A DNA stretch of 64,000 bases from the IMG/VR virus record IMGVR_UViG_3300042381_000885; one strand, written 5' to 3'. This DNA is from a virus. Taxonomy: Duplodnaviria; Heunggongvirae; Uroviricota; Caudoviricetes. The position numbers were made by a program, and so were the translations under genes. A model generated the notes under the pieces. It had not been told where the DNA came from and did no database searches. It saw only the letters and a program-made list of their open reading frames with translations. This document shows positions 1-64,000 of the stretch, in pieces. How positions within the stretch are numbered: the first letter of the stretch is position 1; each line of letters begins with the position of its first letter.

Positions 1-690
1 ATTTGTACTTGGAGTATTGGTAATGTTTTAAGAAAAAATAATATTAAAAGTCGAATCCGTAAACATAGTTGTAATGAAAATTATTTTGAAAAAATAAATA
101 GTAATGAGAAGGCGTATTGGTTAGGTTTGTTATTTGCGGACGGGTGTGTTAGAAAACGAAAACAATTTAATGGGAAACACAAACAAGGTGGAATTGTTGG
201 GATATCATTAAAAAATGGGGATGAATATTTGTTAGAGAAATTAATTATTGACTTGGAGTCAACATATAAACTCACTAAACAAATTAAAGATGAATTTTTA
301 AGTTATAAGTTAGAAGTTAATAGCTCAAAAATGACCGATGATTTGATTAATTTAGGTTGTGTCCCAAATAAAAGTTTAGTATTATTACCCCCTAATTTAA
401 CTGATGATTTTATCCCTCATTTTATTAGAGGTTATTTTGACGGTGACGGGTCTATTGGTAGATACAATGGAAGACTTAAATTTAGTTTATTGGGGACAAA
501 TGATTTGTTAAGTTGGATTTTAAATTTTTTTAAAAATAAAGGAATGAAAACAACCCCCAAAATTAGTAAAAATAAAAATATCCATTCAATTCAAGTAAAT
601 TCAAAATCGGATATTGAACTAATTCAAAATATTTTATATACTTCATCTAATGATTATTACCTAAAAAGAAAAAAAGAAAAATTTAAATAA
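1..690 (+). CDS. LAGLIDADG homing endonuclease, two-motif, free-standing (5' truncated by window edge)
   Basis: Frame 1 is open from base 1. Motifs YFEKINSNEKAYWLGLLFADG and HFIRGYFDGDG. Confidence 0.9.
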   Translation: MCTWSIGNVLRKNNIKSRIRKHSCNENYFEKINSNEKAYWLGLLFADGCVRKRKQFNGKHKQGGIVGISLKNGDEYLLEKLIIDLESTYKLTKQIKDEFLSYKLEVNSSKMTDDLINLGCVPNKSLVLLPPNLTDDFIPHFIRGYFDGDGSIGRYNGRLKFSLLGTNDLLSWILNFFKNKGMKTTPKISKNKNIHSIQVNSKSDIELIQNILYTSSNDYYLKRKKEKFK

Positions 691-691
691 T

Positions 692-1543
692 ATGTGTGTA
701 TCTTATGTCGGGGGTAAATCTAAAATCGCCCCACAATTAATAATCCCAAATATTCCAAAAGATATTGAAATATTTGTTGAACCTTTTAGTGGTCAATTTT
801 GGACATTTTTTAAAATGAAATTAGAAGATTATCCAAATCTTAAAACAGTAGTTTATAATGATTTTAATCCATTAAATTATAATATGTATCAATGTTTACA
901 AAACCATCAAAGATTGTTAGAAGAATGTGAAAAACTAATAGTTCAAGAAAAAGATGTATTCCCAACAAATCCAATCTGTGAGGAGACGTTTATTAGGTTT
1001 CAGTCTGAAATATTTGATGAAAATTTTAAAGTACATCCTTACGATTACGTTGTTGCTGCAAAATATGTTTATGTTTTAACCCAAGTATTTTCAGGTGCTA
1101 ACCCATCTAAATCAAAATTTATTGATTTAAAAGGTAAGTATCACTCAAAATTTACTTCATTTAAAAACAAATTAAAAAAACCGGAATGGCAAAAAATGTT
1201 TGAAAGAATTACTTTTGTGGAAAATATGGATTTTCAGGAAGTGATTAAAAAATATGATGGTCCAACAACTTATTTTTATGTTGACCCACCCTACCACATC
1301 GTAGGGGAAGGTAGTTATTATTCAAATCACGATTTTGGAAGACAAGACCATGTAAGATTAGCAAATTGTCTAAAAGGTGTCCAAGGTAAGTTCTCACTAT
1401 CATATTATGACTTTCCCCAACTACATGAGTGGTTTCCTGAAGATGAATTTAGATGGGAGAGAAAAGAATTTTCTAAAGCCGCTGGGGCAAAAAAAGGCCA
1501 AAGTCAAACTAAAGGTGAAGAACTTTTAATTATGAATTATTAA
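692..1543 (+). CDS. dam: Dam-like (D12 class) DNA adenine methyltransferase
   Basis: YVGGKS, FVEPFSG, VYNDFN and catalytic DPPY motifs in alpha-class order. Confidence 0.88.
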   Translation: MCVSYVGGKSKIAPQLIIPNIPKDIEIFVEPFSGQFWTFFKMKLEDYPNLKTVVYNDFNPLNYNMYQCLQNHQRLLEECEKLIVQEKDVFPTNPICEETFIRFQSEIFDENFKVHPYDYVVAAKYVYVLTQVFSGANPSKSKFIDLKGKYHSKFTSFKNKLKKPEWQKMFERITFVENMDFQEVIKKYDGPTTYFYVDPPYHIVGEGSYYSNHDFGRQDHVRLANCLKGVQGKFSLSYYDFPQLHEWFPEDEFRWERKEFSKAAGAKKGQSQTKGEELLIMNY

Positions 1544-1626
1544 AAAAAAAAAGAAGTAAACGATTGTAGGTAATAAATTATTGATTATATTTGCATTCGA
1601 TATATTTATAATTAAATTAAAATAAC

Positions 1627-2955
1627 ATGAAATTCACACCGATATTAAAGTCAATTATTTTAGAACAATCAAAAAAAACAAGATTTGAAATACTATATGA
1701 CGCCCTTACTCAACCTTCACTTGATAAGCAAGGTAAAAAACAAAAACCAAAATTAACAAAAAAAGAATTAAACGATTTAGTTTTAGCTGACCCAACAACA
1801 AGATTAAATGATGTTGAGTTGGATAGTATGTCTAAAGAAGATTTTAATAAAATCAAGGCGGGTAAATATGTCGAATGGTTAATTAGACAATATTTGACTC
1901 TTAAAACTGAAAGACAACCGGGAGAAAACGGATATGACCGTGAACTTGCAAACGTGAGAGAAACTTTCATGGAAGACCTTTATAAAGTTACGGATGACTT
2001 GAAGAAATTTGAAAGATTTAAAAATAGAATCCAAGGGGAGAAAGATATTAATAAATTAACTGTGGACCAATTATATGATGCGGTTAAAGATTTTGATTTA
2101 ACATTAGCGTCAACAACTAAGTCGGAGAGAAAGTCTGCGGATGTTCATCCTGGGTCTAAGTTAGTCTACGATGGGTCTGATTGGAGAGTTATTGAAATTG
2201 AAGATAAAGGACCGGTAGGTAAAGAGGCAGCTTGTTTCTATGGAGGTAATAACGTAGAAACTAGGTGGTGTACCTCAACTCCGGGAACTGACCAATGGTT
2301 TAATAGATATATTAAAGATGGTCCATTATATGTTATTTATAATCCTAATGATACTGACATCTCAACAACAACAGGTTTACCTAAAAATAGATATCAGTTT
2401 CACTTTCCATCAAATCAGTTTATGGATAAGGATGACCGTCAACAAGATTTAGTTCAGTTATTGACTGGTCCTATGTCTGAATTGAAAGACTTCTTCAAAC
2501 CCGAGTTCGCTAAAGGGCTTACAGTCGGTGGTGAGAAATTAGTTATTGATAGTTTCACTCACGGTGCTGTTGGTAAATTCATCGCACTTTATGGATTAGA
2601 AGATTTAATTGGTAATTTACCTGCAACTTTGAAAGAATTCCAAATCCAAAATAAAGATGCTAATAATAATATTGTTATCACTATTCCCGAAGATATTGGA
2701 AGATTTAAAGATTTAAATATGATTATGTTGGATAATTGTGTTGATAGTATTCCGGATTCTGTTTGTAACTTACCAAAACTTAAGTTTTTAGCTTTGATTA
2801 ATAATAAACAACTTAAATCAATTCCTGAATGTGTTTCAAACTTACCAGCATTATTATTCCTTAACTTGAAAGGTAGTCCAAATGTTGATGTACCTCAAGC
2901 TATTAGAGAAAAAGGAACCGACATGGGCGGTGGTATGTGGGATTTACAAGACTAA
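1627..2955 (+). CDS. WCT-motif phage protein with C-terminal leucine-rich repeats
   Basis: AACFYGG..TRWCTS block shared with 8887 and 27390. C-terminal LRR-like pattern (IPEDIGRFKDLNMIML, IPDSVCNLPKLKFLAL, IPECVSNLPALLFLNL). Confidence 0.7.
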   Translation: MKFTPILKSIILEQSKKTRFEILYDALTQPSLDKQGKKQKPKLTKKELNDLVLADPTTRLNDVELDSMSKEDFNKIKAGKYVEWLIRQYLTLKTERQPGENGYDRELANVRETFMEDLYKVTDDLKKFERFKNRIQGEKDINKLTVDQLYDAVKDFDLTLASTTKSERKSADVHPGSKLVYDGSDWRVIEIEDKGPVGKEAACFYGGNNVETRWCTSTPGTDQWFNRYIKDGPLYVIYNPNDTDISTTTGLPKNRYQFHFPSNQFMDKDDRQQDLVQLLTGPMSELKDFFKPEFAKGLTVGGEKLVIDSFTHGAVGKFIALYGLEDLIGNLPATLKEFQIQNKDANNNIVITIPEDIGRFKDLNMIMLDNCVDSIPDSVCNLPKLKFLALINNKQLKSIPECVSNLPALLFLNLKGSPNVDVPQAIREKGTDMGGGMWDLQD

Positions 2956-2968
2956 TTAAGAAAAAAAT

Positions 2969-3316
2969 ATGAATGTAGATATTGAAGTATATTTAAGTGG
3001 ATTAATTAAATTCTTTAAGGATAATCCAAAGGATTTACTCAGTTTAGTTCCTAAAGATAAAGAAAGTGATTTTTACTCTATGTTGAGAAAATTCTCATGT
3101 GACAATCATGATAAAGGACACGACTATGTTTTAACCCGGAATCAAATACTTGAAATATGTGTCCAGTTAAGTGATTCGAAAAATATTTTAGTTTTTCCTA
3201 AATTAATTGATGAGAATGAGTTGGATGAATTAAAGTTAATACTTGATAAAGAACTCAATGATGAAAATTATGAAGAGGCTGCGAAAATTAGGGATAAAAT
3301 AAAAGAAATATCATAA
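2969..3316 (+). CDS. hypothetical protein with C-terminal UVR (UvrB/C) coiled-coil motif
   Basis: ELNDENYEEAAKIRDKIKE. Confidence 0.65.
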   Translation: MNVDIEVYLSGLIKFFKDNPKDLLSLVPKDKESDFYSMLRKFSCDNHDKGHDYVLTRNQILEICVQLSDSKNILVFPKLIDENELDELKLILDKELNDENYEEAAKIRDKIKEIS

Positions 3317-3323
3317 AATAATA

Positions 3324-3357
3324 AAAAAAAAGGAGAACAAATTTGTTCTCCTTTTTT
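3324..3357. terminator. intrinsic terminator, probably bidirectional
   Basis: AGGAGAACAA/TTGTTCTCCT stem flanked by A and T runs. Confidence 0.8.
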
Positions 3358-3366
3358 ATTTTTTAC

Positions 3367-3374
3367 TATCTTTG
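3367..3374 (+). promoter_or_regulatory. Bacteroidota sigma -7 element TAnnTTTG
   Basis: TATCTTTG 5 nt upstream of the ATG at 3380. Confidence 0.65.
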
Positions 3375-3379
3375 CTCTT

Positions 3380-5071
3380 ATGAAACAAGAGATAATAAAA
3401 TTTCAGCATGAAGAGTACCATACTATTATTCATAAGAGTTCAAACCCTATTGATTATAAGGAACCTCGAACAATTCCTACCGATATTTGGTTGGATGAGG
3501 ATGATTTATTTGGTTGCAATAATAAACCTGAAGAAAAACCGGATTCAAGATATTCGGCCAAGAAACCATTATATATTGTAGACAAAATTAATAACGATGA
3601 ACAAGTCTATGTTGAAAATTACGGTAATCCAATTTGCACTGTTAGGAAGGATTATGTTATGGTTGTTATTGAAAGGGATGAGGATAAGATTGCGATGAAG
3701 TTATTTTATGGAGGTAAAGTAAGAACCAAAGGGACCAAATACTTTAAAGTTAATAAAAATGTTGAATATATTACCGTTAATGTAAAGACTGGTGATGTGT
3801 ATAGTGGATACTTGAAAGGATTCCAAAAGAAGAGAAATTATAGTAAAAAAATTCGTCGAAATTATTTTATGGAATCTTCGTTGGATTGGATGAAAAGTAA
3901 AATACGGAACTATTTAAATTTATATAAAATTGAAAACTCGACCAGTATTGCAACTGACCTTGTCAATAGATTTATAGATGAAATAGATAAAAACCGATAT
4001 GAAGATTTGACTATTGATGATAGACTATTCAAATTTTATTTGGATAAGAGAGGTATTAAATATCCTAATAATTTTGGGTCTTATATGAATCATTTAATTG
4101 GACCATCAATTAGAAAAAAATTAAAAAAGAACGGGGGTAAACTAGTTGACGCCTTCATGGATGAATTTAAATTACAAGGTAAAGTTTTAAAAAAATCATT
4201 ACATGAATGTAAAAGATTAAATCTTGAAACATATAATTACGCTAAAGATATGTTTGGTGATGATAGATTAAATCAAGACCCCGGAGTAATAGTTTCATTA
4301 CTAGAAACAACTAATCATGTTAATAACCAACAATCGGGAACCTCATTAAAAGAACTAATGATGAATAGTGAGTTGGATAAATACTATAAGGCGTTTAAAG
4401 AAGTATTTGTAAATTTAAATATGGACACTTATACTTTGGCAGACCATGTTAGAATGTATTTGGAATTACGAAGATATGGTTTGGATGTAAAATGGATGAC
4501 AGATGGAACAGATAGAGATGCTTTCCATAATGAACATCTTGATTGGACGGATAAACTATCTCATTATAAAAATGGTACTTATACTAGAATTTATCCGGAA
4601 ATACTCCATAAGTTATTAACTGAAAAGATTGGAGATTGTGTACCAGTATTATTAACGACATCTGAAGAATATAATGAAGAAAGTTTAACACAATCAAATT
4701 GTGTTAAAGGATATGTGGGAAGACCCGAATCAATTATTGTTTCATTAAGAAATGGTGATGAGCGTGCGACTATCGAATACCAAGTTAAATTAATTGATGA
4801 AAAAATTACAATTAATCGAGTTCAATCTTTAGGTAAGCGTAATCAAACCTTAACTACTGATTGGGATGATGTTATGTTGAGTTTAGATAAAATAATGTTA
4901 TCATTCATTAAAGATAAAAATTTTGAATTGGTTAAGGTTATTAAAGAAAATGGTATGGGGATGAAGATTAGTTCTGATTCTAAATGGGTGTTGACTAGTT
5001 GGGGGTCAACTCAATTAGAATGGGAAAATCCAAGAATATCTAATAATGATAGTTTTTTATGGTTTATTTAA
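3380..5071 (+). CDS. PcfJ-like domain protein
   Basis: C-terminal LLTTSEEYNEESLTQSNCVKGY...IVSLR...RATIEY...VQSLGKRN resembles the PcfJ pattern. Confidence 0.6.
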   Translation: MKQEIIKFQHEEYHTIIHKSSNPIDYKEPRTIPTDIWLDEDDLFGCNNKPEEKPDSRYSAKKPLYIVDKINNDEQVYVENYGNPICTVRKDYVMVVIERDEDKIAMKLFYGGKVRTKGTKYFKVNKNVEYITVNVKTGDVYSGYLKGFQKKRNYSKKIRRNYFMESSLDWMKSKIRNYLNLYKIENSTSIATDLVNRFIDEIDKNRYEDLTIDDRLFKFYLDKRGIKYPNNFGSYMNHLIGPSIRKKLKKNGGKLVDAFMDEFKLQGKVLKKSLHECKRLNLETYNYAKDMFGDDRLNQDPGVIVSLLETTNHVNNQQSGTSLKELMMNSELDKYYKAFKEVFVNLNMDTYTLADHVRMYLELRRYGLDVKWMTDGTDRDAFHNEHLDWTDKLSHYKNGTYTRIYPEILHKLLTEKIGDCVPVLLTTSEEYNEESLTQSNCVKGYVGRPESIIVSLRNGDERATIEYQVKLIDEKITINRVQSLGKRNQTLTTDWDDVMLSLDKIMLSFIKDKNFELVKVIKENGMGMKISSDSKWVLTSWGSTQLEWENPRISNNDSFLWFI

Positions 5072-5400
5072 TTGATATGAAGAAGTCGAATTACATTGAA
5101 AGAATTGAGGTAGATGAAGGAAATAATTTTTCAGTCATGAATTTACCGTGTGCTAATATTGAGTTTGAAAAATTTATTGATGGTAAATTTGAATTAGTTC
5201 ATAGTATTTCAGATATTGGACAAAATTTTAAAATCACCTTCAAAGAGAAACTTTATAAAACAAAACAAGAATTTTATTTATATTTAATAATAACTGAGAA
5301 TGACAGTATTCAAAGTGTAGTCTATTATAAACAGAAACAATTAGACGAACTTAGATTAATCGTCGGACAAATTTTAAAACAAACAAATTTATGGAAATGA
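5059..5400 (+). CDS. hypothetical protein
   Basis: 113-aa ORF overlapping the upstream stop. Confidence 0.6.
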   Translation: MVYLIDMKKSNYIERIEVDEGNNFSVMNLPCANIEFEKFIDGKFELVHSISDIGQNFKITFKEKLYKTKQEFYLYLIITENDSIQSVVYYKQKQLDELRLIVGQILKQTNLWK

Positions 5401-5441
5401 TTTTTTGGGTTACTTGGTGATATTTATAATAAAAGACACCA

Positions 5442-6110
5442 ATGAGCGTAGAAAAAGGGAGAATATATAAAATAACAAATAAAGAAAATGGTTTAATTTA
5501 TATAGGTTGTACTATATCGTCATTAGATAAAAGGTTTAAGGAACATTTATCAAGATGTTTTACCTCAAATTATAAATCAAAGTTATATAACTCAATGAAA
5601 AAATATGGTCAAGAAAATTTTACCATAGAATTGATTGAAGAATGTGATTTTAATTTTATTTACGAAACAGAAAAAAAATATATAGACCAATATAATTCAT
5701 ATAATAATGGGTTAAACGCTACAATAGGTGGTGAAGGTTGTTTAGGGTATGTTCACTCTCCGGAAATGAGGGTTAAAATATCTGAGGCAGTTAAAAATGG
5801 TAATTCTCATAAAGGTAAAACATATGAGGAACTATATGGTGATAAAGCAGATGAACAACGAGAAAAACGACGATTATCAGTTAAAAAAGGTTGGGTGTCA
5901 ATTTCTGATGATGAAAAAGAAAAACGAGTTAATAAAGGAAAAGAAACTAAACAAAAAAACTCTAAGTATGGTGTTGAATTAGTTAAAGAGATTAAACAAA
6001 AAATAAATGAAGGGTTAAAAGTTAAGCAATTAAAAGAACTTTACCCTCAAGTCAGAGAAAATTTTTTCTATGAATTAAAAAATGGTAGAAGTTGGTCTAA
6101 TATAAATTAA
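5442..6110 (+). CDS. GIY-YIG homing endonuclease with NUMOD3-like DNA-binding motif
   Basis: RIYKITNKENGLIYIG, RF.EH, E..YI..YNS...GLN and HSPEMRVKIS. Confidence 0.88.
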   Translation: MSVEKGRIYKITNKENGLIYIGCTISSLDKRFKEHLSRCFTSNYKSKLYNSMKKYGQENFTIELIEECDFNFIYETEKKYIDQYNSYNNGLNATIGGEGCLGYVHSPEMRVKISEAVKNGNSHKGKTYEELYGDKADEQREKRRLSVKKGWVSISDDEKEKRVNKGKETKQKNSKYGVELVKEIKQKINEGLKVKQLKELYPQVRENFFYELKNGRSWSNIN

Positions 6111-6114
6111 AACT

Positions 6115-6435
6115 ATGGAAATTACACAAGAAGAATTAAAACAAAAAATTAAAAATGGGGATAAACTTATTATTGACTTTTGGGCAAAATTTTGCGGACC
6201 GTGCAAAGTTATGAAACCGGCTTTTGATAAAGTATCTGAGGAACTAAGAGAAGGTAACTCGGAAGTTCAGTTATATACCTTAGATGTGGAAGAGAATCGA
6301 GATTTAGCAGTAGAATTAGGTGTTAGAGCCGTACCAACATTAAAATCTTTTTCAAACGGGAAAGAAGTCTATTCTCAACCGGGAATGAAAATGGAATCTC
6401 AAATTAAACAATTAGTTGAAGATTTGTTGAATTAA
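6115..6435 (+). CDS. trxA: thioredoxin
   Basis: IIDFWAKFCGPCK active site and the VRAVPT cis-Pro motif. Confidence 0.9.
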   Translation: MEITQEELKQKIKNGDKLIIDFWAKFCGPCKVMKPAFDKVSEELREGNSEVQLYTLDVEENRDLAVELGVRAVPTLKSFSNGKEVYSQPGMKMESQIKQLVEDLLN

Positions 6436-6437
6436 TC

Positions 6438-6737
6438 ATGAAAGATTTAAATGTTATAGTCTACACAATGAAGGGATGTCCTTTCTGTGTAGATTTCAAA
6501 AAAATACTAACCAAGGAAGGTATAGAATTTTTTGACCGGGATATTGATAAATACAAAGATGAGTATGATACTTTCACTCAAATAACAGAAAATGATATGA
6601 TTCCAGCCTTACTGATTATTGAGGGGGATGATACCAACTACGAATCGTTCTTGTATACTCCGGAGAGAAACTATAACGAATTAACTGAAGCGGTTGATAT
6701 TATTAATCAACATAGAAAGAAAATTGGTATAATTTAA
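6438..6737 (+). CDS. glutaredoxin-like protein
   Basis: IVYTMKGCPFC and MIPALL. Confidence 0.8.
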   Translation: MKDLNVIVYTMKGCPFCVDFKKILTKEGIEFFDRDIDKYKDEYDTFTQITENDMIPALLIIEGDDTNYESFLYTPERNYNELTEAVDIINQHRKKIGII

Positions 6738-7495
6738 AGTATTACTAAATTTTTATTAATTTTTTTAATAAAATCATAATCATCAAGTGGATTGAGTAGT
6801 TCAAAGCTCCAATCCACTTTTTTTATTTCTTTTTCTAACCAAGCCATATCAAAATCAAACACATCAAGTATTGATGAGGTTAGAGTTTTATCTAATGAAG
6901 GTATGTATGTATCGGTTTTCTTTACTGAAAATATTGGTTCACCATCTTCAGTTTTATTTTTAGACATATTGAAAATAAGGGTGTTTACGGGATAGTTTGG
7001 TGGAATACTATAAAAGATATGTTTACCATAATAATAATGTAACCTGCCTTGTCCTAATGAATAACCATGAGGAAACTCAGAAACGGAAACCATCTCATCA
7101 TCAGTTATTTCTGTAATGATATGATTATAGTCGTATGATGACTTTTTATTTTGATATGATTCTATTTGAAAATGACTATAAGAACAATTAGAAGTGTCGT
7201 GATAAACAAATTCAAAATCAATGGGTTTGGACATTTTGACTTCATATTCAATTAAGTCTACAGTATGTGAAAGTTTGACTTTACCGATAAGGTCTTCATA
7301 TTTTTTGAGGAATTCCTCTAATATTATTGGTAAATCCAATACTTGGTTATAACTTGTTTTCCCTTTAATTACGAAGAAATTTTTACAATCAACTACTTTG
7401 ATTATTGTCTCTTCATTATGTGGTATTTTTGATATTATGAAATCGGCAAATAAATTGGTAATTAATATTCTACTACCTATATTTTTTAAAACCAT
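6734..7495 (-). CDS. hypothetical protein; N-terminus weakly like the SAM synthetase N-terminal domain
   Basis: 253-aa ORF. ADFIISKI...TIIKVVDCKNFFVIKGKTS loosely parallels SDAILDA...VACETLV...VAGEIT. Confidence 0.5.
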   Translation of the reverse strand: MVLKNIGSRILITNLFADFIISKIPHNEETIIKVVDCKNFFVIKGKTSYNQVLDLPIILEEFLKKYEDLIGKVKLSHTVDLIEYEVKMSKPIDFEFVYHDTSNCSYSHFQIESYQNKKSSYDYNHIITEITDDEMVSVSEFPHGYSLGQGRLHYYYGKHIFYSIPPNYPVNTLIFNMSKNKTEDGEPIFSVKKTDTYIPSLDKTLTSSILDVFDFDMAWLEKEIKKVDWSFELLNPLDDYDFIKKINKNLVIL

Positions 7496-7589
7496 GTTAA
7501 ATTATGATAAATGTTTAATGTTTTGGGAATTATAAACAATTCTAAAAAATAAAGAAATAGAAAAGGGATTCGTTTTGAATCCCTTTTTT

Positions 7590-8573
7590 TTATATGTAAT
7601 CACCAAATATTTCGTTGATGTTCTTTTTTATCTCAGTCCAACTTGGATAGTCAGGAGCCCAATAAGATAAACAATCACCATTATCATCAAGAATATTAAT
7701 AAAGTCTCCAAAATATTCTAAAGTTTGACTACTTCCTTTACTATTATATAAATAATCTTCGATTGGAGTGTAAAAATCCCTAATAGGCATCTCAAGTACT
7801 TCAATCTGAGTGTCTTTTTTATATGGATGTTGTTGATATTCGTATTTACGGTTTTCAACATCAAATAAATTATCAAGTTTATCCCATACTCCTTTATACA
7901 CATCGGATTCATAAGCACTGTTATATGCATTTGAATGGATTGAAGTTAATTCGCTATCTAAATCGGGTAAATCGTGGTCTAATAAATAACCCATTGTCTC
8001 TGAGTCATTAACAACTGATGCAACATTTTCCATATTAATGGTCGCATAATCGGTATTTTGTTGAGATGAAATATCCTGAAGTAAATCAGTTTGAACATCT
8101 ATTTCAATACCGTCCAAATTTGTAACAATATAATTGTATAAATGTTTTAAATTTTCTTCATTGAGTTCTTCAATAACATCTCTATAAACATCATCGGTCG
8201 TGTCCCAATATCTATCAAAATCAGATTCACCTGAAAGAATTTCACCAATTGTGTCTTGACTAATATCATTTCTACCACCGTCACAAAAAAGTTTTTTTAA
8301 GTCAGTTGAATCTCTCAAGATTAAAACAGGTGGTTTACCTTCTTCAAATCTAACATCACTAATTTGTCTTGCAACCTCTTCTCTAAATTTCTCAGTGTTA
8401 GTTTCTGATAAATAAAGAAGGTAATCATTTTTCATATAATTGTTTTCCAAATTAAGTTCGTCTAAGCGACCTCTTTTATCCATTATTTTAAAAAATGTTT
8501 CGGAGTCATTAAAATATTTCTCAATATCTAAATCACCATCATTGTATAATTCTATTATTTCATCTATATCCAT
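7590..8573 (-). CDS. acidic hypothetical protein
   Basis: 327-aa D/E-rich ORF with TATTTAT just upstream and a terminator at 7561-7590. Confidence 0.75.
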   Translation of the reverse strand: MDIDEIIELYNDGDLDIEKYFNDSETFFKIMDKRGRLDELNLENNYMKNDYLLYLSETNTEKFREEVARQISDVRFEEGKPPVLILRDSTDLKKLFCDGGRNDISQDTIGEILSGESDFDRYWDTTDDVYRDVIEELNEENLKHLYNYIVTNLDGIEIDVQTDLLQDISSQQNTDYATINMENVASVVNDSETMGYLLDHDLPDLDSELTSIHSNAYNSAYESDVYKGVWDKLDNLFDVENRKYEYQQHPYKKDTQIEVLEMPIRDFYTPIEDYLYNSKGSSQTLEYFGDFINILDDNGDCLSYWAPDYPSWTEIKKNINEIFGDYI

Positions 8574-8637
8574 ATCTATAAATATAAAAAAAGGAACAAA
8601 TTTAATGTTCCTTTTTTATTTTTTAACTCCTTGAAGA

Positions 8638-8799
8638 TTAATTTGAGGTTTTATTCACATTGTAATACTTCTCAACCGTCTTCTTAATTGCAGCTTTTAC
8701 ACTCTCTGTTTGTTGTTGTTTAACAGCTTGTGCTTGTTGAATTTGAACGACTTGTTGTTCTGGTGTTTGATTTTGTTTACCCTTGCATCCACAACCCAT
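8638..8799 (-). CDS. small MGCGCK protein, 53 aa (not in the ORF track)
   Basis: Hand translation: MGCGCKGKQNQTPEQQVVQIQQAQAVKQQTRESVKAAIKKTVEKYYNVNKTSN*. Confidence 0.65.
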   Translation of the reverse strand: MGCGCKGKQNQTPEQQVVQIQQAQAVKQQQTESVKAAIKKTVEKYYNVNKTSN

Positions 8800-8886
8800 C
8801 TTGATAATTTTTAATTGTTTATTACTATAAATAGTGATTATGGTTTAATTATAATATAAAAACGATATTTATTAAATAAAAGATTT

Positions 8887-10647
8887 ATGCAATTTTCAGA
8901 ATTAATTATAGAAAGTAGAGAAGATGACTTCAAAAAGAAGTATTCGAAGAAATTTTCACCACAAAACTTAGAAAAAATTACAAAAGATGTCGCCCCAAAA
9001 TACCTAGATTGGGTTGGAAAGGTTATTGACGAAATAAATTTTGATGAAACATTTTCAAAATTGGTTCCTACCGTAAACAGATTTCAAAATATCTCAACAA
9101 ATCTACCTCAAACGGATATTAACCAATACAAAAGTTTTGATGAGTTATATGATTCCATTACAAGTTATGATAGTCGTATTAGAAGAGAAGTAAAACAAGT
9201 TAAAGGTGGTAATGTAGTTTACGATGATGGAGTTTACTTTGTTGTTAATCCGCTAAACTATGAATCATCTTGTTATTATGGTAAAGGGACAAAATGGTGT
9301 ACTGCTGCTGAAACAGACTCTCATTTTAAAAGATATAATGAGGATGGTAAATTATTTTATATTATAGACCGAACAAAGGCGAGTAACGACCCAAATTATA
9401 AAGTTGCGTTATTAAAGAAATTCGATGGTGACATATCGTTTTGGGATGCGAAGGATGATAGAGTTATAAATGTCGAAAGTATTTTTGGAGAAAAAAAATA
9501 TAATGAAATTATGTCATCTGTAGACCAATTCTTGGGGGAGGTATACCCAGAACAAGTTAAACTATATGCTGATAAAGCCGCGGCTAAAAAAGAAAAAGAA
9601 CGACTTGAAAGATTAAGAATTGAGAGAGAAACACGAGAAAAGAGAGAACAGGCCCAAGATAGGAGAGAAGAAGGTGAATGGGGTGGAACATATGAAAATA
9701 TGGATGAGGAAGGATTAAAAGCTCATGCTTTATTAGATTGGTTGGTAAACAATAGTGATGTTGAGGCAATAACCAATGAAGATAGGGTTGAAATTACAAG
9801 ATTGGAGAATGAGATTGAACGATTAGACCAAGAATATGATAATAGCGAAGACCCAAGACCGGAGTTACTTGACCAAAAATTTGAATTAGAGGATGAGTTA
9901 GAAGAATTAAGAAACAAGATTGATGTTTATAATATTATACCAACAGGTAATTTTTGGCATTGTAGCGAATTTGAGGTTATTGATGCTGGGTTAGACGACA
10001 GAAGATATGCGGTTGGGGATGAAGATGATATGAGTAGAAGTGCTTATGAAAGTGTTGAAAATTTAATTGATGATATAGGGTATGAAGGATTTAATAAATC
10101 ATTCGCAATGAATTATTTAGACACAGAAGCTATTGTTGATTATGCTGAAGAACTGTTTAATTATGATATTAATGATTCTCCGGAAAGTTATTTTGATGAT
10201 GACCAACGAGAATTATCGGATAGACAAGAAGAGGATATTAAAGTTGCTAGACTTTTTATTGAGAGAGCGGAAAATCAAATATCCATGATGGAAGACCAAA
10301 TGGATGGAGATAATGATGACGAGATTCAAGAAAAAATTGATGAGTTAAAAGAATCTATTGAAACCTATGAAGAAGAAATTACGGAAATTGAGGAAAATCC
10401 TGAAGGTGATTTCCCCGATGACTTAATTGAAAATATGGTTCATGACAGAGTTAGAGAGGTTAGAGATGACCCTGAAGAATTTTTAAATGAATATGGATTG
10501 GAATGGGATAACTATATTGATAAAGATGATTTTATTGAAGGTGTTGTAAATGAAGATGGATATGGGACCACACTCAATCATTATGATGGAAATGTCGACG
10601 AAATTAAAGTTGGAGACCAATGGTTTTATGTAATGAGGATTGATTAA
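8887..10647 (+). CDS. WCT-motif phage protein with acidic coiled-coil C-terminus
   Basis: SCYYGKGTKWCTAA. C-terminal half is very E/D-rich with internal repeats. Confidence 0.75.
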   Translation: MQFSELIIESREDDFKKKYSKKFSPQNLEKITKDVAPKYLDWVGKVIDEINFDETFSKLVPTVNRFQNISTNLPQTDINQYKSFDELYDSITSYDSRIRREVKQVKGGNVVYDDGVYFVVNPLNYESSCYYGKGTKWCTAAETDSHFKRYNEDGKLFYIIDRTKASNDPNYKVALLKKFDGDISFWDAKDDRVINVESIFGEKKYNEIMSSVDQFLGEVYPEQVKLYADKAAAKKEKERLERLRIERETREKREQAQDRREEGEWGGTYENMDEEGLKAHALLDWLVNNSDVEAITNEDRVEITRLENEIERLDQEYDNSEDPRPELLDQKFELEDELEELRNKIDVYNIIPTGNFWHCSEFEVIDAGLDDRRYAVGDEDDMSRSAYESVENLIDDIGYEGFNKSFAMNYLDTEAIVDYAEELFNYDINDSPESYFDDDQRELSDRQEEDIKVARLFIERAENQISMMEDQMDGDNDDEIQEKIDELKESIETYEEEITEIEENPEGDFPDDLIENMVHDRVREVRDDPEEFLNEYGLEWDNYIDKDDFIEGVVNEDGYGTTLNHYDGNVDEIKVGDQWFYVMRID

Positions 10648-10673
10648 TTTTTTTTAGTTTATATATTAGTCTT

Positions 10674-11453
10674 ATGGGTAGAAAAAAGAAATTGTCCTTC
10701 AAATTAAATCCTGAGTGGATGTTGAAGGAACCATTAGATTTTGAATATAACAAATATACTTTGTTAGATTATATTCAAAAATGTGAAAAAGGATTTGACA
10801 AGTTGGAGATTTATCCTGACTTTGTTGAAATTTCATTGCACTTAGCAAATTTACAATCATTAGTTAAAGAAAATACATTATTATTAACAAATAAGAAATT
10901 TGAATCTTGTGATGATGAAATTTTAGTTAAGGAACTTACACCGAAAAAACCAAGGGATTTAACGAAAGAAGAAGAAGAGGAACTAGTAAAAACTTTAAAG
11001 TTCTCGAATTCAAGATTATTTGATGCATTTAATATTGCAAAATCAATATGGAATTTGGCTTACGACAATATTGACTTGTATATCAAGAAGAATAGAAAAT
11101 CAATTGCAACTGGACATGGTTATGTTTTTTATCATAATAAATTAGATACAAAAATATTCGTATGGGAATATGAAATTAAAAAATCTAAAGAAGACAGACA
11201 TAGCCATAAAACATATGTTACTTCGATTTATAGTGGTTCTTCAGAAGATTTACTAGTCCCTGAAATAATCGAAGCCTTTTCAACTTGGAATCAAACGGAT
11301 TATTTTAAAGACCTCCCAATATTTGAAATACAATCTTCACAAAATTTTCCAATGGAACAAACTTTAGTTCCTATCATGAAGAGAAAACTTACTTCATATA
11401 TTTATCAAATTGTTAATTCAGAAAAGTTAAATAACTTTGACTTTGAAAAATAA
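10674..11453 (+). CDS. hypothetical protein
   Basis: 259-aa ORF in the operon. Confidence 0.7.
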   Translation: MGRKKKLSFKLNPEWMLKEPLDFEYNKYTLLDYIQKCEKGFDKLEIYPDFVEISLHLANLQSLVKENTLLLTNKKFESCDDEILVKELTPKKPRDLTKEEEEELVKTLKFSNSRLFDAFNIAKSIWNLAYDNIDLYIKKNRKSIATGHGYVFYHNKLDTKIFVWEYEIKKSKEDRHSHKTYVTSIYSGSSEDLLVPEIIEAFSTWNQTDYFKDLPIFEIQSSQNFPMEQTLVPIMKRKLTSYIYQIVNSEKLNNFDFEK

Positions 11454-11471
11454 TTTGATTATTATTCCCTT

Positions 11472-11681
11472 GTGGGATTTAACAAAAGATATATAACAAA
11501 ACAATCATCTTTAGAGGCTCTCAACTGTAATGGATTAAAACTCTATTATGGTCGGGCCGATACGATGATATTTGAAGATGACCTTAGTGAAATCATTTAT
11601 GACTTATACTTGTCCGGGAAACCCGAACAGGAAATACTAAACATTATTAATTTAAACACGGAAAAAGATGAAGTGCATTAA
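11472..11681 (+). CDS. hypothetical protein (GTG start)
   Basis: 69-aa ORF in the operon. Confidence 0.55.
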   Translation: MGFNKRYITKQSSLEALNCNGLKLYYGRADTMIFEDDLSEIIYDLYLSGKPEQEILNIINLNTEKDEVH

Positions 11682-11898
11682 AACAATTAAAAAAACCAAC
11701 TCAAGAGAGATTGGAGAAGTAATCAGAACTGAAGAAAAAGATGCTGACATAAGAGTGAGTACAGGTGTTTGGGCGTATTGTCCAAAGAGTGAATGGAAAG
11801 CGTTAACAAGGAGAGTTAAACCTGTTATTAAGAAAGAAACTGAAGAAGGTTCTGAGGATAAACCTATTACCAAAAGAGGTAAGAATAATATTCAGTAA
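11668..11898 (+). CDS. hypothetical basic protein
   Basis: 76-aa ORF overlapping the upstream gene. Confidence 0.55.
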   Translation: MKCIKTIKKTNSREIGEVIRTEEKDADIRVSTGVWAYCPKSEWKALTRRVKPVIKKETEEGSEDKPITKRGKNNIQ

Positions 11899-11903
11899 TT
11901 ATT

Positions 11904-12122
11904 ATGACTAAAGAAATGGTGAACAACCCTGACCATTATGGGGGCGTAGATAACCCATATGAGGCTATTAAGGTGATAGAAAATTGGTCTTTAGATTTTC
12001 ATTTGGGTAATACTGTAAAGTATATCTCAAGGGCCGGTAAAAAAAATCCTGATAAAGAAATTGAAGATTTGAAAAAAGCGATGTTTTATTTGGATAGAAA
12101 GATAAAAAATTTAGAAAAATGA
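11904..12122 (+). CDS. DUF3310-like protein
   Basis: VNNPDHYGG...EAIKVIE...FHLGNTVKYISRAGKK...EDLKKAMFYL. Confidence 0.85.
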   Translation: MTKEMVNNPDHYGGVDNPYEAIKVIENWSLDFHLGNTVKYISRAGKKNPDKEIEDLKKAMFYLDRKIKNLEK

Positions 12123-12565
12123 TATATTATTTAGTCGGACAACCTCACGCTGGTAAGACCACATTGTCCAAATTATTAAAAGACCATTTATCCTCGCAAA
12201 ACATTATTCAAATAGATGGGGATGATATCAGAGACATCTTTCAAAATAAAGATTACTCTGAAGAAGGTAGAAGAAAAAATATTCAAAGAGCTCAAGACAT
12301 TGCAACGTTTTTAAATGTTAAGGGGTTTAATGTCATAATATCATTAGTTTCACCTTATAAAGATTTGAGGGATGAATTAAAAGAAAAAAGTGAAGTAGTT
12401 GAAATTTATATTCATACAACGGATATCCGAGGTAGAGAAAATTTTCATGTTGAGAATTATGAAAAACCAACTGAAAATTATATAGACATTGACACCACAG
12501 GTATTTCTGAATTCGATTCAATTGGTGAATTAATAGATAAAATTGACGAACATATTAGTAAGTAA
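12119..12565 (+). CDS. cysC: adenylylsulfate (APS) kinase-like P-loop kinase
   Basis: GQPHAGKTT, IDGDDIR, YSEEGRRKNI, VIISLVSPY and YEKP. Confidence 0.8.
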   Translation: MIYYLVGQPHAGKTTLSKLLKDHLSSQNIIQIDGDDIRDIFQNKDYSEEGRRKNIQRAQDIATFLNVKGFNVIISLVSPYKDLRDELKEKSEVVEIYIHTTDIRGRENFHVENYEKPTENYIDIDTTGISEFDSIGELIDKIDEHISK

Positions 12566-12975
12566 TGGAAAATTGGGAAAGAAAAAAACACGTACAAGCT
12601 GCGTTTGCTTCATCATCAACAAATAAAAAATATTCAATGTTTGTTGGAAGATGGCAACCATGGCACCATGGACACAGAGCCTTGATTGACCAACAACTTA
12701 ATTTAGACAAAAATGTATTACTTTGTGTAAGAGATGTTGAGATTGACGATAAAAACCCATTTTCGACTGAATGGGTTGTGAATAATTTAAACAATGAATT
12801 AAAAGAATTAATTGAAGAAGGTCGATTGGTAATTCAAGTCATTCCGGACATTGATAGTATTAATATTGGTCGAGGTGTTGGATATGATGTAATTGAACAT
12901 TTCCCACCGGATGAGATTAAGAATATTTCTGCAACCAAAATTAGGGAACAGATGAAAAAGGATGGTAAGTTATGA
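12565..12975 (+). CDS. HIGH-family nucleotidyltransferase (cytidyltransferase-like)
   Basis: FVGRWQPWHHGH and ISATKIRE. Confidence 0.8.
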   Translation: MENWERKKHVQAAFASSSTNKKYSMFVGRWQPWHHGHRALIDQQLNLDKNVLLCVRDVEIDDKNPFSTEWVVNNLNNELKELIEEGRLVIQVIPDIDSINIGRGVGYDVIEHFPPDEIKNISATKIREQMKKDGKL

Positions 12976-13268
12976 CAGTAGATATTGACCAATACGCGGA
13001 AGGTGCGGTTTTATTAGATGGGTTAGAGGACGCAATTATTGGGATTGTTGAGGATTTTGGTTCTCCGGGAAGAAAAATGTTATATTCTAAACCAAGAATA
13101 TTACACATCCTACAAGAAAGAGATTTAATGACTTATGGTGAAGCTGAAGAGTTTTATGATTATAATATATTAGGTTTATATGCGGGCGAATTAACACCAG
13201 TATTTTTAGATTTAGAGATTACACCAATAAAAAAAGAAGATGGTTGGGAATACCAATTAATAGAATAG
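12972..13268 (+). CDS. hypothetical phage protein
   Basis: 98-aa ORF, translationally coupled. Confidence 0.65.
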   Translation: MTVDIDQYAEGAVLLDGLEDAIIGIVEDFGSPGRKMLYSKPRILHILQERDLMTYGEAEEFYDYNILGLYAGELTPVFLDLEITPIKKEDGWEYQLIE

Positions 13269-13269
13269 T

Positions 13270-14121
13270 ATGATAGAAACAGGAAAGATTATAAATGGTG
13301 AGTGTGTTGAGGTTATGGGAACATTTCCTGAAGGTTGTGTGGATTTAGTGGTGACTAGTCCTCCATATTCAGTTAACATCAAATACGATGTCTATAACGA
13401 TAGTATTCCAATGGATGAATATTGGGATTTTACAACAAAATGGTTAACTGAAGCGTATAGAGTATTAAAGGATGACGGAAGAATTGCTATCAATGTTCCA
13501 ATAGAAGTGAATGTTCAAGAAAGAGGTGGGAGAATACTATTCAACGCTGAATTTTGGATGAAGATGAAGGAAGTCGGGTTTAAGTTCTACGGGATGGTTG
13601 ATTTAACTGAAGATTCACCACATAGAGTGAGACAAACCGCTTGGGGTTCGTGGATGTCAGCATCCAGTCCCTATATCTATAACCCAAAAGAATGTATTAT
13701 ATTGGCTTATAAGAAGACAAGTAAAAAATTAACCAAAGGTGAATCTCAATGGACGGGAAACCCAACTAAAGTAATTCAAGAAGACGGAACCATTAAAAAT
13801 AAAATGGTTTATAAAGATGAGGATAAGAAAGAGTTTATGAACTTGGTTTTTGGAAGGTGGGAATACTTTGCAGATACTAAATCATTAACCAAGGCAACAT
13901 TTAGTTTAGACATTCCGAGCAAAGCGATTAAGATATTATCTTATAAGAACGATATTGTTCTTGACCCCTTCATGGGTAGCGGGACTTCGGCGGTCAGTGC
14001 TGAAACGTTGGGCCGCAGATGGATTGGAATTGAAGTATCTCCGGGTTATTGTGAGGTCGCAAGAAATAGAATTAAAAATTTTATTAGAGAACGAGAACAA
14101 ATTGAATTAGAATTAAAATAG
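13270..14121 (+). CDS. N4-C/N6-A DNA methyltransferase, beta class
   Basis: VVTSPPY near the N-terminus and VLDPFMGSGT near the C-terminus. Confidence 0.9.
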   Translation: MIETGKIINGECVEVMGTFPEGCVDLVVTSPPYSVNIKYDVYNDSIPMDEYWDFTTKWLTEAYRVLKDDGRIAINVPIEVNVQERGGRILFNAEFWMKMKEVGFKFYGMVDLTEDSPHRVRQTAWGSWMSASSPYIYNPKECIILAYKKTSKKLTKGESQWTGNPTKVIQEDGTIKNKMVYKDEDKKEFMNLVFGRWEYFADTKSLTKATFSLDIPSKAIKILSYKNDIVLDPFMGSGTSAVSAETLGRRWIGIEVSPGYCEVARNRIKNFIREREQIELELK

Positions 14122-14145
14122 AAAAGGGTCGTAAGACCCTTTTTT
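14122..14145 (+). terminator. intrinsic terminator
   Basis: AAAAGGGTC-GTAA-GACCCTTTTT. Confidence 0.8.
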
Positions 14146-14178
14146 TGTTTGTATTGATATTTATAATTAAAATAAAAA

Positions 14179-15237
14179 ATGAAGAATATCATTATAACAG
14201 AATCTCATTTGAAATCCATCCAAGAAAGATATATCGGTGGGGAATCATTATATGATGAAAACACCCAAATGTTAAACGAAGAATGGTGGAACACTCTTGG
14301 AGATGTTGTGGGTATTTTCGACCCAACAGGAGTTGTTGATTTGGTTAATGGTCTTGATTATATTCGTCAAGGGGAATATTTATTTGGGTTTTTGTCTATG
14401 ATAGCAATTGTTCCTTATGTTGGAGATGTAATTGCCAAACCACTTATGGGGGTATCGAAAGGTAGTAAAGCTATGAGAGGTGTAAATGAGGCGATGGGTA
14501 TTGTAAAAAATGGGGGTAATGTTGCAGACGCTAGTAAAATATTATCTGATGCAGGAAAGGCTTCACCACTATTTAGTAAATTGTTAAACACTTCAATTAG
14601 TTGGGGAGGTAAATTAAGACAAATTATTGATAGAATCCCTGGCGGAAAATTAACTGCGGGGTTAAGAAAAACATTAATAGATTGGATTGACCTTTTTACT
14701 GGTGTAGCTAGACAAAGAAAAAATGTTACTAAAGTAACTGCAAATTTTGCTAAAAGAATTAAAGCGGCTGACCCGGCAACTGCAACTGCATTGGTAAAAC
14801 AATTAAAAACACAGTTAGGTAAAAGTAGTAGGACATTAAGAGATTATAAAATGACTGACCCTTCATTTATGGCTAAATATGTTTGGCCTGGAGTTTCACT
14901 TAGAAATAGAGAATTAACCGGATTAATGAGAAAAACTAAATTCTATGCGGGATTGCTTGATTATTTGGGTGTTGGAAACTTTGTTGGACCTGAAGAATTA
15001 TCTGAAAAGATGGGAGAAGAGAATGTAAAACAAAAAATGATTGAATATTCAAAAACTCAGGAAGGTCAGAAAAATTGGGGTGAAGATATGAGTGGAGTGT
15101 CACAAGAAACAACTACACCAACACCTCCTGCACCTCCCACACAACCAAGTTCGGATAATGGTATTAAAGACGACCCATTTAATCAAATGTTGAAAGGGAT
15201 TCTTATGGGTAAATTAAACCCAATACCGGGAATGTAA
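14179..15237 (+). CDS. protein with pre-toxin TG-like segment
   Basis: DVVGIFDPTGVVDLVNG...GEYLFGFLSMIAIVPYVGD. N-terminal MKNIIITES tag. Confidence 0.55.
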   Translation: MKNIIITESHLKSIQERYIGGESLYDENTQMLNEEWWNTLGDVVGIFDPTGVVDLVNGLDYIRQGEYLFGFLSMIAIVPYVGDVIAKPLMGVSKGSKAMRGVNEAMGIVKNGGNVADASKILSDAGKASPLFSKLLNTSISWGGKLRQIIDRIPGGKLTAGLRKTLIDWIDLFTGVARQRKNVTKVTANFAKRIKAADPATATALVKQLKTQLGKSSRTLRDYKMTDPSFMAKYVWPGVSLRNRELTGLMRKTKFYAGLLDYLGVGNFVGPEELSEKMGEENVKQKMIEYSKTQEGQKNWGEDMSGVSQETTTPTPPAPPTQPSSDNGIKDDPFNQMLKGILMGKLNPIPGM

Positions 15238-15265
15238 TATATAAATAATAATAAAAAAAATACAC

Positions 15266-15613
15266 ATGACAAAGATTATAAGATTAACTGAATCAGATTT
15301 AACAAATATTGTTAGAAGAGTTATTGAAGAACAAATGAATACTCAATCACCGATTGATATTCAAATGACTAAAATTAAACCTGAAATGGGTGGAAAATAT
15401 TGTTTTGGGAACCCACAACGAATGAAATCAACTTACGGAAATAATGTTGTATTACATAAAGTTAGAACTGGTGATACATTAAGTGGTATTGCATCGAAAT
15501 ATCCTGGTGTTAGTAGTGTTGACGAAATAATTGCAACTAATAAAAGTTGTCAATTATCAAAAGGGTTAAAAGGTGGGGATGTGATTGCTATTATAATGAC
15601 ACCTTCAGTGTGA
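15266..15613 (+). CDS. LysM domain protein
   Basis: HKVRTGDTLSGIASKY...EIIATN...LKGGDVIAI. Confidence 0.8.
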   Translation: MTKIIRLTESDLTNIVRRVIEEQMNTQSPIDIQMTKIKPEMGGKYCFGNPQRMKSTYGNNVVLHKVRTGDTLSGIASKYPGVSSVDEIIATNKSCQLSKGLKGGDVIAIIMTPSV

Positions 15614-15892
15614 TATGAAAAAAAGTGAATAACGTTAAATCAGAACGATTAAAGAAAAATGTTTAAGATTATAAAGTATCGATGTAGGGGTTTCCATATA
15701 TCGGCAACAACATTATCTTTCAATACAATTGAGGTAGTATGTTCAAACATAGGTCTTATGGTAGATATACCCCATTTAGAAATAATCCTGATGAGGGTTT
15801 TTTTATTATGTCGTAGCCATTGGGTTTTGTTCAAGTATCTTGTAATCTTTTCAAGAAGGGGAAGAAATACAAGAACACCTGAGGGGCAAAAA

Positions 15893-16240
15893 TTAGAGTA
15901 AGTATTCTATAACATCACCCGCTTCGATATTTAAATATTCACAGGTTCCACCTTCAAGTTCTAGTACGATATTACCGTTACCACAATAACTTGAACATTC
16001 TTCACCTTCACATGGAGGACAGTTGTGGTGGATATTTACAATAACATTATTACGGATGATTATGATATCCAAATTGGTTATACAATTCTTCATCCAAAAA
16101 CATTGTTTGTTACCTCCCATTAGGAATAACAAACCTTCAAAAGATTTGTCAAATGTTTTTCCCATCATGCCAATCGCTTGAGATTTCTTATCAATTAGGG
16201 TTTTGACTTTGAAGATATTTTGATTAATTTTTACATTCAT
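15893..16240 (-). CDS. DUF192-like protein
   Basis: GMMG...GLLFL...FWMKNCITNLDIIII...VLELEGG. Confidence 0.8.
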   Translation of the reverse strand: MNVKINQNIFKVKTLIDKKSQAIGMMGKTFDKSFEGLLFLMGGNKQCFWMKNCITNLDIIIIRNNVIVNIHHNCPPCEGEECSSYCGNGNIVLELEGGTCEYLNIEAGDVIEYLL

Positions 16241-16252
16241 AACAATAAATAT

Positions 16253-16675
16253 ATGGAAATTACAAGGTATGCTGGTGTTTTAGTAAAATGTGGTGATAAA
16301 GTTTTACTATGTAAGAGAAACGCCAAAGGATTATATCCCGGAATGTGGTCATTACCCGGAGGTCATCTTGAAGATGGGGAGACAACAATGGATTGTGCAA
16401 AAAGAGAACATTTCGAAGAAACGGATATTGATATTGACGATTACGATTTAACCTTTATCGGTGTTGTACCAAGGACAAATCGTGACGGTACGAAAATCAG
16501 GGGTATAATGTATGTTTATCAATTGGATACTGATAAAGAATTAAAGCCTGATTTTGATAATGCTATGTCAGGTGATGAACATAGCAATTGGGAATACTTC
16601 ACACTCAATCAAATCAAACCGGAACAGACCGGAGTGAACTTACACAAACTTATTTCGATAGTAATGAAAAAATAA
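16253..16675 (+). CDS. NUDIX hydrolase
   Basis: Nudix box WSLPGGHLEDGETTMDCAKREHFEETDI. ATG at 16253. Confidence 0.9.
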   Translation: MEITRYAGVLVKCGDKVLLCKRNAKGLYPGMWSLPGGHLEDGETTMDCAKREHFEETDIDIDDYDLTFIGVVPRTNRDGTKIRGIMYVYQLDTDKELKPDFDNAMSGDEHSNWEYFTLNQIKPEQTGVNLHKLISIVMKK

Positions 16676-16738
16676 TTCATTTTTTATTTGGAGGTACCAA
16701 AATTAATAGTATCTTTGTACTCACAAAACGATAAAGAT

Positions 16739-16993
16739 ATGGCTAAAGAGAAATTGTATAGAAGTGTTAACGGAGAGTATTTGTACTTATTCAATTGGAT
16801 AGGTGGAGGATTTAATGATGTGTGGGCTTCAAGTAAAAGGGAGGCTTATGCTAAGGTGATGAGAGAAAGAAGAGAAAGTGCGAAGAAATATCCAACACAT
16901 GTTAAGTTGACTCCGGACTACAATTCAATGAGGAAATGTACCTACACTGAGTATCAAGCGCAAAACCGAATGGGATGGATGATGTCAATGTAA
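16739..16993 (+). CDS. hypothetical protein
   Basis: ATG downstream of a TTTG-N19-TATCTTTG promoter (16687-16717). Confidence 0.65.
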   Translation: MAKEKLYRSVNGEYLYLFNWIGGGFNDVWASSKREAYAKVMRERRESAKKYPTHVKLTPDYNSMRKCTYTEYQAQNRMGWMMSM

Positions 16994-17442
16994 ATGAGTT
17001 AAGTGGGCAAGGTCCTATAACGGCTTACAATAAATTCTTTAATGGTAAGATATACGACGGATACAAAAATGTAAATGGACTTCCCTTTATAGTTTCTTTC
17101 CGGGTGAGAACAATAACATTAGATTATGGCGGTGGATATCGAATTCGGTGTGATATATTATCTTTACAGTATGATGGTGAGAATAAGATTAACACTTCTA
17201 AAATGAATCTTTTACAGTCCTACATTAAGAGAGAACTGAAGAGTGATTTGAATTTGTGTTCGATAGATAATGAAGATATTGTTATATCAAACCGAAATAA
17301 GTTTGAATATGAACTTCCTAACAAAAATATTTTACTTGGAGGTGATTATAGTCTTTATGAGAAAAGTATTAGTAAGTATTCTTATACTTCACCTAAAGAT
17401 GAGATTAGTAGACTAACAGGTTACAAATTAAAAATTTATTAA
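16975..17442 (+). CDS. hypothetical protein
   Basis: 155-aa ORF. Confidence 0.55.
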   Translation: MDDVNVNELSGQGPITAYNKFFNGKIYDGYKNVNGLPFIVSFRVRTITLDYGGGYRIRCDILSLQYDGENKINTSKMNLLQSYIKRELKSDLNLCSIDNEDIVISNRNKFEYELPNKNILLGGDYSLYEKSISKYSYTSPKDEISRLTGYKLKIY

Positions 17443-17698
17443 GATATGACGGAATTAGGGGACGCATTCTTTACGGGAGTTATTGTGGGAATTGTTTTAG
17501 GAGTTGTGTTAATGGTTGGATTAGTGTCCAATAATAAAGAGAAATAAAAACTACTTGAGTAAGTGGGAGTGGTCAATCAACAACCCAAAGAAGTTTCAGG
17601 TAAAACTATATATAAACGGGATGGCTGCGCCCATATAGGTAATAAGGAAGTTAATGGTTTTTAGGGGGATTGGACTAGTTTTTAACATTAACGAAAAT

Positions 17699-17792
17699 AG
17701 TCAGGTTGGATACAAGGTCGGTTCGAGTCCGATGGAAGGTTATGGATGACGGGTAGCTCCCTGTAGAGAGGTTCGATTCCTCTCCTGACTAC
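17699..17792 (+). tRNA. tRNA-like element (pseudo-tRNA, no assignable anticodon)
   Basis: Acceptor AGTCAGG/CCTGACT+A and T-arm AGAGG-TTCGATT-CCTCT. A second T-loop-like hairpin TCGG-TTCGAGT-CCGA sits where the D-arm should be. Confidence 0.55.
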
Positions 17793-17806
17793 AAAGATTA
17801 AATTAA

Positions 17807-18088
17807 ATGGAATTACCAACGGATTACACAAAACTAGCGCCTAAACAAAGAAGAGAGGTTAGGATACAATACATAAAGGAACAGAACAATCTGTGTATGT
17901 ATTGCGGGGAGACTTTAGATGAGGTTGCACCCAATAGAATAACAGGTAAACCGATTAATTGGAAGTTGTTCCCGGAGGGATTTTTACAACATCCGATACA
18001 TCTTCAACATTGTCATAAAACAAATATGACCGAAGGTGCGGTACACGCTTATTGTAATGCTGTTTTATGGCAATATGAGGGAAGATAA
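17807..18088 (+). CDS. small zinc-binding His-Me finger (endonuclease VII/HNH-like) protein
   Basis: CMYCG...HLQHCH...GAVHAYCN. Confidence 0.6.
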   Translation: MELPTDYTKLAPKQRREVRIQYIKEQNNLCMYCGETLDEVAPNRITGKPINWKLFPEGFLQHPIHLQHCHKTNMTEGAVHAYCNAVLWQYEGR

Positions 18089-18159
18089 AAAAAAACAAGA
18101 ATTTAGTTGTTATATTAAAAAAAGTATTATCTTTGTGCCATAAAAATAAATAAAAAATT

Positions 18160-18675
18160 ATGATTTCAGAAGAACAATTTTTGTTAGGTTTGATGATTAC
18201 ATTATCAATTGGTTTAGTGGTTTTATTCAAAAAGTTAGATACAGATGATGAATTTCCATCATTCTTACGTTGGTCTTGTGCGATTGTTAGTTCATTGTTA
18301 TTAATAATTGCCATCTTCCCGATTGTTAGATGGATTGATTCTGATAGTACTGAGTATTACTCACGTAGAGTTAACATCCAATCAATTAAGAATAGTGATG
18401 AGGTTGGAGGACATTTTATGTTGGGTTGTGGTAATATAGAACAGACAGAGTATTACTACTACTATTACAAATCAGTGGAAGGTTATGTTAGAGGTAAGAA
18501 ACCGGTTGATGAGACTTTTATTGTTGAAACAACAAATGATAAACCACACGTTGAGGTTAAGATAACTCATTATGAATCAAAGTCGGGGTTATTTAGATAT
18601 TTGGATGTGGAAAATAGTAAATATAAAATAATTGTACCCAAAGGTACTGTTGTTAATAGATTTGAGGTATACTAA
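18160..18675 (+). CDS. membrane protein, 2 predicted TM helices
   Basis: Two N-terminal hydrophobic segments. TATCTTTG promoter at 18128. Confidence 0.65.
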   Translation: MISEEQFLLGLMITLSIGLVVLFKKLDTDDEFPSFLRWSCAIVSSLLLIIAIFPIVRWIDSDSTEYYSRRVNIQSIKNSDEVGGHFMLGCGNIEQTEYYYYYYKSVEGYVRGKKPVDETFIVETTNDKPHVEVKITHYESKSGLFRYLDVENSKYKIIVPKGTVVNRFEVY

Positions 18676-18683
18676 ACTCAGAT

Positions 18684-18758
18684 AGTCATGATTATAAGGT
18701 CGAGCTCTTTTAGAGTGGATGGGACTTATGTCTGTGGGTTCGAGTCCCACCATGACTA
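18684..18758 (+). tRNA. tRNA-like element, top half intact and D/anticodon arms degenerate
   Basis: AGTCATG/CATGACT+A acceptor and GTGGG-TTCGAGT-CCCAC T-arm, 75 nt. Confidence 0.5.
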
Positions 18759-18894
18759 CAAGGGGTGTTGGTAGCTCCTGACGGGTTTAGACGTGTAACT
18801 TTCCCTCCAACAACCAACCTTGTAATTATTTACACGCAATTGGATTAATATAGAAACAACTCTTCGTAAGGTTATCAGATTAAACGTTACAAAC

Positions 18895-19038
18895 AGTCAG
18901 GTGGCGGAAAGCTTATAATGTGAGAAATCCTGTTATAACGAGGTAGACGCTCACAGGTTGGTATTGTAAAAGAGGGTTTAACCTCCATCTCCACGTTTTA
19001 GTGGTTATACCTTACAGGTTCGAGTCCTGTCCTGACTA
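18895..19038 (+). tRNA. tRNA-Leu-like element with D-loop insertion and expanded anticodon/variable region
   Basis: AGTCAGG-TG-GCGGAA...GGTAGACGC D-arm halves split by an insert of about 30 nt. ACAGG-TTCGAGT-CCTGT T-arm and CCTGACT acceptor. Confidence 0.55.
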
Positions 19039-19052
19039 CTAAACAAAACAAT

Positions 19053-19289
19053 ATGCCACACACAGAAACATTTTTTGTATCGACAAAGAGTAATAAAGTT
19101 AAACCTGTTAATGAAAACCCAACTTCATACTTTAATCCCGATTCGAAAAGTAAAAATTTAGGAAAAGCGAAGTATATTATTGAGGTATTTGGTTATAATC
19201 ATCAAAAAGTTGCTGAGGAAATCCGTGATGTTATTGATGAAAAACGATTAAGTGATAAATTATTTCGTATAAGAGTAGAAACAAGATAA
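19053..19289 (+). CDS. hypothetical protein
   Basis: 78-aa ORF between tRNA-like genes. Confidence 0.5.
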   Translation: MPHTETFFVSTKSNKVKPVNENPTSYFNPDSKSKNLGKAKYIIEVFGYNHQKVAEEIRDVIDEKRLSDKLFRIRVETR

Positions 19290-19294
19290 ACAAT

Positions 19295-19381
19295 AGTCAG
19301 GTGGCGGAATTGGAGAGACGCAACTCTATTAAGGAGTGGAGATGAAATAAACTCATACAGGTTCGAATCCTGTCCTGACTA
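19295..19381 (+). tRNA. tRNA-Leu-type (class II), anticodon probably TAA but arm is non-canonical; no encoded CCA
   Basis: AGTCAGG-TG-GCGGAATTGGAGAGACGC, long variable arm, ACAGG-TTCGAAT-CCTGT, CCTGACT-A. Confidence 0.65.
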
Positions 19382-19656
19382 CGAATTAAAAAAAAAAATA
19401 ACAAAGGTATTGACTTTTGGTGATGTTATGAGATATTTATTATCTCACGGTTCGAGAGAACCAAAACACCCCAACAAAAGTTTCATAAAAAATTTGATAG
19501 TAACAAAACTATTACTTACCTTTGTGAAACATATATCCCACAGATGTATGTTCGAGAGAATTTATGTATGTGGGTTTTTTTTTTGAAAAAAGTTTGATTG
19601 GTGTTTGGATATTAAAAATAAAGTATTATCTTTGTACTCGAATTAAAACAAAAAAC

Positions 19657-20007
19657 ATGAAAGACATATTATTGGTAATTGTATTGAGATTATTCTTTTT
19701 CACTGTAATAGTATCTTTAGTAAGTTGTAGTCCTGACTATATTCCATCATCTGATGAGGTACAACACACCATTCATATATCAAATGAAGGTAAACCTTTT
19801 GAGTATTGGTTGAATAAAGTTCACTACGATAGTGAGGGACAAGAGATAAAAGTAATAGTGGATTCAGGTACTCAAATTACTCTCAGTGCTATAGTTCCGG
19901 TTATTAACGGAGTTTCAATTAGTCCTAACTTTCAAGTATACCAAGATAGTAGGATTGTGGAGTTAAAAAAAGTTACAATAGGGTTCTTTTGGTATAAAGT
20001 AAAATAA
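19657..20007 (+). CDS. putative lipoprotein
   Basis: Signal peptide ending LVSC. Promoter TTTG-N19-TATCTTTG at 19604-19634. Confidence 0.6.
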   Translation: MKDILLVIVLRLFFFTVIVSLVSCSPDYIPSSDEVQHTIHISNEGKPFEYWLNKVHYDSEGQEIKVIVDSGTQITLSAIVPVINGVSISPNFQVYQDSRIVELKKVTIGFFWYKVK

Positions 20008-20098
20008 TTAAAAAAAAAAAGTGTTAAAGTTTTTGACAAATCAAAATAAAAGTTTTACCTTTGTCGAAGAAATAAAGTTCTTAAAAATATTGAAAGAT

Positions 20099-20177
20099 TA
20101 GTGTGGGTGTTGTGTCGAGGTTTCAAGTCCCTCCGGATTCATCCGTAGCTCAGATGGTAGAGCATACACCCACATTA
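20099..20177 (+). ncRNA. circularly permuted tRNA mimic (YrlA/Y RNA-like)
   Basis: Order is T-arm (20117-20133), capped acceptor hairpin CGGA-TTCA-TCCG, TA, D-arm GCTC-AGATGGTA-GAGC, all closed by a 12-bp terminal stem. Confidence 0.7.
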
Positions 20178-20201
20178 TAATATATTCTAATTACAAGTTT
20201 A

Positions 20202-20322
20202 GGTCCGTAGGGCTGTAATGGTATGTGAGGAAAATGACTACGGGACAAACATACAACTGTACGAAATAAAGCAGAAGTCCTTCGCATTCAAAGTATTACT
20301 GTAAAATGTAATCGCCATTACA
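20202..20322 (+). ncRNA. pseudoknotted structured RNA of unknown class
   Basis: GTCCGTAG/CTACGGGAC and TGTAATGG/CCATTACA helices cross each other. Confidence 0.45.
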
Positions 20323-20337
20323 AGTTAGAATTAAATT

Positions 20338-20428
20338 GGTATTGTAGCTCAGTGGGGGATTTATCTTCCTTGGTAGAGCAGGAGTCTCGAAAGTCTCTGT
20401 GTCGCAGGTTCGAACCCCGCCGATACCA
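20338..20428 (+). tRNA. atypical tRNA, loop CT-CGA-AA, with a hairpin inserted in the D-loop
   Basis: GGTATTG/CGATACC+A acceptor, GCTC/GAGC D-stem, GCAGG-TTCGAAC-CCCGC T-arm, weak anticodon stem. Confidence 0.6.
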
Positions 20429-20434
20429 CAAATA

Positions 20435-20559
20435 GTTTACTCTGTGATAAGATAGCAGATAGACCTATTACAGCAGACTATCCCATTAGGGAGTGCGAGT
20501 TTTAGGTAGTACAGAATGGGTGACCTACGAATGAGTAAATCTTAAGGTCTTATCACAGA
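20435..20559 (+). ncRNA. structured RNA of unknown class
   Basis: 13-bp closing helix 20441-20453/20547-20559 plus a crossing GTTTAC/GTAAAT helix and a TCCC-ATTA-GGGA hairpin. Confidence 0.45.
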
Positions 20560-20586
20560 TTAAAAAAAAAAAGTTTTAGAAAGTAC

Positions 20587-20614
20587 TTGACAAGCGAAAA
20601 AAGTATGTTATACT
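20587..20614 (+). promoter_or_regulatory. sigma70-like promoter TTGACA-N16-TATACT
   Basis: Near-consensus -35/-10 directly upstream of the large ncRNA. Confidence 0.55.
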
Positions 20615-20639
20615 TATAAAACATTTAAGGGAAACCTTA

Positions 20640-21511
20640 AAGACGTTCTTAGAAATTTTAGATTATCCTTTACCCACTTCGGTGGAGTAAAAAACGATAA
20701 TGGGTGGTATATCATCCTTAAATAAATTGATGAAAATCAATATAAACCGAACTTAGTTGTGTTATTAAGTTTGGGGCTTCTGAAAGGGAGCTCGAGTATA
20801 CAAGTGAGATATCAGTGAGCCTGTAGTACCGAGGATAACTTCGTAGGGAAATGGATTACTGACCGGGAGATGTGGGTCTTTCGGTTGAGGGGGGAACCCC
20901 AAATTAAGAATAACTCATAGGAATTATGTGAGAAGTAAGGTCATCCAACCTTATAATTGCGAGTTCCAAAATTAAAGGAATCTTAACGCCGAAAGGCAAG
21001 ATTAAGTAACAGGTGGTGCTGACTTTGTCCTTATCAAACATCTACCAAGATGTTGATTTGAAGAATTCTTGAAATTTGGAGATAGGGATATCTCATCGAG
21101 AAGTTTAGTATTTTGTGTCTCAAAAGGATACGAAGCTTATGGTAGACTACTTCTTGAATACATCCACAACACAATTACTATTTTCAATATGGTGAAAAAC
21201 TAAAAGAAACATAGCAAAAATGTCTACCCGATGTCATTGACAAGTTGCCTACTTAGTTATGGGATGTCCATAGCACACAAAGACCGCAAGTCTGAATGTA
21301 TTCTTACCAAAAACCTCTACGGAGTCGAATCCGGAGTCAGGTCGCAAGCTTGAAGAGAGTTGAATAATGAGAGAGTAGATGATATCGTAAGAAGTGATTG
21401 GTCTAACCAATCGGCAATGAGGATTACATCCCAAAAGGGTGTGGAAAAGAAGTCAAACAATAAAACTTCCAAAGATTCTCAATAAGACGAGTATTCTCAT
21501 CGTATTAAGCC
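20640..21511 (+). ncRNA. large structured ncRNA, GOLLD-like candidate
   Basis: About 870 nt without a credible ORF, raised GC, many tetraloop hairpins, own promoter and terminator, next to tRNA-like genes. Confidence 0.55.
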
Positions 21512-21545
21512 AAAAAGGTGTTACAGAAATGTGACACCTTTTTTT
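21512..21545 (+). terminator. intrinsic terminator
   Basis: AGGTGTTACA-GAAA-TGTGACACCT followed by a T run. Confidence 0.85.
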
Positions 21546-21577
21546 GTTTATATCAATTTTTATATTATCTTTGCCTT

Positions 21578-22018
21578 ATGAAGAAGTCGATAAACATAAT
21601 TAATAAGAAAGCCAGGTTTGAATATGAATTCCTCCAAACAGATATTGTGGGAATTTCACTATTTGGTAGCGAGGTCAAATCCATCCGTCAGGGAAAAGTT
21701 TCTATCTCCGAAGGGTACTGTTACTTCAAGGACGGTGAGTTATTTGTTAAGGGGATGAATATCTCCGACTATGGGTTTGGTTCATTCCATGAGACTGTCA
21801 GGGACCGTAAACTACTATTGAAAAGAAAAGAGTTGAATAGTTTGGAGTCAAAACTTATGAATGGTTTAACCATCGTTCCTTACCGGGTCTTCATCAATGA
21901 GAAGGGATTGATTAAAATGGAGATTGCTCTTGCCAAAGGTAAAAAGATTCATGATAAGAAAAATTCAATAAAAGAGAGAGATATTGACCGGGATATAAAA
22001 AGAGAAATAAATCGATAA
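21578..22018 (+). CDS. smpB: SsrA-binding protein SmpB
   Basis: NKKARFEY, GISLFGSEVKSIR, RDRKLLL, GLTIVP, KMEIALAKGKKIHDKK. ATG at 21578 after TATCTTTG. Confidence 0.95.
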   Translation: MKKSINIINKKARFEYEFLQTDIVGISLFGSEVKSIRQGKVSISEGYCYFKDGELFVKGMNISDYGFGSFHETVRDRKLLLKRKELNSLESKLMNGLTIVPYRVFINEKGLIKMEIALAKGKKIHDKKNSIKERDIDRDIKREINR

Positions 22019-22072
22019 AATGTTTGGTAGAATGAAAATAATAACTATCTTTGTACTCACAAAACGAAAGAT

Positions 22073-22348
22073 ATGAACCTACCTCAACACAATATTAAGA
22101 TTCAACACGAAAAATTTGGTGTATTAGTAAATGAAACATTCATGAACGCCACTCAATTCAAGATATTTTTGAGTATGATTCAAGGATGTATTGAACTTAA
22201 GAATGATTTAACATTCTTTAATGGTTCCGACTTTTTAGTTCATATTCCTCACAAACATCTGGTTGAGTCGATTATTACAACTAATGTGGATGCGTCATTA
22301 ACATTGGCAGAACATTTAATACAAAAATCAAAATTAGAAACAGCGTAA
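22073..22348 (+). CDS. hypothetical protein
   Basis: 91-aa ORF after a TTTG-N19-TATCTTTG promoter (22023-22053). Confidence 0.7.
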   Translation: MNLPQHNIKIQHEKFGVLVNETFMNATQFKIFLSMIQGCIELKNDLTFFNGSDFLVHIPHKHLVESIITTNVDASLTLAEHLIQKSKLETA

Positions 22349-22351
22349 TAT

Positions 22352-22600
22352 ATGGGAAATTTTTTAAGCAATTTACTTAAGGTTGCAATTGTGGGTGGTG
22401 TCGCTTACGGAGCGTACAAGTTTGGAGAACACGAGGGTGAAGATAAAGGTCGAAGAAGCGTGATGAGTGATGCTGATAAAGAAGAAATTGACCATCTAAA
22501 AGACCTGATTGATGAGTTAAAACAAAAGAAAAACAAAACAAAAAAAGATGAATATAACTTAATGTTATTGGAATCAAAACTTGTGGATTTGGAATACTAA
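22352..22600 (+). CDS. small membrane-anchored protein
   Basis: N-terminal hydrophobic segment and a coiled-coil tail. Confidence 0.6.
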   Translation: MGNFLSNLLKVAIVGGVAYGAYKFGEHEGEDKGRRSVMSDADKEEIDHLKDLIDELKQKKNKTKKDEYNLMLLESKLVDLEY

Positions 22601-22685
22601 GGATTTCCAAGTTAGATTAAACTTGGTGGTGGAGTCGGTACAAACTAGTACAGACCTAAAAGAGGGACATCGTGTCCCTCTTTTT

Positions 22686-23183
22686 TTATTGTTCATAGTC
22701 AAACCAAATACCAAAACCACAATTATCTCTAATGTGTTCATATGCAGAATCTTTAAAAGAATCAATCATCTCATCCCACTCACCCCATTCTCCCATTCCA
22801 ACATCATCATATATTTGAGACAGTGTTTTATAATTGTCATCACCATTTTCATCTTGAGATAATAACTTACTTTCCCCCCAACCCCAATTAATAAGAACTT
22901 GAGTATCTGTTTCATATAAATCAATTCTTGATTCATAGATTTCGAGGTATATGTATTCAGAGCCATCCTCTTGTAATAATATTTTAATACCTTTACCTCC
23001 TTCACTTAACTTTTCTAATGCTTTTTCAGTAAATTCTTCTGCTCTTTCTTCGCCTACCTCATCAACTAAATCAGGTAAAAATTCATCTAAATTATACTCC
23101 ATTGACCGGGCAATTGATTTAGTGTTTGGGTTTGGGTAACCCATCTTATTCATTACTTTTAAAAATTTGTTTAGCTCGCTCAT
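22686..23183 (-). CDS. acidic hypothetical protein
   Basis: ORF coupled to the upstream gene. Confidence 0.65.
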   Translation of the reverse strand: MSELNKFLKVMNKMGYPNPNTKSIARSMEYNLDEFLPDLVDEVGEERAEEFTEKALEKLSEGGKGIKILLQEDGSEYIYLEIYESRIDLYETDTQVLINWGWGESKLLSQDENGDDNYKTLSQIYDDVGMGEWGEWDEMIDSFKDSAYEHIRDNCGFGIWFDYEQ

Positions 23184-23184
23184 A

Positions 23185-24039
23185 TTATTCATAATGTTTT
23201 AAATTTCTCCAAGGTGTGTCAACATCTATCGACTTTCTCTGAGTTGATAGTAATACCGTAGGATTATCATCATGTCCAAAACAATAAGTTTCATCTGCCC
23301 TAAACCCTTTTTTAAATTCCATATAAGCATCACCATAAAAATTAAGTAGAATGTAGTTTTTATAAAAATTATTAAAATCAGACGTTTCCATTATTGGGAC
23401 CAAAGTATTTTCATGTTCTATTGAAGTTGAGATTAGTTTTGGGTCCCAAGTTAGAATTGTCTCAATGTTGTAATCCCAGTCATCAGTTTCGACTTCACCG
23501 GTGTCGTGACAAGCTGGACATGTTTCTAATTTACTCCCATAACATTCGGGACAAGTTTCAACAGTACTACCATCACATTGGGGGCAAGTTAGATTACCGG
23601 CACCATTGCAATCCCAACAGGATTCTTCTTCGTTGTAAGGGTCAACTCCACTTCCATTACAAGTATCGCAAGTAATCTCTCCAGATTCATAACATTCACT
23701 ACAAGGGACTTCACCTTCTCCATCACATTCTTGACAATCAATTTGACCTTCACCACCACATTCTTGACAAATTTTACGATGATTATTACCTTTACTGGAG
23801 AGTGTGAATAAAAACATTGAATCATTCAACATTTGTTCACCTAATTCAAAACTACTAGTTCGTTTATATGAATAAATTAAAAATGTTAATTTTATTATAT
23901 TTTCAGCACCAATCATTTCGAAATAATCTTTTTGTTTTGTTGCCAACTCAAGTAATTCATCATATACTTGTTGAGGAATATCGTAATACTCTACGTAGTC
24001 CTCTAATTTTAATGCAAGTCTTTTTAATTTTTCGTTCAT
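23185..24039 (-). CDS. protein with 8 DnaJ-type CxxCxGxG zinc-finger repeats
   Basis: CQECGGEG, CQECDGEG, CSECYESG, CDTCNGSG, CWDCNGAG, CPQCDGST, CPECYGSK, CPACHDTG. Confidence 0.8.
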   Translation of the reverse strand: MNEKLKRLALKLEDYVEYYDIPQQVYDELLELATKQKDYFEMIGAENIIKLTFLIYSYKRTSSFELGEQMLNDSMFLFTLSSKGNNHRKICQECGGEGQIDCQECDGEGEVPCSECYESGEITCDTCNGSGVDPYNEEESCWDCNGAGNLTCPQCDGSTVETCPECYGSKLETCPACHDTGEVETDDWDYNIETILTWDPKLISTSIEHENTLVPIMETSDFNNFYKNYILLNFYGDAYMEFKKGFRADETYCFGHDDNPTVLLSTQRKSIDVDTPWRNLKHYE

Positions 24040-24115
24040 ACTTTATATAAAATAATACCAAGGGTATTGTTATAAATAGATTTATTTACTAAATTTGCCT
24101 AATAAATTAATCACT

Positions 24116-24406
24116 ATGGGAATTAAAATTAAAATAACTGAAGAAGAAATTTTATCGATGACAAACGATATTCAATTAGGTTCGTATATTAGAAAAAAAT
24201 ATATGATTCAAAAAGAAACAATGAATAGAGATATTGATATGTTATCTCTGGGTCAAATCCCGGACGATGAACCTGAGGTGTGCTTGGTTTGTGGTAAATT
24301 AACCCCTTATAGTAAGTCGACTCATATTGATTTAAGAGTTGGGTATGTTCGTGGTGCGGGTCAAGGATGTTTCTCTCCTGAAAAATGTTTGAAAAAAAAT
24401 AAATAA
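24116..24406 (+). CDS. hypothetical Cys-containing protein
   Basis: CLVCGK...YVRGAGQGC. Confidence 0.55.
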   Translation: MGIKIKITEEEILSMTNDIQLGSYIRKKYMIQKETMNRDIDMLSLGQIPDDEPEVCLVCGKLTPYSKSTHIDLRVGYVRGAGQGCFSPEKCLKKNK

Positions 24407-24464
24407 AATAGTTGTAGGAATGAAATAATGTATTATCTTTGTACCCAACAAAAACCCATACCTT

Positions 24465-25199
24465 ATGTCACAAAGTACAATCTTTAAAGTTCGTAATTAC
24501 CAAGGAACAAATTCATTCGTAAACAAAATGAAATCAGTTGTAAATCAATATGGTTCATTAACAATCAAACAAGTGGAAGCGGTCGAAAAATGTTTAAAAT
24601 CATCAACAGTTGTTGTGTCTAAAGAATTACCTGAAGACGTTAAAAGAATTGTTGATTACACCGGAGAGAACTCTTTTGTTAAAGAGATAGGTTCTAAGTT
24701 CAAACAATACGGTACATTAAGTGAAAAACAAGTTAGTGCTGCTATTAACCAAATCCAAAAGGAAGAGGATAAAGAAAAAACAATTCGTATGAATTGGCCA
24801 ACCGAAGGGGAGACGATTAAAATCACTCGTAAAGTTGGTGAGGAATTGAAAAAGACTTATGGTCTTCAATTCAACCCTATCTTACTTGACATTACAAGAT
24901 TGAAAGCGGTTAGTCCAAAGGCTGTTCAATTCGCAGGGAAGATGACAATCAAACGAGGAAAAGTTTGTACTTGTTGTGGAAGAACATTAACTGATGAGTT
25001 CTCAATGTTGACCGGAATTGGTAAGTTATGTGCTAAACACATCAGAGTTCCTTACATCACCGACAAGAGTCAAGCAGAGAGATTCCGTAACGAATACCTT
25101 GAAAGAGTTGAGGAGATTGGAGAAATGGTGTTTTGGATACCAAAGTCACAAATTGTGAAATGGGATGGGATGACAGAGACGATATTAAGAACAATGTAA
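24465..25199 (+). CDS. protein with DUF6011-like zinc finger and an internal duplication
   Basis: CTCCGRTLTDEFSMLTGIGKLCAKH. Two copies of Y.G.NSFV......QYG.L...QV. Confidence 0.6.
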   Translation: MSQSTIFKVRNYQGTNSFVNKMKSVVNQYGSLTIKQVEAVEKCLKSSTVVVSKELPEDVKRIVDYTGENSFVKEIGSKFKQYGTLSEKQVSAAINQIQKEEDKEKTIRMNWPTEGETIKITRKVGEELKKTYGLQFNPILLDITRLKAVSPKAVQFAGKMTIKRGKVCTCCGRTLTDEFSMLTGIGKLCAKHIRVPYITDKSQAERFRNEYLERVEEIGEMVFWIPKSQIVKWDGMTETILRTM

Positions 25200-25209
25200 A
25201 TTATAAATT

Positions 25210-25536
25210 ATGAGTGGAGGAGCATTTGATTACAACCAATATAAGATTGGTTACATCGCAGACCAAATAGAAGAAACAGTTATCAAGAACGGGGTCGAGA
25301 AGACCCCGGAAGAGATAAAAGATGACTGGCATAATGATGATTGGTATAAAAAATACCCTGAGGATAAATTTCATTACAAATATCCGGATGAGGTTATTGA
25401 GAAGATGAAAGAAGCAATTAAGGCTCTTAAGATTGCTCAGGTATATGCTCAAAGGGTTGATTGGTTATTATCAGGTGATGATGGTGAGGAATCATTTTTG
25501 AGTAGATTAGATGATGAATTAAAAAAACTTGAATAG
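25210..25536 (+). CDS. hypothetical phage protein (MSGGAFDY)
   Basis: 108-aa ORF in the operon. Confidence 0.7.
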   Translation: MSGGAFDYNQYKIGYIADQIEETVIKNGVEKTPEEIKDDWHNDDWYKKYPEDKFHYKYPDEVIEKMKEAIKALKIAQVYAQRVDWLLSGDDGEESFLSRLDDELKKLE

Positions 25537-25538
25537 AT

Positions 25539-25766
25539 ATGGGGAATAATTCAACAGTAAGTGGGTCAACAACTACAACTAATTCAGGGTCAACTTTTTT
25601 AGTTGGAGTGATGTTAGGGTTTATTCTATGTGCGATTTTTACACTTGCAACACTTTTTGATAGAATAATGATTATTGAATCTTATAAAAGAATTGAACCG
25701 GAGAAACGATTAACAACAGATGGAAAGGTAGTAGATACTTTATTCATTTATAAACAAGAAAGATAA
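25539..25766 (+). CDS. small membrane protein
   Basis: One TM segment. Confidence 0.55.
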   Translation: MGNNSTVSGSTTTTNSGSTFLVGVMLGFILCAIFTLATLFDRIMIIESYKRIEPEKRLTTDGKVVDTLFIYKQER

Positions 25767-25769
25767 GTT

Positions 25770-25997
25770 ATGGGAAAAATGGATAAAGTAGAATTAGAAT
25801 TTTATTTCTTTATGAAAGGTCAAGCAGGTTCGTTTACTACAAACCTCTTCAAGACAATTATGTCTGCTGACTTTGGTAATCAATATAAGTTGTCATTTGG
25901 ATTCCCGGATGAGGTGAGTGTTGTTCAAAAGTATAAAAATGAAGACGGGTATTGGGAAAATTTATTAAATAAATTTGACAATCCCGAATCAGTTTAG
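25770..25997 (+). CDS. hypothetical protein
   Basis: 75-aa ORF in the operon. Confidence 0.55.
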   Translation: MGKMDKVELEFYFFMKGQAGSFTTNLFKTIMSADFGNQYKLSFGFPDEVSVVQKYKNEDGYWENLLNKFDNPESV

Positions 25998-26021
25998 TAT
26001 AATTAAATAAAAACATAAGAA

Positions 26022-26459
26022 ATGACTATAAAACAAGCGTTAAAGAAGAAGAACCAATTGGTTAAAGAGATTCAGGATTTACACGGTAGAGTGGCAACAT
26101 ATAACTCAGTTGAAGTTGGAAATGTTAGACCATACTCGGCTAAGGAATCGATGGAGAAAATCAATCAGTTGAGTAATGAGTTGGTGGAACTTAAAACAAA
26201 CATCCACAAAGCAAACGCTCCAATCTATCATCACATTTTTAGATTGTCTGAGTTGAAATCTACAATTGCAAGAATCAAAAACTTGGATTGTAATGAAGGT
26301 ATTGTTCAGGATTACTATTCAAGAAATCGTGAGACACCTGCAGTGAAAGTGACGGAAATCTCAATTATTGAAAGAGATGAGATGGTTAAACACATGGAAG
26401 GTCAAATTGAAGAAATTCAGGATATTTTGGACAACCATAATCAAATCACTCAAATATAA
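26022..26459 (+). CDS. coiled-coil protein, DIP1984/septicolysin-like
   Basis: MTIKQALKKKNQLVKEI...LVELKTNIHKAN...IEEIQDILDNHN. Confidence 0.55.
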   Translation: MTIKQALKKKNQLVKEIQDLHGRVATYNSVEVGNVRPYSAKESMEKINQLSNELVELKTNIHKANAPIYHHIFRLSELKSTIARIKNLDCNEGIVQDYYSRNRETPAVKVTEISIIERDEMVKHMEGQIEEIQDILDNHNQITQI

Positions 26460-26460
26460 T

Positions 26461-26649
26461 ATGAGTGGTGATGTTGAGTTTGATAAATGTGATTTTTGCC
26501 ATGTCGAAAAACCGGTTGGGAGAACTTATTTAAGACCAACCAAATATGTTAAGCCGGAAAACCCTGAGGAATATTTAAAGTTATATAATGAAGGTGGATA
26601 CTTTATTATTGTGAAGACTTGTAATGAATGTGGGGAACCAAAAATATAG
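26461..26649 (+). CDS. small zinc-ribbon protein
   Basis: CDFC...CNECG. ATG at 26461. Confidence 0.55.
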   Translation: MSGDVEFDKCDFCHVEKPVGRTYLRPTKYVKPENPEEYLKLYNEGGYFIIVKTCNECGEPKI

Positions 26650-26886
26650 TTCAGTGTCCGGGAGGGATTTAATGTAATGTAATATTGGCTATCAATATTC
26701 TACATACAAACTATTAACAGAGTCCTCGATGTTTTGATGATGATTAAGTATTCAAATCTCAACACACAGCAGTTCAAAATTAATTTGTCAAAACTTAAAA
26801 CTCTTTTTAACTTACTTATTGAACTTCCAACCTGACTATAACCTAACCCTCTAAGAAATTAGAGGGTTTTTGACTATTTATATGTT

Positions 26887-27291
26887 ATGAGAGTATGTTT
26901 AAAAGGTATGAAAAACTTTCCTATTGAGGGAGGAAAAGAATTAGTTAAAAGTTTTTGTGAATTTTTACAATCACAATCACCTTTAAACAATGATATTACC
27001 GTGGAATTTTTAGATACGAGACAAGGTAATATGACTACCGGTGTTAGATATCCGGGTAATAAAATTCAGGTCTTATCTGCCGGTAGATTACCAATAGATA
27101 TTTTGAGAACTTTATCTCATGAATGGATACATGAATTCCAAACTCAAAAACTTGGAGTTGATGATTCAAAACCAATTCAAAACATTGGTGGTCCTGAAGA
27201 GAATATGTGCAATGTATTGTCCGGGATATTCGTCAAACAATTTGAGAAAGACCATCCTGAGTTTGACGATTTACTTTACGGGAAAAATTAA
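26887..27291 (+). CDS. zincin-like HExxH metallopeptidase-type protein
   Basis: RTLSHEWIHEFQ...GPEENMC. Confidence 0.65.
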   Translation: MRVCLKGMKNFPIEGGKELVKSFCEFLQSQSPLNNDITVEFLDTRQGNMTTGVRYPGNKIQVLSAGRLPIDILRTLSHEWIHEFQTQKLGVDDSKPIQNIGGPEENMCNVLSGIFVKQFEKDHPEFDDLLYGKN

Positions 27292-27389
27292 TTTTTACAC
27301 TTTGGTAAACTGATTTATAAATATAACTCAATGGAGTATTGGTAAATCAAAATTTTATTCATATCTTTGCTTTCATTAATAACTCAAAT

Positions 27390-28229
27390 ATGTCAAGATT
27401 AGATAGATTAAAAGAACAACACCCGGAACTTAATACGTCCGTAATGGACGTTATCGCCAAATTAGACCCAACAAATACTTACAAATACACGGAATTCTTG
27501 GTTAAAAAATTCAAGGAATTTTATGGAGACTATGATGATTGGACGATTGGGTTAGGTATGGAAATGATGGGTAGTGAAAATATGGAAATACTCAACGAGT
27601 TTGAAATTCATACAAAAGCAAATAGAATTGTCAATCCGGATATTAGTCAATATGATGATTTTAACCAACTTGAAAATTCTGTTAAAGAAGCGAAAGAGAA
27701 AGTTAAAATGAAAGAACTCGAGAAACAAGTCATTAAACTTTATGATAATGATGAGTGGTCTGTTGTAATTCCATTGAGTTATGAGGCATCTAAAACATAT
27801 GGTACCAATACCAAATGGTGTACAACTCAAGAAAGATATTGGGAGGATTATTATAAGACATATAAGTTAATCTATATTCAAAATAAAAAGACGAATGAGA
27901 AATATGCGGTTTCAAGACATCGGGAAGACAATAAAAAAGTTCAAGCTTGGATGTCGAATGATGATGAATCGAGTCCAATGTTACTCCCACTACCAATTGA
28001 GGTTATGAGTGTTATTCTTTGTGAGGTTAATAAAACAGATACTATATTTGAACTTCAATCTAAACATGGAATTAATGTTCCGGTGGTTAACAAAAAAGAA
28101 AAAATATTATCAAGTTTACCATCATATGGAGGATTTCAAGGGTCAAGTAATCCTTACGGTAGAGAATGGGTTATAGATACTGACTCTCAGTCGCATATTA
28201 CAGATATAATGAGAAGATTGGGAATGTGA
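27390..28229 (+). CDS. WCT-motif phage protein
   Basis: ASKTYGTNTKWCTT. TATCTTTG promoter at 27362. Confidence 0.7.
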   Translation: MSRLDRLKEQHPELNTSVMDVIAKLDPTNTYKYTEFLVKKFKEFYGDYDDWTIGLGMEMMGSENMEILNEFEIHTKANRIVNPDISQYDDFNQLENSVKEAKEKVKMKELEKQVIKLYDNDEWSVVIPLSYEASKTYGTNTKWCTTQERYWEDYYKTYKLIYIQNKKTNEKYAVSRHREDNKKVQAWMSNDDESSPMLLPLPIEVMSVILCEVNKTDTIFELQSKHGINVPVVNKKEKILSSLPSYGGFQGSSNPYGREWVIDTDSQSHITDIMRRLGM

Positions 28230-28255
28230 TAATTAATGAAAAAAAAAAGAAAATT

Positions 28256-28849
28256 ATGGGGGCGGACATCCATTTATTTAGTGAAAAGAAAAAAACTATA
28301 AACGATAAAGAAATATGGGTAAATGCGGATTATTGGACAATAAATCCTTATTTTGGGACTGATGAAGATGAACGAGAATTAGAAATTGTTTCAATATATG
28401 ACGACAGGAATTATGACCTATTCAATGTTCTTGCCGAAGTAAGAGGTAGTGGTCCTTCTATATCCCCACCAAGAGGATTACCGGAGGATGTTTCATCTAT
28501 TGTAAAAAAAGAATCGGACCGATGGGATGGTGATGGACATAGTCATAGTTATTTTACACTCGACGAGTTGAAAAATTATTTTAAAAATAATTCACACACA
28601 TCTCACAATGGATTTTTAAGTAAACAACAAATCAAAGAATTAGACGAAGATAACCATACACCATATATTTGGAGTGAATGGTCTCATCCTGATTTAGAAT
28701 ACCGAGAATGGAAAAAGGTATCATCATTAAAAAAAATAGTTGATAAAGTAGACACCAGAATGAGGAAAGAATTTTGGGTTAGGGAAGATGATGAAGATAC
28801 TTCAAAGTTTGATAAAAAGTTTAGAATCGTATTTTGGTTTGACAATTAA
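28256..28849 (+). CDS. hypothetical phage protein (MGADIH)
   Basis: RNYDLFNVLAEVR...PRGLP...HSHSYFTLDEL...FRIVFWFDN. Confidence 0.7.
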   Translation: MGADIHLFSEKKKTINDKEIWVNADYWTINPYFGTDEDERELEIVSIYDDRNYDLFNVLAEVRGSGPSISPPRGLPEDVSSIVKKESDRWDGDGHSHSYFTLDELKNYFKNNSHTSHNGFLSKQQIKELDEDNHTPYIWSEWSHPDLEYREWKKVSSLKKIVDKVDTRMRKEFWVREDDEDTSKFDKKFRIVFWFDN

Positions 28850-29061
28850 GATGAATAAAGGAATACCAACATTGGAGGGTGAAGAAGCGGAGAAGTTTGA
28901 AAAGAAAGCTCAGGAGAATTTAGATAAAAAACATACAGTGGATTTCGTGAAAGAGAGTGAGATGGCCCGTAAAATATTAAGGAAAGGAAAATTATAAAAA
29001 TATAATAAAAAGTTTGGTGTAAGTCAAACTTTTTTTATATCTTTGTAAAAAATTAATAGAG

Positions 29062-29433
29062 ATGGAAAAAGAATTTATACCTTACGAACAAGCATTAGCT
29101 TTAAAAGAATTAGGATTTGATGAACATTGTTTAAAGATTTGGGAAAAAACAATGCTTTTTACAACATTAGTAAATCCTGAAGAATTTAAAAGAGTTGTCT
29201 CCGAAAGATATACTAAGGCACCAACATTCTCACAAGCATTTAGATTTTTTAGAGAGAAGTATGGAATATATGGTTATCCTTTTTCTCAAAGCAGCCAAAC
29301 AAATTATTGGTTTAAGTATTTTATTCAACAAGATTGGAAAGAACAAATTACATCAGACAGTTTTAGTACTTCCGAAGAAGCAGAACTTGAATGTTTGATT
29401 AAATTAATAGAAATAGTTAAAGAAAAGAAATAA
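29062..29433 (+). CDS. paralog family KEFI..EQALALKELGFDE, copy 1
   Basis: Shares N- and C-terminal blocks with 29433 and 30312. Confidence 0.75.
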   Translation: MEKEFIPYEQALALKELGFDEHCLKIWEKTMLFTTLVNPEEFKRVVSERYTKAPTFSQAFRFFREKYGIYGYPFSQSSQTNYWFKYFIQQDWKEQITSDSFSTSEEAELECLIKLIEIVKEKK

Positions 29434-29816
29434 TGAACAAAGAATTTATAAATTACACAGAAGCATTAGCTTTAAAAGAATTAGGATTTGATGAGTCTTG
29501 TTTTGGTTATTATGTTGGTCTTGGTGATAGTAAAGACGACCCATTTAAACTTGTACAAATACAATCAGAAAAAGAACAATTTCAATGGACAGACAATGTT
29601 TATCATGCACCACTTTACCAACAATGCTTCCGATGGTTTAGAGAGAAGTATCAAATTGATAGTTGGATATATCCAAATTTGAATGGTTTATATTCGGTAT
29701 CTAATATAAGGAGAGGTGTAGGTTTAGGTAAAGTTTCTGAATATCAAACCTACGAAGAAGCAGAACTTGAATGTCTAAAAAAATTAATAGAAATTGTTAA
29801 AAGAAAAGTAGTATGA
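29433..29816 (+). CDS. paralog family KEFI..ALALKELGFDE, copy 2
   Basis: Tandem duplicate with a divergent middle. Confidence 0.75.
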   Translation: MNKEFINYTEALALKELGFDESCFGYYVGLGDSKDDPFKLVQIQSEKEQFQWTDNVYHAPLYQQCFRWFREKYQIDSWIYPNLNGLYSVSNIRRGVGLGKVSEYQTYEEAELECLKKLIEIVKRKVV

Positions 29817-30310
29817 TAATTTTATTGGGGGTTATTTTAGTGATACTGATGATAATTGGTATTTGTGGTTCTGTCAAAGATAAGAATAGAAAGAAAACTT
29901 GTAAAAATTGGAAAGTTGGAGATAAACTATCTTTAATTAGAGGTGATTATCACAGAATTTTGGAACAAAATAGTAAAGAGTTTGCAACCCTTGAAGGTTG
30001 GGATTTGAATAATCTTTATATTAGTTGTGGTAATAATATGACATATCAAGTAAATTGGAATGTTATGAATTTCAATAAGTCTGCGACTTGGAGACAGAAC
30101 TATGATGATGCTAAAAAAGTAATGGGTTGTGAACCCGGATTCACAGGTGGTGTAGGAGAAAGTAGTAAATCTACTGGTAAAAAAGTTGATGGTAAACCCG
30201 TGGACTTAATGAATGAAATTGAATGTGAAGTTTATTTGAAACGTGCAATTGAGAATGAGGATTTTGATACCGCGGAGTTAATTAAAAAAAGAATGGAAAA
30301 ATTTAGATAA
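29813..30310 (+). CDS. membrane-anchored protein with C-terminal UVR motif
   Basis: N-terminal TM segment; MNEIECEVYLKRAIENEDFDTAELIKK. Confidence 0.65.
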   Translation: MIILLGVILVILMIIGICGSVKDKNRKKTCKNWKVGDKLSLIRGDYHRILEQNSKEFATLEGWDLNNLYISCGNNMTYQVNWNVMNFNKSATWRQNYDDAKKVMGCEPGFTGGVGESSKSTGKKVDGKPVDLMNEIECEVYLKRAIENEDFDTAELIKKRMEKFR

Positions 30311-30311
30311 G

Positions 30312-30767
30312 ATGGAAGAACAATTGATAATATTTGATACAGCTAAAATAGCTAAAGAAAAAGGTTTTGATTTAGAACTTTGTAATGTAGGTTGGCACGG
30401 TGATTTTGGTGATTTGAAGGGTGATAGTTATCCATTTTTAGGGACTTACTCATTTTACAAAAGTATATACTGTAACAACAAAGATGAGCATCAAATACAA
30501 AGACCGACACAATCACTTCTTCAAAAATGGTTAAGAGACGTTCATAATATATTTGTTGAGGTAAACACTGATTGTACATCGGCACCTAAATTTAGTTTTG
30601 ATATAAAACAATTTGTAGGTAACCCAAAAGATTTAAGTGATAAGGAATGGGATTGGGTTTTTCCGATACAAAATGAAAATTGGGGTTTAGATAGAACCTA
30701 TGAAATTTCATTAGAAGCAGGATTACAAGAAGGATTAAAATTAGTTAAATATGAAATGGTTAAATAA
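30312..30767 (+). CDS. paralog family (AKIAKEKGFD...PTQSLLQKWLRD), copy 3
   Basis: Distant paralog of 29062 and 29433. Confidence 0.65.
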   Translation: MEEQLIIFDTAKIAKEKGFDLELCNVGWHGDFGDLKGDSYPFLGTYSFYKSIYCNNKDEHQIQRPTQSLLQKWLRDVHNIFVEVNTDCTSAPKFSFDIKQFVGNPKDLSDKEWDWVFPIQNENWGLDRTYEISLEAGLQEGLKLVKYEMVK

Positions 30768-31182
30768 ATTATTGGGAATCAAACCTAAAGGTGAGTTTGA
30801 GGTTGTTTATAGTAAATCCGGAACTTGGAATATTAGCTATGGGAGTGGTGATAAAACATATAATGAATATTGTCATTTTGATATTCTTTATAATGATGCG
30901 ACCAAAAAATATAAATTAAATCATCGTGGATATAAACCTGATAGTCACACATTATATCCGGAACTCTTCAAATATATGAGAATGTTAAATGAAGGTTTAG
31001 CTTATCATAAAGGAGGTGAATTATTTACATATAGTGAGACTGACAATGGTAAAACAAATGGTAAAGATATTAGTTCAATGAATGAAACGGAATGTCAGGC
31101 TTATTTGAATAAGGCAATCGAAGATGAGGATTATGAATTGGCGGATAAGATTAGAAAACAATTAGAAAAATTTAGAGAGTAA
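30751..31182 (+). CDS. hypothetical protein with C-terminal UVR motif
   Basis: MNETECQAYLNKAIEDEDYELADKIRKQLEKFR. Confidence 0.65.
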   Translation: MKWLNKLLGIKPKGEFEVVYSKSGTWNISYGSGDKTYNEYCHFDILYNDATKKYKLNHRGYKPDSHTLYPELFKYMRMLNEGLAYHKGGELFTYSETDNGKTNGKDISSMNETECQAYLNKAIEDEDYELADKIRKQLEKFRE

Positions 31183-31439
31183 TGAGAAGAAATGGTATAA
31201 TAGGTTTTATGGTGATAATTTTATTACTTATCGTAACCTCTGTTGGTTATAAAGTATATTTGATTAGTGGGATTAAAAAGGGGAGTCATTTATATGAAAT
31301 CTCCATCCCGGGTAATAAACGACAAGAGACAAGTTTCTATACTGAAAAATATGTGGAGAAAGATGGATGTATAACATTCAAAGATGAGTTTAGTAGGTCA
31401 CATAGAATATGTGGTATGTATAACATTACAGAGTATTAA
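31182..31439 (+). CDS. small membrane protein
   Basis: N-terminal TM segment. Confidence 0.6.
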   Translation: MRRNGIIGFMVIILLLIVTSVGYKVYLISGIKKGSHLYEISIPGNKRQETSFYTEKYVEKDGCITFKDEFSRSHRICGMYNITEY

Positions 31440-31440
31440 G

Positions 31441-31671
31441 ATGGAGAAAACATTCGGAGAACAAATTAATGAGACTGTTGATAGAATATGTGAGAAACAT
31501 AATTTGAAACAACCAATTACGGTTCCTTCCGCTGGTAAGATGATTATGGAGTATGAAGGGTTGGATAGAGCAATTGAATTATTTGAGGGTGCGGTTGAAG
31601 AAACTACTGATATTTTTAAAAAATCAGCATATCGAGCGACATTGGAGATTATTTTACTACCAATGAAGTAG
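31441..31671 (+). CDS. hypothetical protein
   Basis: ATG at 31441, followed by a terminator-like hairpin. Confidence 0.55.
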   Translation: MEKTFGEQINETVDRICEKHNLKQPITVPSAGKMIMEYEGLDRAIELFEGAVEETTDIFKKSAYRATLEIILLPMK

Positions 31672-31731
31672 ATGACAAAAAAAACCTTCGGTGATAAAGG
31701 TTTTTTTTTTTGTTTGAATATTGAGGTTTAA

Positions 31732-32067
31732 TTAAAAATTACCTCCTGGAACATTAATTGTCTCAAGTATTGAAACATTTAATTTAGTGGCAATTAACTC
31801 TAATAAATCCTCATCGTTGGCCCCCCAATCACTTAATTCTTCACTTGTCATGGTTATTTGACTACTTGTTTCGTTATTAAACCTCACGATTACCTCGTTT
31901 TCATTTAATACTATTGAACCAAATTGAATTTGGAAGTTTGTTGATGGAGAGTTTAAGATATATGGTCTTGCAATTGCAGTCATATAATCTAAATTTTTAG
32001 TTGTTGAACTAAAAGGAGTTGTCTCAACAATTTTAATTGCCGGTGGATTGATTTTTGCTATTAACAT
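31732..32067 (-). CDS. hypothetical protein
   Basis: 111-aa ORF. Confidence 0.6.
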   Translation of the reverse strand: MLIAKINPPAIKIVETTPFSSTTKNLDYMTAIARPYILNSPSTNFQIQFGSIVLNENEVIVRFNNETSSQITMTSEELSDWGANDEDLLELIATKLNVSILETINVPGGNF

Positions 32068-32180
32068 AATATTTGTGTTTTTTGTTTAAATATCGTTATT
32101 ATCGATATAATATAAATACTTCGTCTTAACTTAATTTGTAATTTAAATTAATTTTTTATACTTTTGTAAAAAAAAATATT

Positions 32181-32399
32181 ATGGAAGAAATGTCAAAAAA
32201 TATGATGAAATATGCGGAGATTGTTTCAGTTTTAGAACAGAACAATATTTCGTGGAATGGATTGGTTGATGGTTTGGTAGAAACTTATCACAATGATAAT
32301 CCAGAGTATAAACTGAAACAAAATCCAGATTGGTGGAATATTGGAAGTAAAGAAGAAGTTATTGATAGTGTTATATCAACATTCTCAAAACAAAAATAA
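32181..32399 (+). CDS. cassette gene 1, hypothetical
   Basis: Followed by attC-like site 1. Confidence 0.65.
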   Translation: MEEMSKNMMKYAEIVSVLEQNNISWNGLVDGLVETYHNDNPEYKLKQNPDWWNIGSKEEVIDSVISTFSKQK

Positions 32400-32403
32400 T
32401 ATT

Positions 32404-32461
32404 ACTTATAACGGTTGCAAATAAAACATCGTTTTAATGTGTTTTATTTGTTGTTATAAGT
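32404..32461 (+). mobile_element. attC-like site 1
   Basis: ACTTATAAC-ggttg-CAAATAAAACA-tcgttttaatg-TGTTTTATTTG-tt-GTTATAAGT. Confidence 0.65.
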
Positions 32462-32498
32462 ATGTATTATTTTTTAAAAAAATTTAATGAAGTAAAAA

Positions 32499-32843
32499 AT
32501 GGAAACAATAATAGAAGAAGGTATTTGGGACATTAAACAAAAACTACCATTAAGAAGGGTTGTATTTACTTGTGATGGAAAAAAAATCACACGAAATTTG
32601 TTTATTTTAGGTGATTCAGAGAATCGAAACTCTAAAGTAGATATTATTGATTTAGAGAAAGTGGAAATTGAAATTAGTTTAACTAAAATAAATAAATTAT
32701 CAACAACTGAAATAGGTGAATATTTAAAAAAGAAAGCGGAGGTTTTTGAACCAATTACTTGTTTTGAACGGAATATCAGTAATGAAATTCCATTTTTTAC
32801 TTCACCTATAATAACAAAAAATAATATTACTTATAACGACTGA
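32499..32843 (+). CDS. cassette gene 2, hypothetical
   Basis: Lies between attC-like sites 1 and 2. Confidence 0.65.
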   Translation: METIIEEGIWDIKQKLPLRRVVFTCDGKKITRNLFILGDSENRNSKVDIIDLEKVEIEISLTKINKLSTTEIGEYLKKKAEVFEPITCFERNISNEIPFFTSPIITKNNITYND

Positions 32844-32885
32844 GAATATGTGTTCGTTTTAATGACACATATTCTTTGTTATATT
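32829..32885 (+). mobile_element. attC-like site 2
   Basis: ACTTATAAC-gactg-AGAATATGTGT-tcgttttaatg-ACACATATTCT-tt-GTTATATT. Confidence 0.65.
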
Positions 32886-32907
32886 TAGTATCAAAAATTT
32901 TATACAA

Positions 32908-33150
32908 ATGAAAAAATGTAAATGTATTAAAGAATCTTCTTGGTTTTTAATTGATGATTCCTTTGACGAAAATTCTAAATTAAATGGTGGTAGATTTTCT
33001 TTTCAAATGGGTAGTGAATATGATTATTTTGAAGAGGTAACTCCATTTGGAAATGGTATGTCAGTTATACATCCTAAACACGGAAAAGAAAATCCTACTG
33101 GTTTTGATGAAAGAAGATTCTACGAACACTTTGAAATAATAAACTCATAA
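32908..33150 (+). CDS. cassette gene 3, hypothetical
   Basis: Lies between attC-like sites 2 and 3. Confidence 0.65.
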   Translation: MKKCKCIKESSWFLIDDSFDENSKLNGGRFSFQMGSEYDYFEEVTPFGNGMSVIHPKHGKENPTGFDERRFYEHFEIINS

Positions 33151-33164
33151 AATTTTTGATATTG

Positions 33165-33220
33165 AATATAACGTCCGATGATAAACAATCGTTTTAATGT
33201 TGTTTATCATTTGTTAGGTT
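33165..33220 (+). mobile_element. attC-like site 3
   Basis: AATATAAC-gtccg-ATGATAAACAA-tcgttttaatg-TTGTTTATCAT-tt-GTTAGGTT. Confidence 0.65.
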
Positions 33221-33258
33221 TTGTCATTAATTTGTTTTACCTTATAAAAAAAAATATT

Positions 33259-33810
33259 ATGGAAGAATGGTGTATTGAACAACATAGAAGTACGAATCAC
33301 ATGTATTCGGAGTGTCGGGTTGTTAAAATATTCAACGAATTAATTCGACATAAATTATCACCGGTTTTTGGTGATAATTTATTAGATTGTAAATTAATTG
33401 AGCGTGGATATGAATATCGATATGATTTACTATTCATTTTCCGAGGAGTCTATAATAATCCGACAATACAATTGGAAAGTGTTTTAGAAACCTGTGATAT
33501 GTTGTTTGATTGGGTTGACTTAAGAGACATGGTTAATCTTAGTATTGTTATTATAACTAATGGAAGAAATCAACATTTTAGTTATTTTGAGATAATGGAT
33601 GGAATAGGTGAGAGTGGTAGGGGTTATCAGCATCATATGATAATTAGACATCCAAAATACCGTCAGTATCGGGAATGGAAAACTAATAGAGAAATAGAGG
33701 AAGGAATGAAACGAGCTTGGGAGATGGAGATAGATAGAGTTACAAGAAATGTTAATATACAACAATCAAGAATTACGGAATCAAGAAAGAAGAAGTTTTT
33801 ATTTTGGTAA
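33259..33810 (+). CDS. hypothetical protein
   Basis: ATG at 33259; the track start at 33178 runs through the attC-like site. Confidence 0.6.
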   Translation: MEEWCIEQHRSTNHMYSECRVVKIFNELIRHKLSPVFGDNLLDCKLIERGYEYRYDLLFIFRGVYNNPTIQLESVLETCDMLFDWVDLRDMVNLSIVIITNGRNQHFSYFEIMDGIGESGRGYQHHMIIRHPKYRQYREWKTNREIEEGMKRAWEMEIDRVTRNVNIQQSRITESRKKKFLFW

Positions 33811-33849
33811 ATCAAAATAAAAGATTATCTTTGCTCAAAATAAATTGAT

Positions 33850-34569
33850 ATGAGGACATATAAAGAATATTTAGTTGGAGGTGCGGTTAGAGATGAGATT
33901 TTAGGGATAAGTAGTAAAGATTTAGATTATGTTTTTGTTTTTGATAACCTAAATGATGACCAAACTGCCGCGGAATGTTTTGATGATATGACTAAGGTTA
34001 TTCAAGAAAGAGGTGAAATATTCCTATCAACACCAAGCTGTTATACTATCAGATATAAAGATAGAGAAACCAAAGAGGTTAAAGACGTGGTAATGGCCCG
34101 TAAAGAGATTGGTTACATTCCGGGAACAAGAACTCCAATCGTTAAGCCAGGGACTCTATACGATGATTTGGAAAGACGTGACTTTACCTTGAATGCTCTT
34201 GCTAAAGATGAGGATGGAACAATCATTGACTATTTCAATGGACTTAATGATTTGAGTGATAAAATTTTGAGAACACCATTACCGACGGAGACAACATTTA
34301 ATGATGACCCACTTAGAATTTTGAGATGTTTGCGTTTTTCTATTACAAAAGGATTTACCATTCCGGGAACAATGGCAATCACAATGATGGTTTACAATTA
34401 CGATGAGAAGATGAGTGTGGTGTCAACTGAAAGAATTAGAGAGGAATTATTCAAATGTTTTAAACACGATACTTTGAAAACATTAAGAGTTCTTGATGAA
34501 TTCCCATTACTCAAAAATTACATCTTCAAGGATAGTGGATTATGGTTAAAACCAACTATGGAACAATAA
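33850..34569 (+). CDS. cca: class II tRNA nucleotidyltransferase (CCA-adding/poly(A) polymerase family), compact, no HD domain
   Basis: VGGAVRD, DLDY, DLERRDFTLNAL, DDPLRILR, ERIREE. Confidence 0.85.
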   Translation: MRTYKEYLVGGAVRDEILGISSKDLDYVFVFDNLNDDQTAAECFDDMTKVIQERGEIFLSTPSCYTIRYKDRETKEVKDVVMARKEIGYIPGTRTPIVKPGTLYDDLERRDFTLNALAKDEDGTIIDYFNGLNDLSDKILRTPLPTETTFNDDPLRILRCLRFSITKGFTIPGTMAITMMVYNYDEKMSVVSTERIREELFKCFKHDTLKTLRVLDEFPLLKNYIFKDSGLWLKPTMEQ

Positions 34570-34580
34570 ACTAATTAAAT

Positions 34581-34916
34581 ATGAAAAAGTTACTATTAAA
34601 TATTAAAGAGAATTGGAGAAAAACTCCAAACAGTGTAAAATTTTGGAACGGATTACTTTTACTTGGGTTAATTGTTGTCAGCATTATGAGTTTGGAACTA
34701 CTGACGACTATGTCGGTGATAATGTCAATTTTCTCTATAGTTGTGTTACTTAATGGCTCGGGTGATGATGGTAAGAGTTTAGATAAACACATATGGATGT
34801 GGTTCACACCGTTAGTTTGGTTTATGGTGATTATTTATGGAATCATCTACGGATGTATGAAATTTTATGAAAATACTATTAGTGGATTTAATAATTGGTT
34901 AGATAAAGAAAAATGA
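34581..34916 (+). CDS. membrane protein, 3 predicted TM helices
   Basis: Hydrophobic segments. Confidence 0.6.
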   Translation: MKKLLLNIKENWRKTPNSVKFWNGLLLLGLIVVSIMSLELLTTMSVIMSIFSIVVLLNGSGDDGKSLDKHIWMWFTPLVWFMVIIYGIIYGCMKFYENTISGFNNWLDKEK

Positions 34917-35251
34917 TGGAAAAGAAATTAGGAAAAATTGAGGAAGTTCGTTTTGGTCTTGGTGGATATCAAGGGGCAATGTTAGGTCTTCACGTTACAT
35001 TAGGTGATGGAGGTTGGGGTGTCGGTGATTCAAGGGCCAATTGGGATGCCGAGATGATTGATAGTAATGGGCGCTCTACTTGGTCTGAGTCAGACAGAGA
35101 TGGTTGGTATGCAGAAATTATGAGATATGTTTCAAAATTATTGAAAGAGGCAAAAGTTGACTCAGTTGACAAATTAAAAGGAAAACCCGTTGAGGTGACC
35201 TTTGAAGGGAATACACTGAAGAGTTGGAGAATTTTAACTGAGGTGTTGTAA
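34913..35251 (+). CDS. hypothetical phage protein
   Basis: 112-aa ORF, translationally coupled. Confidence 0.65.
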   Translation: MMEKKLGKIEEVRFGLGGYQGAMLGLHVTLGDGGWGVGDSRANWDAEMIDSNGRSTWSESDRDGWYAEIMRYVSKLLKEAKVDSVDKLKGKPVEVTFEGNTLKSWRILTEVL

Positions 35252-35252
35252 T

Positions 35253-35726
35253 ATGAAAAGAATTTTTATAGATATGGATGGTGTCTTGGTCGATTTAGGG
35301 GCGGAGTTTGACAAATGGTTTGAAGAACATCCAAATTTAATTCACAAATACAAACATTGTCCTGACCATATACCGGGAATTTTTAGAGACCCTAAACCAT
35401 ACGATGGGGCAATTGATGCAATTAACAAATTGGTTGAGAGTGGGGAATATGAATTATTGATTGCTACGGCAGCGCCTTGGGGAAACCCTTACGCTTCTAC
35501 GGATAAAAGATATTGGATTGAGAAGTATTTTGGTAAGTTATTTCATAAGAAAATGGTTATTACTCACCGAAAAGATTTATTACTTGGTGATTATTTGATT
35601 GATGATAGAACGGCAAATGGTGCTGGAGATTTCACCGGAGAATTAATTCATTTTGGGTGGAATTATGAGAAAAAAGTTTGGAATGAATATCCTGATTGGG
35701 ATAGTGTATTAAAAAAATTATTATAA
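35253..35726 (+). CDS. 5'(3')-deoxyribonucleotidase (HAD, NT5C-like)
   Basis: IFIDMDGVLVD, DKRYWIEKYF, RKDLLLGDYLIDD. Confidence 0.88.
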   Translation: MKRIFIDMDGVLVDLGAEFDKWFEEHPNLIHKYKHCPDHIPGIFRDPKPYDGAIDAINKLVESGEYELLIATAAPWGNPYASTDKRYWIEKYFGKLFHKKMVITHRKDLLLGDYLIDDRTANGAGDFTGELIHFGWNYEKKVWNEYPDWDSVLKKLL

Positions 35727-35727
35727 A

Positions 35728-36198
35728 ATGGGAAATAACATTAAACCACCTTATCGCATCTATCTTGATGACATTCGGACTCCAATCGATAAAGATTGGA
35801 TTGTTGTTAGGGATTACGATGAGTTCGTAAAGAAAGTGAATGAAATTGGATTAGTTAATATCGAGACTATTTCATTGGACCATGACTTGGGCGACACTGC
35901 TATGAAAGAGTATTTCGATAATGTGTCTCCGAACTACACATTGGATTACAATAACATCCACGAGAAGACCGGATATGATGCAATCAAATTCTTGGTGTCA
36001 TTATTCTACAACACTAATGAAGAAAGATTCAACATGAGTAGAAGTGAAAGAAAGAAACATCAATTTGTGTTCCCAAAGGTGTATTCACATTCAGCAAATC
36101 CTGTGGGTGCTCACAATATCTGTGGTTACGGCAACAATTTCTTAATGAACGAAGGTCAAGACCAAACCTGTGTAAGAGTAAGAATAGAACACACATAA
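35728..36198 (+). CDS. cyclic-phosphate-processing receiver-like domain protein
   Basis: IYLDDIR, WIVVRDYDEF, ISLDHDLG, TGYD, HSANPVG. Confidence 0.7.
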   Translation: MGNNIKPPYRIYLDDIRTPIDKDWIVVRDYDEFVKKVNEIGLVNIETISLDHDLGDTAMKEYFDNVSPNYTLDYNNIHEKTGYDAIKFLVSLFYNTNEERFNMSRSERKKHQFVFPKVYSHSANPVGAHNICGYGNNFLMNEGQDQTCVRVRIEHT

Positions 36199-36199
36199 T

Positions 36200-36577
36200 A
36201 TGAAAGGAAGATTAAATAAATTATCGAGAGGGTGGGTCGTGGAATATGTTTTCCCGGGTCCACCATTTGTTGGGGAATTACCCCTATTAATGGATGAAAC
36301 GACATTTCCAAAGGACAGAGAGTTATTTGTTGTTGGTAGTGAGGTTAGTTTTAAAATCGTTGAACAGTGGGAGGTTGGTGACTTCGATATGGAAGGTATG
36401 GTTGAATATGCCAAGATTGTAACGGAAGTTAAGGAAGAAGAACCTTATAACTATTGGAAAGAAAGATGTTTAGCTGCTGAAAAGTTCATCGACCTTTCAC
36501 CTTGTGACCCGGACATTCAAGGGGGCCAATTAGAAGCACATAGTGAATGGATATCGTTTATACTTAAAGAAAATTAA
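36200..36577 (+). CDS. hypothetical protein
   Basis: 125-aa ORF in the operon. Confidence 0.55.
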   Translation: MKGRLNKLSRGWVVEYVFPGPPFVGELPLLMDETTFPKDRELFVVGSEVSFKIVEQWEVGDFDMEGMVEYAKIVTEVKEEEPYNYWKERCLAAEKFIDLSPCDPDIQGGQLEAHSEWISFILKEN

Positions 36578-36579
36578 AT

Positions 36580-36903
36580 ATGAAAAAAGAATACATTTTA
36601 ATAAGCGCTGTTTGGTACAAAGACATGCCACTAAAGAAAGAAATTCCAGAAGTCTTACCAAAAAATTGTGATAGAGGATTGGTTGTGTTGGGTCATAGAC
36701 ACGGACAAGCTTTATGGACGATGAGTTCATTAACGGGATTACGGACATGTACATTTGGTGAAGACTGTTCGGGTGAACACGAACAAGGGTTTTTAACCAA
36801 CACTAACAGATTTGTCGATAGAGAAGAGGCGGCTCAAATCGCCTTTGATGCGGGACAAATAGAACAACATGTAATTACTCTTTATTCTGAGGATTTATAT
36901 TGA
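36580..36903 (+). CDS. hypothetical phage protein
   Basis: GHRH...EQGFLTNTNRFVDREEAAQIA...LYSEDLY. Confidence 0.7.
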   Translation: MKKEYILISAVWYKDMPLKKEIPEVLPKNCDRGLVVLGHRHGQALWTMSSLTGLRTCTFGEDCSGEHEQGFLTNTNRFVDREEAAQIAFDAGQIEQHVITLYSEDLY

Positions 36904-37142
36904 AACACCACTTCACAATTAATATCATATCCAAATGTATTAAATATTGTTTGTAGTCTTTTAGATATGAAGTATCTTTCACTGAACTTGAGGTCGTCAT
37001 CAGTAATAACACGGAATCTTATTGTGTAATCAGAGATTAATGGTTCATAATTTACTATTGTAATTTCATTAATATTTGGATACTCTTGTTTTGTATAAGA
37101 GTTAATCAATTTTAATGATGTCCTCATTTCATTCTTTGTCAT
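36882..37142 (-). CDS. hypothetical protein
   Basis: 86-aa ORF. Confidence 0.5.
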   Translation of the reverse strand: MTKNEMRTSLKLINSYTKQEYPNINEITIVNYEPLISDYTIRFRVITDDDLKFSERYFISKRLQTIFNTFGYDINCEVVFQYKSSE

Positions 37143-37185
37143 AAATGTTTGTTATTTAAGATACTATATCGTTTTCGTGCTCGAA

Positions 37186-37506
37186 TTAACGACCATTATG
37201 TTGTTCTTCCGCCGCGTTATACATTTCACTTGGTTTTTTATATCCGGTTTTTGAGACCATCCATTCGGTGTAAAACTTATTGGAGTCCATGGATGAAATT
37301 CCAAACCATTTTTTAATTGTTACTATTGTTTTATTCGTGAATAAAATTGATAATGTTCCACCTTCATTTGGGAATATGACAAGCATCGGAGAACCCAACG
37401 AATCGTTCAATTCGTACTCATTACCAAATCCTCCTCGACCACGATAGGTAAGTTTCAAATTATCTCCGTGTCTATTATCTAAAAATTTAAATACCAACTC
37501 TTTCAT
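37186..37506 (-). CDS. small-domain family member (ends EWMVSKTG)
   Basis: Reverse TATCTTTG promoter at 37511-37518. Confidence 0.6.
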   Translation of the reverse strand: MKELVFKFLDNRHGDNLKLTYRGRGGFGNEYELNDSLGSPMLVIFPNEGGTLSILFTNKTIVTIKKWFGISSMDSNKFYTEWMVSKTGYKKPSEMYNAAEEQHNGR

Positions 37507-37580
37507 AACGCAAAGATATAAAGAATATGTTGATTATACAATTAATTCACTATCTTTGTATCTTCAAGGTATTTATTATT

Positions 37581-38453
37581 ATGAAGATAAAAATAACTGA
37601 ATCTCAGTATGTGAGATTACAAGAACAAAGGGTTAAGGGTGAAGAAGTTACTCCCGGAAAATATGTTGTTCATGCTTCAAATAGAAGAAATCGAGATAGT
37701 ATAATGGACTATGGTATTAGAACAGGTTTGGGTGATTGTTATTTATCTCATGCTGCTAGTGAATATAGTGATGAAGAAGAATGTGTGCCGGCAGTATTTG
37801 CCACAAATAGTCTAAAAAAGAAAGATATGTTTGACTCAACAATTGGTGATGATATATGGGTTATTGATACTGAAAGAGCCAATGTTCAATGGTATAAAGA
37901 TGCACATTTTGATGATGAGTATAAACATATTGTTACTTTTGATGATATTCCTAAAGACTCTGTTAAATTAATTCATAAAGGTGATGGACAGTACACACCA
38001 TATGATAATGATGAAACTGAATTAACATTGAGTGAGATGATTAAATTGGACATCAATGTTGGTGATACAATAATGGGTGGGAAGTTTAAGAATAAAAAAA
38101 TTGTTGTTAAGACGATTGATAAGAATGAAAAGGGTGATATAACAATCAATGGTAAACCACTCTTAAGATTTAGAATACTAAAAGAAGATAAGTATCGATT
38201 AGTTAGGAGAGAATCAGATATGAAACACAGAATTGATAATCAACTTATGATGGCCAAACTTCAAAATGATTTACATTATGTCCCATTAGACCATTTGATA
38301 TTACATATCGCAGATAATGTAGCTGTTGAAATGGCAAATGAATTGAATTTGGATGATGATGAATACATTACCTTTAGAAATCAGATAAAACAATATATTC
38401 GTAGTAACTTTTATGAACATATTAGAGACTATTGGCAATCAAATCAATTATGA
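37581..38453 (+). CDS. multi-module protein; N-terminal part weakly ADP-ribosyltransferase-like
   Basis: MKIKITESQ tag; VHAS...SIMDYGI...AVFAT; second module LDINVGDTIMGGKFKNKK. Confidence 0.5.
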   Translation: MKIKITESQYVRLQEQRVKGEEVTPGKYVVHASNRRNRDSIMDYGIRTGLGDCYLSHAASEYSDEEECVPAVFATNSLKKKDMFDSTIGDDIWVIDTERANVQWYKDAHFDDEYKHIVTFDDIPKDSVKLIHKGDGQYTPYDNDETELTLSEMIKLDINVGDTIMGGKFKNKKIVVKTIDKNEKGDITINGKPLLRFRILKEDKYRLVRRESDMKHRIDNQLMMAKLQNDLHYVPLDHLILHIADNVAVEMANELNLDDDEYITFRNQIKQYIRSNFYEHIRDYWQSNQL

Positions 38454-38812
38454 AAATAATAATAACCGAAAGTAAATTAGAGAAACTCGCTATCAATTTG
38501 ATAAATGATAAATTTAAAGATGTAGAACCATATAATGCGAAAGGGTTTCCTACTTATATCTTTTTCCAAAAAGATGGGAAAATAGAATTTGAATATAGAA
38601 AAGATATAGAACAAATTAGGTTCAAAATGGATGTTTGTGACTCATTAGAATCATATTTTGGTGTTGACTACGGTCAAGCTAAAAATTGGTTAAAACTGTG
38701 GGCTGAGAAAAACTTAAAATTAAAAATATATGATGTGAGGTTTATGTCAGACTCAACTCGTAATACTTGGGATATTATAGAAACTAAAATAAGATATGAA
38801 AGATTTAATTAG
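38450..38812 (+). CDS. MKxIITE-tag small-domain protein
   Basis: MKIIITESKL...KLWAEKNLKLKI. Confidence 0.7.
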   Translation: MKIIITESKLEKLAINLINDKFKDVEPYNAKGFPTYIFFQKDGKIEFEYRKDIEQIRFKMDVCDSLESYFGVDYGQAKNWLKLWAEKNLKLKIYDVRFMSDSTRNTWDIIETKIRYERFN

Positions 38813-39416
38813 AAAAGTGTTAAGGGAAGAAGTTAGTAAAAGATTTACTAAAGGAAATGTTGAGAAAGAAAACTTTATCAAAAAACATATGGAGAAGATT
38901 ATTTCTAACACAACACGAGTCACTCCACCTACTGAAGAGAATTATGGAAACCATAATGAAGAATGGTGTGATGGGGATAAGATTGTTATTGAGGCGAGGT
39001 ACCATTTTGGTAATGATGAGGAATTTGAAAATATTGGACCCGATTATGTTGAGGAGAATAAGTTTTTTGCTGGTGATTTATATGTTGATAAAGAAATAAT
39101 TGAATTTTTAACTAAAATGTTATTAGTTAGGAAATCCTTTATATTGAATGTTATTACTGAATGGTATGATGATAAATACACTACCAAGTTTGCTCAAGAG
39201 ATAGGTCATCCGGAAATAGAGATTGACGAGACCCATGAAACTGATTCTACTCGTAAATGTTATCAGAATATCGATACTGATAATTTGAGTAGAGAAGAAA
39301 TGATTGATTATCTTGACGATAATACCGCTTATACGCGTAGTGAGATTGAAAAATTTAGTGATGATGGTTTAAAACATAGATACAGAAGTGTTTATAATAT
39401 ACAATTAAATAATTAA
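38796..39416 (+). CDS. hypothetical protein (MKDLIRKVLREE tag)
   Basis: 206-aa ORF. Confidence 0.7.
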   Translation: MKDLIRKVLREEVSKRFTKGNVEKENFIKKHMEKIISNTTRVTPPTEENYGNHNEEWCDGDKIVIEARYHFGNDEEFENIGPDYVEENKFFAGDLYVDKEIIEFLTKMLLVRKSFILNVITEWYDDKYTTKFAQEIGHPEIEIDETHETDSTRKCYQNIDTDNLSREEMIDYLDDNTAYTRSEIEKFSDDGLKHRYRSVYNIQLNN

Positions 39417-39418
39417 TC

Positions 39419-39946
39419 ATGACGGATTATTTAAAATACGAAGAATTACCGAAGAATTACCGATATTATTTGGACCAAATTAAAGAACTTGGTGTTGATG
39501 ATATTCGCATTGTCAGTATTTTTAATCATAACACCAAAAGTTCTATCTTTTATTCTATTTGGATAGACATTGAAGATGTTGTGGATGGTAAAGTCCCTAA
39601 TGCGGATATTCTTAGAAGTAATATAAATAAAATGAGTCCTAAGATGTTTGGAATTGATAATATTAACTATTTTGTTAAATATAAGAATAAAGAATTATTC
39701 GCTAAAAAGTTATTACCTGATTTAAAAAAATACTTTAAAAAAAGTGAATATTTCCCAATGATTACTTCAATTAAATTTGATACAAGTGATGTTGTAACAC
39801 CAAAGGTTATAGTTCGTCTTAGAAGTAATCCTAATTTAAATTCAACCTATGAGGAAGTGTTAAACAAGTATAATAACATTAGAAAATTCTTGGAAGATTA
39901 TAAAAAAGAAAATGGACTGACTCATTTAGAAATAGATGTAAAGTAA
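39419..39946 (+). CDS. hypothetical protein
   Basis: 175-aa ORF followed by a terminator at 39951-39979. Confidence 0.65.
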   Translation: MTDYLKYEELPKNYRYYLDQIKELGVDDIRIVSIFNHNTKSSIFYSIWIDIEDVVDGKVPNADILRSNINKMSPKMFGIDNINYFVKYKNKELFAKKLLPDLKKYFKKSEYFPMITSIKFDTSDVVTPKVIVRLRSNPNLNSTYEEVLNKYNNIRKFLEDYKKENGLTHLEIDVK

Positions 39947-39981
39947 AAACAAACCCTCACCAAATTGATGAGGGTTTTTTA

Positions 39982-40338
39982 TTACAAGTTCTTTAACATT
40001 ACCTTAATCATTCGGATAGATTCTTTATCATCTTTTGTTTGGTATGATTTGTTTTGAAAGTATGATAATGACTCCAATAACTCTTCCTTTTTACCAATTG
40101 GTTTGTGTAGTTCTCTTGCGGGTAGAATGGGTTTGGGTACATTAACAACTTTAATAGGTGTCGGTTTACTTACCGGAAGAGTGGGTTTAGGAGGTCTAAC
40201 AACCTTCACAACTTTTGACGGTGTTGTTTTAGGTGATTGTCTCTTATCCAAAGAATTAATTGATTTAAAAATTCTAATGGCGTCGTTGTTACTTTTTGTG
40301 AATAATCTGATAAGGGTAAAGGTGATTAGTTTTTCCAT
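39982..40338 (-). CDS. hypothetical Pro/Lys-rich protein
   Basis: Internal repeat KVV.V.(R)P.(K)P.LP. Confidence 0.55.
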   Translation of the reverse strand: MEKLITFTLIRLFTKSNNDAIRIFKSINSLDKRQSPKTTPSKVVKVVRPPKPTLPVSKPTPIKVVNVPKPILPARELHKPIGKKEELLESLSYFQNKSYQTKDDKESIRMIKVMLKNL

Positions 40339-40447
40339 AGGACAAAGGTATAAAATTATTTAAGAATATACAAAAAAAAAACGAAGGTAAAATGGTGGTT
40401 ATATTACCTTCGTTGTGATAACGGGAGTAATTTTTACCTTCGTTATA

Positions 40448-40846
40448 TTACCATTGAAAATCTGACTTTAGATTACGGGATTCATATTCAAGTTTGATAG
40501 GTAATCCGGTGGACTTCTTAATTGAATATTCTAATTCATAAATAACTGAGTCATAGTCTTTGTATTTGAAAAAATCATATATAATAACAACTTTAATAGT
40601 TATTGATGTAACTTTATGTGCTGAAAAAGTTTCAACATCTTTAACAATTATGTGTTCAATACTTGAGACTTCGTCACAAAGTTTAAAGTCTTCAGTATTA
40701 TCATCATAATCTCCTGTCTCAGGATTAAATCCGCACTCTTCTTTAATTGAATTAATCTCTCGATTGATAAATTCTTGAAACGCATCAATTCGTTTATTAC
40801 CTTCAACAATGGTATTGTATTGAGTTTCTGTTATAATATATTTCAT
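40448..40846 (-). CDS. MKYIITE-tag protein
   Basis: N-terminal tag. Confidence 0.7.
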   Translation of the reverse strand: MKYIITETQYNTIVEGNKRIDAFQEFINREINSIKEECGFNPETGDYDDNTEDFKLCDEVSSIEHIIVKDVETFSAHKVTSITIKVVIIYDFFKYKDYDSVIYELEYSIKKSTGLPIKLEYESRNLKSDFQW

Positions 40847-40847
40847 G

Positions 40848-41123
40848 TTAATTGATTTCTTTAACTCTTACAGGTGTGGAATGAACCGAAACACCAAACA
40901 TATTCTCAAGTCGTTCTAACAACCTATGTTTATAGATATAATGTGGGAAATTTTTTTTATTTTTTACATAAAAAATGGGGTATAAAATATACAAATCTTT
41001 TTCCGGAGAATATTCAATTTCAACATCTGTTTGAATTACTCGTTCTTCCGAGTATTGATTAGCAAATTTCTTCATTAATTCAATCAAATTTTTATTTTGT
41101 TGTTCTGTTATAATATATTTCAT
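40848..41123 (-). CDS. MKYIITE-tag protein
   Basis: ATG at 41123. Confidence 0.7.
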   Translation of the reverse strand: MKYIITEQQNKNLIELMKKFANQYSEERVIQTDVEIEYSPEKDLYILYPIFYVKNKKNFPHYIYKHRLLERLENMFGVSVHSTPVRVKEIN

Positions 41124-41124
41124 A

Positions 41125-41430
41125 TTAGCGTACCATTTTCCATTCAATGTCCCAATCAGAACCGTATTCTCCAACTCCTAAACTAAACATAAGATTAATA
41201 TCATTTATAATATATTTAGATGTCCAAGTTGGGCTATGTGTCATCTTACCATCAATGAAGTCAATGTTTATTGTATTTCTATTTATTATCTTCTCACCTC
41301 TACTATTTGGTTCACCAGCTAATTGGACTAACTTTGTTGTAAAAAAAACATTTTTGACCATAGGATATCTCTCAAGAATATATTTTTCAAGTAAGTTATT
41401 AATTCTGCTTTCAGTTATAATGTATTTCAT
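41125..41430 (-). CDS. MKYIITE-tag protein, paralog of 59618
   Basis: Shares VKNVFFT.....NRNTINIDF...MF.LGVG..GS.W with 59618. Confidence 0.7.
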   Translation of the reverse strand: MKYIITESRINNLLEKYILERYPMVKNVFFTTKLVQLAGEPNSRGEKIINRNTINIDFIDGKMTHSPTWTSKYIINDINLMFSLGVGEYGSDWDIEWKMVR

Positions 41431-41517
41431 ATTTTATAAATAGTCCGGAGGTTACATTTTACCAATCGTGGATATATAAACCCTAAGGGGCGGGGTTTAT
41501 CTTAACACAAAAAGTAA

Positions 41518-41915
41518 TCACATTACGGTGATATTTAAAACTTCATCTATTTTCCTTTTATCTTTCAATCGCGTCCCTATCGTCGTTGTAACACCACAAT
41601 TCAATATTGACTCCACTAAGTGGTCTTTCAAGCCGTAATCGGAAATAGTTGTTGTTACCCCACAATTTAATACTGACACCACCCATTCTTTTATAAGTGG
41701 TTCATATTCACTTCTCACCATACAAAATAATTGGAAATAATCGTAAAAAAAATCCCATCTCCAACATAATGTACCATTTTTATGAAATTCCAAATACCAA
41801 CATTTTTTTTCTCTGTCAATAAACCAAAGGGAATCTGCATATAAAATCAATTCCACATGAGATAGGCATCGGTTAATTTATTAAAAATTAGTTGTTTTAG
41901 TTTATCTGTAATCAT
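41518..41915 (-). pseudogene. frameshifted MITDK-family gene carrying a short CRISPR-like array (locus C)
   Basis: ATG at 41915 aligns with 51301, but GATAGGCATC here versus GATAGGTCATC there is a 1-nt deletion near 41866. Repeats at 41582-41617 and 41648-41683. Confidence 0.7.
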
Positions 41916-42208
41916 CTGTATCTAAATTGTTCAAACCATTTATTGAATGGTAAAGGTCTTGTTAACTCTACTTCTATACAATCCATAGTGTATTGATTGT
42001 ACTCGTCAAATAATTTTTTATCTTGTTCTTGTTGCCATTTAGTACCTAATTCAAATTGTCTTTTAAGTAATTCCATTTGAGGTTCTTTATCAAATGTTTT
42101 AGCTTTTTCTAATGGATATACATAAGTTAATTCAGCATATCTTTGTTTCGCTTCTTCAATCGTTTCTTTTTCCACACTATTTATTTTTAAATTGTTCATT
42201 TTTCCCAA
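41912..42208 (-). CDS. KETxEEA...WQQ...KWFEQF family protein
   Basis: Family motifs. Confidence 0.65.
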   Translation of the reverse strand: MGKMNNLKINSVEKETIEEAKQRYAELTYVYPLEKAKTFDKEPQMELLKRQFELGTKWQQEQDKKLFDEYNQYTMDCIEVELTRPLPFNKWFEQFRYR

Positions 42209-42361
42209 ACTAATGTGCTTTCCTTATTATAAAGAGAAAAAGTCCAAAAAATATCTTTAGTGGAACAAGATAATAATTTATAACCTTGTCGAATTTTAGA
42301 TTTGATATGTTCTTCTAAATCATAATTACCATCGTGTTTATAAACTTCCGTTTTAATCATA

Positions 42362-42595
42362 CTATTTCTTTTTAAATTTTTCAAACCATTCTTTTACATC
42401 AAAGCTATTACCTAATTTTAAAGATTGTAATTTCAACGTATGTTTATTGAAAGCGTTTAATAAAACAAAAACTTCTCCCTCACTATAACTATTTTGTTGT
42501 TGCCATTTAGCACCAAATTCTACTGCTAACTTGTATGAATGAGGTAATGGAGAATCTAAATATCTTTCCTTTGCTTCTTCAAGTGTTTCTTTCAT
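42362..42595 (-). CDS. KETLEEA family protein
   Basis: MKETLEEAKE...GAKWQQQNSYSE...KEWFEKFKKK. Confidence 0.65.
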   Translation of the reverse strand: MKETLEEAKERYLDSPLPHSYKLAVEFGAKWQQQNSYSEGEVFVLLNAFNKHTLKLQSLKLGNSFDVKEWFEKFKKK

Positions 42596-42827
42596 CTTAT
42601 TTCTTTTTAAATTGTTAATATTCCAAATAATAAAAAAACAAAAAAAACAATTAATCCACCATATACAACAATAGATAACCCCCATTCTTTTATAAATTTT
42701 TCCATCTTATTTCTTTTTTATTTTTTCAAACCAAAAATCCACGCCATAGTTTATCAATAGTCCAGCAATTGTTAAAAACCCAATCATAAAAAAGAATATT
42801 ACTATAACTTCTAATATTTTTCCCATC

Positions 42828-43580
42828 TTATTTCTTTTTAAATTGTTCAAGCACTCTTTCTTTTATAAATTCTAGGTAGTCCCAATTATCATCTTTAAAT
42901 TCAGACTTTATTTCAGCAATAAATAAATCTATTCCATCAGTATAACTTCTTTCTTGTTGTATCAATCCTAAATCACAATAAGTTGAATCCTCCCCTTCTT
43001 TTGGATATTCTCTTTCAGCAGCTTCTTCAAGTGTTTCTTGTTTTGGTTCTTCTTTCAAATCCATAAGGTTAAAAAACTCTTGGCTTACAATTTTTGAAAA
43101 ATCCGTAGGTTCTTCTTTTGGAATGTAGTATTGACGACTTTCAAATGTTTCTTTATAATGTAATTTATCAAAATCAAAATCTTCTTTTGGAATGATGATT
43201 TTGTATATCCAAGTGTGATATATGGTTTTATATCTTTCAGTTTTAACAAACTCACAACTTGGATTTTTTACAAACCACTCTAAAAATTCATCGTCAATAG
43301 CTTGTACACTATCTTTGATTAATTCTTGGTCTGTTGTTAGAATGATTTTTTTACAATCATTTCCAATAGGTCTATTATCGGCAATAATTATTTGCTTAAT
43401 AAAATCATCATAATACCAATCTCCTTCTTTAATTTCTTCATCATTAGTGATGTAGATGTTTCTTCCCTCAACAATTGAATTTATACTTTTACTCAATTGT
43501 ATTTTTGGACTGATAAATAATTCTGAATCAAAATGTAACCTACTTGGGTTATCTGTTGGTATTACGTGTATGTTTTTCAT
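42828..43580 (-). CDS. MKNIH family protein fused to a KQETLEEAAE module
   Basis: Conserved blocks PTD.PSRL, NIYIT.DEEIKE, KKIILTTDQ, EFLEWFVKNPSCE, YKIIIPKE. Confidence 0.75.
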   Translation of the reverse strand: MKNIHVIPTDNPSRLHFDSELFISPKIQLSKSINSIVEGRNIYITNDEEIKEGDWYYDDFIKQIIIADNRPIGNDCKKIILTTDQELIKDSVQAIDDEFLEWFVKNPSCEFVKTERYKTIYHTWIYKIIIPKEDFDFDKLHYKETFESRQYYIPKEEPTDFSKIVSQEFFNLMDLKEEPKQETLEEAAEREYPKEGEDSTYCDLGLIQQERSYTDGIDLFIAEIKSEFKDDNWDYLEFIKERVLEQFKKK

Positions 43581-44157
43581 AATCCTATTTGTTTATTCCT
43601 ATTGAAATTAATGTAATAATCGCTACTATATAAGCCAAGATGAAGGCTAAACATTCTTGATATTCCATAACTTATTTGTTTTTAAAGGTTGTTAATTTTT
43701 TTAATTTTATTGTATAATTTCAAGTGTAACCCTTTAGGTTTAAATTCACTTAATTCAGCAAACCTAATGTGAGATTCATCTACTTTATTCCAACGACGTA
43801 GTATTACAAATCTTATAAAATCTTTTATCATATCTTATTTGTTTTTAAATTGTTTGCATTTAACACCAATCATCCATCCAAATACTATTGGAGCAAATCT
43901 TCCTAATGGTATATATAAATATTCACTTGTATTCCAAATACAACTACCTATAAATTGCAATGGTGTTTCTTCTTTCCAAAAAATCATATTAATAAAAATA
44001 AATTTTAATATTTTCTTTTCCTACCATATTTACTAAATCTATTACTTTATTATAATTGCATCCTCTAATAAGGTCTTTACCATCTGATATCCTTACTACA
44101 ACATATAAGTTACCTAACTTATTACGTTGTTCCATAAATTCTTCATACGTCATAATC

Positions 44158-44430
44158 TTATTTCTTTTTAAATTGTTCAAACCATTCTTTAAATAATTCA
44201 TCTTTTCTATCAATAGAATCTATATCATTTATACCATAGCTTATTACAAATCCATTTTTAAATGCTATTTCTAAATCATCTTCACTATAACTTCTTTCTT
44301 GTTCCCATTTAGCACCTGCTGTAAACCCGCAAACAAAATCAAATCTATTAGGTTCTAAAATACCTTTTCTAAATTCTTTAAAAGATTCTTCTCCTGCTAT
44401 AAAAGCAGCTTCTTCAAGTGTTTCTTTCAT
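44158..44430 (-). CDS. KETLEEA family protein
   Basis: MKETLEEAA...WEQERSYSE...KEWFEQFKKK. Confidence 0.65.
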   Translation of the reverse strand: MKETLEEAAFIAGEESFKEFRKGILEPNRFDFVCGFTAGAKWEQERSYSEDDLEIAFKNGFVISYGINDIDSIDRKDELFKEWFEQFKKK

Positions 44431-44431
44431 C

Positions 44432-44977
44432 TTATTTCTTTTTATTTCGTTCAAACCATTCTTTAATTTGCAAAGGAACTATTCCTTGCTTGTTTTGTCT
44501 TTGAATTTCAACTGCAAAATGTGTTAATTTATTCAATACTTCTTCCTCACTATAACTTCTTTCTTGTTGCCATTCAGCACCATTTATAAATGAATGATAA
44601 TCAAAAAAAGCATTAGTAGTACTTAAATTATATCTTTCAGCAGCTTCTTTAAGTGTTTCTATTCCTTTACAAGTTTTTGTCAAATAACAAAGACATTCAT
44701 CTGTACAAGTGCAATTTTCTTCAAGTGTTTCTTTTTTAGGTTCTCCCCAAATAACTTCTCCATCAATACTACTTTGAAGTAATACTTGTTCTTTAAATGG
44801 CTCTATACTCCTTATAATTTCTTTAATTTTAACCCAATCTTTTTGAGCTAATTCAGTTCCTTTCCAATCTTCAAGGATAGCTATTACTTCTTCAGTAACA
44901 TAAATAGCGTGATTTAAACCTAAATCCTGCACTAATTCTGCCGCTTTTTGACTTGTTGTCATTTTTTTTGTGTCCAT
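44432..44977 (-). CDS. mosaic KETLEE family protein
   Basis: Contains the SSIDGEVIWG block shared with 45330, then ETLKEAAE...WQQERSYSEEEV. Confidence 0.65.
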   Translation of the reverse strand: MDTKKMTTSQKAAELVQDLGLNHAIYVTEEVIAILEDWKGTELAQKDWVKIKEIIRSIEPFKEQVLLQSSIDGEVIWGEPKKETLEENCTCTDECLCYLTKTCKGIETLKEAAERYNLSTTNAFFDYHSFINGAEWQQERSYSEEEVLNKLTHFAVEIQRQNKQGIVPLQIKEWFERNKKK

Positions 44978-45190
44978 TTTTTTTATTTTTAACGTTGTTT
45001 TAAAAATTCTTCTATTGCCTCTTCGGTATTGTCAAAAACATACCATACTTCTTGCCCGCAATCTCTCGCCCAGTCAATAAATTCCTCTAATAATTCTTTT
45101 GTTTCCATTTTTTTTATTTTAGTTTACTAATTACTCTTGTTTTATATACGAAGTCGTTTTTTGCCCTCGTTAATTATAATTGCCGTACTT

Positions 45191-45269
45191 CTGGCAACAA
45201 TCGTTTGTACTAATCGGCAGAATATACGCAACCGCATAGCCGATTAGTACAAGCGACAAACGTTACCAG
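45191..45269 (-). mobile_element. solitary attC-like site
   Basis: Minus strand reads CTGGTAAC-gtttg-18-bp stem (one mismatch)-20-nt loop-stem-tt-GTTGCCAG. Confidence 0.55.
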
Positions 45270-45329
45270 GAATACTACGATAGCATATCTCTAACAGCAA
45301 TCATTCCTCTATAGTGATGGTCTTGAGCT

Positions 45330-45836
45330 TCATTCATTGCAATTTTCATCTTCTGGTTTATCGCCCCAAATAACTTCTCCATCAATACTGCTTTGTAAAA
45401 GCACTTCTTCTTTTGGAATGATTATTTTGTAAAATATCTTATTAGATAATTTGTAATATACATCGTCTTTGTATATTCCGTGTTCAGCTTTATCAACCTT
45501 TACCTCCTCACAACTTGCGTTCTTAACAAACCATTCTAAAAACTCATCATCAATAGCTTGTACACCATCTAAGTCTTGGTCTGTTGTTAGGATTATTTTT
45601 TTAGCTTTTTGAATGTTATCTGCTAATATATAAGATACTTGCCAAATATCTTTCCCATCAGTAACCCAATCATTAATGTCTAAATCTGAATCAGAAGTGA
45701 TGTAGATGTTTTGATTTATACACCATCTTCCAAACTTTCTATCTTCAATGGGGTTGTATGTTATTACAAGAGGATTATCTATATGTTTATATAACCTACT
45801 TGGTTTTGGTGTTGGTATTACGTGTATGTTTTTCAT
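45330..45836 (-). CDS. MKNIH family protein
   Basis: Family blocks. Confidence 0.75.
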   Translation of the reverse strand: MKNIHVIPTPKPSRLYKHIDNPLVITYNPIEDRKFGRWCINQNIYITSDSDLDINDWVTDGKDIWQVSYILADNIQKAKKIILTTDQDLDGVQAIDDEFLEWFVKNASCEEVKVDKAEHGIYKDDVYYKLSNKIFYKIIIPKEEVLLQSSIDGEVIWGDKPEDENCNE

Positions 45837-46107
45837 CTTGTATCTCTTTGTATTTCTGAATAATTAATAAACAACTATCTCCAACCTTCCATCTTCCTTC
45901 GTATTCAAATGGAATTTCAATCTCTTTCGTAACCTTGTCAGTTTGCACCCAAAGTTTAGGAAGTTCTGCAATTCTACCGCTATATCCTCTTTTAGTAGCT
46001 GAAACTTTACCATCAATTATTTCTTGACCTATATGTGTATACTTTTGTTCGGTACAAGAAGTAAGTAGTAGTAGTAATGATAATATTAATATGTGTACGT
46101 TTTTCAT
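45796..46107 (-). CDS. putative lipoprotein
   Basis: MKNVHILILSLLLLLTSC lipobox. Confidence 0.6.
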   Translation of the reverse strand: MKNVHILILSLLLLLTSCTEQKYTHIGQEIIDGKVSATKRGYSGRIAELPKLWVQTDKVTKEIEIPFEYEGRWKVGDSCLLIIQKYKEIQDEKHTRNTNTKTK

Positions 46108-46649
46108 AATGATTTTTTTAAAGGTTTAGGTTCTTCTTTTGGAATGTAGTATTGACGACTTTCAAATGTTTCTTTATAATGTAATTCATCAAAATCAAAA
46201 TCTTCTTGTGGAGTGATGATTTTGTAAAAATTAGTTCCTTGAAGTAATTTACGTTTTTCAACCTCAACCTCCTCACAACTTGGATTCTTAACAAACCATT
46301 CTAAAAACTCATCAGGTATAGCTTGTACACCATCAGAAATTAGAGCAGTATCTGTTGTTAGGATGATTTTTTTACACCAACCACCATTAGGGTAAGTGAT
46401 AAGAGGTTCTTTTCTAACAATTTCTTCTGTAACTTTTATGGGTTTAAAAACATTTCTTCTACCCATTTCCCCAACCGCATTGATTACATAACAATTACAA
46501 TCTGTAATTTCTTCATCAGAAGTGATGTAGATGTTTTGTTTTTCCTTTTGATGTATTACGTCTTTAATATATAAACATAATTCTCCTGTTTCTTGTCCAA
46601 TAAATAACCTACTTGGTTTATCTGTTCCTATAATGTGTATGTTTTTCAT
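46104..46649 (-). CDS. MKNIH family protein
   Basis: Family blocks. Confidence 0.75.
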   Translation of the reverse strand: MKNIHIIGTDKPSRLFIGQETGELCLYIKDVIHQKEKQNIYITSDEEITDCNCYVINAVGEMGRRNVFKPIKVTEEIVRKEPLITYPNGGWCKKIILTTDTALISDGVQAIPDEFLEWFVKNPSCEEVEVEKRKLLQGTNFYKIITPQEDFDFDELHYKETFESRQYYIPKEEPKPLKKSL

Positions 46650-48202
46650 AATGATTTTTTTAAAGGTTTAGGTTCTTCTTTTGGAATGATGATTTTGTAT
46701 TTGTAAGTTAAAATCATATCATTCAAAGATTTGGTTGAAATAAAACTTGGTGGGTCTTGTAAAGCATTAAATCTTATTTTTGGGTTTTTTGAAGAAATAA
46801 GCTCGTCTTCTATTTTTCTTACTTCAACCTCCTCACAGCTTGGATTCTTAACAAACCATTCTAAAAACTCATCATCAATATCTTGTACACCATCTTTGAT
46901 TAAGTCTTGGTCTGTTGTTAGTGTGATTTTGAAAACCCCAGAATTTTCAATATTAGCTAATTCAATATCTCCTTTATTTTGAATTTTAACACAATGAATT
47001 ATAGCACCTTGTGTATAAATCACCCAATCCCCTTCTTTAATTTCTACATCAGAAGTGATGTAGATGTTTTGATTCTGCCAAGTTTTATTATTTAACATCA
47101 AATCAGGGAGCCAAAGCAAAGTACCCTCTTTAAAATTATTTGGAGCATTTTCTTCACTTCCATTTTCATCTATAAAAATATTAGATGTTCTTTTTAATAA
47201 CCTACTTGGTTTATCTGTTCCTATAATGTGTATGTTTTTCATAATGATTTTTTTTAAAGGTTTAGGTTTTTCTTTTGGAATGATGATTTTATATACATAG
47301 GAATCAGTTTTTGAATGAAAACAATCATCAATATAATTACCAAATTCATCGATATGTTGTGATTTTACTTCAACCTCCTCACAACTTGGATTCTTAACAA
47401 ACCATTCTAAAAACTCATTTGGAATAGGTTGTACACCATCTTTGATTAGGTCTACATCTGTTGTTAAGATGATTTTTTTACAGTTTTCATTCCAAACTTT
47501 GATATGATTGTTTATATTTTTAGCAATTTTATTTGTTCTTAAATCTATAATCCAACTACCATCTGCTTCTTTAATTTCTTCATCATTAGTGATTGAGATG
47601 TTTTGGTTTTTAAAATCATCGTTTCTACTTTGAATTGAAGTTTGTAACATTCCAAATACAAAGTTTCCATTATCTCCTGAATATAACCTACTTATTTTAT
47701 CTGTTGGTATTACGTGTATGTTTTTCATAACTATATGTTTCTTTTTAGGTTCACTTAGAATGATGATTTTGTAATTAATTCTATGTGGAACAACTATTGG
47801 TTTATTGCCTTGATGTTGTACTAAAGGTTTATCTTGTATAATTATCAATTTTTCATTGACCTCAACCTCCTCACAACTTGGATTATTAACAAACCATTCT
47901 AAGAACTCATCATCAATAGCTTGTACACCGATTAAGTCTTGGTCCGTGGTTAGGATGATTTTCTTTAACCAACTACTTAAATTAACATTCTTTTGTGAAA
48001 TTATATCTTCACATTTATCAATGGTATTTTTTAAGGTGTTTAAATACCAATCATCTTCTTTAATTTCTTCATCAGAAGTGATGTAGATGTGTTGAAACTT
48101 AACATCATTACCTTTAATATTTGGTAATAAAAAATAAAATCCTTCTTTTGTTAGATATAACCTACTTGGTTTATCTGTTCCTATAATGTGTATGTTTTTC
48201 AT
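46646..48202 (-). CDS. three MKNIH units fused in frame
   Basis: Internal MKNIHVIPT and MKNIHIIGT restarts. Reverse TATCTTTG promoter at 48222-48229. Confidence 0.75.
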   Translation of the reverse strand: MKNIHIIGTDKPSRLYLTKEGFYFLLPNIKGNDVKFQHIYITSDEEIKEDDWYLNTLKNTIDKCEDIISQKNVNLSSWLKKIILTTDQDLIGVQAIDDEFLEWFVNNPSCEEVEVNEKLIIIQDKPLVQHQGNKPIVVPHRINYKIIILSEPKKKHIVMKNIHVIPTDKISRLYSGDNGNFVFGMLQTSIQSRNDDFKNQNISITNDEEIKEADGSWIIDLRTNKIAKNINNHIKVWNENCKKIILTTDVDLIKDGVQPIPNEFLEWFVKNPSCEEVEVKSQHIDEFGNYIDDCFHSKTDSYVYKIIIPKEKPKPLKKIIMKNIHIIGTDKPSRLLKRTSNIFIDENGSEENAPNNFKEGTLLWLPDLMLNNKTWQNQNIYITSDVEIKEGDWVIYTQGAIIHCVKIQNKGDIELANIENSGVFKITLTTDQDLIKDGVQDIDDEFLEWFVKNPSCEEVEVRKIEDELISSKNPKIRFNALQDPPSFISTKSLNDMILTYKYKIIIPKEEPKPLKKSL

Positions 48203-48277
48203 AGTGTCTTTATTTAATGTGCAAAGATAAGTATAAATTATTAAACCACAAAGAAAAAGAATGATATATTTATTAAT

Positions 48278-48595
48278 ATGAACTTACAAGAGAATATACG
48301 TAGAATAAAATCAATGATGGGAGTTGTTATTGTTGAATCTGAGATTGAGATGCCGGATTATGCTGTATTTGAAATAATGATACCGATGGCTTATTTACCA
48401 CTTAAATATTATTTTCAGGCAACACCAATACATCATTTGGAATCGGATAGGATATATGTAAATAAAGGTGCTGGTGGAAAATCAATCTCAACTAAAAACA
48501 TTAAAGTATTAAAAACCTTTAAATACGATGAAAAAGATGAGATGGAATCTTATCTTAATAATTTAAGGGATAATCAATATAGAAAAGAAAATTAA
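48278..48595 (+). CDS. MNLQENI-tag protein
   Basis: N-terminal tag; TATTTAT at 48267. Confidence 0.7.
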   Translation: MNLQENIRRIKSMMGVVIVESEIEMPDYAVFEIMIPMAYLPLKYYFQATPIHHLESDRIYVNKGAGGKSISTKNIKVLKTFKYDEKDEMESYLNNLRDNQYRKEN

Positions 48596-48596
48596 T

Positions 48597-49097
48597 ATGA
48601 ACTTACAAGAAAACATACATAGAATACAGGAAGTGATGGGGATTATCTCTGAGGTTAAATCGTCATATACTGTAAAACAAATAGAGAAGGGTTTAAACAA
48701 GTCTGCAAAGGACAATGATATAACAATAAACACAAGTGTTGATAATGTTATAAATAACATAGATAAATTTGAATTTCAGATTGGTTCGGTAGAGGCGTTT
48801 TTAGATGATGAAAATAGTTTTGCAGCGGACTCACTAGTTGAAAAACTAATATCTTATGTCAAAGATAAGAATTTAAATATTGATATATCCAAATTGATTG
48901 AGTATAACAATTATAGAAGAGAGTACGACAAAAATGATGATAGAGTGTTTGAACTTTTATATAACACACATCCTGATGATGACTATACAGAGGAGATAGA
49001 AAGATTATATAAAAGGAATGATGAGTTATATCCTTATTTTGATTTACTAAAACAGGAAACCTTAAAGGTTAAACAAGAAATACTTAATTTAGAATGA
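48597..49097 (+). CDS. MNLQENI-tag protein
   Basis: N-terminal tag. Confidence 0.7.
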   Translation: MNLQENIHRIQEVMGIISEVKSSYTVKQIEKGLNKSAKDNDITINTSVDNVINNIDKFEFQIGSVEAFLDDENSFAADSLVEKLISYVKDKNLNIDISKLIEYNNYRREYDKNDDRVFELLYNTHPDDDYTEEIERLYKRNDELYPYFDLLKQETLKVKQEILNLE

Positions 49098-49867
49098 ACC
49101 TACAAGAAAATATACAAAGAATAAGAGAGATGATGATTGCCGAAGAAATGGTTCAATCGGACGCTTGGAAATCAATTAAAAAAACATTGGACATCCTCAA
49201 AGATAAGAAAAAAGTTTTATTCTTAAGTTGTTCCAATAGATATAATTGGGATGATAAAAACATAGACATTCCAAAATCAAAAATGATTGCAATGTATCTT
49301 AACGATGAATTAAAAGATAATTCAGTGTTGATTGATGTCTCTGAACTTAATATTGTTCCTTGTGAAGGAAATGTATCAAGGAAAGATGGAAATAGTTGTG
49401 GAGTGTTAAAGGCAATGCTCAAAGATAAGAAAAAAAATCCATCAGGAGACCATAGATGTTGGGCGAGTATCAATAATCCAAAGGATGAACTATGGAAGAT
49501 AAGTAAAGAATTATTTGAATCTGATGCGGTTATATTCTTTAGTTCGGTAAGGTGGGGACAAACAAATATGTTTTATCAAAACTTAATTGAGAGATTAACT
49601 TGGATTGAGAATAGACATTATACATTAGGGGAATCAAATCTTGTTAAAGATATTGAGAGCGGATTTATCTGTGTTGGACAGAATTGGAATGGTGAGAATG
49701 TTACAGAAACACAAATGAAAGTTCATGAGTTCTATGGGTTCAAACCAAATGATGATTTATATTGGAATTGGCAATACACCAAAGATATAAATGATGAGAC
49801 TCAAAAATCATATAAGGATTCACACAAGAAGTTTATCAAAGATACAAAATTACCGGAATTTAAATAA
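49094..49867 (+). CDS. flavodoxin-fold NAD(P)H-dependent FMN reductase / Fe-S flavoprotein-like, with MNLQENI tag
   Basis: LFLSCS, IDVSELNIVPCEG...CG...RCW, ESDAVIFFSSVRWG...LIERL. Confidence 0.7.
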   Translation: MNLQENIQRIREMMIAEEMVQSDAWKSIKKTLDILKDKKKVLFLSCSNRYNWDDKNIDIPKSKMIAMYLNDELKDNSVLIDVSELNIVPCEGNVSRKDGNSCGVLKAMLKDKKKNPSGDHRCWASINNPKDELWKISKELFESDAVIFFSSVRWGQTNMFYQNLIERLTWIENRHYTLGESNLVKDIESGFICVGQNWNGENVTETQMKVHEFYGFKPNDDLYWNWQYTKDINDETQKSYKDSHKKFIKDTKLPEFK

Positions 49868-49921
49868 TATGAACTTACAAGAAAACATAGATAGAATACA
49901 TCAGATGATGAGCGGGGGTTT

Positions 49922-50281
49922 TTAATTATTAAAATAATTATTATTTAGAAATGAATAATCCTCAACCTGAATGTCAAAGTGTTTATTAAACCAATTCATC
50001 ACCAATGTATTTGGTTTATCATCGAGTCCTTCACCCACGGTAGATTCACCAAACATATCTTCAAGTTTATTTTGAAATGAGACCAAGATTAATAAAACAT
50101 TAGTTACACCATATTTGTGAGTATTAGCTCTAACAACAAAAGTGGGTCCTTTATCATTAGAGTGTTCATAAACTTCAAAAGGATATAATTCATCACTTGA
50201 TTCCAAAACCCTCCAATCGATACTATCCAAGTATTTGGAAACCACATCTTTTAATCTGTTTTCTGTTATAATATACTTCAT
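49922..50281 (-). CDS. MKYIITE-tag small-domain protein
   Basis: Ends NWFNKHFDIQV. Confidence 0.7.
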   Translation of the reverse strand: MKYIITENRLKDVVSKYLDSIDWRVLESSDELYPFEVYEHSNDKGPTFVVRANTHKYGVTNVLLILVSFQNKLEDMFGESTVGEGLDDKPNTLVMNWFNKHFDIQVEDYSFLNNNYFNN

Positions 50282-50587
50282 TTACTTAACCTTTTTTACC
50301 TCGACACCGAATTTATATTCAAACCATCCTTTAACCAAGTGATTAATTTCTTTATCGGTTTTATTGGATATGTCCATAAGACTCTTTCTAAATGTATTAT
50401 CAAACCATAATCTACCATCTTCTCCGTCATACTCCATTTCAATTTCAGCGCTTTCACCATCGTAATCAATCAATTCTTCAATGATAATGAATTGGTCACA
50501 ACCATATGTGTTTTTTGTAGATAACCAATTTTCCAAATAATTGACCATAAATTCATTTAATCTATTTTCTGTGATAATATACTTCAT
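50282..50587 (-). CDS. MKYIITE-tag small-domain protein
   Basis: Ends GWFEYKFGVEV. Confidence 0.7.
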   Translation of the reverse strand: MKYIITENRLNEFMVNYLENWLSTKNTYGCDQFIIIEELIDYDGESAEIEMEYDGEDGRLWFDNTFRKSLMDISNKTDKEINHLVKGWFEYKFGVEVKKVK

Positions 50588-50629
50588 AGTTTATAAATAG
50601 TCCATGAGGGAAAAAAAGGGGTTGGGGGT

Positions 50630-51301
50630 TTAACTACTCGGACTTAATGAGGAATTATTTAAGACTGACCCTACTGTATGAGCATACGCTCCATCTCCTG
50701 ATTCTATTGTTATTACCTCACCATTTAGGACTGACTCCACCAAGCGGGTGTTCGGCATGGAACTAAAATAAGTTGTTACCCCACCATTTAGGACTGACTC
50801 CACCGCTTGATTTTGCATCCAAACTTCTCCTACGGTTGTTGTTACCCCACCATTTAGGACTGACTCCACCCATGACAATAGTTCATGACACATAAGGGAT
50901 GTTGTTGTTACCCCACCATTTAGGACTGACTCCACCCGTTTGATACAACCATTTTCGTTCCTCCATGTTGTTGTTACCCCACCATTTAGGACTGACTCCA
51001 CCCCAACCCTTTTTTGCAAATTCAATAACGGTGTTGTTGTTACCCCACCATTTAGGACTGACTCCACCCATTCGGTGATAAGTGGTTCATATTCATCTCT
51101 TTCCATACAAAATAATTGGAAAAAATTGGAAAAAAATCCCCATCTCCAATATAATCTGCCGGACTTTTGAAATTCCAAATACCAATATTTGTTTTCTCTA
51201 TCTATGAACCAAAAGGAATCTTCATATGAAATCAATTCCACATGAGATAGGTCATCGGTTAATTTATTAAAAATAAATTGTTTTAGTTTATCTGTAATCA
51301 T
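50630..51301 (-). CDS. MITDK-family protein with translated repeat-spacer tail (locus A)
   Basis: About 78-aa conserved domain, then VESVLNGGVTTT plus about 10 variable aa, six times. Confidence 0.8.
   Translation of the reverse strand: MITDKLKQFIFNKLTDDLSHVELISYEDSFWFIDRENKYWYLEFQKSGRLYWRWGFFSNFFQLFCMERDEYEPLITEWVESVLNGGVTTTPLLNLQKRVGVESVLNGGVTTTWRNENGCIKRVESVLNGGVTTTSLMCHELLSWVESVLNGGVTTTVGEVWMQNQAVESVLNGGVTTYFSSMPNTRLVESVLNGEVITIESGDGAYAHTVGSVLNNSSLSPSS
50706..51068. CRISPR. CRISPR-like array inside an ORF, no cas genes: 36-nt repeat GTTGTTGTTACCCCACCATTTAGGACTGACTCCACC
   Basis: Repeats at 50706, 50769, 50835, 50901, 50967 and 51033; spacers 27, 30, 30, 30, 30 nt and mutually unrelated. 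Geometry is certain; CRISPR function is unproven. Confidence 0.65.
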
Positions 51302-51759
51302 ATTGTTGTTCCATTATTTAATATTTCCTCCACACATTTGAGACCACGTATATGATTACTAATGGTTGCCGTGACACCTTTCTTTAATATATAACTCACC
51401 AAAAATCCGTCTTTATTTGCTCTATACGATGTTTTCACTCCGCCATTTAGGACTTCTTCGATACCTACATGATTACCAATATTGATTTCAGTTGTTATTA
51501 ACTCATGGTTTAATACTTTCTCTACCCATTCTAATATGATTGGCTCGAATTGGTTTCTCTCCATCGTGAATAATTCAAAAAATTCAATAAAGAATTGCCA
51601 TCTCCAATATAGTTCGCCTGAAGATTTAAATTCCAAATACCAATATTTTTTCTCTCGGTTAATAAACCAAAAGGAATCACGGTATGATATTATCTCAACA
51701 TGGGATAAATCTTCACTCAATTTATCAAAAATTGTTCTTTTAAATTTATCTGTAATCAT
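51298..51759 (-). CDS. MITDK-family protein with degenerate repeat tail (locus E)
   Basis: VEKVLNHELITT / IEEVLNGGVKTS / VSYILKKGVTAT / VEEILNNG at 21-22 aa period. Confidence 0.75.
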   Translation of the reverse strand: MITDKFKRTIFDKLSEDLSHVEIISYRDSFWFINREKKYWYLEFKSSGELYWRWQFFIEFFELFTMERNQFEPIILEWVEKVLNHELITTEINIGNHVGIEEVLNGGVKTSYRANKDGFLVSYILKKGVTATISNHIRGLKCVEEILNNGTTI

Positions 51760-51824
51760 CTGTATCTAAATTTTCATTCGGTTTATAAGGGGTGGGGATA
51801 TAACTCCTCGGGATAAATAAGAGA

Positions 51825-52349
51825 TTATAATCCATTTAATACTGACTCCACCTTTATTGCAACGGATAACTTAGATGGTACTGTTGTTGTCACCCCACAA
51901 TTTAATGCTGACTCTACCAATAGTTTTTGGTGGAATTTCATCAACAACGTTGTTGTCACCCCACAATTTAATGCTGACTCTACCCATTTCAGTTTTTTGA
52001 TGGTGCCTATTTGAGTTGTTGTGACCCCGCAATTTAATGCTGACTCTACCGTCCATCCGGCGATTGAATCCTTGTTTACTGTTGTTGTAACCCCGCAATT
52101 TAATGCTGACTCTACCCATTCTTTTATAAGTGGTTCATATTCATTTCGTTCCATTGTGAATGGAGAGAAAAAATTAGTAAAGAATTGCCATCTCCAATAT
52201 AATTTACCTGATTTTTCTAATTCCAAATACCAATACTTCTTTTCTCGGTTAATAAACCAAAGGGAGTCATTGTAGAAAATCAATTCCACATGAGATAGGT
52301 CATCGGTTAATTTATCAAAAATTGTTCTTTTAAATTTATCTGTAATCAT
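51825..52349 (-). CDS. MITDK-family protein with translated repeat-spacer tail (locus B)
   Basis: VESALNCGVTTT plus 10 variable aa, four times. Confidence 0.8.
   Translation of the reverse strand: MITDKFKRTIFDKLTDDLSHVELIFYNDSLWFINREKKYWYLELEKSGKLYWRWQFFTNFFSPFTMERNEYEPLIKEWVESALNCGVTTTVNKDSIAGWTVESALNCGVTTTQIGTIKKLKWVESALNCGVTTTLLMKFHQKLLVESALNCGVTTTVPSKLSVAIKVESVLNGL
51832..52116. CRISPR. CRISPR-like array inside an ORF: 36-nt repeat GTTGTTGTNACCCCRCAATTTAATGCTGACTCTACC
   Basis: Repeats at 51883, 51949, 52015 and 52081 plus a partial copy ending at 51852; all spacers 30 nt. Confidence 0.65.
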
Positions 52350-52860
52350 CTGTGTCTAAATTTTCATTCGGTTTATAAGGGGTGGGAGCAACAAAAGACA
52401 TATCATAGTGAGCAAGTTTTTCCACCATATTATTTAACTCTTCTCTACTATACATCGGAGCAAACGATGGTCGAGAGTGAAAAGGAATATTATCTCTATT
52501 CTCCCATTCATCCAATCGTTTAGAAATGGTGGGGATAAAACCTTTAAGATATTCATAATCTTTCCACTTAGTATAGTCGGACTCGGAGACGATATACATA
52601 AGGTCACCATAGTTCTCAATCATAGAAAGGTCGGGGTTATTAGAATAGACATCAACAATACCATCCTCACCACCATACTTATGACAAAGTCGCTGAAGAG
52701 TATGAATGTTATGAATACAATTGTCTCTCCAATTGTGACCATATGAACGAACATTACAGATATACAAATAACCATCCTTGTAGTTATGTATTGTATTATC
52801 AATCTTGTCCTGTAATTCAATAAGTTCCCCAATACTATATTTTGATAAATCTATTTCCAT
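52336..52860 (-). CDS. hypothetical protein
   Basis: ATG at 52860 below a reverse TATCTTTG at 52865-52872. Confidence 0.65.
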   Translation of the reverse strand: MEIDLSKYSIGELIELQDKIDNTIHNYKDGYLYICNVRSYGHNWRDNCIHNIHTLQRLCHKYGGEDGIVDVYSNNPDLSMIENYGDLMYIVSESDYTKWKDYEYLKGFIPTISKRLDEWENRDNIPFHSRPSFAPMYSREELNNMVEKLAHYDMSFVAPTPYKPNENLDTDDYR

Positions 52861-52904
52861 GAGGCAAAGATATAAAGAATAATTTATAATACAAAGAAAT
52901 ACTA

Positions 52905-53624
52905 TTAGATTAATTTCCATTCATTGTCCTTAGTAAGAACAAGAGCGGAGAAGTTCTCAACCCAATCACCGGAGTTATAATATTTGATTCCGTTTATTTC
53001 TTTAATGCCCGGGATATGAATATGACCACAGATGACACCATCACAATTAAGAGTACTTGCATAATCACAGGCATTAATCTCAAAGTCATTTATAAATGAC
53101 AGAGCTTTCTTAAAGTTTTCTTTAATTACTTTAGAGATACTATAGTATGGTTTTCCGGTGAGTTCTCTATACTTGTTGTACCAAGTATTAAGACGAAGAG
53201 CGAAGTCATATCCAATGGAACCAATCTGTGTAAGAAATTTATATTTGGTTGTGATATCAATTTTATCACCGTGAAAGACAAGATACTTTTTATCTTCAAC
53301 ACTATAGATATATTCATCCATAAACTTAATGTTCCCAAGTCCGGAAGAATATAGGTCTTTTACATCATTATCGTGGTTCCCTCTAATATAGATAATCTCG
53401 GTATTGCGGGACATATCCAATAGTTTAATGATTACCTTCATATGTTTATTCTTCCATTTACTCCCACGATTAATGGCATCAATATCAACAATATCTCCGT
53501 TAAGGATAAGAAGGTCAGTTTCAATAGACTCAAGGAACTCAAGAATCTTTTTAGGTTTACTATCGACCATACCTAAATGTAAGTCGGATAGTACAACGCA
53601 TTTATATCCAATAGTTGTGGTCAT
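52905..53624 (-). CDS. calcineurin-like metallophosphoesterase (LpxH/UDP-2,3-diacylglucosamine hydrolase-like)
   Basis: SDLHLG, NGDIVD, RGNHD, FHGD, GHIH, NSGDWV. Confidence 0.85.
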   Translation of the reverse strand: MTTTIGYKCVVLSDLHLGMVDSKPKKILEFLESIETDLLILNGDIVDIDAINRGSKWKNKHMKVIIKLLDMSRNTEIIYIRGNHDNDVKDLYSSGLGNIKFMDEYIYSVEDKKYLVFHGDKIDITTKYKFLTQIGSIGYDFALRLNTWYNKYRELTGKPYYSISKVIKENFKKALSFINDFEINACDYASTLNCDGVICGHIHIPGIKEINGIKYYNSGDWVENFSALVLTKDNEWKLI

Positions 53625-54306
53625 CTTTAAAGAAGTCGGGGTTATGTTTATTTTTATTAGAGAGATACGCCATTTTAATCATATACCATAATCCTTTCTT
53701 TTTAAATCGTCTATCGGTTGTATATACTTTCTCATTAGACACGCCAAACCGGAGGGGATTAACTTTCATACTAAGATGAAAATCTTCAGCAAACTTATCA
53801 TCATTATTAAAACCACCAAGAAGATTAAATTCAGACATTTTAAATAACATAAATCCACCAATAGCGCAAGGGGATGTCTTAATTGTTAAATCCCTAAAGA
53901 ACTCAAACACCGGGAAGACAAATGAATAAACTCCTTCAACTCTAAACTTAGTGGTAAGAAGATATAGGTCTTTACTTTTAATGGTGTTAAATGTGTTAGA
54001 TATTATGAATGGGGACATTAAAAAGATATCAGCATCCAAGAATAAAACATAAGGAGTTTTAACTAATTCAGCTCCGTTATTCCTTGCAACACTCGGTAGT
54101 CCACCATCAATGATTTCAATCCTTAATCTTGGGTATTTACCTGATAGTATAATGTCCCGGGTATTATCATCAGAACAATCAGCAATAATCACACGAGTTT
54201 TATAAATACCAAATTGTTTATTAATTAATGTAAGTGTTTTGTCTATAATCTCACTCTCATTCTTAGAGGGGATTACAATAGTTAATTTGTTTTTTATCAT
54301 ATCCAT
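53602..54306 (-). CDS. glycosyltransferase family 2
   Basis: IVIPSKNE, IIAD.S.D.T, ARNNGA, LFLDAD, ED. Confidence 0.88.
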   Translation of the reverse strand: MDMIKNKLTIVIPSKNESEIIDKTLTLINKQFGIYKTRVIIADCSDDNTRDIILSGKYPRLRIEIIDGGLPSVARNNGAELVKTPYVLFLDADIFLMSPFIISNTFNTIKSKDLYLLTTKFRVEGVYSFVFPVFEFFRDLTIKTSPCAIGGFMLFKMSEFNLLGGFNNDDKFAEDFHLSMKVNPLRFGVSNEKVYTTDRRFKKKGLWYMIKMAYLSNKNKHNPDFFKDDHNYWI

Positions 54307-54390
54307 AAATACAAAGAAATCATTAAGAGTAAATTTATGCTCAAAGTACCATTAAAAGGTACTAATGGCAAAGATTTACTCACTTAATAA

Positions 54391-54939
54391 TCATATTTCA
54401 CCGTTAGCGGGGTAGTTTAATTTGTAATGGTTTTCTACCAAAGGTAAATCAACGATAAAACAACCGAAGGTTGTTGTTGACTTTAATTTGTGAAGTTCCT
54501 CCGGTGTAACATTTCCATAACGGTCATGTCTTGTTGTTGTTACGTTTAATCTGTGATGTTCCTCCACCTTGTCCCAGTGAACAAAGCAATTCGGCACGAT
54601 TGTTGTTACGTTTAATCTGTGATGTTCCTCCACCAAGTCAATCAATTCTCCTCTTTCTTCGACCGTTGTTGTTACCTTAAATCTGTGATGCCCCTCCACC
54701 CATATTTTTGTTAGGTCTTGTACTTCCTGATAATTTAATCCAAAAAAGGTTTCTAATAATGACCAAATTTTAGAATAAGAGATATAAACAACCCCATTTA
54801 TTTTACTGTAATAATTAAGAACTTTCCCGTCTTTCATAAAGAATATATGCTCTTTCCAATCATCCGTTTCATAATCAACAATCCCGGAATATTCTTTATT
54901 TAGGTAGTTAATGATTCTATGCTTTAGTTTATCTGTCAT
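54391..54939 (-). CDS. small-domain protein with translated repeat-spacer tail (locus D)
   Basis: VEEHHRLNVTTT-type repeats plus 9-10 variable aa. Confidence 0.8.
   Translation of the reverse strand: MTDKLKHRIINYLNKEYSGIVDYETDDWKEHIFFMKDGKVLNYYSKINGVVYISYSKIWSLLETFFGLNYQEVQDLTKIWVEGHHRFKVTTTVEERGELIDLVEEHHRLNVTTIVPNCFVHWDKVEEHHRLNVTTTRHDRYGNVTPEELHKLKSTTTFGCFIVDLPLVENHYKLNYPANGEI
54415..54700. CRISPR. CRISPR-like array inside an ORF: 36-nt repeat GTTGTTGTTACGTTTAATCTGTGATGTTCCTCCACC
   Basis: Repeats at 54533, 54599 and 54665, degenerate copy at 54470, partial copy ending at 54439. Confidence 0.6.
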
Positions 54940-54951
54940 AAGTGGGTGAGA

Positions 54952-55254
54952 TTAAATAATGGATTCAATCTCAAGATGATATGTTTTAATCAAATATCGT
55001 TTCATGGAATGATTAAATTCCGAAAGAGTAACATTAAAGTAACTAAAATGATTATCAAACACTTCACCATCATAATACCAATCATATCTATCATTATCAG
55101 TATGGCCAATGACTATATCTTTATTACCATTACCGTAATCCATCATAAGACCACTCCAAGGAATATCGCCTAATATCTTACTACCGATATATGTATCATT
55201 AAACTTACTATCCCAATAAGGTTTCATCATTTTATCAATAGAGACGTCATCCAT
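54952..55254 (-). CDS. small-domain family protein
   Basis: ATG at 55254 below a reverse TATCTTTG at 55272-55279. Confidence 0.6.
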   Translation of the reverse strand: MDDVSIDKMMKPYWDSKFNDTYIGSKILGDIPWSGLMMDYGNGNKDIVIGHTDNDRYDWYYDGEVFDNHFSYFNVTLSEFNHSMKRYLIKTYHLEIESII

Positions 55255-55516
55255 AGTATTATATTTGTCGGCAAAGATATAAAAAAGAAATGAATAAACA
55301 AAAAAAGGGGTAGGGGATTGACGCCCCGGACCATATGATAGATTATAATAAGTGTTCTTCATAATATTACCAAAATGTGTAATATATGATAAAAGACATA
55401 TATTCCTCATTATATGATAAAAACCATATAAGTCCTGAGACTTATAAACCCACAATATAAGTCCGGAACCTTATTATCGACGAGGAGGTTTTCTATTGAC
55501 CATATATTTATCAATA

Positions 55517-56872
55517 ATGATAAGATTAGCAGAACAATCCAATGAGCCATCACTAAGAGTAATTTCCAAATTATTCAAGTTGTTAGATGTGGAGAAGAAA
55601 AAGAATAGAACAAGAGCATCTTTATTAGAAGCCATCAAGAATTTTGCGCCATATATGGGAATACCTAAAGGATTCGAGCAATATATTTTGGAGTTGTATG
55701 TATTAAACTTTAGAAAAGATGGGGACTACTCAAACTTAACGAAGGAAAACTTTGTTGACCCAAGAAAACAAAGTGGGAAGGTTATATCAAATCCAAAGGC
55801 GAAACTATACACAATAGCTCAATTACCATTCAGAGGTTCAAATTTAGAGGGATATTGGTCCGAAGACCCAAAAGGAACTCCATACTATAAAGTTGTATCA
55901 TACGGGTGGTACCCTATTTACATATTCAAAGATGATAAATGGTATGAGGTAACAAAAAATTATTCTTCATCCACAAGTAGACAAATAAGTAATGCCAATC
56001 CTGTGGGATGGGGTGATGATACATTCGATAGTGTATATACATTAACTCCTGATGAGATGAAACTATTGGAGCGGGGATATAGTCATGATGATATAATGAA
56101 GAATAAGGTAAAGAAATTAAAAACAATCGAACCTGATTTAACAAAGAGAAAGAAGACAGCCAAGACATACAATTATTGGAATCAAGACCCGGAACAAATG
56201 GTTCCAAACACAAACATAAAGTTCAAAGTAAGGAATATAGAGGTGGGTGATGATAACGCCATTGTTAATATAGATGTGTATGATGTATTTAAAAGAGAAA
56301 ACAACACACAGGTATATACACCACAGAACTACTTAAAGGGGGAAATCCCTAATCTTAATCCAACCAAGGTGGAAGACGCAATCAAAATCAAAATGAGGGG
56401 TGAATTAAAAGATTATATCGGTAAGAGATTTAGATGGACACCACAAGACCCAAAAGGGGCGAAGATAGAGTTTAAATTCAATCATTTAAAACAACCGGGT
56501 TTACAAGAGAATATACATAGAATCCAATCGATGATGGGGGTTATTAACGAAAGTAAATTAAATAACATTGCCAAGAAATGGTTAAACGATAAGTATGGTG
56601 ATTTAATACCATTTGAAACTAAAAAACATCGCAATTTTATTTATTATAGAAAAGGTGATGAAGTAGTTTTTGACTACAATAAAAAAAATGGGGAGGTTTA
56701 TGTTAGTTATGATGAGATTTGGTCATATTTACAATCAATGTTTGGTATGGAATGGAAACAAATTCGGGACCTAACAAAGGAATGGATAGAGGAACATTAT
56801 AATTTAAGGGTAACGGAAACAAACTATGGATTTTATACCGTTTTAATTAGGTGGAGGAACATTACAAATTAA
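55517..56872 (+). CDS. multi-module protein ending in an LQENIHRI tag plus a locus-D-type domain
   Basis: C-terminal ~100 aa align with 54939. Repeat-like unit at 56785-56820. Confidence 0.7.
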   Translation: MIRLAEQSNEPSLRVISKLFKLLDVEKKKNRTRASLLEAIKNFAPYMGIPKGFEQYILELYVLNFRKDGDYSNLTKENFVDPRKQSGKVISNPKAKLYTIAQLPFRGSNLEGYWSEDPKGTPYYKVVSYGWYPIYIFKDDKWYEVTKNYSSSTSRQISNANPVGWGDDTFDSVYTLTPDEMKLLERGYSHDDIMKNKVKKLKTIEPDLTKRKKTAKTYNYWNQDPEQMVPNTNIKFKVRNIEVGDDNAIVNIDVYDVFKRENNTQVYTPQNYLKGEIPNLNPTKVEDAIKIKMRGELKDYIGKRFRWTPQDPKGAKIEFKFNHLKQPGLQENIHRIQSMMGVINESKLNNIAKKWLNDKYGDLIPFETKKHRNFIYYRKGDEVVFDYNKKNGEVYVSYDEIWSYLQSMFGMEWKQIRDLTKEWIEEHYNLRVTETNYGFYTVLIRWRNITN

Positions 56873-56878
56873 GATAAT

Positions 56879-57442
56879 ATGAACTTACAAGAGAACATAC
56901 ATAGGATACACGAGATAATGGGCGGGGTTATTAACGAACAGTCCGAATTAAAAAAAGATGCGCTAAAATCCATGTTAAAACAATCAGGGATGGCGGTTAC
57001 ATCCAAACTAATGGGCGGGATTGATAATTTAATAAAGGTTCTTTATGATGGTGATATTATGGGGTTTAGTGAGGATACTCACACACCACTTGTTTATATG
57101 TCGACAGACAAAATGGCGTTATATATACATGACGCGTTGGTTGAAAAACTTGGACTAAACAATAATTCACGACCACTACATCGTGATGAAAAAGAATTAG
57201 GGGATTTTAGATTCGGGTCAAAAGACAATATGATTTACAAGTTTACAGCAAGATTATATCCGACAAACCTTCATGACCAAACATATTATAAAGTTGTGGG
57301 GTTAAGTGGTGATTCAGGATTCGGTTATGGATTTATTAGTAAAAAAAACATATTGGGTTTAAGAAACAGACAACAAATCTTCAAGCAGATTATAGACAAA
57401 TATAATTTGGAACCATACATGAAATTAAAAACATTCTATTAA
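56879..57442 (+). CDS. MNLQENI-tag protein
   Basis: N-terminal tag; terminator at 57449-57475. Confidence 0.7.
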   Translation: MNLQENIHRIHEIMGGVINEQSELKKDALKSMLKQSGMAVTSKLMGGIDNLIKVLYDGDIMGFSEDTHTPLVYMSTDKMALYIHDALVEKLGLNNNSRPLHRDEKELGDFRFGSKDNMIYKFTARLYPTNLHDQTYYKVVGLSGDSGFGYGFISKKNILGLRNRQQIFKQIIDKYNLEPYMKLKTFY

Positions 57443-57498
57443 TATAACAACCCTCACTTAACGGTGGGGGTTTTTAATTATAAAAAAGTTATTAATTG

Positions 57499-57529
57499 TT
57501 TGGTGGGGTGAAAAATAATTGTATCTTTG
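57499..57529 (+). promoter_or_regulatory. Bacteroidota promoter TTTG-N19-TATCTTTG
   Basis: Both elements at consensus spacing. Confidence 0.75.
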
Positions 57530-57545
57530 TAAAAAAAATAAGGTT

Positions 57546-58538
57546 ATGAAAAACATACACTTAATACCAACAGATAAACCAAGTAGGTTTTGGATGACTA
57601 AATTAGGTAATCTAACAAGATGTCACGATATAAAACCTATCAAAGAAGCATTAGGAAATAATGTAAACATCTACATCACTTCTGATGAAGAAATTAAAGA
57701 AGAAGGTTATGTTTTTTGGGAAGGTAAAGTTTACAAATACAGAGAATTTATGAAAATGAGAACTCCTGTATATACTAATTATTTTTCAATCATTCTTACA
57801 ACAGACCAAGACCTTATTAAAGATGGTGTACAACCTATTCCAAATGATTTTTTAGAATGGTTTGTTAAGAATCCAAATTGTGAGGAGGTTGAAATTGAAA
57901 AAGAATACAAACATTTTACTTCAGAATTATATGATTACAAAATCATCATTCCAAAAGAAGAATGGAAATGTTGTGGTGCCTTCTATGGTTGTGATAAATG
58001 CGAACATAAAAAGGAATTAAGAGGAATACCTAAAGGTAAAATAGATATGGTAGTTGGTAAACCTAAACAATCAACTAAAGATAGAATCCTTTATGAAACA
58101 CCTGAATCTATTAAACAAAAAGTAAGAGAAACTGCAAACAAGTTAGTGAAACCTAAACAAGAACCTAAACCTTTTAAGGATATGCAACAATTAACAGAAG
58201 TTGATTTCTTAAATAAATCTTTAAAAAAAGGTATTGGAGTTAAAAGAGAATTTGTAATTAACACTTCTAAATGGAATTTGGAAGATTTTGAAGAAACTAA
58301 AGATTTAACATATTACAGAGCTAATGCCGAAGAAGATTATATGAAAGTTCCAATCAGTGTATTGAGATATATTTCTGAACTTGAAAAAAGAAGTTATAGT
58401 GAGGAAGAAGTATTAGAATTACTACAAAATTTCAATCAAAATGCAATGGAATATATCAAAGAAGATGAAAAAAGTATTATGACATTTGTAACTTTGAAAA
58501 AATGGTTTGAACAATTTAAAAAGAAAATAAAGTTATGA
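57546..58538 (+). CDS. MKNIH family protein with a C-terminal RSYSEEEV...KWFEQFKK module
   Basis: Family blocks. Confidence 0.75.
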   Translation: MKNIHLIPTDKPSRFWMTKLGNLTRCHDIKPIKEALGNNVNIYITSDEEIKEEGYVFWEGKVYKYREFMKMRTPVYTNYFSIILTTDQDLIKDGVQPIPNDFLEWFVKNPNCEEVEIEKEYKHFTSELYDYKIIIPKEEWKCCGAFYGCDKCEHKKELRGIPKGKIDMVVGKPKQSTKDRILYETPESIKQKVRETANKLVKPKQEPKPFKDMQQLTEVDFLNKSLKKGIGVKREFVINTSKWNLEDFEETKDLTYYRANAEEDYMKVPISVLRYISELEKRSYSEEEVLELLQNFNQNAMEYIKEDEKSIMTFVTLKKWFEQFKKKIKL

Positions 58539-59167
58539 AAAACATACACGTAATACCAACAGATAAACCAAGTAGGTTATCAAAATCTACATCAAAAGAA
58601 GAACTAACATTTTGTTCTGATATTTATAATTTATCTAATAGACAACACATCTACATCACTTCTGATGAAGATATTAAATATGGAGATTGGTGTATTGATA
58701 AACATAATGTTGTTTATAAACAAGAAACTGATAAAATTTTTACAAAATTTAATGGTGCCAAAAAAATCATCCTAACAACAGACCAAGAATTAATCAATGA
58801 TGGTGTACAAGCTATTGATAATGAGTTTTTAGAATGGTTTGTTAAAAATCCAAGTTGTGAGATGGTTAAGATTGATAGTTATAAAACCATATATCACACT
58901 TGGATATACAAAATCATCATTCCAAAAGAAGAACCTAAACAAGAGCTTGAAAGAGGTATTACAATTACTCACGTTGGGAAACAAGAAACACCTACTGAAT
59001 TAGATTCTGTTTTGGCTAAAATAACTCATATAAATGATTTAGGTGTTTCTGAATGGTATGAGGTTGTTTATTATGCTGACGACAAATGGTGTTCATATAA
59101 TGGTAGTAAAACTTTTGAGGATGGTGAGAGAGTTATAGAATGGAAATATTGTAAAGATTGTTTGTAA
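58535..59167 (+). CDS. MKNIH family protein
   Basis: Family blocks; terminator at 59177-59203. Confidence 0.75.
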   Translation: MKNIHVIPTDKPSRLSKSTSKEELTFCSDIYNLSNRQHIYITSDEDIKYGDWCIDKHNVVYKQETDKIFTKFNGAKKIILTTDQELINDGVQAIDNEFLEWFVKNPSCEMVKIDSYKTIYHTWIYKIIIPKEEPKQELERGITITHVGKQETPTELDSVLAKITHINDLGVSEWYEVVYYADDKWCSYNGSKTFEDGERVIEWKYCKDCL

Positions 59168-59206
59168 CAAAAAGAAAATCCTCACTTAACGGTGGGGGTT
59201 TTTAAT

Positions 59207-59566
59207 TTAAGATAATCGTTTTTTTGTTTCCCATCTAACAATTTTTTTCCAATCCGCATCAAAAAAATCCCAAGATAAAACCTTATAAGAATTCAAACCG
59301 GTGTACTTTTCAAACCATTCTCTAAGTATGTCCTTAGTCTGTTCGACATCAATGGAAAACATATCGATTAAAAATTTCATAACATCCTTTGAGACATACA
59401 ACTCATTGTCTTTGGTATGATAAAGAAATATTACCTCACCATCTTTATCAACATATAAACACCAAAGTTGATTATCGTGGTCATAAATTTCCAAATCTGC
59501 ATATTCCTTGGATAACCATTTACTAATGAATCTATCTAATTGGTTTTCTGTTATAATGTATTTCAT
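59207..59566 (-). CDS. MKYIITE-tag small-domain protein
   Basis: Ends EWFEKYTGLN. Confidence 0.7.
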   Translation of the reverse strand: MKYIITENQLDRFISKWLSKEYADLEIYDHDNQLWCLYVDKDGEVIFLYHTKDNELYVSKDVMKFLIDMFSIDVEQTKDILREWFEKYTGLNSYKVLSWDFFDADWKKIVRWETKKRLS

Positions 59567-59997
59567 ACTAAATAAATATAAGGGGTTGGGGATTAACGCC
59601 TCGGACCATATAATAGATTAATGAACCACAGTTCCATCAACATCCCATAAAGAATAGGGGCCGTCACCAATACCAAGATTAAACATGGAATTAATATCGT
59701 TTTGAATTGTTCTTAAAGTTCGGGATGGTGATGCACTTAAATAACCGTGAACCATCTCACCGGAATTAAACTCAATATTAATAATTGTTAAAGTAATGTT
59801 TCGAACGGGATTACCTTCAAAAAAACTCGGTGTATGAACATTTCTTTTTGTAAAGTAAACCTTACTAACTGAATTGTAACGAGACATAATGTATGACTTA
59901 ATTAGTTTCTTAAGTTTTTCTTCGGGTATAATATATTTCATACTAAATAAATATAAGGGGTTGGGGATTAACGCCCCGGACCATATAATAGATTACT
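59562..59997. repeat. ~60-bp direct repeats flanking gene 59618-59941
   Basis: TTCATACTAAATAAATATAAGGGGTTGGGGATTAACGCC(T/C)CGGACCATA(TA)TAATAGATTA at 59562 and 59937. Confidence 0.85.
59618..59941 (-). CDS. MKYII-tag protein, paralog of 41125
   Basis: Shared motifs. Confidence 0.7.
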   Translation of the reverse strand: MKYIIPEEKLKKLIKSYIMSRYNSVSKVYFTKRNVHTPSFFEGNPVRNITLTIINIEFNSGEMVHGYLSASPSRTLRTIQNDINSMFNLGIGDGPYSLWDVDGTVVH

Positions 59998-60259
59998 CAG
60001 ATATAGTATAAAATCCCACGACTTTAATAATATCCGGATGAGGTAAAATGTATTTACCTAAGTTATTAACATATGGTATAAACTCAGAGTAATTATTTCT
60101 AATAACATCCGTATAACTCACCCCAACATAAACATGATATTTACTGTAGCCCTTACCAAATATATGAACAATCCTTGTTCCCTCCACGGAAGGATACTCC
60201 GTTCTAATAAGACGAAGCAATACTTTCTCAATAATTTCAGGATGGGTGGGTTTATTCAT
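59993..60259 (-). CDS. hypothetical protein
   Basis: Reverse TATCTTTG at 60265-60272. Confidence 0.6.
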   Translation of the reverse strand: MNKPTHPEIIEKVLLRLIRTEYPSVEGTRIVHIFGKGYSKYHVYVGVSYTDVIRNNYSEFIPYVNNLGKYILPHPDIIKVVGFYTISE

Positions 60260-61245
60260 AATCACAAAGATAATAATAAAGATTTACATAACAAAGAAAT
60301 ACTAAAGACTAAAACCATTCGTTCATACCTATGTTCCGTTCCACTTCCCTGTCGGTCAGTTCTCTCTCCACTCCGGATTCACTCATAGTTTCATTCTTCA
60401 CTATTTCTTATAATCATTATCGGTCCATAACCTTATTACTACCAATAACCCGATAATAATTGTTTTACTCACAATATATACAATTCCCCGCCTGAATGTA
60501 TTGTCCCCACCTAACGACAAGACAATGATGAGGTGGTATTAGTAGTTAATGAGGGGATTATACCTATTAGGGTATAAGACAATACCTTCGGTAAACAATT
60601 ACACCCCTTAAGGTATAATCCATCCATAACCGTATAATAAGTTATGTTTTGTATCAGTGTAGTCAGTTTAAAACTCACATGAGTGATATGAATAGTAACT
60701 TTTAACGACTTACCACCTCCCGATGGTCGGGGTTATTACATAACCACCTACGACTTGTCTTCCTTCGAACTCCCTTTGGTCGGTCTACCGACAGGGGCGT
60801 AGAATGGTTCACTAAGGGGTATCGGTTCCCTCGTTGAGGTTATAAATGTCCTATTATAGGTTCCCTAAAGGGAACTCCCCGCCTCTTGTACTACTCACTA
60901 CTGTTTTTGCCAGGTTTTATATATAGTAAAAAACTGGTCCTGTAGGGGTCGTGAGAGGGGAAAAAGTGGTCTTTACACTATAACCACACAGGATATGGTG
61001 GTAAAATGTGGGAGGACTACCCACTTGTTAACACCTCAAAGGCGGGGAAAGGGATTATCCCTTATCGAAACCTCGACTGACATTTTGACAAATCCTAATA
61101 ATTTACCCCCAAACTTATCAACAACTACACTTTTTTTTATCAACTGACATAGCGTCAGGACCATTCCCCGCCTGTTAATAACTTTATTTTTATATGTTCC
61201 ATAACTATATTTAACTGTATACGGTATTATCCGGACAAGAAAACA

Positions 61246-61512
61246 ATGGAAGATTTAATATTCAACATAGATTATATAGATGAGAAGGTGATTCGAGTGG
61301 TCATCTCAGACAACAATGTGAATCAGAAAGGGGTTCTATACTTCGAGAAGGTAAAGGCGGGGTTTAATAGGAAACCAATAAGCATGAACTCTTGGGCGTG
61401 TGTGGACGCCAAGATAGAAGGACTATATGAGATGGGAGGGGATTATTCCTCACTCGACATCTTAAACAAGTGTCAGGAACTAATATCTTCGTTTGTCCCC
61501 ACCGGTAAATAG
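61246..61512 (+). CDS. hypothetical protein
   Basis: 88-aa ORF in an otherwise non-coding tract. Confidence 0.55.
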   Translation: MEDLIFNIDYIDEKVIRVVISDNNVNQKGVLYFEKVKAGFNRKPISMNSWACVDAKIEGLYEMGGDYSSLDILNKCQELISSFVPTGK

Positions 61513-62054
61513 GTTATATATTATGGTGACTAACCACCCAAGGAATAAGAATTTTAGTAATGTTCTCATATGATTATTTAATTAACCACAAAGATAATGA
61601 TTAATATTTGATTTTACATATAATCAACTATATTTATAATGGAATATGATTGTCCCCCACAGTAGGGGATTAACCACTCAGTACCTTAGGGACGTAAAGT
61701 TTGGAATTATAGACAACCACATATAACTATTCATTATCCTACTCCACTAGCGTGTCGGTCTACGACACCCGGACCAAATGGAAGATTAAAAATCTTCTCT
61801 GTCGTGTCCATTACGTGTGGGAATTTTTTGTTTCCGGTCATCACCAAATGGGCGGGGTTTATATAAAAATATAACTTAACCTAAAGGTCAAGTATGAGCG
61901 CTGCTCCGTCCACTCTCCCCAACCCTTGTTGCGCCCCCTGTCGGGTTGATTACCGATTCAGTGGTACAAAGATACAACATTATAATAACCCCGCCAAACG
62001 GAATATTAAAAATATTCTCTGACGTATTTAACATAAGATTATATATTTATTATC

Positions 62055-62507
62055 ATGACACAGGAAGAAGTAGAAAACAATTATACCTACAAGATAGTTA
62101 GGAAGGTACTAATGAGAGAGTACCCATGGATAAAGGATGTCCAATTAGATGTCCCAAGATTAGAGAACTTTACTTATGTTATCTTCTTGGACATATTCAT
62201 TGACCCATATGAGTTGGGGAAAGAACAGGAGTGGGATGTGGCCCGGTGGATTGATAGGTCAGTAGAACAAGGGGAACAATATGAGTCCACGTCCTTATCA
62301 TTATTCTTTGTGGGGTCAACTGAAGATATGAGGGAACTAAAGAATGATGTTAACACAACCATTGAAGATGTACAACAGTCCCCCGCCATTCCACCCGAGA
62401 TGAGAATGCCTGAAGCAAGATTCACGGTAGGAAGTTTTTTTACTGTAAAAGGTTTGACTGTCCCGGAACCTGAACCGGATGAAGACATTGAAGAAGATAC
62501 TTACTAA
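62055..62507 (+). CDS. hypothetical acidic protein
   Basis: TATTTAT at 62044; downstream hairpin. Confidence 0.65.
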   Translation: MTQEEVENNYTYKIVRKVLMREYPWIKDVQLDVPRLENFTYVIFLDIFIDPYELGKEQEWDVARWIDRSVEQGEQYESTSLSLFFVGSTEDMRELKNDVNTTIEDVQQSPAIPPEMRMPEARFTVGSFFTVKGLTVPEPEPDEDIEEDTY

Positions 62508-62633
62508 CATATAACCCTCACATCACCATAACATACTGTTATGAATGGTGGGGGTTTTTTATTAACAAGGAGGGGAGGTGTCATGTTAATAACTTATGGG
62601 TGGGGTCCATACTCCCTCGTGGGGCGGGGTACA

Positions 62634-62649
62634 CCCCCCCCCCCCCCCC
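62634..62649. repeat. C16 homopolymer in a G/C-run-rich intergenic tract
   Basis: Direct count: 16 C. Confidence 0.9.
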
Positions 62650-62988
62650 TCCCTGCGGTATCCCCCCTTACTATACTGTCAAAACGTCATATAGGGGGGA
62701 TAATCCCCTAAATCAAATAAAATAATTTTTGGGGAAAAATTTACCCCTCCGGTTAGATGGTCGGGGGAATAAATCCCCCACCCTTTAATGGGGGAATAAC
62801 TCTGTCCGGAAATTAGAACTTATCTTAACCCTACCTAATGGGTGGGGTATTGACGGGGGAACACGTACTACACTATCGTTCCGTAAACACGACCCCTTCT
62901 TTTTTAAATGTCCCTTCAACGATAAAAAAAATTTTTGGAAAATTTGTGAGGAATTAGGAAATGTTATATCTTTGTAGAAAAATAACTT

Positions 62989-63609
62989 ATGGAGTATTGT
63001 GAATTACCGAAAGATTCTTTATTAACTAAATTACCTAATTTCAATTTTATTAGGGATGATGAGAAAAAGGACAGGATGAATGTTGTAATTGCCGGTGGAG
63101 CCGTCCGGGATAGTTTATTTGGGGATGAGTATAGTGATATAGACATCTTTGGATTAACTAAAGAGGATTTGGATTTATTTGTTAAGTTGAATCTATCTAA
63201 GGGTAATGGTTATAAATTGGTTTATTTCAATGAGAACTTGAGGACTTATAGAAAGGGTAAGATTAAGGTTCAGATTATATATAGGGAATATGATAAATTA
63301 ACGGATATTATTGATTCATTTGATTTTACGGTATGTCAGTTTATGTTTGATGGGGAGAAGGTTATATGTAACCCCTCCGGTTTATTGGATGTTTACCATA
63401 AGAGGATTATTATAAATCATCTTGAACCATTATTTGTCTTTGATTCTTTGAGAAGAGTTCAGAAATATATACAGAAAGGATATACCATCTGTAATGGTGG
63501 GATAAAGGACATATTGGATAAGTGTCGGGAATTGACTCAGGAACAATATGATGAGAATGTGGAATTCTATCCTAACACTAATGAATATCGAATAATTCGA
63601 TTTGATTAA
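62989..63609 (+). CDS. second nucleotidyltransferase (CCA/poly(A) polymerase head-like)
   Basis: IAGGAVRD, DIDIF, IDSFDFTVCQ. Promoter TTTG-N20-TATCTTTG at 62943-62974. Confidence 0.75.
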   Translation: MEYCELPKDSLLTKLPNFNFIRDDEKKDRMNVVIAGGAVRDSLFGDEYSDIDIFGLTKEDLDLFVKLNLSKGNGYKLVYFNENLRTYRKGKIKVQIIYREYDKLTDIIDSFDFTVCQFMFDGEKVICNPSGLLDVYHKRIIINHLEPLFVFDSLRRVQKYIQKGYTICNGGIKDILDKCRELTQEQYDENVEFYPNTNEYRIIRFD

Positions 63610-63706
63610 TATTATAATGGGCGGGGTTATTCATATACCTTCCAGTCCGGACTCACTTCGTTCGATGGAATCCCAGCCCTTTTTTGATAGTCAAGTATTT
63701 ATCAAT

Positions 63707-63979
63707 ATGAGATATGTTATAAGTGAAAGTAGATTAGAAAGAATGTTTAATAATTATATGGACTCCCAATATGATTTAACATATGATAGTTCACCTCGGG
63801 AGTTTGTGGATAAGAACGGGGATATATTTGGGTTTATGATATTATATTATCAATTTGACTATGTTGATTATTCAACGGAGTATACTTTGAATCAAATGTT
63901 TGGGGAACTTACTGATGAATTATTACTTTCTTATTTAAGGGAGAAATTTCCTGATATAAGAATTGACGGAATAGAATAA
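63707..63979 (+). CDS. MRYVISE-tag small-domain protein
   Basis: ATG at 63707 after TATTTAT at 63696. Confidence 0.6.
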   Translation: MRYVISESRLERMFNNYMDSQYDLTYDSSPREFVDKNGDIFGFMILYYQFDYVDYSTEYTLNQMFGELTDELLLSYLREKFPDIRIDGIE

Positions 63980-64000
63980 GACCCCCACCCTTAAGGTGGG

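Follow-up and report, generated by a model that had tools for sequence, protein, structure and literature searches.

How three small genes of no known family came to lie in a row in a phage genome, separated by folded-DNA hairpin joints, is the question raised by this locus. The row lies in a 64-kb window (the whole stretch of DNA that was analyzed) of a 315-kb phage genome from lake water. On the basis of this window, a first-pass annotation had taken the row for an integron-like array of gene cassettes. Integrons are regarded as a bacterial invention, and their recombination of single strands as dependent on a domain that only IntI has. We consider it probable, at roughly two chances in three (0.68), that the row belongs to an integron-like cassette system carried by phages and is an orphan array, with no recombinase nearby. 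A row of cassettes would explain the presence of three ORFans that interrupt an otherwise conserved gene order in the window.

Organization of the row

The features of the row and its surroundings are the following, with p5 and c1 as given in the list of open reading frames.

31732-32067, minus strand: p5, a 111-aa open reading frame of no known family, within a block that relatives lack
32133-32166, plus strand: promoter-like element heading the row, consisting of TTTG, 20 nt and TACTTTTG
32167-32189, plus strand: first copy of a 23-nt direct repeat, comprising leader and ATGGAAGAA, the start of c1
32181-32399, plus strand: c1, 72 aa, no known family
32404-32461, plus strand: site 1, with box ACTTATAAC, spacer GGTTG, arms CAAATAAAACA and TGTTTTATTTG around loop TCGTTTTAATG, TT and box GTTATAAGT
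32413-32837, plus strand: unit c2, 425 nt, with hairpin 1, box GTTATAAGT, leader, c2 reading frame and inverted box ACTTATAAC
32499-32843, plus strand: c2 reading frame, 114 aa
32829-32885, plus strand: site 2, with box ACTTATAAC, spacer GACTG, arms AGAATATGTGT and ACACATATTCT around loop TCGTTTTAATG, TT and box GTTATATT
32838-33172, plus strand: unit c3, 335 nt, with hairpin 2, box GTTATATT, leader, c3 reading frame and inverted box AATATAAC
32908-33150, plus strand: c3 reading frame, 80 aa
33165-33221, plus strand: site 3, with box AATATAAC, spacer GTCCG, arms ATGATAAACAA and TTGTTTATCAT around loop TCGTTTTAATG, TT and GTTAGGTTT
33213-33244, plus strand: conserved flank on the 3' side of site 3, of the type seen most often, which ends in TAccTTTG in other phages
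33245-33267, plus strand: second copy of the 23-nt repeat, comprising the gX leader and first three codons
33259-33810, plus strand: gX, 183 aa, no known family

The TACTTTTG element at the head of the row occupies 32159-32166, 20 nt past TTTG, and the two together fit the -33/-7 promoter form of the Bacteroidota, a promoter predicted by sequence. No family matches were found in Pfam or PHROGs for c1, c2, c3, gX or p5, and p5 has no homolog at the locus in any of 80 syntenic loci. Rfam returned nothing for the region except a sub-threshold chance match to OrzO-P.

The three sites share one layout: TATAAC, five nucleotides, a perfect 11-bp stem closed by loop TCGTTTTAATG, TT and GTTA. This identity of architecture, noticed at first pass, was borne out. 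All three sites lie where they had been placed, and the pattern TATAAC-N16-loop occurs three times in the window as opposed to none in 100 shuffles. A hairpin scanner that does not depend on the loop returned sites 1-3 alone in the 64 kb, against 0-1 hits in shuffles. The arms of site 3, ATGATAAACAA and TTGTTTATCAT, represent the commonest stem variant, and L093 has a half-site that matches the 3' half of site 2 and its leader at 100% identity. As had also been noted correctly, the sites deviate from the RYYYAAC/GTTRRRY consensus (the boxes read TTATAAC, ATATAAC, GTTATAA and GTTAGGT) and their stems are perfect, with no extrahelical or bulged bases. GC-rich terminators with T-runs are present nearby; the hairpins themselves are not terminator-like, and a sigma-70 promoter and terminator scan, uninformative for this type of host, made no terminator call at them. 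The window also contains one site of a different family:

45188-45278, minus strand: fourth site, with TAAC, GTTTG, 18-bp arms with one mismatch, a 20-nt loop, TT and GTTG

The flanks of this fourth site are self-complementary save for one mismatch. As there are only 3 (+1) sites in 64 kb of small genes, and as they do not resemble terminators, they are not a general regulatory signal.

Judged by their boxes, only c2 and c3 are complete units: the boxes of c2 are inverted repeats of 9-10 nt and those of c3 are inverted over 8 nt, whereas c1 has an end box only and the flank of site 3 is unpartnered. The 3' end of c1 is a conserved end module (TCAAAACAAAAATAA TATTACTTATAAC) of a type that also follows unrelated genes; its opening box is absent upstream, and a 92% identical copy of c1 lies in another context in L093. 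Homologs of c2 are 108 aa long; in the window, an A-run one nucleotide shorter than theirs takes the c2 reading frame through its end box. In L093, as in contigs of lake metagenomes, the flanks of c3 surround other genes, and the circular junction of c3, when folded, has a longer outer stem. The last gene, gX, is resident in some relatives, directly upstream of the CCA-enzyme gene. Its homolog in L137 (60%) starts with MSKIVKIFNEL and has no hairpin upstream, while gX of the window has about 19 extra N-terminal residues that begin inside the 23-nt repeat.

Two claims about the units stood in part. Each of the three small genes had been described as followed by its own element; the sites are indeed present, but ownership is not established, with breaks occurring at both boxes. 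The sequence after a site had been said to complement the box of the next one, and both pairs are real, GTTATAAGT with ACTTATAAC (10 nt) and GTTATATT with AATATAAC (8 nt). However, sites 1 and 2 share the same 5' box, so that the first pair cannot separate a site's own box from that of its successor, and the pairing of site 2 with site 3 is the only discriminating one within the window. No inverted partner of GTTAGGTTT was found downstream of site 3.

The site family in other phages

The site family is large and essentially viral: the stem is present in 81 of 147 loop matches in IMG/VR, as against 7 of 120 matches in cellular genomes, all seven on short contigs of metagenome-assembled genomes. 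An alignment of 106 distinct sites (A1; 29 stem variants, 1166 stem cells) has 98.6% of the stem cells of the inner helix paired, with two-sided changes at 11 of 11 pairs and only 0-2 one-sided or G-U changes per pair. The early observation that the stems differ and still pair perfectly thus extends to covariation across all of these sites. None of the 106 departs from AAC or from GTT. That G-U pairs hardly occur points to a constraint on DNA, with both strands kept palindromic. The fold is of the attC type: the boxes pair, the internal loop measures 5/2 nt and the inner stem is 11 bp long. Other site families have the same boxes, wholly different loops and longer tips. The role of the invariant 11-nt loop of family A is unexplained under the cassette reading.

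An inverted copy of the 3' flank of a site was found downstream, at a distance of 88-1254 nt, for 56 of 101 sites, as opposed to 9 of 102 upstream and 11.2 +/- 2.8 in shuffles. What comes next after such a copy is a further TAAC/G site (the slash marks the breakpoint) or an attI-like junction. The flank of a site pairs with the site's own box no better than random, whereas in every single-gene interval it pairs for 8 nt or more with the next site's box. The cassette signature is significant family-wide, and it is this family statistic that carries the claim.

The 3' flanks contain a TAnnTTTG box, of the -7 type, in 27 of 107 cases (upstream, 7 of 107), with start codons 30-50 nt further on, and they are probably also promoters of the following gene. 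Unrelated genes occur inside the same flanks, with homology that extends into their first and last codons; this sharing of codons is not predicted by simple cassette movement. The 3' flank of site 3 has an 86% match in an unrelated 462-kb phage and is carried by many IMG/VR loci. It is a high-copy repeat in lake communities, where read depth rises 5-15 fold and contigs break. Hairpin core and flanks are linked weakly, the stem being the same in 0.50 of pairs with similar downstream flanks and 0.46 of those with similar upstream flanks, over a baseline of 0.30. A single fixed crossover point of the integron style is therefore not a full explanation.

Breakpoints and variation

The first-pass annotation had named a fixed gene order in relatives as evidence against its reading. 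Instead, the block is missing from all 80 syntenic loci. Comparison of related loci places breakpoints at TAAC/ and also at /GTTA. For example, L016:7952 and L235:8249 are identical over 50 nt up to TAAC and then continue into different spacers and stems. A crossover inside the conserved loop, in the style of a classical duplex core site, was rejected since upstream homology ends at TAAC, before the arms, and since mixed arms are almost never found.

Changes of cassette order had been proposed as a check. Between phages, the c2 gene recurs in L286 with both boxes, and with a different following site, joints and neighbors. Over time, the array was unchanged from 2020 to 2024, and no cassette-level variant of the window phage occurred in the contigs of four metagenome runs, in which rare circles would be invisible. 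The joints listed for these runs have sides of at most 31 nt and come from other contexts that share repeats.

The recombinase and the attI-like junction

In related phages, a 268-aa tyrosine recombinase of the Xer/IntI-like type is encoded directly downstream of the arrays. The 80 recombinase loci contain 56 family-A sites, all co-oriented and 54 of them upstream of the recombinase gene, while 1.01 Mb of control loci contain none. A scan independent of site family gave 116 co-oriented sites and one reversed, with five in the controls (~1 Mb). A site lies within 3 kb upstream of the recombinase in 30 of 35 eligible loci, and both sites and genes all point toward the recombinase gene. This association of recombinase and sites is correlative.

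A hairpin-less junction, TAAC/TAnnATATAT, is conserved 40-55 nt before the recombinase ATG, and the DNA to its left is unrelated from locus to locus. L231 and L232 have the junction and the recombinase in common, and their last units differ exactly from TAAC/ on; the unit proximal to the recombinase retains the TAAC box alone. The likeness of the loop to CGTTTTAAAG before some recombinase starts was dismissed as a coincidence, being confined to one subclade.

The recombinase aligns end to end with XerA of P. abyssi (4a8e; E 1.4e-37). XerA is also its best model, at 184 bits and below the cut-off of 220, and it falls below the cut-off on integron-integrase models as well. Against VchIntIA, residues 21-180 align with 18-181 and residues 210-267 with 259-316, so that the IntI-specific insertion is absent: the recombinase has 29 residues where VchIntIA has 77.

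No recombinase of this family was found in the window by tblastn or by a profile search (best E 0.22), as had been stated at first pass, and TAAC/TAnnATATAT does not occur in it above chance. The place where a recombinase would be expected is empty:

22019-22072, strand not assigned: empty recombinase locus, at which a relative has an array and recombinase module of about 6 kb

In that relative (contig 3300044638_006592) the module lies between homologs of the window genes at 21578-22018 and 22073-22348, and at this point the window shows nothing but a stop codon, a promoter and then the following gene. The module is thus present or absent at a clean locus. The description of the row as CALIN-like gains from this empty syntenic locus and from the relatives that lack the block. 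The window has three co-oriented sites and no recombinase for at least 30 kb on either side, with sites that are attC-like and not canonical attC. Joints, inverted boxes, co-orientation, position and attI-like junction are found family-wide, and the window has the sites only.

The 23-nt repeat

The 23-mer TAAAAAAAAATATTATGGAAGAA occurs exactly at 32167 and 33245, flanking the block, and no third copy was found even with three mismatches allowed (0.01 expected). It brackets the block as described at first pass, but it looks like a trace of homologous recombination, outside the site-specific system. A third class of junction, in the promoter or leader, comprises this 23-mer and the swap that distinguishes L203 from L204, which on its right side ends in the leader. 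This class indicates that homologous recombination is acting too.

A model for cassette movement

Comparison shows that the mobile unit is one small gene between short inverted boxes, GTTAnnnnn...gene...nnnnnTAAC, and that units are joined by hairpin joints made of a G-N3-G spacer, 11-bp arms, loop and TT. In a circular unit the two boxes may pair, and boxes and hairpin would then form one long imperfect stem-loop on the plan of a folded attC, with outer stem, 5/2-nt internal loop, inner stem and loop. On the evidence of association and breakpoints, we infer that the 268-aa recombinase acts on folded single-stranded sites and cuts at the TAAC box. The sites would recombine with each other and with the TAAC/TAnnATATAT junction before the recombinase gene, and new units would enter beside the recombinase. 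In the window, hairpin 3 and its promoter-type flank are fused to the resident gX via the 23-nt leader repeat. As the window has neither recombinase nor attI-like junction, further movement would need an outside enzyme, encoded in another part of the 315-kb genome or supplied by a co-infecting relative, or else homologous recombination between repeated leaders and joints.

A broader proposal, which we put forward tentatively and at somewhat less than even odds, is that the jumbo phages of Bacteroidota in lakes have a pool of single-gene cassettes in common, shared by means of their own integron analogue. In this proposal, an I2-less Xer-like recombinase would act on folded single-stranded hairpins of either strand, orphan rows would be serviced in trans at co-infection, and ordinary phage genes would become cassettes on gaining conserved head and tail modules. 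The perfect palindromes have no strand-marking bulges, and recombination of either strand would explain the breaks at both boxes.

Alternative explanations

The orphan cassette array has to be weighed against regulatory modules of the kind found in T4-type phages, where PeSL cassettes precede most ORFans at ~50 per genome (Arbiol et al. 2010, PMC2839356). Here stem-loop, promoter and leader would serve small early genes, homologous recombination would do the shuffling, and the recombinase would be incidental. The promoter box of the 3' flanks with its spacing to the start codon fits such modules, as do the flank, leader, and first and last codons common to unrelated genes, the leader end of the L203/L204 swap and the exact leader repeat around the block. 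The commonest joint and its flank form a repeat of at least 50 nt at high copy in the community, enough for phage recombination, and PeSL mini-circles are a precedent (PMC2839356). We nevertheless regard this explanation as unlikely. Exchange between direct repeats does not make inverted boxes that are unit-specific yet complementary, and it would not place breaks at a 4-nt TAAC box despite the differing stems next to it; it would also not predict strict co-orientation, a location ahead of a single recombinase family or a conserved junction. Moreover, 3-4 sites in 64 kb contrast with the abundance of PeSLs, and the stems, which are AT-rich, enclose a loop of 11 nt, lack a T-run and contain hardly any G-U pairs.

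Two further explanations fare worse. The hairpins might act only as RNA, in processing, stability or translational control or through a loop-binding protein, with a secondary association with variable genes. An invariant loop on covarying stems is typical of RNA hairpins recognized by proteins, and all sites lie on the coding strand between co-directional genes. This we consider improbable, given that G-U or one-sided changes are almost nil in the 1166 stem cells, that Rfam has no match, that other families keep the boxes with entirely different loops, and that DNA breakpoints, half-sites and presence/absence differences fall exactly at the boxes. A gene with its inverted boxes might instead be a miniature transposon, with terminal inverted repeats or of the IS200/IS605 hairpin type, and a transposase elsewhere. 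The 8-10-nt inverted repeats around each gene, and sub-terminal hairpins with a short cleavage-like TAAC box reminiscent of single-strand transposons, speak in its favor, as does a putative TnpB-type nuclease gene just beyond the window. We rejected this explanation as very improbable because the boxes differ between units, whereas ends bound by a transposase are conserved; because units occur only in co-oriented, hairpin-joined rows and are not scattered; and because the position of the sites tracks that of a tyrosine recombinase and not that of a transposase.

Relation to known systems

The phage arrays are similar to integrons in many respects. Single-gene units stand in rows with imperfect palindromes and invariant AAC...GTT boxes between them. 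In the fold, an unpaired spacer separates the outer from the inner stem and the tip is variable, and the flank after a site complements the next box, a trace that a circular cassette leaves. The array has beside it a tyrosine recombinase from the Xer/IntI branch, with a hairpin-less primary site at its gene, and there are orphan arrays without recombinase, like CALINs. However, the recombinase of 268 aa is missing the IntI-specific insertion, the stems are perfect and devoid of extrahelical bases, and the boxes depart from RYYYAAC/GTTRRRY. The phage units face the recombinase gene and apparently have promoters of their own, in contrast to integron cassettes, which are mostly promoterless and read away from intI from a common Pc promoter. 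Breakpoints lie at both boxes, the junction TAAC/TAnnATATAT differs from attI in sequence and in polarity relative to the genes, and the hosts are lytic-type jumbo phages and not bacterial chromosomes. On these sequence features the system is not a member of the integron family. The original reading as integron-like and CALIN-like held in every test applied, the cassette signature and the attC-like fold being retained.

With PeSLs the arrays share repeated intergenic modules of stem-loop and promoter upstream of small ORFans in plastic regions, relatives that differ by module-bounded insertions, deletions and replacements, and circular intermediates, proposed or seen; the leader-level junctions (L203/L204 and the 23-mer of the window) resemble PeSL exchange. 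In contrast, PeSLs have no dedicated recombinase, conserved cleavage box or inverted flanks for each gene, and their stems are G/C-rich strong terminators with G-T pairs. The alignment of the recombinase with XerA and the 11-bp arms, the length of dif half-sites, recall the Xer/dif system. A dif site, however, works as a duplex whose arms keep their sequence and lie on either side of a 6-8 bp spacer, whereas the phage arms vary freely but stay complementary, surround a center of 11 nt or far longer, and stand in rows bounding genes.

Virulent phages have been reported to carry CALINs, which were found by canonical attC models and are recombined by IntI1 (Qi et al. 2023, PMC9892861). That study describes no phage arrays with an Xer-like recombinase, and our literature search found no published description of a phage system of hairpin cassettes and a short Xer-like recombinase. 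The CALIN phage of Qi et al., MW202573, is 34.6 kb in size. Recombination of single strands is held to have become possible through one innovation, the IntI-specific insertion (PMC7790495). If our reading is true, an I2-less Xer-like enzyme, perfect hairpins and promoter-carrying cassettes would challenge the IntI-only view, and cassette capture by folded DNA would have evolved, or would persist, outside the integron framework. It would also account in part for the extreme mosaicism that jumbo phages show in their small accessory genes. As the same head and tail modules occur on unrelated genes and on a gene resident elsewhere, the system would offer a tractable case for the origin of cassettes. 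In the window, c2 is a suggestive case of a cassette made from an ordinary phage gene with head and tail modules.

Organization of the row

The window derives from the ~315-kb genome of an uncultivated phage found in lake water. Between 32.1 and 33.3 kb of the window, three small open reading frames are each followed by one element of the same plan, and the row is bordered by the gene gX.

32181-32399, plus strand, open reading frame c1
32499-32843, plus strand, open reading frame c2, 114 aa
32908-33150, plus strand, open reading frame c3
33259-33810, plus strand, gX, the gene next after the row

Each element (sites or hairpins 1-3) consists of (A/T)TATAAC, a 5-nt G-N3-G spacer, a perfect 11-bp arm, the loop TCGTTTTAATG, the complementary arm, TT, and GTTA. 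This pattern is present in three copies in the window and in none of 100 shuffles, and a scanner that is independent of loop sequence returned these three sites alone in the 64 kb, in agreement with the first-pass annotation of three sites of identical architecture behind three small genes. The 23-nt direct repeat described there as bracketing the block is exact as well (32167 and 33245). It is composed of an A-rich leader and ATGGAAGAA, the first three codons of both c1 and gX, and no third copy was found in the window, even at three mismatches. Upstream of the row (32133-32166) lies TTTG-N20-TACTTTTG, a putative promoter of the Bacteroidota form. None of the five block proteins has a match in Pfam or PHROGs, and Rfam returned nothing at the sites. 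Elsewhere in the window (17699-20429), ARAGORN reported a tRNA-like gene whose anticodon has 4 nt, and two tRNA-Pro(TGG) genes that are too long, at 92-94 nt.

A viral family of covarying sites

Scanning IMG/VR for AAC-N16-loop gave more than 116 loci, the 11-bp stem being present in 81 of 147 loop matches. Among prokaryotes, taken as one genome per species, the stem was seen in 7 of the 120 matches listed, all seven on short contigs of metagenome-assembled genomes in Bacteroidota-type bins. Judged from these matches, the hairpin sites belong to a large, essentially viral family.

In an alignment of 106 distinct sites, which represent 29 variants of the stem and were taken from the IMG/VR scan and further loci, the inner helix is 98.6% paired and all 11 stem pairs show changes on both sides, in keeping with the earlier remark that the three differing stems of the window all pair perfectly. 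None of 500 shuffles reached the observed covariation, and the pairing was lost when the partner was shifted by one to three columns. One-sided or G-U changes are almost lacking (0-2 per pair); an RNA helix would tolerate such changes and a palindrome bound to pair on both DNA strands would not, which speaks for a constraint on the DNA. The invariant positions are AAC, GTT, and nine of the loop, and outside TAAC and GTTA the own flanks of a site pair only about half the time.

Cassette signature and breakpoints

In the window, GTTATAAGT 3' of hairpin 1 is complementary to ACTTATAAC 5' of hairpin 2, and GTTATATT 3' of hairpin 2 to AATATAAC 5' of hairpin 3. Thus, the pairing of the flank after GTT with the next R'' noted at first pass is present at both joints, but, as the 5' box is identical in sites 1 and 2, the hairpin 2-3 pair alone discriminates. 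Family-wide, the own-flank complementarity of a site is no better than that of random pairs, and in every short interval that holds a single gene, the 3' flank of one site complements the 5' box of the following site over 8-10 nt. For 56 of 101 sites, the 9-nt 3' flank recurs downstream as an exact inverted copy, 88-1254 nt away; the same search upstream succeeded for 9 of 102, and shuffling flanks among sites gave 11.2 ± 2.8 (maximum 20). After the inverted copy comes another TAAC^G... site (the caret marks the breakpoint), which may be a site with the TCGTTTTAATG loop (family A), one of several families whose loops are different and longer, or the recombinase-proximal junction. The unit is therefore the gene between two inverted boxes, with a box sequence specific to that unit. 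As proposed earlier, this is the pattern that circular cassettes leave: the inverted boxes would be the trace of a circular molecule with one self-complementary site, opened there. Folded as single-stranded DNA, the circularised c3 junction has an 8-bp outer stem, compared with 6 bp and 4 bp in its two source sites in the array.

In site pairs with homologous upstream genes, similarity ends right after TAAC. For instance, two such loci (L016:7952 and L235:8249) share 50 identical nt, after which spacer and stem differ; the spacer differs in four of five such pairs. Rare stem variants go with the downstream flank (14% versus 1.9%) and never with the upstream flank. Overall, stem and flank are weakly linked: two sites share a stem in 0.30 of pairs at baseline, in 0.50 when their downstream flanks are similar, and in 0.46 when their upstream flanks are. 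In L286, another locus, the c2 unit keeps both boxes and has different joints on both sides. Taken together, these observations place breakpoints at TAAC^ and at ^GTTA, and we speculate that both boxes are used because both strands of bulge-free palindromes are usable. Recombination of the sites is itself what we infer from these patterns.

A third junction class is seen between L203 and L204, which share the hairpin and the gene downstream (99% identical) but have 3' flanks of different types; homology resumes at TTTGTAAAAAA...ATTATGGAA. In L093 and lake contigs, the same flanks surround unrelated genes, and homology runs into the first (MKK) and last (NS-stop) codons. By analogy with PeSL (PMC2839356), flanks shared by unrelated genes would represent a homology-driven layer, and the bracketing 23-mer of the window would belong to this PeSL-like layer.

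A recombinase linked to the sites

A PF00589 search of site-rich contigs identified a 268-aa tyrosine recombinase among the sites. We compared 80 loci encoding its relatives with control loci of the CCA-enzyme gene (1.01 Mb, same phage group).

Table. Sites at recombinase loci and control loci
Count; recombinase loci; controls
Family-A sites; 56, all on the recombinase strand, 54 upstream, 34 within 2 kb; 0
Loop-independent scan; 116 co-oriented, 1 reversed, 111 upstream; 5
Eligible loci with a site no more than 3 kb upstream of the recombinase; 30 of 35; not applicable

A conserved junction without a hairpin, ...TAAC^TA(T/G)nATATAT(A/C)nAC, is located 40-55 nt 5' of almost every recombinase start codon, with unrelated DNA to its left. 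L231 and L232 are identical in junction and recombinase start and differ in their last units, diverging exactly at TAAC^. This junction is probably the analogue of attI. The 268-aa enzyme scored best with the archaeal XerA model, then XerD, then integron-integrase, all three below cut-off. Its alignment with P. abyssi XerA is end to end, that with VchIntIA is in two pieces, and the IntI-specific insertion is absent, because 29 residues stand in place of IntI's 77. The recombinase family is abundant in metagenomes, where its JGI label is XerD. One unit of a recombinase-linked array (L204, ~5520-6290) resembles by eye a putative N6/N4 DNA methyltransferase with a DLPYG motif.

Orphan status and possible origin of the cassettes

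The closest relatives carry, in order, either p2-p3-p4-CCA enzyme or p2-gX-CCA enzyme; the position taken in the window by minus-strand p5, c1, c2, and c3 holds a GC-rich terminator of ordinary type together with a TAtcTTTG promoter. None of 80 syntenic loci has a family-A site within 7 kb. The gX of L137 starts with MSKIVKIF, and that of the window has ~19 extra residues beginning in the 23-mer. As c1 has an end box without an opening box and no partner was found for GTTAGGTTT 3' of hairpin 3, only two units are complete.

32413-32837, plus strand, complete unit c2, 425 nt
32838-33172, plus strand, complete unit c3, 335 nt

The window contains no recombinase, as already noted at first pass, and no attI-like junction. 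A relative having both the CCA-enzyme gene and the recombinase carries a ~6-kb array-recombinase module flanked by homologs of the genes at 21578-22018 and 22073-22348, which in the window are separated by a promoter alone. In the nearly complete 219-kb phage contig containing L093 (88% by CheckV), sites are present and PF00589 has no match, so orphan rows are not rare. On this comparative evidence, the window row appears to be accessory and orphan. The left edge of the block absent from relatives is marked by a bidirectional intrinsic terminator (A-run, AACCTT...AAGGTT, T-run), which lies at 31678-31711, where p4 and p5 converge.

A fixed gene order in relatives, named earlier as an argument against cassettes, was not what we found, the block being absent from the 80 loci and c2 having other joints in L286. 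The order changes that the first-pass annotation suggested looking for were not seen in metagenome contigs: at least 24 lake runs, dating from 2020 to 2024, have the row intact, and it is identical in the four compared. Metagenome contigs are interrupted at the hairpins, and site 3 with its flank has a 5-15 fold increase in depth; the site 3 joint is therefore a high-copy repeat common to many community genomes.

The more distant homologs of c2 (59-68% identity, 108 aa) lack sites and are ordinary genes in tight packing, the L286 homolog (81% identity) has boxes, and in L287 the boxes have decayed and the gene is not followed by a hairpin. In the window c2, an A-run is shorter by one base, so that the frame continues past the end box and stops at a TGA within the spacer. 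End modules such as TCAAAACAAAAATAATATTACTTATAAC are found after unrelated genes. Genes seem to be slotted between ready-made ends, and the c2 homolog series and end modules suggest that cassettes may come from ordinary phage genes. Conserved tail modules of ~30 nt extend into the last codons of unrelated genes (...SKQK-stop, ...NS-stop), and head modules into the first (MEE, MKK); such modules occur at window 32384-32412 and 33134-33172 and in L231, L229, L232, L016, L263, and L244.

Comparison with integrons

The integron-like, CALIN-like reading is supported by the covariation, the cassette signature, the linked recombinase, and the orphan row. The system works like an integron, yet it is not of the integron family, because it lacks the insertion that defines IntI enzymes, lacks the extrahelical bases and box consensus of attC (a deviation pointed out at first pass and confirmed on window and family sites), and has arrays in a layout inverted, relative to the recombinase gene, from that of integrons. 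Canonical attC clusters have been described in a few phages (Qi et al. 2023, PMC9892861); our literature search found no published description of such a phage hairpin-cassette system.

Other sites

One more attC-like site, the fourth in the window, comes from another family; its flanks are self-complementary bar one mismatch, as expected of a site without flank exchange.

45188-45278, minus strand, TAAC, GTTTG, 18-bp arms (one mismatch), 20-nt loop, TT, GTTG

Further families (L093 reverse strand at ~3530, 4085, 4880, and 5705; L235, L263, L208, L212) have TAAC^ and TTGTTA boundaries in common and different interiors, among them TAAC TCGTTTATTTGTCCAG... with a ATACATCA/TGATGTAT hairpin, TAAC GGTTG GGTGTATAT... 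with loops of ~60 nt, and TAAC GTTTCGCAGCTTGGCGA.... In mini-hairpins of reversed polarity (GTTAnnnnn, TCGTTTTAATG, nnnnnTAAC), the family-A loop joins both unit boxes directly, with no gene; these may be empty cassettes, and some adjoin the attI-like junction.

L060 ~4740-4800, minus strand; L206 ~9940; L048, L084, L208, and L221: mini-hairpins
Window 33167 in lake metagenome runs X1 and X20: loose ends

The L093 reverse strand also has half-sites at ~5190 and ~6574. In one, the 5' box, spacer, and 5' arm alone remain; in the other, the 3' arm and flank alone, which are 100% identical to window 32861-32916 and abut the stop codon of a long gene. LR756500.1 (L001), an unrelated 462-kb phage, has one degenerate family-A site and, at ~2780-2830 and ~3845-3900, its own intergenic repeat CTGCAGGTATATA...GTAAAATTAGTA.AAA.TTAA after small genes.

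Follow-up and report, generated by a model that had tools for sequence, protein, structure and literature searches.

In-frame repeat-spacer arrays of CRISPR-type architecture at the 3′ ends of a small gene family in an uncultured giant lake phage

In an uncultured giant lake phage, five small genes have 3′ ends with the architecture of a CRISPR array, i.e., a 36-base repeat alternating with a 30-base insert. The genes lie in a 64,000-nucleotide stretch of viral DNA (IMGVR_UViG_3300042381_000885), hereafter the window, which was analyzed as a whole. In four of them (A, B, C, and D), a domain of about 80 residues with a predicted fold ends in 12 codons that are themselves the 36-nt repeat, and units of repeat plus 30-nt spacer then follow in frame. 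The explanation that we consider probable for the whole is that CRISPR-type repeat-spacer arrays have been built into the 3′ ends of a small phage gene family and are read as protein. Arrays A to E were found, all on the minus strand, where a first-pass annotation of this DNA had placed them. The six loci of that annotation do all carry the domain, but they comprise four arrays (A to D), one fossil array (E), and, because F has no array, one array-less paralogue.

50630–51301, minus strand: gene A, 223 aa; domain plus array of seven repeats and six spacers
51033–51068, 50967–51002, 50901–50936, 50835–50870, 50769–50804, 50706–50741, and 50640–50675 (decayed), minus strand: repeats of A
51003–51032 (A1), 50937–50966 (A2), 50871–50900 (A3), 50805–50834 (A4), 50742–50768 (A5), and 50676–50705 (A6), minus strand: spacers of A
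51298–51759, minus strand: gene E, 153 aa; domain followed by a fossil array with four repeats, all decayed, the array part at about 51298–51526
51825–52349, minus strand: gene B, 174 aa; domain plus array of five repeats and four 30-nt spacers, first repeat at 52081–52116
52051–52080 (B1), 51985–52014 (B2), 51919–51948 (B3), and 51853–51882 (B4), minus strand: spacers of B
41518–41914, minus strand: gene C; domain plus array of three repeats and two spacers
41618–41647 (C1) and 41552–41581 (C2), minus strand: spacers of C
54391–54939, minus strand: gene D, 182 aa; domain paralogue plus array of five repeats and four spacers, first repeat at 54665–54700
54635–54664 (D1), 54569–54598 (D2), 54506–54532 (D3), and 54440–54469 (D4), minus strand: spacers of D
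56603–56872, plus strand: locus F, a domain copy at the C terminus of a 458-aa ORF (55496–56872), with one repeat-like end (WIEEHYNLRVTET) and a 16-residue tail

Spacers A1 to A6 measure 30, 30, 30, 30, 27, and 30 nt; the first four repeats of A are identical, the fifth is the same over its first 33 nt, and the final two have decayed. The B repeats differ at synonymous sites only, and the stop codon truncates the last of them. In gene C, the first ~17 codons are out of frame owing to a 1-nt deletion near 41881, and the remaining ORF (41518–41856) has a GTG start. The D domain is a distant paralogue (31% identity to that of A). In E, whose stop codon and the start codon of gene A overlap as ATGA, synonymous sites have diverged and the peptide pattern V-E-x-V-L-N-x-G-V-T-T is retained. 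The tail of F is common to an array-less relative, P0059. A glycosyltransferase gene sits between B and D.

The domain was modeled with a pLDDT of 88.8, and the VESVLN of the first repeat ends a confidently predicted helix; the array-encoded tail is not predicted to fold (pLDDT 36 to 53). In shape, the domain weakly resembles PqqD-type leader-binding domains, with a TM score (0.45) below the usual threshold.

Array geometry and coding constraint

Related arrays were collected through their similarity to the domain and the repeat, without recourse to ORF calls, giving a set of 97 arrays (the window plus 59 metagenome loci) with 299 spacings; when clustered at 50% identity, the gene family itself has at least 489 representatives. 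The period is exactly 66 nt in 278 of the 299 units (93%), so that the arrays consist, as the first-pass annotation had proposed, of fixed-length direct repeats with unique spacers of similar length. Its description of the spacers as unrelated also stands: they share 7.98 identities per 30 nt, versus 7.79 in shuffled sequence, and the related arrays contain 237 unrelated spacer clusters. Spacer G+C is 40.5%, versus 32% for the loci. The repeat is out of register with the codons by one base, starting at the G of a Trp codon and ending in ...ACAAC, and the first base of each spacer therefore completes a Thr codon. Among 31 distinct active repeats, the commonest base had a mean share of 0.87 at synonymous third positions (eight repeat codons), versus 0.67 in the domain of the same genes (Mann-Whitney P = 0.006).

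CRISPR arrays are generally taken as noncoding; the arrays described here lie inside ORFs under coding constraint. The 19 window spacers, whose freedom from stops had been given a chance probability of ~1e-5, contain no stop in 167 coding-frame codons, versus a stop frequency of 6.1% when read in the five other frames (P about 3e-5), in agreement with that estimate. Over all related arrays, there are 0 stops in 947 spacer codons of the coding frame versus 5.4% elsewhere (P about 1e-23), with 3.6 to 8% in each of the five other frames. No spacer ends in TA (0 of 232, about 20 expected), an ending that would create a TAG stop. The spacer peptides are shifted toward hydrophilic residues (composition chi-square, 159), and the fossil tails are conserved at the protein level. 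Overall, these data support a strong translation filter acting on the spacers, in line with the filtering of insertions suggested in the first-pass annotation.

The absence of stops and TA ends and the shifted amino acid composition are not those of a frame open by chance, as in spurious translated CRISPR arrays. An ordinary tandem-repeat protein was also rejected, given that similarity among the spacers does not exceed that of shuffled sequence, that out-of-frame arrays keep identical repeats, and that the synonymous sites of the repeat are extra-conserved. For a diversity-generating retroelement, the variable parts show no template-like similarity and no reverse transcriptase was found among the window ORFs scanned. 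One lineage, L043/L060, has arrays of one to three spacers in which identical repeats flank 29-nt spacers that break the frame, indicating that such arrays can exist without translation.

Turnover of units, spacer sources, and repeat kinship

Comparison of related loci shows that whole units, i.e., a repeat plus ~30 bp of unrelated DNA, are gained or lost, mostly beside the domain, and that the far end decays. Spacer A1 is missing in L008/L009, where one 66-bp proximal unit is the sole difference in 5.6 kb otherwise 100% identical to the window. At locus C, L074 and L075 (flanks 99.0 to 99.7% identical) are intact and have one additional domain-proximal unit, and at D the two proximal units vary among three nested forms, P0058 (138 aa), P0057 (160 aa), and P0005 (182 aa). 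P0007 has in common with gene A only A5, A6, and the trailer, and P0014 has in common with gene B only the distal spacer B4. In arrays that have a spacer in common, the unshared spacers number 152 proximal, 24 internal, and 58 distal. Turnover at the domain-proximal end, where the first-pass annotation had anticipated gain, is seen at A, C, and D and in the spacer counts.

Averaged over the arrays, repeat identity drops toward the far end, so the repeat abutting the domain is, as claimed, generally the best, but not in D, where five bases set the first repeat apart from the second and third. In L074, the first repeat is a hybrid of the C-type and A-type repeats, and one spacer occurs in five arrays with different neighbors on both sides. 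The L074 hybrid and the divergent first repeat of D point to recombination, as a fresh Cas1-Cas2 duplication would not give them. Turnover of whole units, mostly proximal, is therefore accompanied by gene conversion and by recombination among the paralogous arrays, and for this reason polarity, in the sense of one growing end and one end of degenerate repeats, is a bias, not a rule.

A search for the origin of the spacers gave a divided result. Lake metagenome contigs match the window only across A3 (in two runs) and across B3 (51918–51948), and others begin at A4 and at B2; the flanks of the spacer-matching contigs are nonrepeat sequence with no match among the sequences compared. Contigs that match single spacers only, which come from the same lake samples, are candidate sources of the copied DNA, and these candidate protospacers, which come from one run of contig matching, could sit in the remaining part of this same phage. 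In contrast to these matches, A1 and B1 had no exact match among 185,579 species genomes. A1 was also without an exact match in the JGI metagenomes, as were the five spacers tested in IMG/VR, and a comparison of array A with the GenBank phage collection gave nothing significant; no shared PAM was derived for the spacers. The cas1 and cas2 genes that had been suggested to lie in cis or in trans were found neither in the 20 largest of the window’s 37 ORFs of ≥170 aa nor in four partial related phage records.

The phage has a CRISPR array of its own, 2.4 kb beyond the window, with which the in-gene repeats can be compared.

L011:13576–15280: TnpB-type nuclease plus CRISPR array (TranC-like module), with a 36-nt repeat and 29-nt and 30-nt spacers alternating

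The relatedness of the in-gene repeats to CRISPR repeats, already proposed, is supported by their alignment to this TnpB-linked repeat, in the sense orientation. The D repeat is the closest among the loci (~69% identical; z 5.9, its score reached in 0 of 2,000 shuffles), and the A repeat also aligns (z 4.1, 1 of 2,000 shuffles). A 3′ AAGGTA...ACAAC block is common to the TnpB-array repeat and the in-gene family consensus; no spacers are common to the two kinds of array. The 5′ GGTG of the in-gene repeat breaks the GTTG...CAAC end pairing found in the phage’s own CRISPR repeat. Set against type VI-B repeats, here represented by the phage’s own VI-B-like repeat and a published description (PMC8092290), the in-gene arrays agree in lengths and in the 3′ ACAAC and have GGTG at the 5′ repeat end. 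No cas13b turned up in the window.

Explanations for the in-frame arrays

If the arrays are indeed CRISPR-type and read as protein, a spacer integrase of the Cas1-Cas2 type would add new units in trans, the likeliest candidate being a Bacteroidota host’s adaptation module, as for the cas1/2-less type VI-B arrays of Flavobacterium columnare. DNA inside the infected cell would be the template for the 30-bp pieces, and selection would retain the inserts that keep the frame, are free of stops, and encode fairly hydrophilic peptides. Recombination between identical repeats would delete, swap, and move units among strains and paralogues, and old units, their repeat identity gone, would remain as ordinary protein sequence. 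Our best guess, about evenly balanced, is that the variable tails diversify the C terminus of an accessory, possibly counter-defense, protein. The transcript could additionally supply guides or decoys for the phage TnpB-type nuclease or a host Cas13b.

In F. columnare, type VI-B arrays without cas1/2 are filled in trans by a type II-C Cas1-Cas2, the II-C and VI-B repeats having a GTTGT motif in common; transcription runs from leader into array, and many spacers come from the bacterium’s own chromosome (Hoikkala et al. 2021, PMC8092290). The phage arrays are alike in their 36-bp repeat, spacers of about 30 bp, lack of adaptation genes of their own, change near the “leader,” and presumed transcription from leader into array. 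The leader-distal repeat end is GTTGT in F. columnare and ...ACAAC, its reverse complement, on the coding strand here. Here, however, a protein-coding domain takes the place of the “leader,” its final 12 codons being the first repeat, and the array is in frame, stop-free, conserved as protein when old, and phage-borne, with a 5′ GGTG instead of GTTG and no cas13b, cas9, cas1, or cas2 seen. Huge phages (>200 kb) also carry compact arrays (median, six repeats) without Cas1, Cas2, or Cas4 and often without an effector; use of host Cas proteins has been proposed, and some spacers match bacteria from the same sample (Al-Shayeb et al. 2020, PMC7162821). Those arrays are likewise compact, phage-borne, and devoid of adaptation genes, but they are presented as noncoding, the paper reporting no in-frame gene fusion or coding constraint. 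The phage’s TnpB-linked array shares with the in-gene arrays the genome and the 36 + 29/30 geometry; unlike them, it is noncoding, adjoins an effector gene and a structured scaffold, and has 29-nt spacers in half of the cases. Virus-borne mini-CRISPR arrays (Medvedeva et al. 2019, PMC6858448) and RNA anti-CRISPRs or solitary repeat units (Camara-Wilpert et al. 2023, PMC10651486) are also CRISPR-type repeats in viruses without cas genes, and L043/L060 resemble mini-arrays; those elements, however, are small noncoding RNAs against rival viruses or Cas proteins, whereas the units here are codons.

An alternative that we regard as unlikely but of some weight is that these are primarily putative guide-RNA or decoy arrays for the phage TnpB-type nuclease or a host Cas13b/Cas9 and that translation is incidental. 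The frame would then be open only because the genes are tightly packed and overlapping, a premature stop uncoupling downstream genes and toxic tails being selected against. The sense-oriented kinship with the TnpB-linked repeat and the E/A overlap are consistent with such a role, as are the persistence of the out-of-frame L043/L060 mini-arrays, the tail not predicted to fold, the cas1/2-less arrays of huge phages, some targeting hosts (PMC7162821), and the service of repeat mimics to phages as RNA anti-CRISPRs (PMC10651486). A guide array, however, would have no reason to keep its peptide pattern and protein-level conservation once repeat identity has gone; the first repeat here, moreover, belongs to the predicted folded domain, and the 5′ GGTG disrupts the end pairing. 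Recombination by itself, with the 36-bp repeats mediating shuffling, duplication, and deletion between paralogues and co-infecting phages, and the spacers being ancient diverged protein segments, would need no CRISPR-type integrase and would account for the L074 hybrid, the D first repeat that is unlike its neighbors in otherwise identical genomes, the spacer found in five arrays, and some internal array differences. We consider it improbable, as shuffling cannot yield 237 unrelated spacer clusters at shuffled-level pairwise identity, and the exact 30-nt (sometimes 29-nt) size, a G+C content 8 points above that of the phage, and the spacer-only lake contig matches point to capture of outside DNA.

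A RiPP-like multicore precursor, with recognition or cleavage at the 12-residue motif and release or modification of the 10-residue segments, is very improbable. Its conserved motif would alternate with a variable core, as seen here, and the Thr-rich end of the motif, the weakly PqqD-like domain shape, and the glycosyltransferase gene between B and D would suit it; yet the cores have no residue pattern in common, the fold match is under the usual threshold, and no recognizable maturation enzyme lies nearby, while whole-unit capture, synonymous-site conservation of the repeat, and out-of-frame arrays would not be expected of a peptide precursor. Barely credible, finally, is an annotation artifact in which ordinary noncoding CRISPR arrays, open by chance, have been fused to the ORF that precedes them. 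False proteins are known to arise from the translation of CRISPR arrays, and pipelines filter them out (PMC7673337, PMC10392669); the database entries concerned contain spaced, identical peptide repeats matching CRISPR repeats (Rubio et al. 2020, PMC7673337). Those proteins are chance ORFs; here, the frame is kept far beyond chance in arrays found without ORF calling, TA-ending spacers are never seen, and the first repeat lies inside a predicted folded domain. The phage’s noncoding array, besides, alternates 30-nt and 29-nt spacers, whereas 93% of the in-gene periods are 66 nt.

Our literature search found no paper describing arrays of this kind as real coding sequence; the papers found that do mention their translation handle it as an error to filter out (PMC7673337, PMC10392669). 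In the present data, CRISPR-type arrays are kept in frame by a family of at least 489 cluster representatives. Even the soberer reading, a guide or decoy array forced to be translatable, would imply a dual-coding constraint for which we found no CRISPR description in the literature. More tentatively, and at somewhat less than an even chance, CRISPR-type spacer capture, used or domesticated by giant lake phages, may add outside DNA to their own genes in 30-bp pieces, each encoding a 10-residue peptide cassette, and may act as a templated, unit-wise generator of C-terminal sequence whose old cassettes become fixed as protein. If so, this would be a new route of protein diversification, making new protein sequence from arbitrary DNA, and the fixed cassettes would be a route of de novo protein-sequence birth. 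It would also show Cas1-Cas2-type integration acting on phage genes and provide a compact natural design for the recording of DNA into expressed protein.

Array-bearing genes of the phage

The window derives from an uncultured phage, and its encoded proteins recur on contigs from lake water, the longest measuring 314,729 bp. Six array loci had been proposed in the first-pass annotation. Of these, A, B, C, and D, together with the decayed E, were upheld as such, whereas F has the domain but no array. A whole-window scan for 36-mers with a period of 58-75 nt detected A, B, C, and D only.

Loci of the window encoding the conserved domain
Locus A: 50630-51301, minus strand, domain plus array ORF
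Locus E: 51298-51759, minus strand, domain plus decayed array ORF
Locus B: 51825-52349, minus strand, domain plus array ORF
Locus C: 41518-41856, minus strand, domain plus array ORF
Locus D: 54391-54939, minus strand, domain plus array ORF
Locus F: C-terminus of 55496-56872, plus strand, domain without array

In the ORFs of A to E, a conserved domain of ~80 residues comes first and is followed by 22-codon units, each corresponding at the DNA level to a 36-nt repeat plus a spacer of usually 30 nt. The repeat register is one base off the codons, beginning at the G of an invariant Trp codon and ending in AC, so that any first spacer base yields Thr. In locus A, repeats 1 to 4 are identical and repeat 5 is identical across its first 33 nt, while the spacers are unrelated; the four full repeats of locus B vary at two synonymous sites only. 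Locus E retains the peptide pattern V-E-x-V-L-N-x-G-V-T-T although its repeats have decayed.

The ~40 nt located 5' of genes B and E are nearly identical (ccccaccccttataaaccgaatgaaaatttaga.acag-ATG; window 51760-51824 and 52350-52400, minus strand), indicating that the duplicated unit spans both the 5' region and the coding sequence. At locus C, 1 nt is deleted within 41870-41900 (minus strand; "gatg-cctatc" versus "gatgacctatc" in the intact orthologues on the related contigs L074 and L075). As a result, the initial ~17 codons are not in frame, and locus C is therefore either a pseudogene or the product of an assembly error. Two further multi-copy gene families, with starts conserved at the nucleotide level, lie at 48266-49922 and 56483-56932 on the plus strand (start MNLQENIHRI..MMG) and at 43233-48235 on the minus strand (start MKNIHVIPTDNPS...). 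In locus F, an MNLQENI-type tag is found inside a 458-aa ORF, directly ahead of the domain.

Elsewhere, the window carries a full-length GOLLD RNA at 21096-21503 (plus strand; Rfam RF02032, 284.7 bits), adjoined by tRNAs at 19295-19381 and 20338-20428, a location beside tRNA genes that is typical of phage-borne GOLLD. There are two DNA methyltransferase genes on the plus strand, a D12-class N6-adenine enzyme at 692-1543 (PF02086) and an N6/N4 methylase at 13270-14121 (PF01555). A 206-aa protein at 62989-63609 (plus strand) has a precomputed Pfam match to the anti-Gabija family Gad2 (PF26128), which suggests that the region is a counter-defence island.

CRISPR-like anatomy of the repeats and spacers

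Fifty-nine related metagenome loci were retrieved using the domain alone, and the repeats were then traced by similarity, ignoring the reading frame. Two of these loci are tandem clusters of seven to eight family paralogues (L043:287-2848 and L060:268-2470), each paralogue ending in a mini-array. These mini-arrays hold zero to three spacers, and about half the spacers are 29 nt long and out of frame.

The search yielded 97 arrays with 299 spacings, of which 278 were of 66 nt, 9 of 65, 5 of 69, and the few others of different lengths. Identity to the first repeat drops with distance, and the final repeat is the most decayed (mean 25.7/36). The 232 distinct 30-nt spacers shared 7.98 identities compared to 7.79 in shuffled sequence, bearing out the earlier claim that spacers are unrelated; mutual alignability had been named among the observations that would speak against the proposed array system. 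Their G+C content is 40.5%, versus 32% for the loci. In the L043/L060 lineage, 29-nt spacers lie between identical repeats and the frame breaks: the ORF ends 79 nt past the first repeat, yet the array goes on. These arrays persist out of frame, indicating a repeat-spacer structure independent of translation, and this lineage seems not to need its arrays translated.

Defining active arrays as those in which the first two repeats agree at ≥34/36 bases, we compared 31 distinct active-array repeats (consensus, GGTGGAAGAGGTATTAAATCATAAGGTATCCACAAC). The mean share of the commonest third-codon base was 0.87 at the eight repeat codons tested (0.82 with the last Thr codon counted, whose third base belongs to the spacer) versus 0.67 at conserved domain residues of the same genes (Mann-Whitney P = 0.006). 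On this codon-level comparison, the repeat is constrained as DNA and not just as protein.

No Rfam CRISPR-DR family matched, either in the whole window at gathering score or in 50500-52400 at E up to 10. A CRISPR array occurs ~2.4 kb beyond the window end, where a gene of 400 residues encoding a Cas12f1-like/TnpB domain (L011:13576-15280, including the array) precedes a structured region and an array of the 36-nt repeat GTTGGGAATCATCACAATTTGAAAGGTAGTTACAAC, with periods of 66, 65, 66, and 65 nt and spacers of 30, 29, 30, and 29 nt. Alignments speak for kinship of the in-gene repeats with this genuine CRISPR repeat: against the TnpB-linked repeat, that of locus D scored z 5.9 (a score reached by 0/2000 shuffles) and that of locus A z 4.1 (1/2000). 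The in-gene repeats moreover have a leader-distal end, ...ACAAC, that is the reverse complement of the GTTGT leader-distal end common to the II-C and VI-B repeats of F. columnare, both 36 bp long, as these are described by Hoikkala et al. (PMC8092290). The synonymous site of the ACA codon in this end is 96% conserved. Arrays lacking cas1/2 are known from huge phages (PMC7162821), and mini-arrays as well as repeat mimics occur in viruses (PMC6858448, PMC10651486).

Coding constraint and the encoded protein

The 19 window spacers had been described as free of in-frame stops, and the counts agree: in the coding frame 0/167 codons are stops, compared to 8 to 13 stops in each of the other frames (P about 3e-5). 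Family-wide, 0/947 coding-frame codons are stops, and the five other frames have 3.6 to 8.0% (P about 1e-23). A spacer ending in TA would, with the first G of the repeat, create a TAG stop; none of the 232 does so, with about 20 expected. Frame-keeping periods account for 96% of the total, whereas in the non-coding array of the phage half of the spacers measure 29 nt. Peptides in the coding frame contain more G, D, N, E, Q, and Y and less L, I, F, and C than those of other frames (chi-square 159, 19 degrees of freedom). A decayed tail, MDCGTGMY-Q-DLILGN, is near-identical across several diverged members, and locus E is a second case of a decayed array persisting as conserved protein. Judged by these signals, the arrays are under coding constraint.

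Spurious "translated CRISPRs" have been described that are chance ORFs (PMC7673337), and repeat-protein mining pipelines throw out such ORFs on purpose (PMC10392669). That reading was ruled out for the present arrays, since a stop-free coding frame, the lack of TA ends, and conserved decayed tails are not features of chance ORFs of that kind.

The array-family domain is a real protein, the first 91 residues being modelled by AlphaFold2 with pLDDT 88.8 and pTM 0.78. The last predicted helix, residues 68 to 84, contains WVESVLN, which places the beginning of the first repeat within the predicted fold. For the array-encoded tail, no confident structure was obtained (pLDDT 36 to 53). Searches with the domain found no matching family in Pfam or PHROGs, nothing significant in a PDB fold search, and in the ESM Atlas no matches other than clusters of hypothetical proteins from viruses (TM about 0.76). 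When 1.84 billion cluster representatives were searched with a profile, 489 relatives were recovered at E up to 0.001, the longest of the 150 matches listed measuring 406 aa. Neither DNA nor protein matched in the GenBank phage collection, where array A returned chance matches only, with E values up to 10 allowed.

Unit turnover, spacer source, and proposed origin

Close relatives differ by whole units. The contigs L008 and L009 match the window at 100% over 5.6 kb minus one 66-bp unit, i.e., the domain-proximal repeat plus spacer A1 (spacers are numbered outward from the domain). In P0007, a related protein with a 98% identical domain, the five proximal spacers differ while A5, A6, and the trailer are common with locus A. 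At locus C, L074 and L075 (flanks 99.0 to 99.7% identical) have one additional proximal unit; at locus D, the variants (138, 160, and 182 residues) form a nested set in which the two proximal units differ; and P0014, a relative of B, has the distal spacer alone in common with B. The comparison of orthologues for spacer gain at the domain-proximal end, proposed in the first-pass annotation, shows whole-unit proximal differences at A, C, and D. Among 33 spacer-sharing, non-independent array pairs, 152 of the unshared spacers were proximal, 24 internal, and 58 distal. The extra unit of L074 opens with a hybrid repeat combining C-type and A-type sequence, the first repeat of locus D has five bases unlike its neighbouring repeats, and one spacer is present in five arrays with different neighbours on either side. 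From these comparisons, polarity is not absolute, and recombination clearly acts as well. In a 95-nt contig from the lake-water run X20 (window 51883-51947), B3 and the repeat distal to it are joined to 30 letters unlike B4; the contig is a variant of array B from the same lake population. Sequencing runs of that lake from 2020 to 2024 contain the phage.

As to where the spacers come from, no exact match was found for the cores of A1 and B1 in 185,579 species genomes, for A1 in JGI metagenomes, or for A3, A4, B2, and B3 in IMG/VR; all spacers searched against the window and every fetched locus matched in orthologous arrays only. Contigs from four lake-water runs were also aligned to 50560-52400. 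In contigs from runs X4 and X20 the match to the window is confined to a spacer, at 50868-50899 (A3) and 51918-51948 (B3), respectively. In another X20 contig the match stops at 50901, the domain-proximal edge of A3, and in other lake contigs it starts with A4, at 50805, or just two bases ahead of B2, at 51983. These contigs run on for 35 to >255 letters of unrelated sequence, the flanks not being repeats, and represent candidate protospacers. Their flanks had no match in the window, fetched loci, plasmids, or phages. The two runs X4 and X20 have unlike A3 sources, whereas the phage itself is ≥99% identical in both, which argues weakly that the source is not the present phage. At the two reconstructable upstream flanks, too few to judge, the motif TTTA that marks acquisition in F. 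columnare five bases upstream was not visible, and no PAM was derivable from such a small set of flanks.

CRISPR-type arrays fit the anatomy best; they have either ended up, in frame, at the end of a phage gene family or arisen there. We infer that the units would be added by a Cas1-Cas2-type integrase. The window has 37 ORFs of ≥170 aa, and in the 20 largest neither cas1, cas2, nor other cas families were identified; the Cas1, Cas2, and TnpB domains were absent from four partial related IMG/VR records of 54 to 145 kb. The integrase would most likely be a host II-C-like module acting in trans, by analogy with F. columnare, in which a VI-B array lacking cas1/2 is filled in trans and has acquired many self spacers (PMC8092290). 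Selection then purges inserts that break the frame, bring in a stop, or encode unfavourable peptides, and recombination between repeats removes and swaps units. In the literature, we found no description of such arrays as coding sequence. The data are compatible with a function of the tails in protein diversification, with a guide or decoy RNA role, or with both.

Follow-up and report, generated by a model that had tools for sequence, protein, structure and literature searches.

The window, as we call the whole 64,000-nt stretch of phage DNA analyzed here, carries on its minus strand a gene (locus A) in which a 78-aa folded head is followed by a tail of 22-aa units, each with 12 constant and 10 variable residues. 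At the DNA level the tail is a run of 36-nt repeats separated by spacers of 30, 30, 30, 30, 27 and 30 nt. A sequence-only reading of the window had proposed six such repeats in one reading frame, four of them identical, followed by a half repeat; this layout is right to the base, and the six spacer peptides are exactly as it gave them:

50630..51301, minus strand: locus A gene, 223 aa, encoding the head domain and, in the same frame, the array (ORF call, 57 homologs, identical gene called on 23 contigs)
51069..51301, minus strand: head domain, residues 1-78, in the position of a CRISPR leader
51033-51068, 50967-51002, 50901-50936 and 50835-50870, minus strand: four identical 36-nt repeats with S1-S3 between them, each encoding VESVLNGGVTTT
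51003..51032, minus strand: spacer S1 (A-S1), PLLNLQKRVG; Flavobacterium short-chain dehydrogenase gene 29/30, sense, in a frame that differs from the host's
50937..50966, minus strand: spacer S2 (A-S2), WRNENGCIKR; Flavobacterium FGAR amidotransferase (purL-type) gene 29/30, sense, different frame
50871..50900, minus strand: spacer S3, SLMCHELLSW; no source match in the Flavobacterium genus search
50805..50834, minus strand: spacer S4 (A-S4), VGEVWMQNQA; Flavobacterium GH13 cyclomaltodextrinase genes 28/30, sense, same frame
50640..50804, minus strand: old end of the array, with decayed repeats, S5, S6 and a degenerate terminal repeat
50742-50768, minus strand: spacer S5, FSSMPNTRL, 27 nt
50676-50705, minus strand: spacer S6, ESGDGAYAHT, at the old end of the array
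50630-50632, minus strand: locus A stop codon, after the terminal repeat

Read on the minus strand, the 36-mer has GGTGGAG at its start and ACAACAAC at its end. Three changes are found in the copy at 50769-50804, all at its 3' end, and three in the copy at 50706-50741, while 50640-50675 is a degenerate, partial seventh copy. A repeat-spacer junction in the predicted translation of the tail reads, for example, ...GVTTTPLLNLQK... The DNA-level repeat starts one base ahead of the codon boundary, so that variable codon 10 always ends in the repeat's first G. This forces NNG codons at that position and explains part of the excess of W and M in the spacer peptides. These peptides had been described as rich in W, C and M, and they are (5.1, 3.4 and 5.1% of 59 residues; the long ORFs of the window have 1.8, 1.3 and 2.4%); the richness is mostly that of near-random, stop-free sequence of 42% G+C together with the NNG rule, and involves no special motif.

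The start codon of locus A overlaps the stop codon of an upstream paralog (ATGA at 51298-51301), and the window holds further genes of the same kind:

51298..51759, minus strand: paralog E, 153 aa; same head domain, array strongly decayed
51825..52349, minus strand: paralog B, 174 aa; array of four repeats with four 30-nt spacers
51985-52014, minus strand: spacer B-S2; gyrase/topoisomerase IV subunit A-type gene 27/30, sense, same frame
51853-51882, minus strand: spacer B-S4; Flavobacteriaceae gene 27/30, antisense
41518..41856, minus strand: paralog C, 112 aa; head truncated
41618-41647, minus strand: spacer C-S1; SAM hydroxide adenosyltransferase gene in five Flavobacteriales genomes, 28/30, sense, same frame
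54391..54939, minus strand: paralog D, 182 aa; divergent repeat (VEEHHRLNVTTT)
54569-54598, minus strand: paralog D spacer; Flavobacteriales gene 28/30, sense, different frame
55496..56872, plus strand: 458-aa protein (locus F of the sequence-only reading); its C-terminus is the same head domain plus one repeat-like unit

The AF2 model of the head domain is confident (pLDDT 90.4, pTM 0.80) and comprises a helix, four strands and two helices, the last of which continues into the first repeat. Fold searches with this model gave Foldseek E values above 0.8, a best PDB Z of 5.0 (VIA) and nothing usable in the Atlas, and the locus A protein has zero matches in Pfam and PHROGs. The head-domain family comprises 683 representative clusters; our family-wide array analysis covers 142 related genes, and a head domain with one repeat only is the natural form in 24 genes. 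The tail is modeled at low confidence (pLDDT 53-64) as stacked beta hairpins resembling beta-solenoids such as CsgA (Z 11.1, rmsd 8.8 A, at low pLDDT). Spacer peptides are near-random in composition and have no positional pattern, which makes a structural role for them doubtful. No neighboring gene is conserved, as each of nine neighboring window proteins occurs in at most 6 of 109 related loci, and the adjoining glycosyltransferase and metallophosphoesterase are specific to the window's phage. An apparent second array type in the relatives G003 and G005 turned out to be the reverse strand of more head-domain genes that end in a repeat-like codon string.

Repeat boundaries and CRISPR kinship

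Within arrays of the family, identity between units is 0.70-1.0 over exactly 36 columns, starting one base ahead of the codon boundary and running to base 35, and it falls to 0.22-0.33 in the next 30 columns exactly. The spacers of one array are mutually unrelated, with identity at chance level, and are 12 points richer in G+C. The family consensus agrees in register with the VI-B repeat of F. columnare (taken from PMC5395568, table 4) at 25 of 36 positions, and with the repeat of the same phage's non-coding, TnpB-linked array at 24 of 36. The locus A repeat itself agrees with the VI-B repeat at 20 of 36, again in register, and for each of these three comparisons 0 of 10,000 shuffles reach the observed score; the II-C repeat agrees at only 12-13 of 36. 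Known VI-B repeats have GTTG at the 5' end, an internal GGTA and ACAAC at the 3' end; their 5' GTTG, which pairs with CAAC, is GGTG in the coding-array repeats, the second base being G for T.

Variation of the repeat between genes is 3-periodic (entropies of 0.71, 0.52 and 1.04 bits at first, second and third codon positions), and the repeat peptides remain conserved where the DNA repeat has decayed. At both ends of the repeat, synonymous sites are conserved (0.35 and 0.21 bits, versus 0.8-1.9 elsewhere, among 62 genes). Across 45 diverse repeats, consensus folding yields 0 base pairs, and single repeats fold no better than shuffles. As an array, the coding-type repeat has one lone match in 185,579 prokaryote genomes.

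Sources of the spacers

Seven spacers of the window match Flavobacteriales chromosomes at 27-29 of 30 positions, and the matches are co-extensive with the spacer. The source genes are ordinary ones (SDR, purL-type, GH13, gyrA/parC-type and SAM-HAT); six of the located spacers are sense and one antisense to the host gene, they lie in any frame, and for S4 the identical ten residues are read in one host protein. Among the 55 matches listed in the genus search, 48 belong to four spacers, which account for 8% of the query. The spacers are thereby shown to be templated: they are fragments of host (Flavobacterium) chromosomal genes drawn from either strand and in any frame. Their interpretation as whole-gene transfers from phage to host is excluded by the location of the matches inside conserved housekeeping genes.

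A foreign or non-templated origin had been suggested from base composition, and the foreign half of that suggestion stands: A-S1 and A-S2 match Flavobacterium genes at 29/30 each and A-S4 at 28/30, and the spacer BLAST proposed as a check does return Flavobacterium and Flavobacteriales chromosomal genes. The non-templated half is not supported. The composition itself is as described, with 74 G+C among the 177 nt, or 41.8% where the window has 31.5%, a value that six random 30-mers from the window reach in 0.5% of draws, and spacer composition differs from that of the genome family-wide as well (42.5% versus about 30% G+C). The choice between templated and random origin is settled by the host matches and not by counts of open frames, whose excess over mononucleotide shuffles (z 5.75) is gone under a first-order Markov null.

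Exact 24-mer scans with A-S1, A-S2, B-S1 and two high-GC family spacers against IMG/VR and/or GTDB species genomes gave no protospacer; the BLAST-type Flavobacteriales search succeeded where exact words failed because the matches carry 1-3 mismatches. Matches of the array to INPHARED phages are at chance level only, across the related loci the spacers match homologous array spacers only, and the 64-kb window has zero self-matches. No consistent PAM emerges from the flanks, which are those of relatives' genomes and not of the true source: the upstream TTTA-N5 motif reported for F. columnare VI-B fits 1 of 7. In one relative with about 29 spacers (L049) a single spacer matched Flavobacterium, and the hosts of other family members may differ from Flavobacterium.

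Frame maintenance and unit turnover

Among 453 units, 412 are exactly 66 nt long, with a 30-nt spacer, and 442 are multiples of 3; the 21 units of 63 or 69 nt show that length changes by 3 nt, not by 1 nt as in real arrays. Only 1 of 371 unique spacers contains an in-frame stop. Read in the other two forward frames, 129 and 190 of them do, and the corresponding counts are 119-139 for the reverse-strand frames and 177+-9 for shuffled spacers. The reading frame stays open through to the last repeat in 95 of 100 arrays. In real F. columnare/covae VI-B arrays taken as a control (L127, L128), 6, 13 and 3 spacers have lengths of 29, 30 and 31 nt, and 9-11 of 22 spacers contain stops in any given frame. 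The phage arrays keep frame and openness far beyond real non-coding VI-B arrays. Spacers shared between genes have a pN/pS of 0.37 in frame versus 1.0-1.4 in control frames, a value based on 33 changes. The selection against stops could reflect operon polarity rather than a need for the tail. No RNA run is listed as containing locus A; the 90-95% resemblance of one marine metatranscriptome contig to 51259-51366 may reflect carried-over DNA of a relative.

Differences between related arrays are of whole units and lie mostly beside the head-domain coding region, and far-end repeats decay. All 71 pairs of arrays that share spacers are colinear; of their unique units, 221 are proximal, 71 distal and 64 internal. 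Repeat identity drops from 34.4/36 to 25.8/36 at the last copy. S1 is probably the newest unit of locus A. A co-occurring allele (L124) is the same as the window, without a mismatch across 6,606 nt, except that one proximal 66-nt unit (S1 plus a repeat) is missing; loss instead of gain could explain this single pair. Logan contigs of the lake runs break inside the array, and the lack of coverage of S1 and S2 in a 2020 run is not evidence. Whether spacers are fixed as protein in distant homologs, which the sequence-only reading had set against its own suggestion, depends on age: some old spacers of decayed arrays are so fixed (KTYSDGFNPK, with synonymous differences only), and young arrays show whole-unit turnover instead. 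Neither this nor the base composition, the two grounds that the sequence-only reading had named for rejecting its suggestion, overturns it.

Interpretation and relation to known systems

We propose that locus A is probably a CRISPR-type repeat-spacer array that forms the 3' half of a phage gene and is translated with it, with spacer capture writing host DNA and selection keeping the frame. During infection, a spacer integrase would insert a 30-nt piece of host DNA and duplicate the first repeat, whose sequence at the same time codes for the end of the last helix of the head domain. Each integration would add 22 codons, 12 constant and 10 new; insertions with a frame shift or stop would be removed by selection, and units would later be lost via recombination between repeats. 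The likeliest integrase would be host Cas1-Cas2 acting in trans, as in F. columnare, where the II-C Cas1-Cas2 supplies the Cas1-less VI-B array with spacers of phage and host origin even though the repeats and leaders of the two systems are dissimilar (PMC8092290). Speaking against the proposal, a search for Cas1 (PF01867) in three related phages, one complete at 321 kb and two partial, gave no match. Among five Flavobacterium genomes with the best protospacer matches, Cas1 is present in one and a VI-B-like array in none. The selected product would most likely be a protein, with a head and an extensible tail of VE[ES]VLNxGVTTT motifs joined by sequence-tolerant 10-residue linkers. We more tentatively suggest that this phage gene family may use CRISPR-type capture to write new protein, the variable tails being the selected functional product.

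A different reading, which we consider unlikely, is that locus A is a working guide-RNA array that supplies crRNA to a phage TnpB/Cas12f-like nuclease or to host Cas13b, and that it is open only to provide ribosome cover against nonsense polarity or Rho termination over the packed downstream genes. The repeats are indeed related to the repeats of VI-B systems as well as to those of the nuclease-linked array of the phage itself, where a TnpB/Cas12f-like gene sits beside its own non-coding array about 12 kb from locus A, and the conserved synonymous sites at the repeat ends, the near-random spacer peptides and the overlapping or abutting one-strand genes of the cluster (ATGA at 51298-51301) would all be expected. 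Huge phages, moreover, carry compact Cas1-less arrays, some of them directed against host genes (PMC7162821). Against this, the 45 diverse repeats lack a conserved RNA fold, with single repeats no better than shuffles, and the GTTG partner of CAAC has been replaced by GGTG. If transcribed together with the phage gene, six of the seven located spacers would be unable to pair with host mRNA, as they are sense to the host gene. TnpB was not found in five partial relatives that carry coding arrays, and guide function would account neither for repeat peptides that outlast the DNA repeat nor for the pN/pS of 0.37.

We likewise judge it improbable that the units are by-products of integration, in which a gene 3' end that mimics a leader-repeat junction attracts an ectopic host integrase and the units persist as functionless scars, or as a sink that spares host arrays, tolerated as long as the gene is unbroken. 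Such a decoy would fit spacers drawn from ordinary host genes on either strand and in any frame, the many paralogous targets per genome, the near-random peptides, and arrays that are short (median 4 repeats) with frequent internal losses. It would not predict the single stop among 371 spacers, since a stop in the first spacer leaves a head with one repeat, the natural form in 24 genes, and a functionless tail should tolerate stops. Length changes in steps of 3 nt (63/69 nt, 21 units) and the conservation of old spacers with synonymous-only change also speak against it. Even on this more modest reading of ectopic filling and mere tolerance, spacer integration would act on phage genomes during infection.

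We give very little credence to an ordinary tandem-repeat protein, in which a 22-residue repeat would evolve by unequal crossing-over and diversifying selection on ten residues and its CRISPR likeness would be coincidental: the fully coding array, the 3-periodic repeat variation and the low-pLDDT resemblance of the tail to beta-solenoids fit, but repeat boundaries are sharp and out of codon register, spacers within an array are unrelated and 12 points higher in G+C, a single exact unit, with no substitution along 6.6 kb, sets alleles apart, the repeat is an in-register kin of VI-B repeats, and spacers copied from bacterial genes already contradict it. Equally implausible is a multi-core peptide precursor, with the head as leader, the 12-mers as recognition sequences and the ten-residue cassettes cut out, because although a leader-sized domain is followed by conserved flanks around fixed-length hypervariable cassettes, the head is well folded, the cassettes are arbitrary host DNA in any frame, and no protease, cyclase or tailoring gene is conserved alongside (109 related loci; Pfam).

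CRISPR arrays are generally regarded as non-coding repositories of guide RNA, and here an array with VI-B-type repeats, polarized turnover and host-derived spacers is kept open to a degree that statistically leaves little room for chance. If an integrase does extend a phage protein by captured units, this would be a new source of protein variation and a new interaction of phages with the adaptation machinery of Bacteroidota, and it would leave a natural record of host DNA that names Flavobacterium as the host of an uncultivated lake phage of ~315 kb. Tails written by capture, if real, would give microbes a third natural means of targeted protein hypervariation, after diversity-generating retroelements and the recombination of cassettes. 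The proposal is directly testable, as F. columnare has a working assay for in-trans adaptation.

Short hypervariable protein segments between flanks that are identical at the nucleotide level are known from diversity-generating retroelements and from cyanobactin PatE-type precursors, as products of a DNA-level process that is either dedicated to them or unexplained. Unlike the former, the phage arrays have no reverse transcriptase or template repeat and take up whole foreign 30-mers without mutagenic copying; unlike the latter, they lack tailoring enzymes. Work in E. coli on ectopic spacer integration has shown that a leader-repeat-like site outside CRISPR loci can start a unit and duplicate a local 'repeat'. 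In contrast to such sporadic events, the phage arrays occur throughout a conserved family of hundreds of genes, and they have several units, maintained under selection for translation.

Closer are the compact arrays that huge phages carry (Al-Shayeb et al. 2020, PMC7162821). They too are short (median 6 repeats there, 4 here) and without Cas1, Cas2 or Cas4, their repeats can resemble the host's, some of their spacers match host genes, and the window's phage likewise has a conventional array beside its TnpB/Cas12f-like gene. Those arrays, unlike locus A, are described as non-coding guide-RNA loci, and neither in PMC7162821 nor in the other papers searched did we find a description of translation, frame maintenance or protein-domain fusion of a CRISPR-type array.

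The F. columnare/covae VI-B (Cas13b) array shares with the phage arrays a 36-nt repeat of related sequence with an ...ACAAC end, spacers of ~30 nt, additions at the leader end in the direction of transcription, host-chromosome spacers and the lack of adaptation genes beside the array. It differs in that for the phage arrays Cas13b and a conserved RNA fold were not found, and in that these are phage-borne, with the coding sequence of a protein domain as 'leader' and a first repeat that encodes the end of that domain. The entire phage array is one ORF, 30-nt spacers make up 91% there versus 59% in the VI-B arrays, and in-frame stops occur in 0.3% versus 41-50% of spacers.

A translated repeat-spacer array of host DNA

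Locus A is a VI-B-type repeat-spacer array of host DNA that continues the reading frame of a protein domain, turns over in a polarised way unit by unit, and is kept open for translation. The entire array lies within a single 223-aa ORF (50630-51301, minus strand), whose product is a 78-residue head followed by 22-residue units, each made up of VESVLNGGVTTT and ten variable residues. The minus-strand 36-mer repeat starts GGTGGAG and ends ACAACAAC, and the spacers, counted from the head, are 30, 30, 30, 30, 27 and 30 nt long. The repeats that the sequence-only reading placed at 50660-51068, in one frame, are real, and the G+C shift it noted in their spacers holds under resampling (74 G+C in 177 nt, or 41.8%; the window as a whole has 31.5%; P ~0.005). 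Four further genes share this build, as does the end of a larger protein.

Repeats of locus A and paralogous arrays
51033-51068, minus, identical repeat copy
50967-51002, minus, identical repeat copy
50901-50936, minus, identical repeat copy
50835-50870, minus, identical repeat copy
50769-50804, minus, decayed repeat copy
50706-50741, minus, decayed repeat copy
50640-50675, minus, degenerate repeat remnant
51825-52349, paralog B
41518-41856, paralog C
54391-54939, paralog D
51298-51759, paralog E
55496-56872, larger protein with the same build at its C-terminus

Exact-word scans for spacer sources gave no match, and a BLAST search of about 1,200 Flavobacteriales genomes placed seven window spacers in host genes, each match being co-extensive with its spacer.

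Spacers with host-gene matches
51003-51032, A-S1, 29/30, short-chain dehydrogenase, sense, different frame
50937-50966, A-S2, 29/30, FGAR amidotransferase (purL-type), sense, different frame
50805-50834, A-S4, 28/30, GH13 cyclomaltodextrinase, sense, host's own frame
51985-52014, B-S2, 27/30, gyrase/topoisomerase IV subunit A type, sense, same frame
51853-51882, B-S4, 27/30, unnamed 276-aa ORF, antisense
41618-41647, C-S1, 28/30 in five genomes, SAM hydroxide adenosyltransferase, sense, same frame
54569-54598, spacer of D, 28/30, unnamed 487-aa ORF, sense, different frame

By our own estimate, about 2e-4 matches of 28/30 are expected in the searched genomes. On this sequence evidence the spacers are templated, their sources being ordinary genes of the Flavobacterium chromosome, and Flavobacterium is therefore the likely host genus. 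In the genus search, 48 of the 55 matches listed fell on four spacers, or 8% of the query. A foreign origin, one of two proposed earlier, thus stands, while a non-templated one does not, and the spacers' origin as host chromosomal fragments explains the G+C shift. Proximal-most spacers are 43.9% G+C and distal-most 40.5%, as expected of drift toward phage composition. Six of the seven spacers with a located source lie in the sense orientation of the host gene, and the A-S4 peptide VGEVWMQNQA is read identically in one host protein. No consistent motif that might represent a shared PAM was found in the match flanks, which come from relatives of the source and not from the source itself. An alternative frame of locus A (50883-51071, minus) forms a 62-aa ORF open over three units, in which S1 reads TVIEFAKKGW and S2 MEERKWLYQT, the same peptides that their source genes encode in the native host proteins. 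A few of the family's spacers form near-perfect palindromes, such as a 30-mer starting TGCCGTAATTGG (first spacer at L105:1545; last spacer of L061).

The window is part of a large lake phage, identical contigs having been found repeatedly in lake-water metagenomes. Several small, unrelated-looking proteins in it have common N-terminal signatures (MKYIITENRL..., MNLQENIxRI...). A 518-aa ORF contains MKNIHIIGTDKPSRL three times, and the gene next to it has it again. Outside the arrays, 30-70-nt stretches at 45074-45130 and 42588-42746 have many 80-94% matches in an order-level search of Flavobacteriales genomes; these could be stretches of conserved, host-like genes or simply AT-rich sequence.

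Other features of the window
21096-21503, plus, full-length GOLLD RNA (RF02032, 284.7 bits)
17699-17792, 19295-19382 and 20338-20429, tRNA-like genes near the GOLLD RNA, one called with a four-base anticodon
49922-50587 (minus), 41125-41430 (minus), 48278-49867 (plus), 56879-57442 (plus) and 46104-48202 (minus), loci of the shared N-terminal signatures and the recurring MKNIHIIGTDKPSRL
62989-63609, plus, 206-aa protein, PF26128 (Gad2) in precomputed Pfam annotation

Repeat kinship and unit turnover

Within arrays, identity is 0.70-1.0 across exactly 36 columns and then 0.22-0.33 for 30. The 36-column block begins one base ahead of a codon boundary and stops two bases into the last Thr codon; protein selection would not shape a repeat that starts, as this one does, at a third codon position. 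In register, 25/36 positions agree between the family consensus and the type VI-B repeat of F. columnare (PMC5395568, table 4; re-read in the genomic arrays L127 and L128), a score reached by 0/10,000 shuffles, while the match to the II-C repeat is at chance level only. The consensus also matches, at 24/36, the phage's own non-coding array, our comparison within the same phage, which follows a 400-aa TnpB/Cas12f-like gene (PF07282; L118:13576-15299, ~2.5-5 kb past the window end) and has a 36-nt VI-B-like repeat, 29/30-nt spacers and unit spacings of 66, 65, 66 and 65. Between genes, repeat variation is greatest at third codon positions; in a comparison of 62 genes, the synonymous sites of both repeat ends are unusually conserved (0.35 and 0.21 bits, compared with 0.8-1.9 elsewhere), which points to the ends being recognised as nucleic acid. 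We found no conserved fold in the repeats, and the coding-type repeat was absent as an array from 185,579 prokaryote genomes.

The family's arrays turn over as CRISPR arrays do. One homologous protein (P0002) is the locus A protein without its first unit, and another (P0003) has the head and two oldest units in common with it and differs in five proximal units. An allele from a different sample (L124) shows no mismatch to the window in 6,606 nt, differing from it only by one 66-nt proximal unit (S1 and a repeat). All 71 of 71 spacer-sharing array pairs are colinear, their unique units lying mostly on the head side (221; another 71 are distal, and 64 have shared units on both sides), and across the family the repeat match declines distally from 34.4/36 to 25.8/36.

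An open frame and its protein

None of the 57 close homologs of the locus A protein is named. When 1.84 billion proteins were searched with a head-domain profile, 683 representative clusters matched, the domain being nearly always N-terminal. We retrieved 109 related loci, beside which no conserved neighbour gene was found, and in 142 non-redundant genes we traced the arrays on the DNA itself, without relying on ORF calls. Units are 66 nt long in 412/453 cases and multiples of three in 442/453, deviations being mostly +-3 nt, whereas the 22 spacers of genuine F. columnare/covae VI-B arrays measure 29, 30 and 31 nt in 6, 13 and 3 cases. In-frame stops occur in 1/371 unique 30-nt spacers of translated arrays. 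Read in the two other forward frames, 129 and 190 of these spacers contain a stop, as do 119-139 when the reverse strand is read and 177+-9 after shuffling; in the control arrays the figure is 9-11/22 per frame. Among arrays with at least three repeats, 95/100 are open through the last repeat, and three of the five others have a 29-nt spacer beyond which the array continues out of frame. For shared spacers, pN/pS is 0.37 when they are read in the gene's frame and 1.0-1.4 when they are read in control frames (on 33 changes only), and old spacers in diverged lineages are kept with synonymous change only.

Since proteins of a head plus one repeat occur naturally in the family, a functionless tail should tolerate stops, which leads us to prefer a functional tail that can be extended. 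A fair alternative is that ribosomes are kept on the array because of operon polarity. In one subfamily (L059, L072, L096, L056) a single A inserted into the terminal repeat moves the reading frame onto a TAA inside that repeat, so that the stop codon comes from the array itself. In another, tandem head-domain genes (L121, at G005:173500-177500; L122 and L123, in the related phage G003), most with one unit only, finish with a repeat-like string that encodes VEHTLQMEVRYN and whose reverse complement is also GTTG...CAAC.

The head domain is confidently predicted (pLDDT 90.4, pTM 0.80) as a helix, four strands and two helices, the last helix extending into the first repeat; it had no convincing match in PDB or Atlas and none in Pfam or PHROGs. 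The tail is modelled as stacked beta hairpins, beta-solenoid-like (cf. CsgA), with a pLDDT of only 53-64. Spacer peptides have no positional hydrophobic pattern and a composition close to that of stop-free 42% G+C sequence, and behave as tolerated linkers, not designed elements.

A probable mechanism and its precedents

We infer that a putative integrase, active during infection, may duplicate the first repeat and insert a 30-nt host fragment, that insertions breaking the frame or bringing stops would be purged, and that repeat-repeat recombination would delete units. Cas1 was not found in three related phage records and is present in one of the five best-matching Flavobacterium genomes. A full-text literature search found no description of a translated CRISPR array, the nearest being the compact Cas1-less arrays of huge phages (PMC7162821) and the Cas1-less VI-B array of F. 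columnare, which II-C Cas1-Cas2 fill in trans with phage and host DNA despite differing repeats and leaders (PMC8092290). The F. columnare array offers a precedent for the in-trans filling that we propose for locus A.
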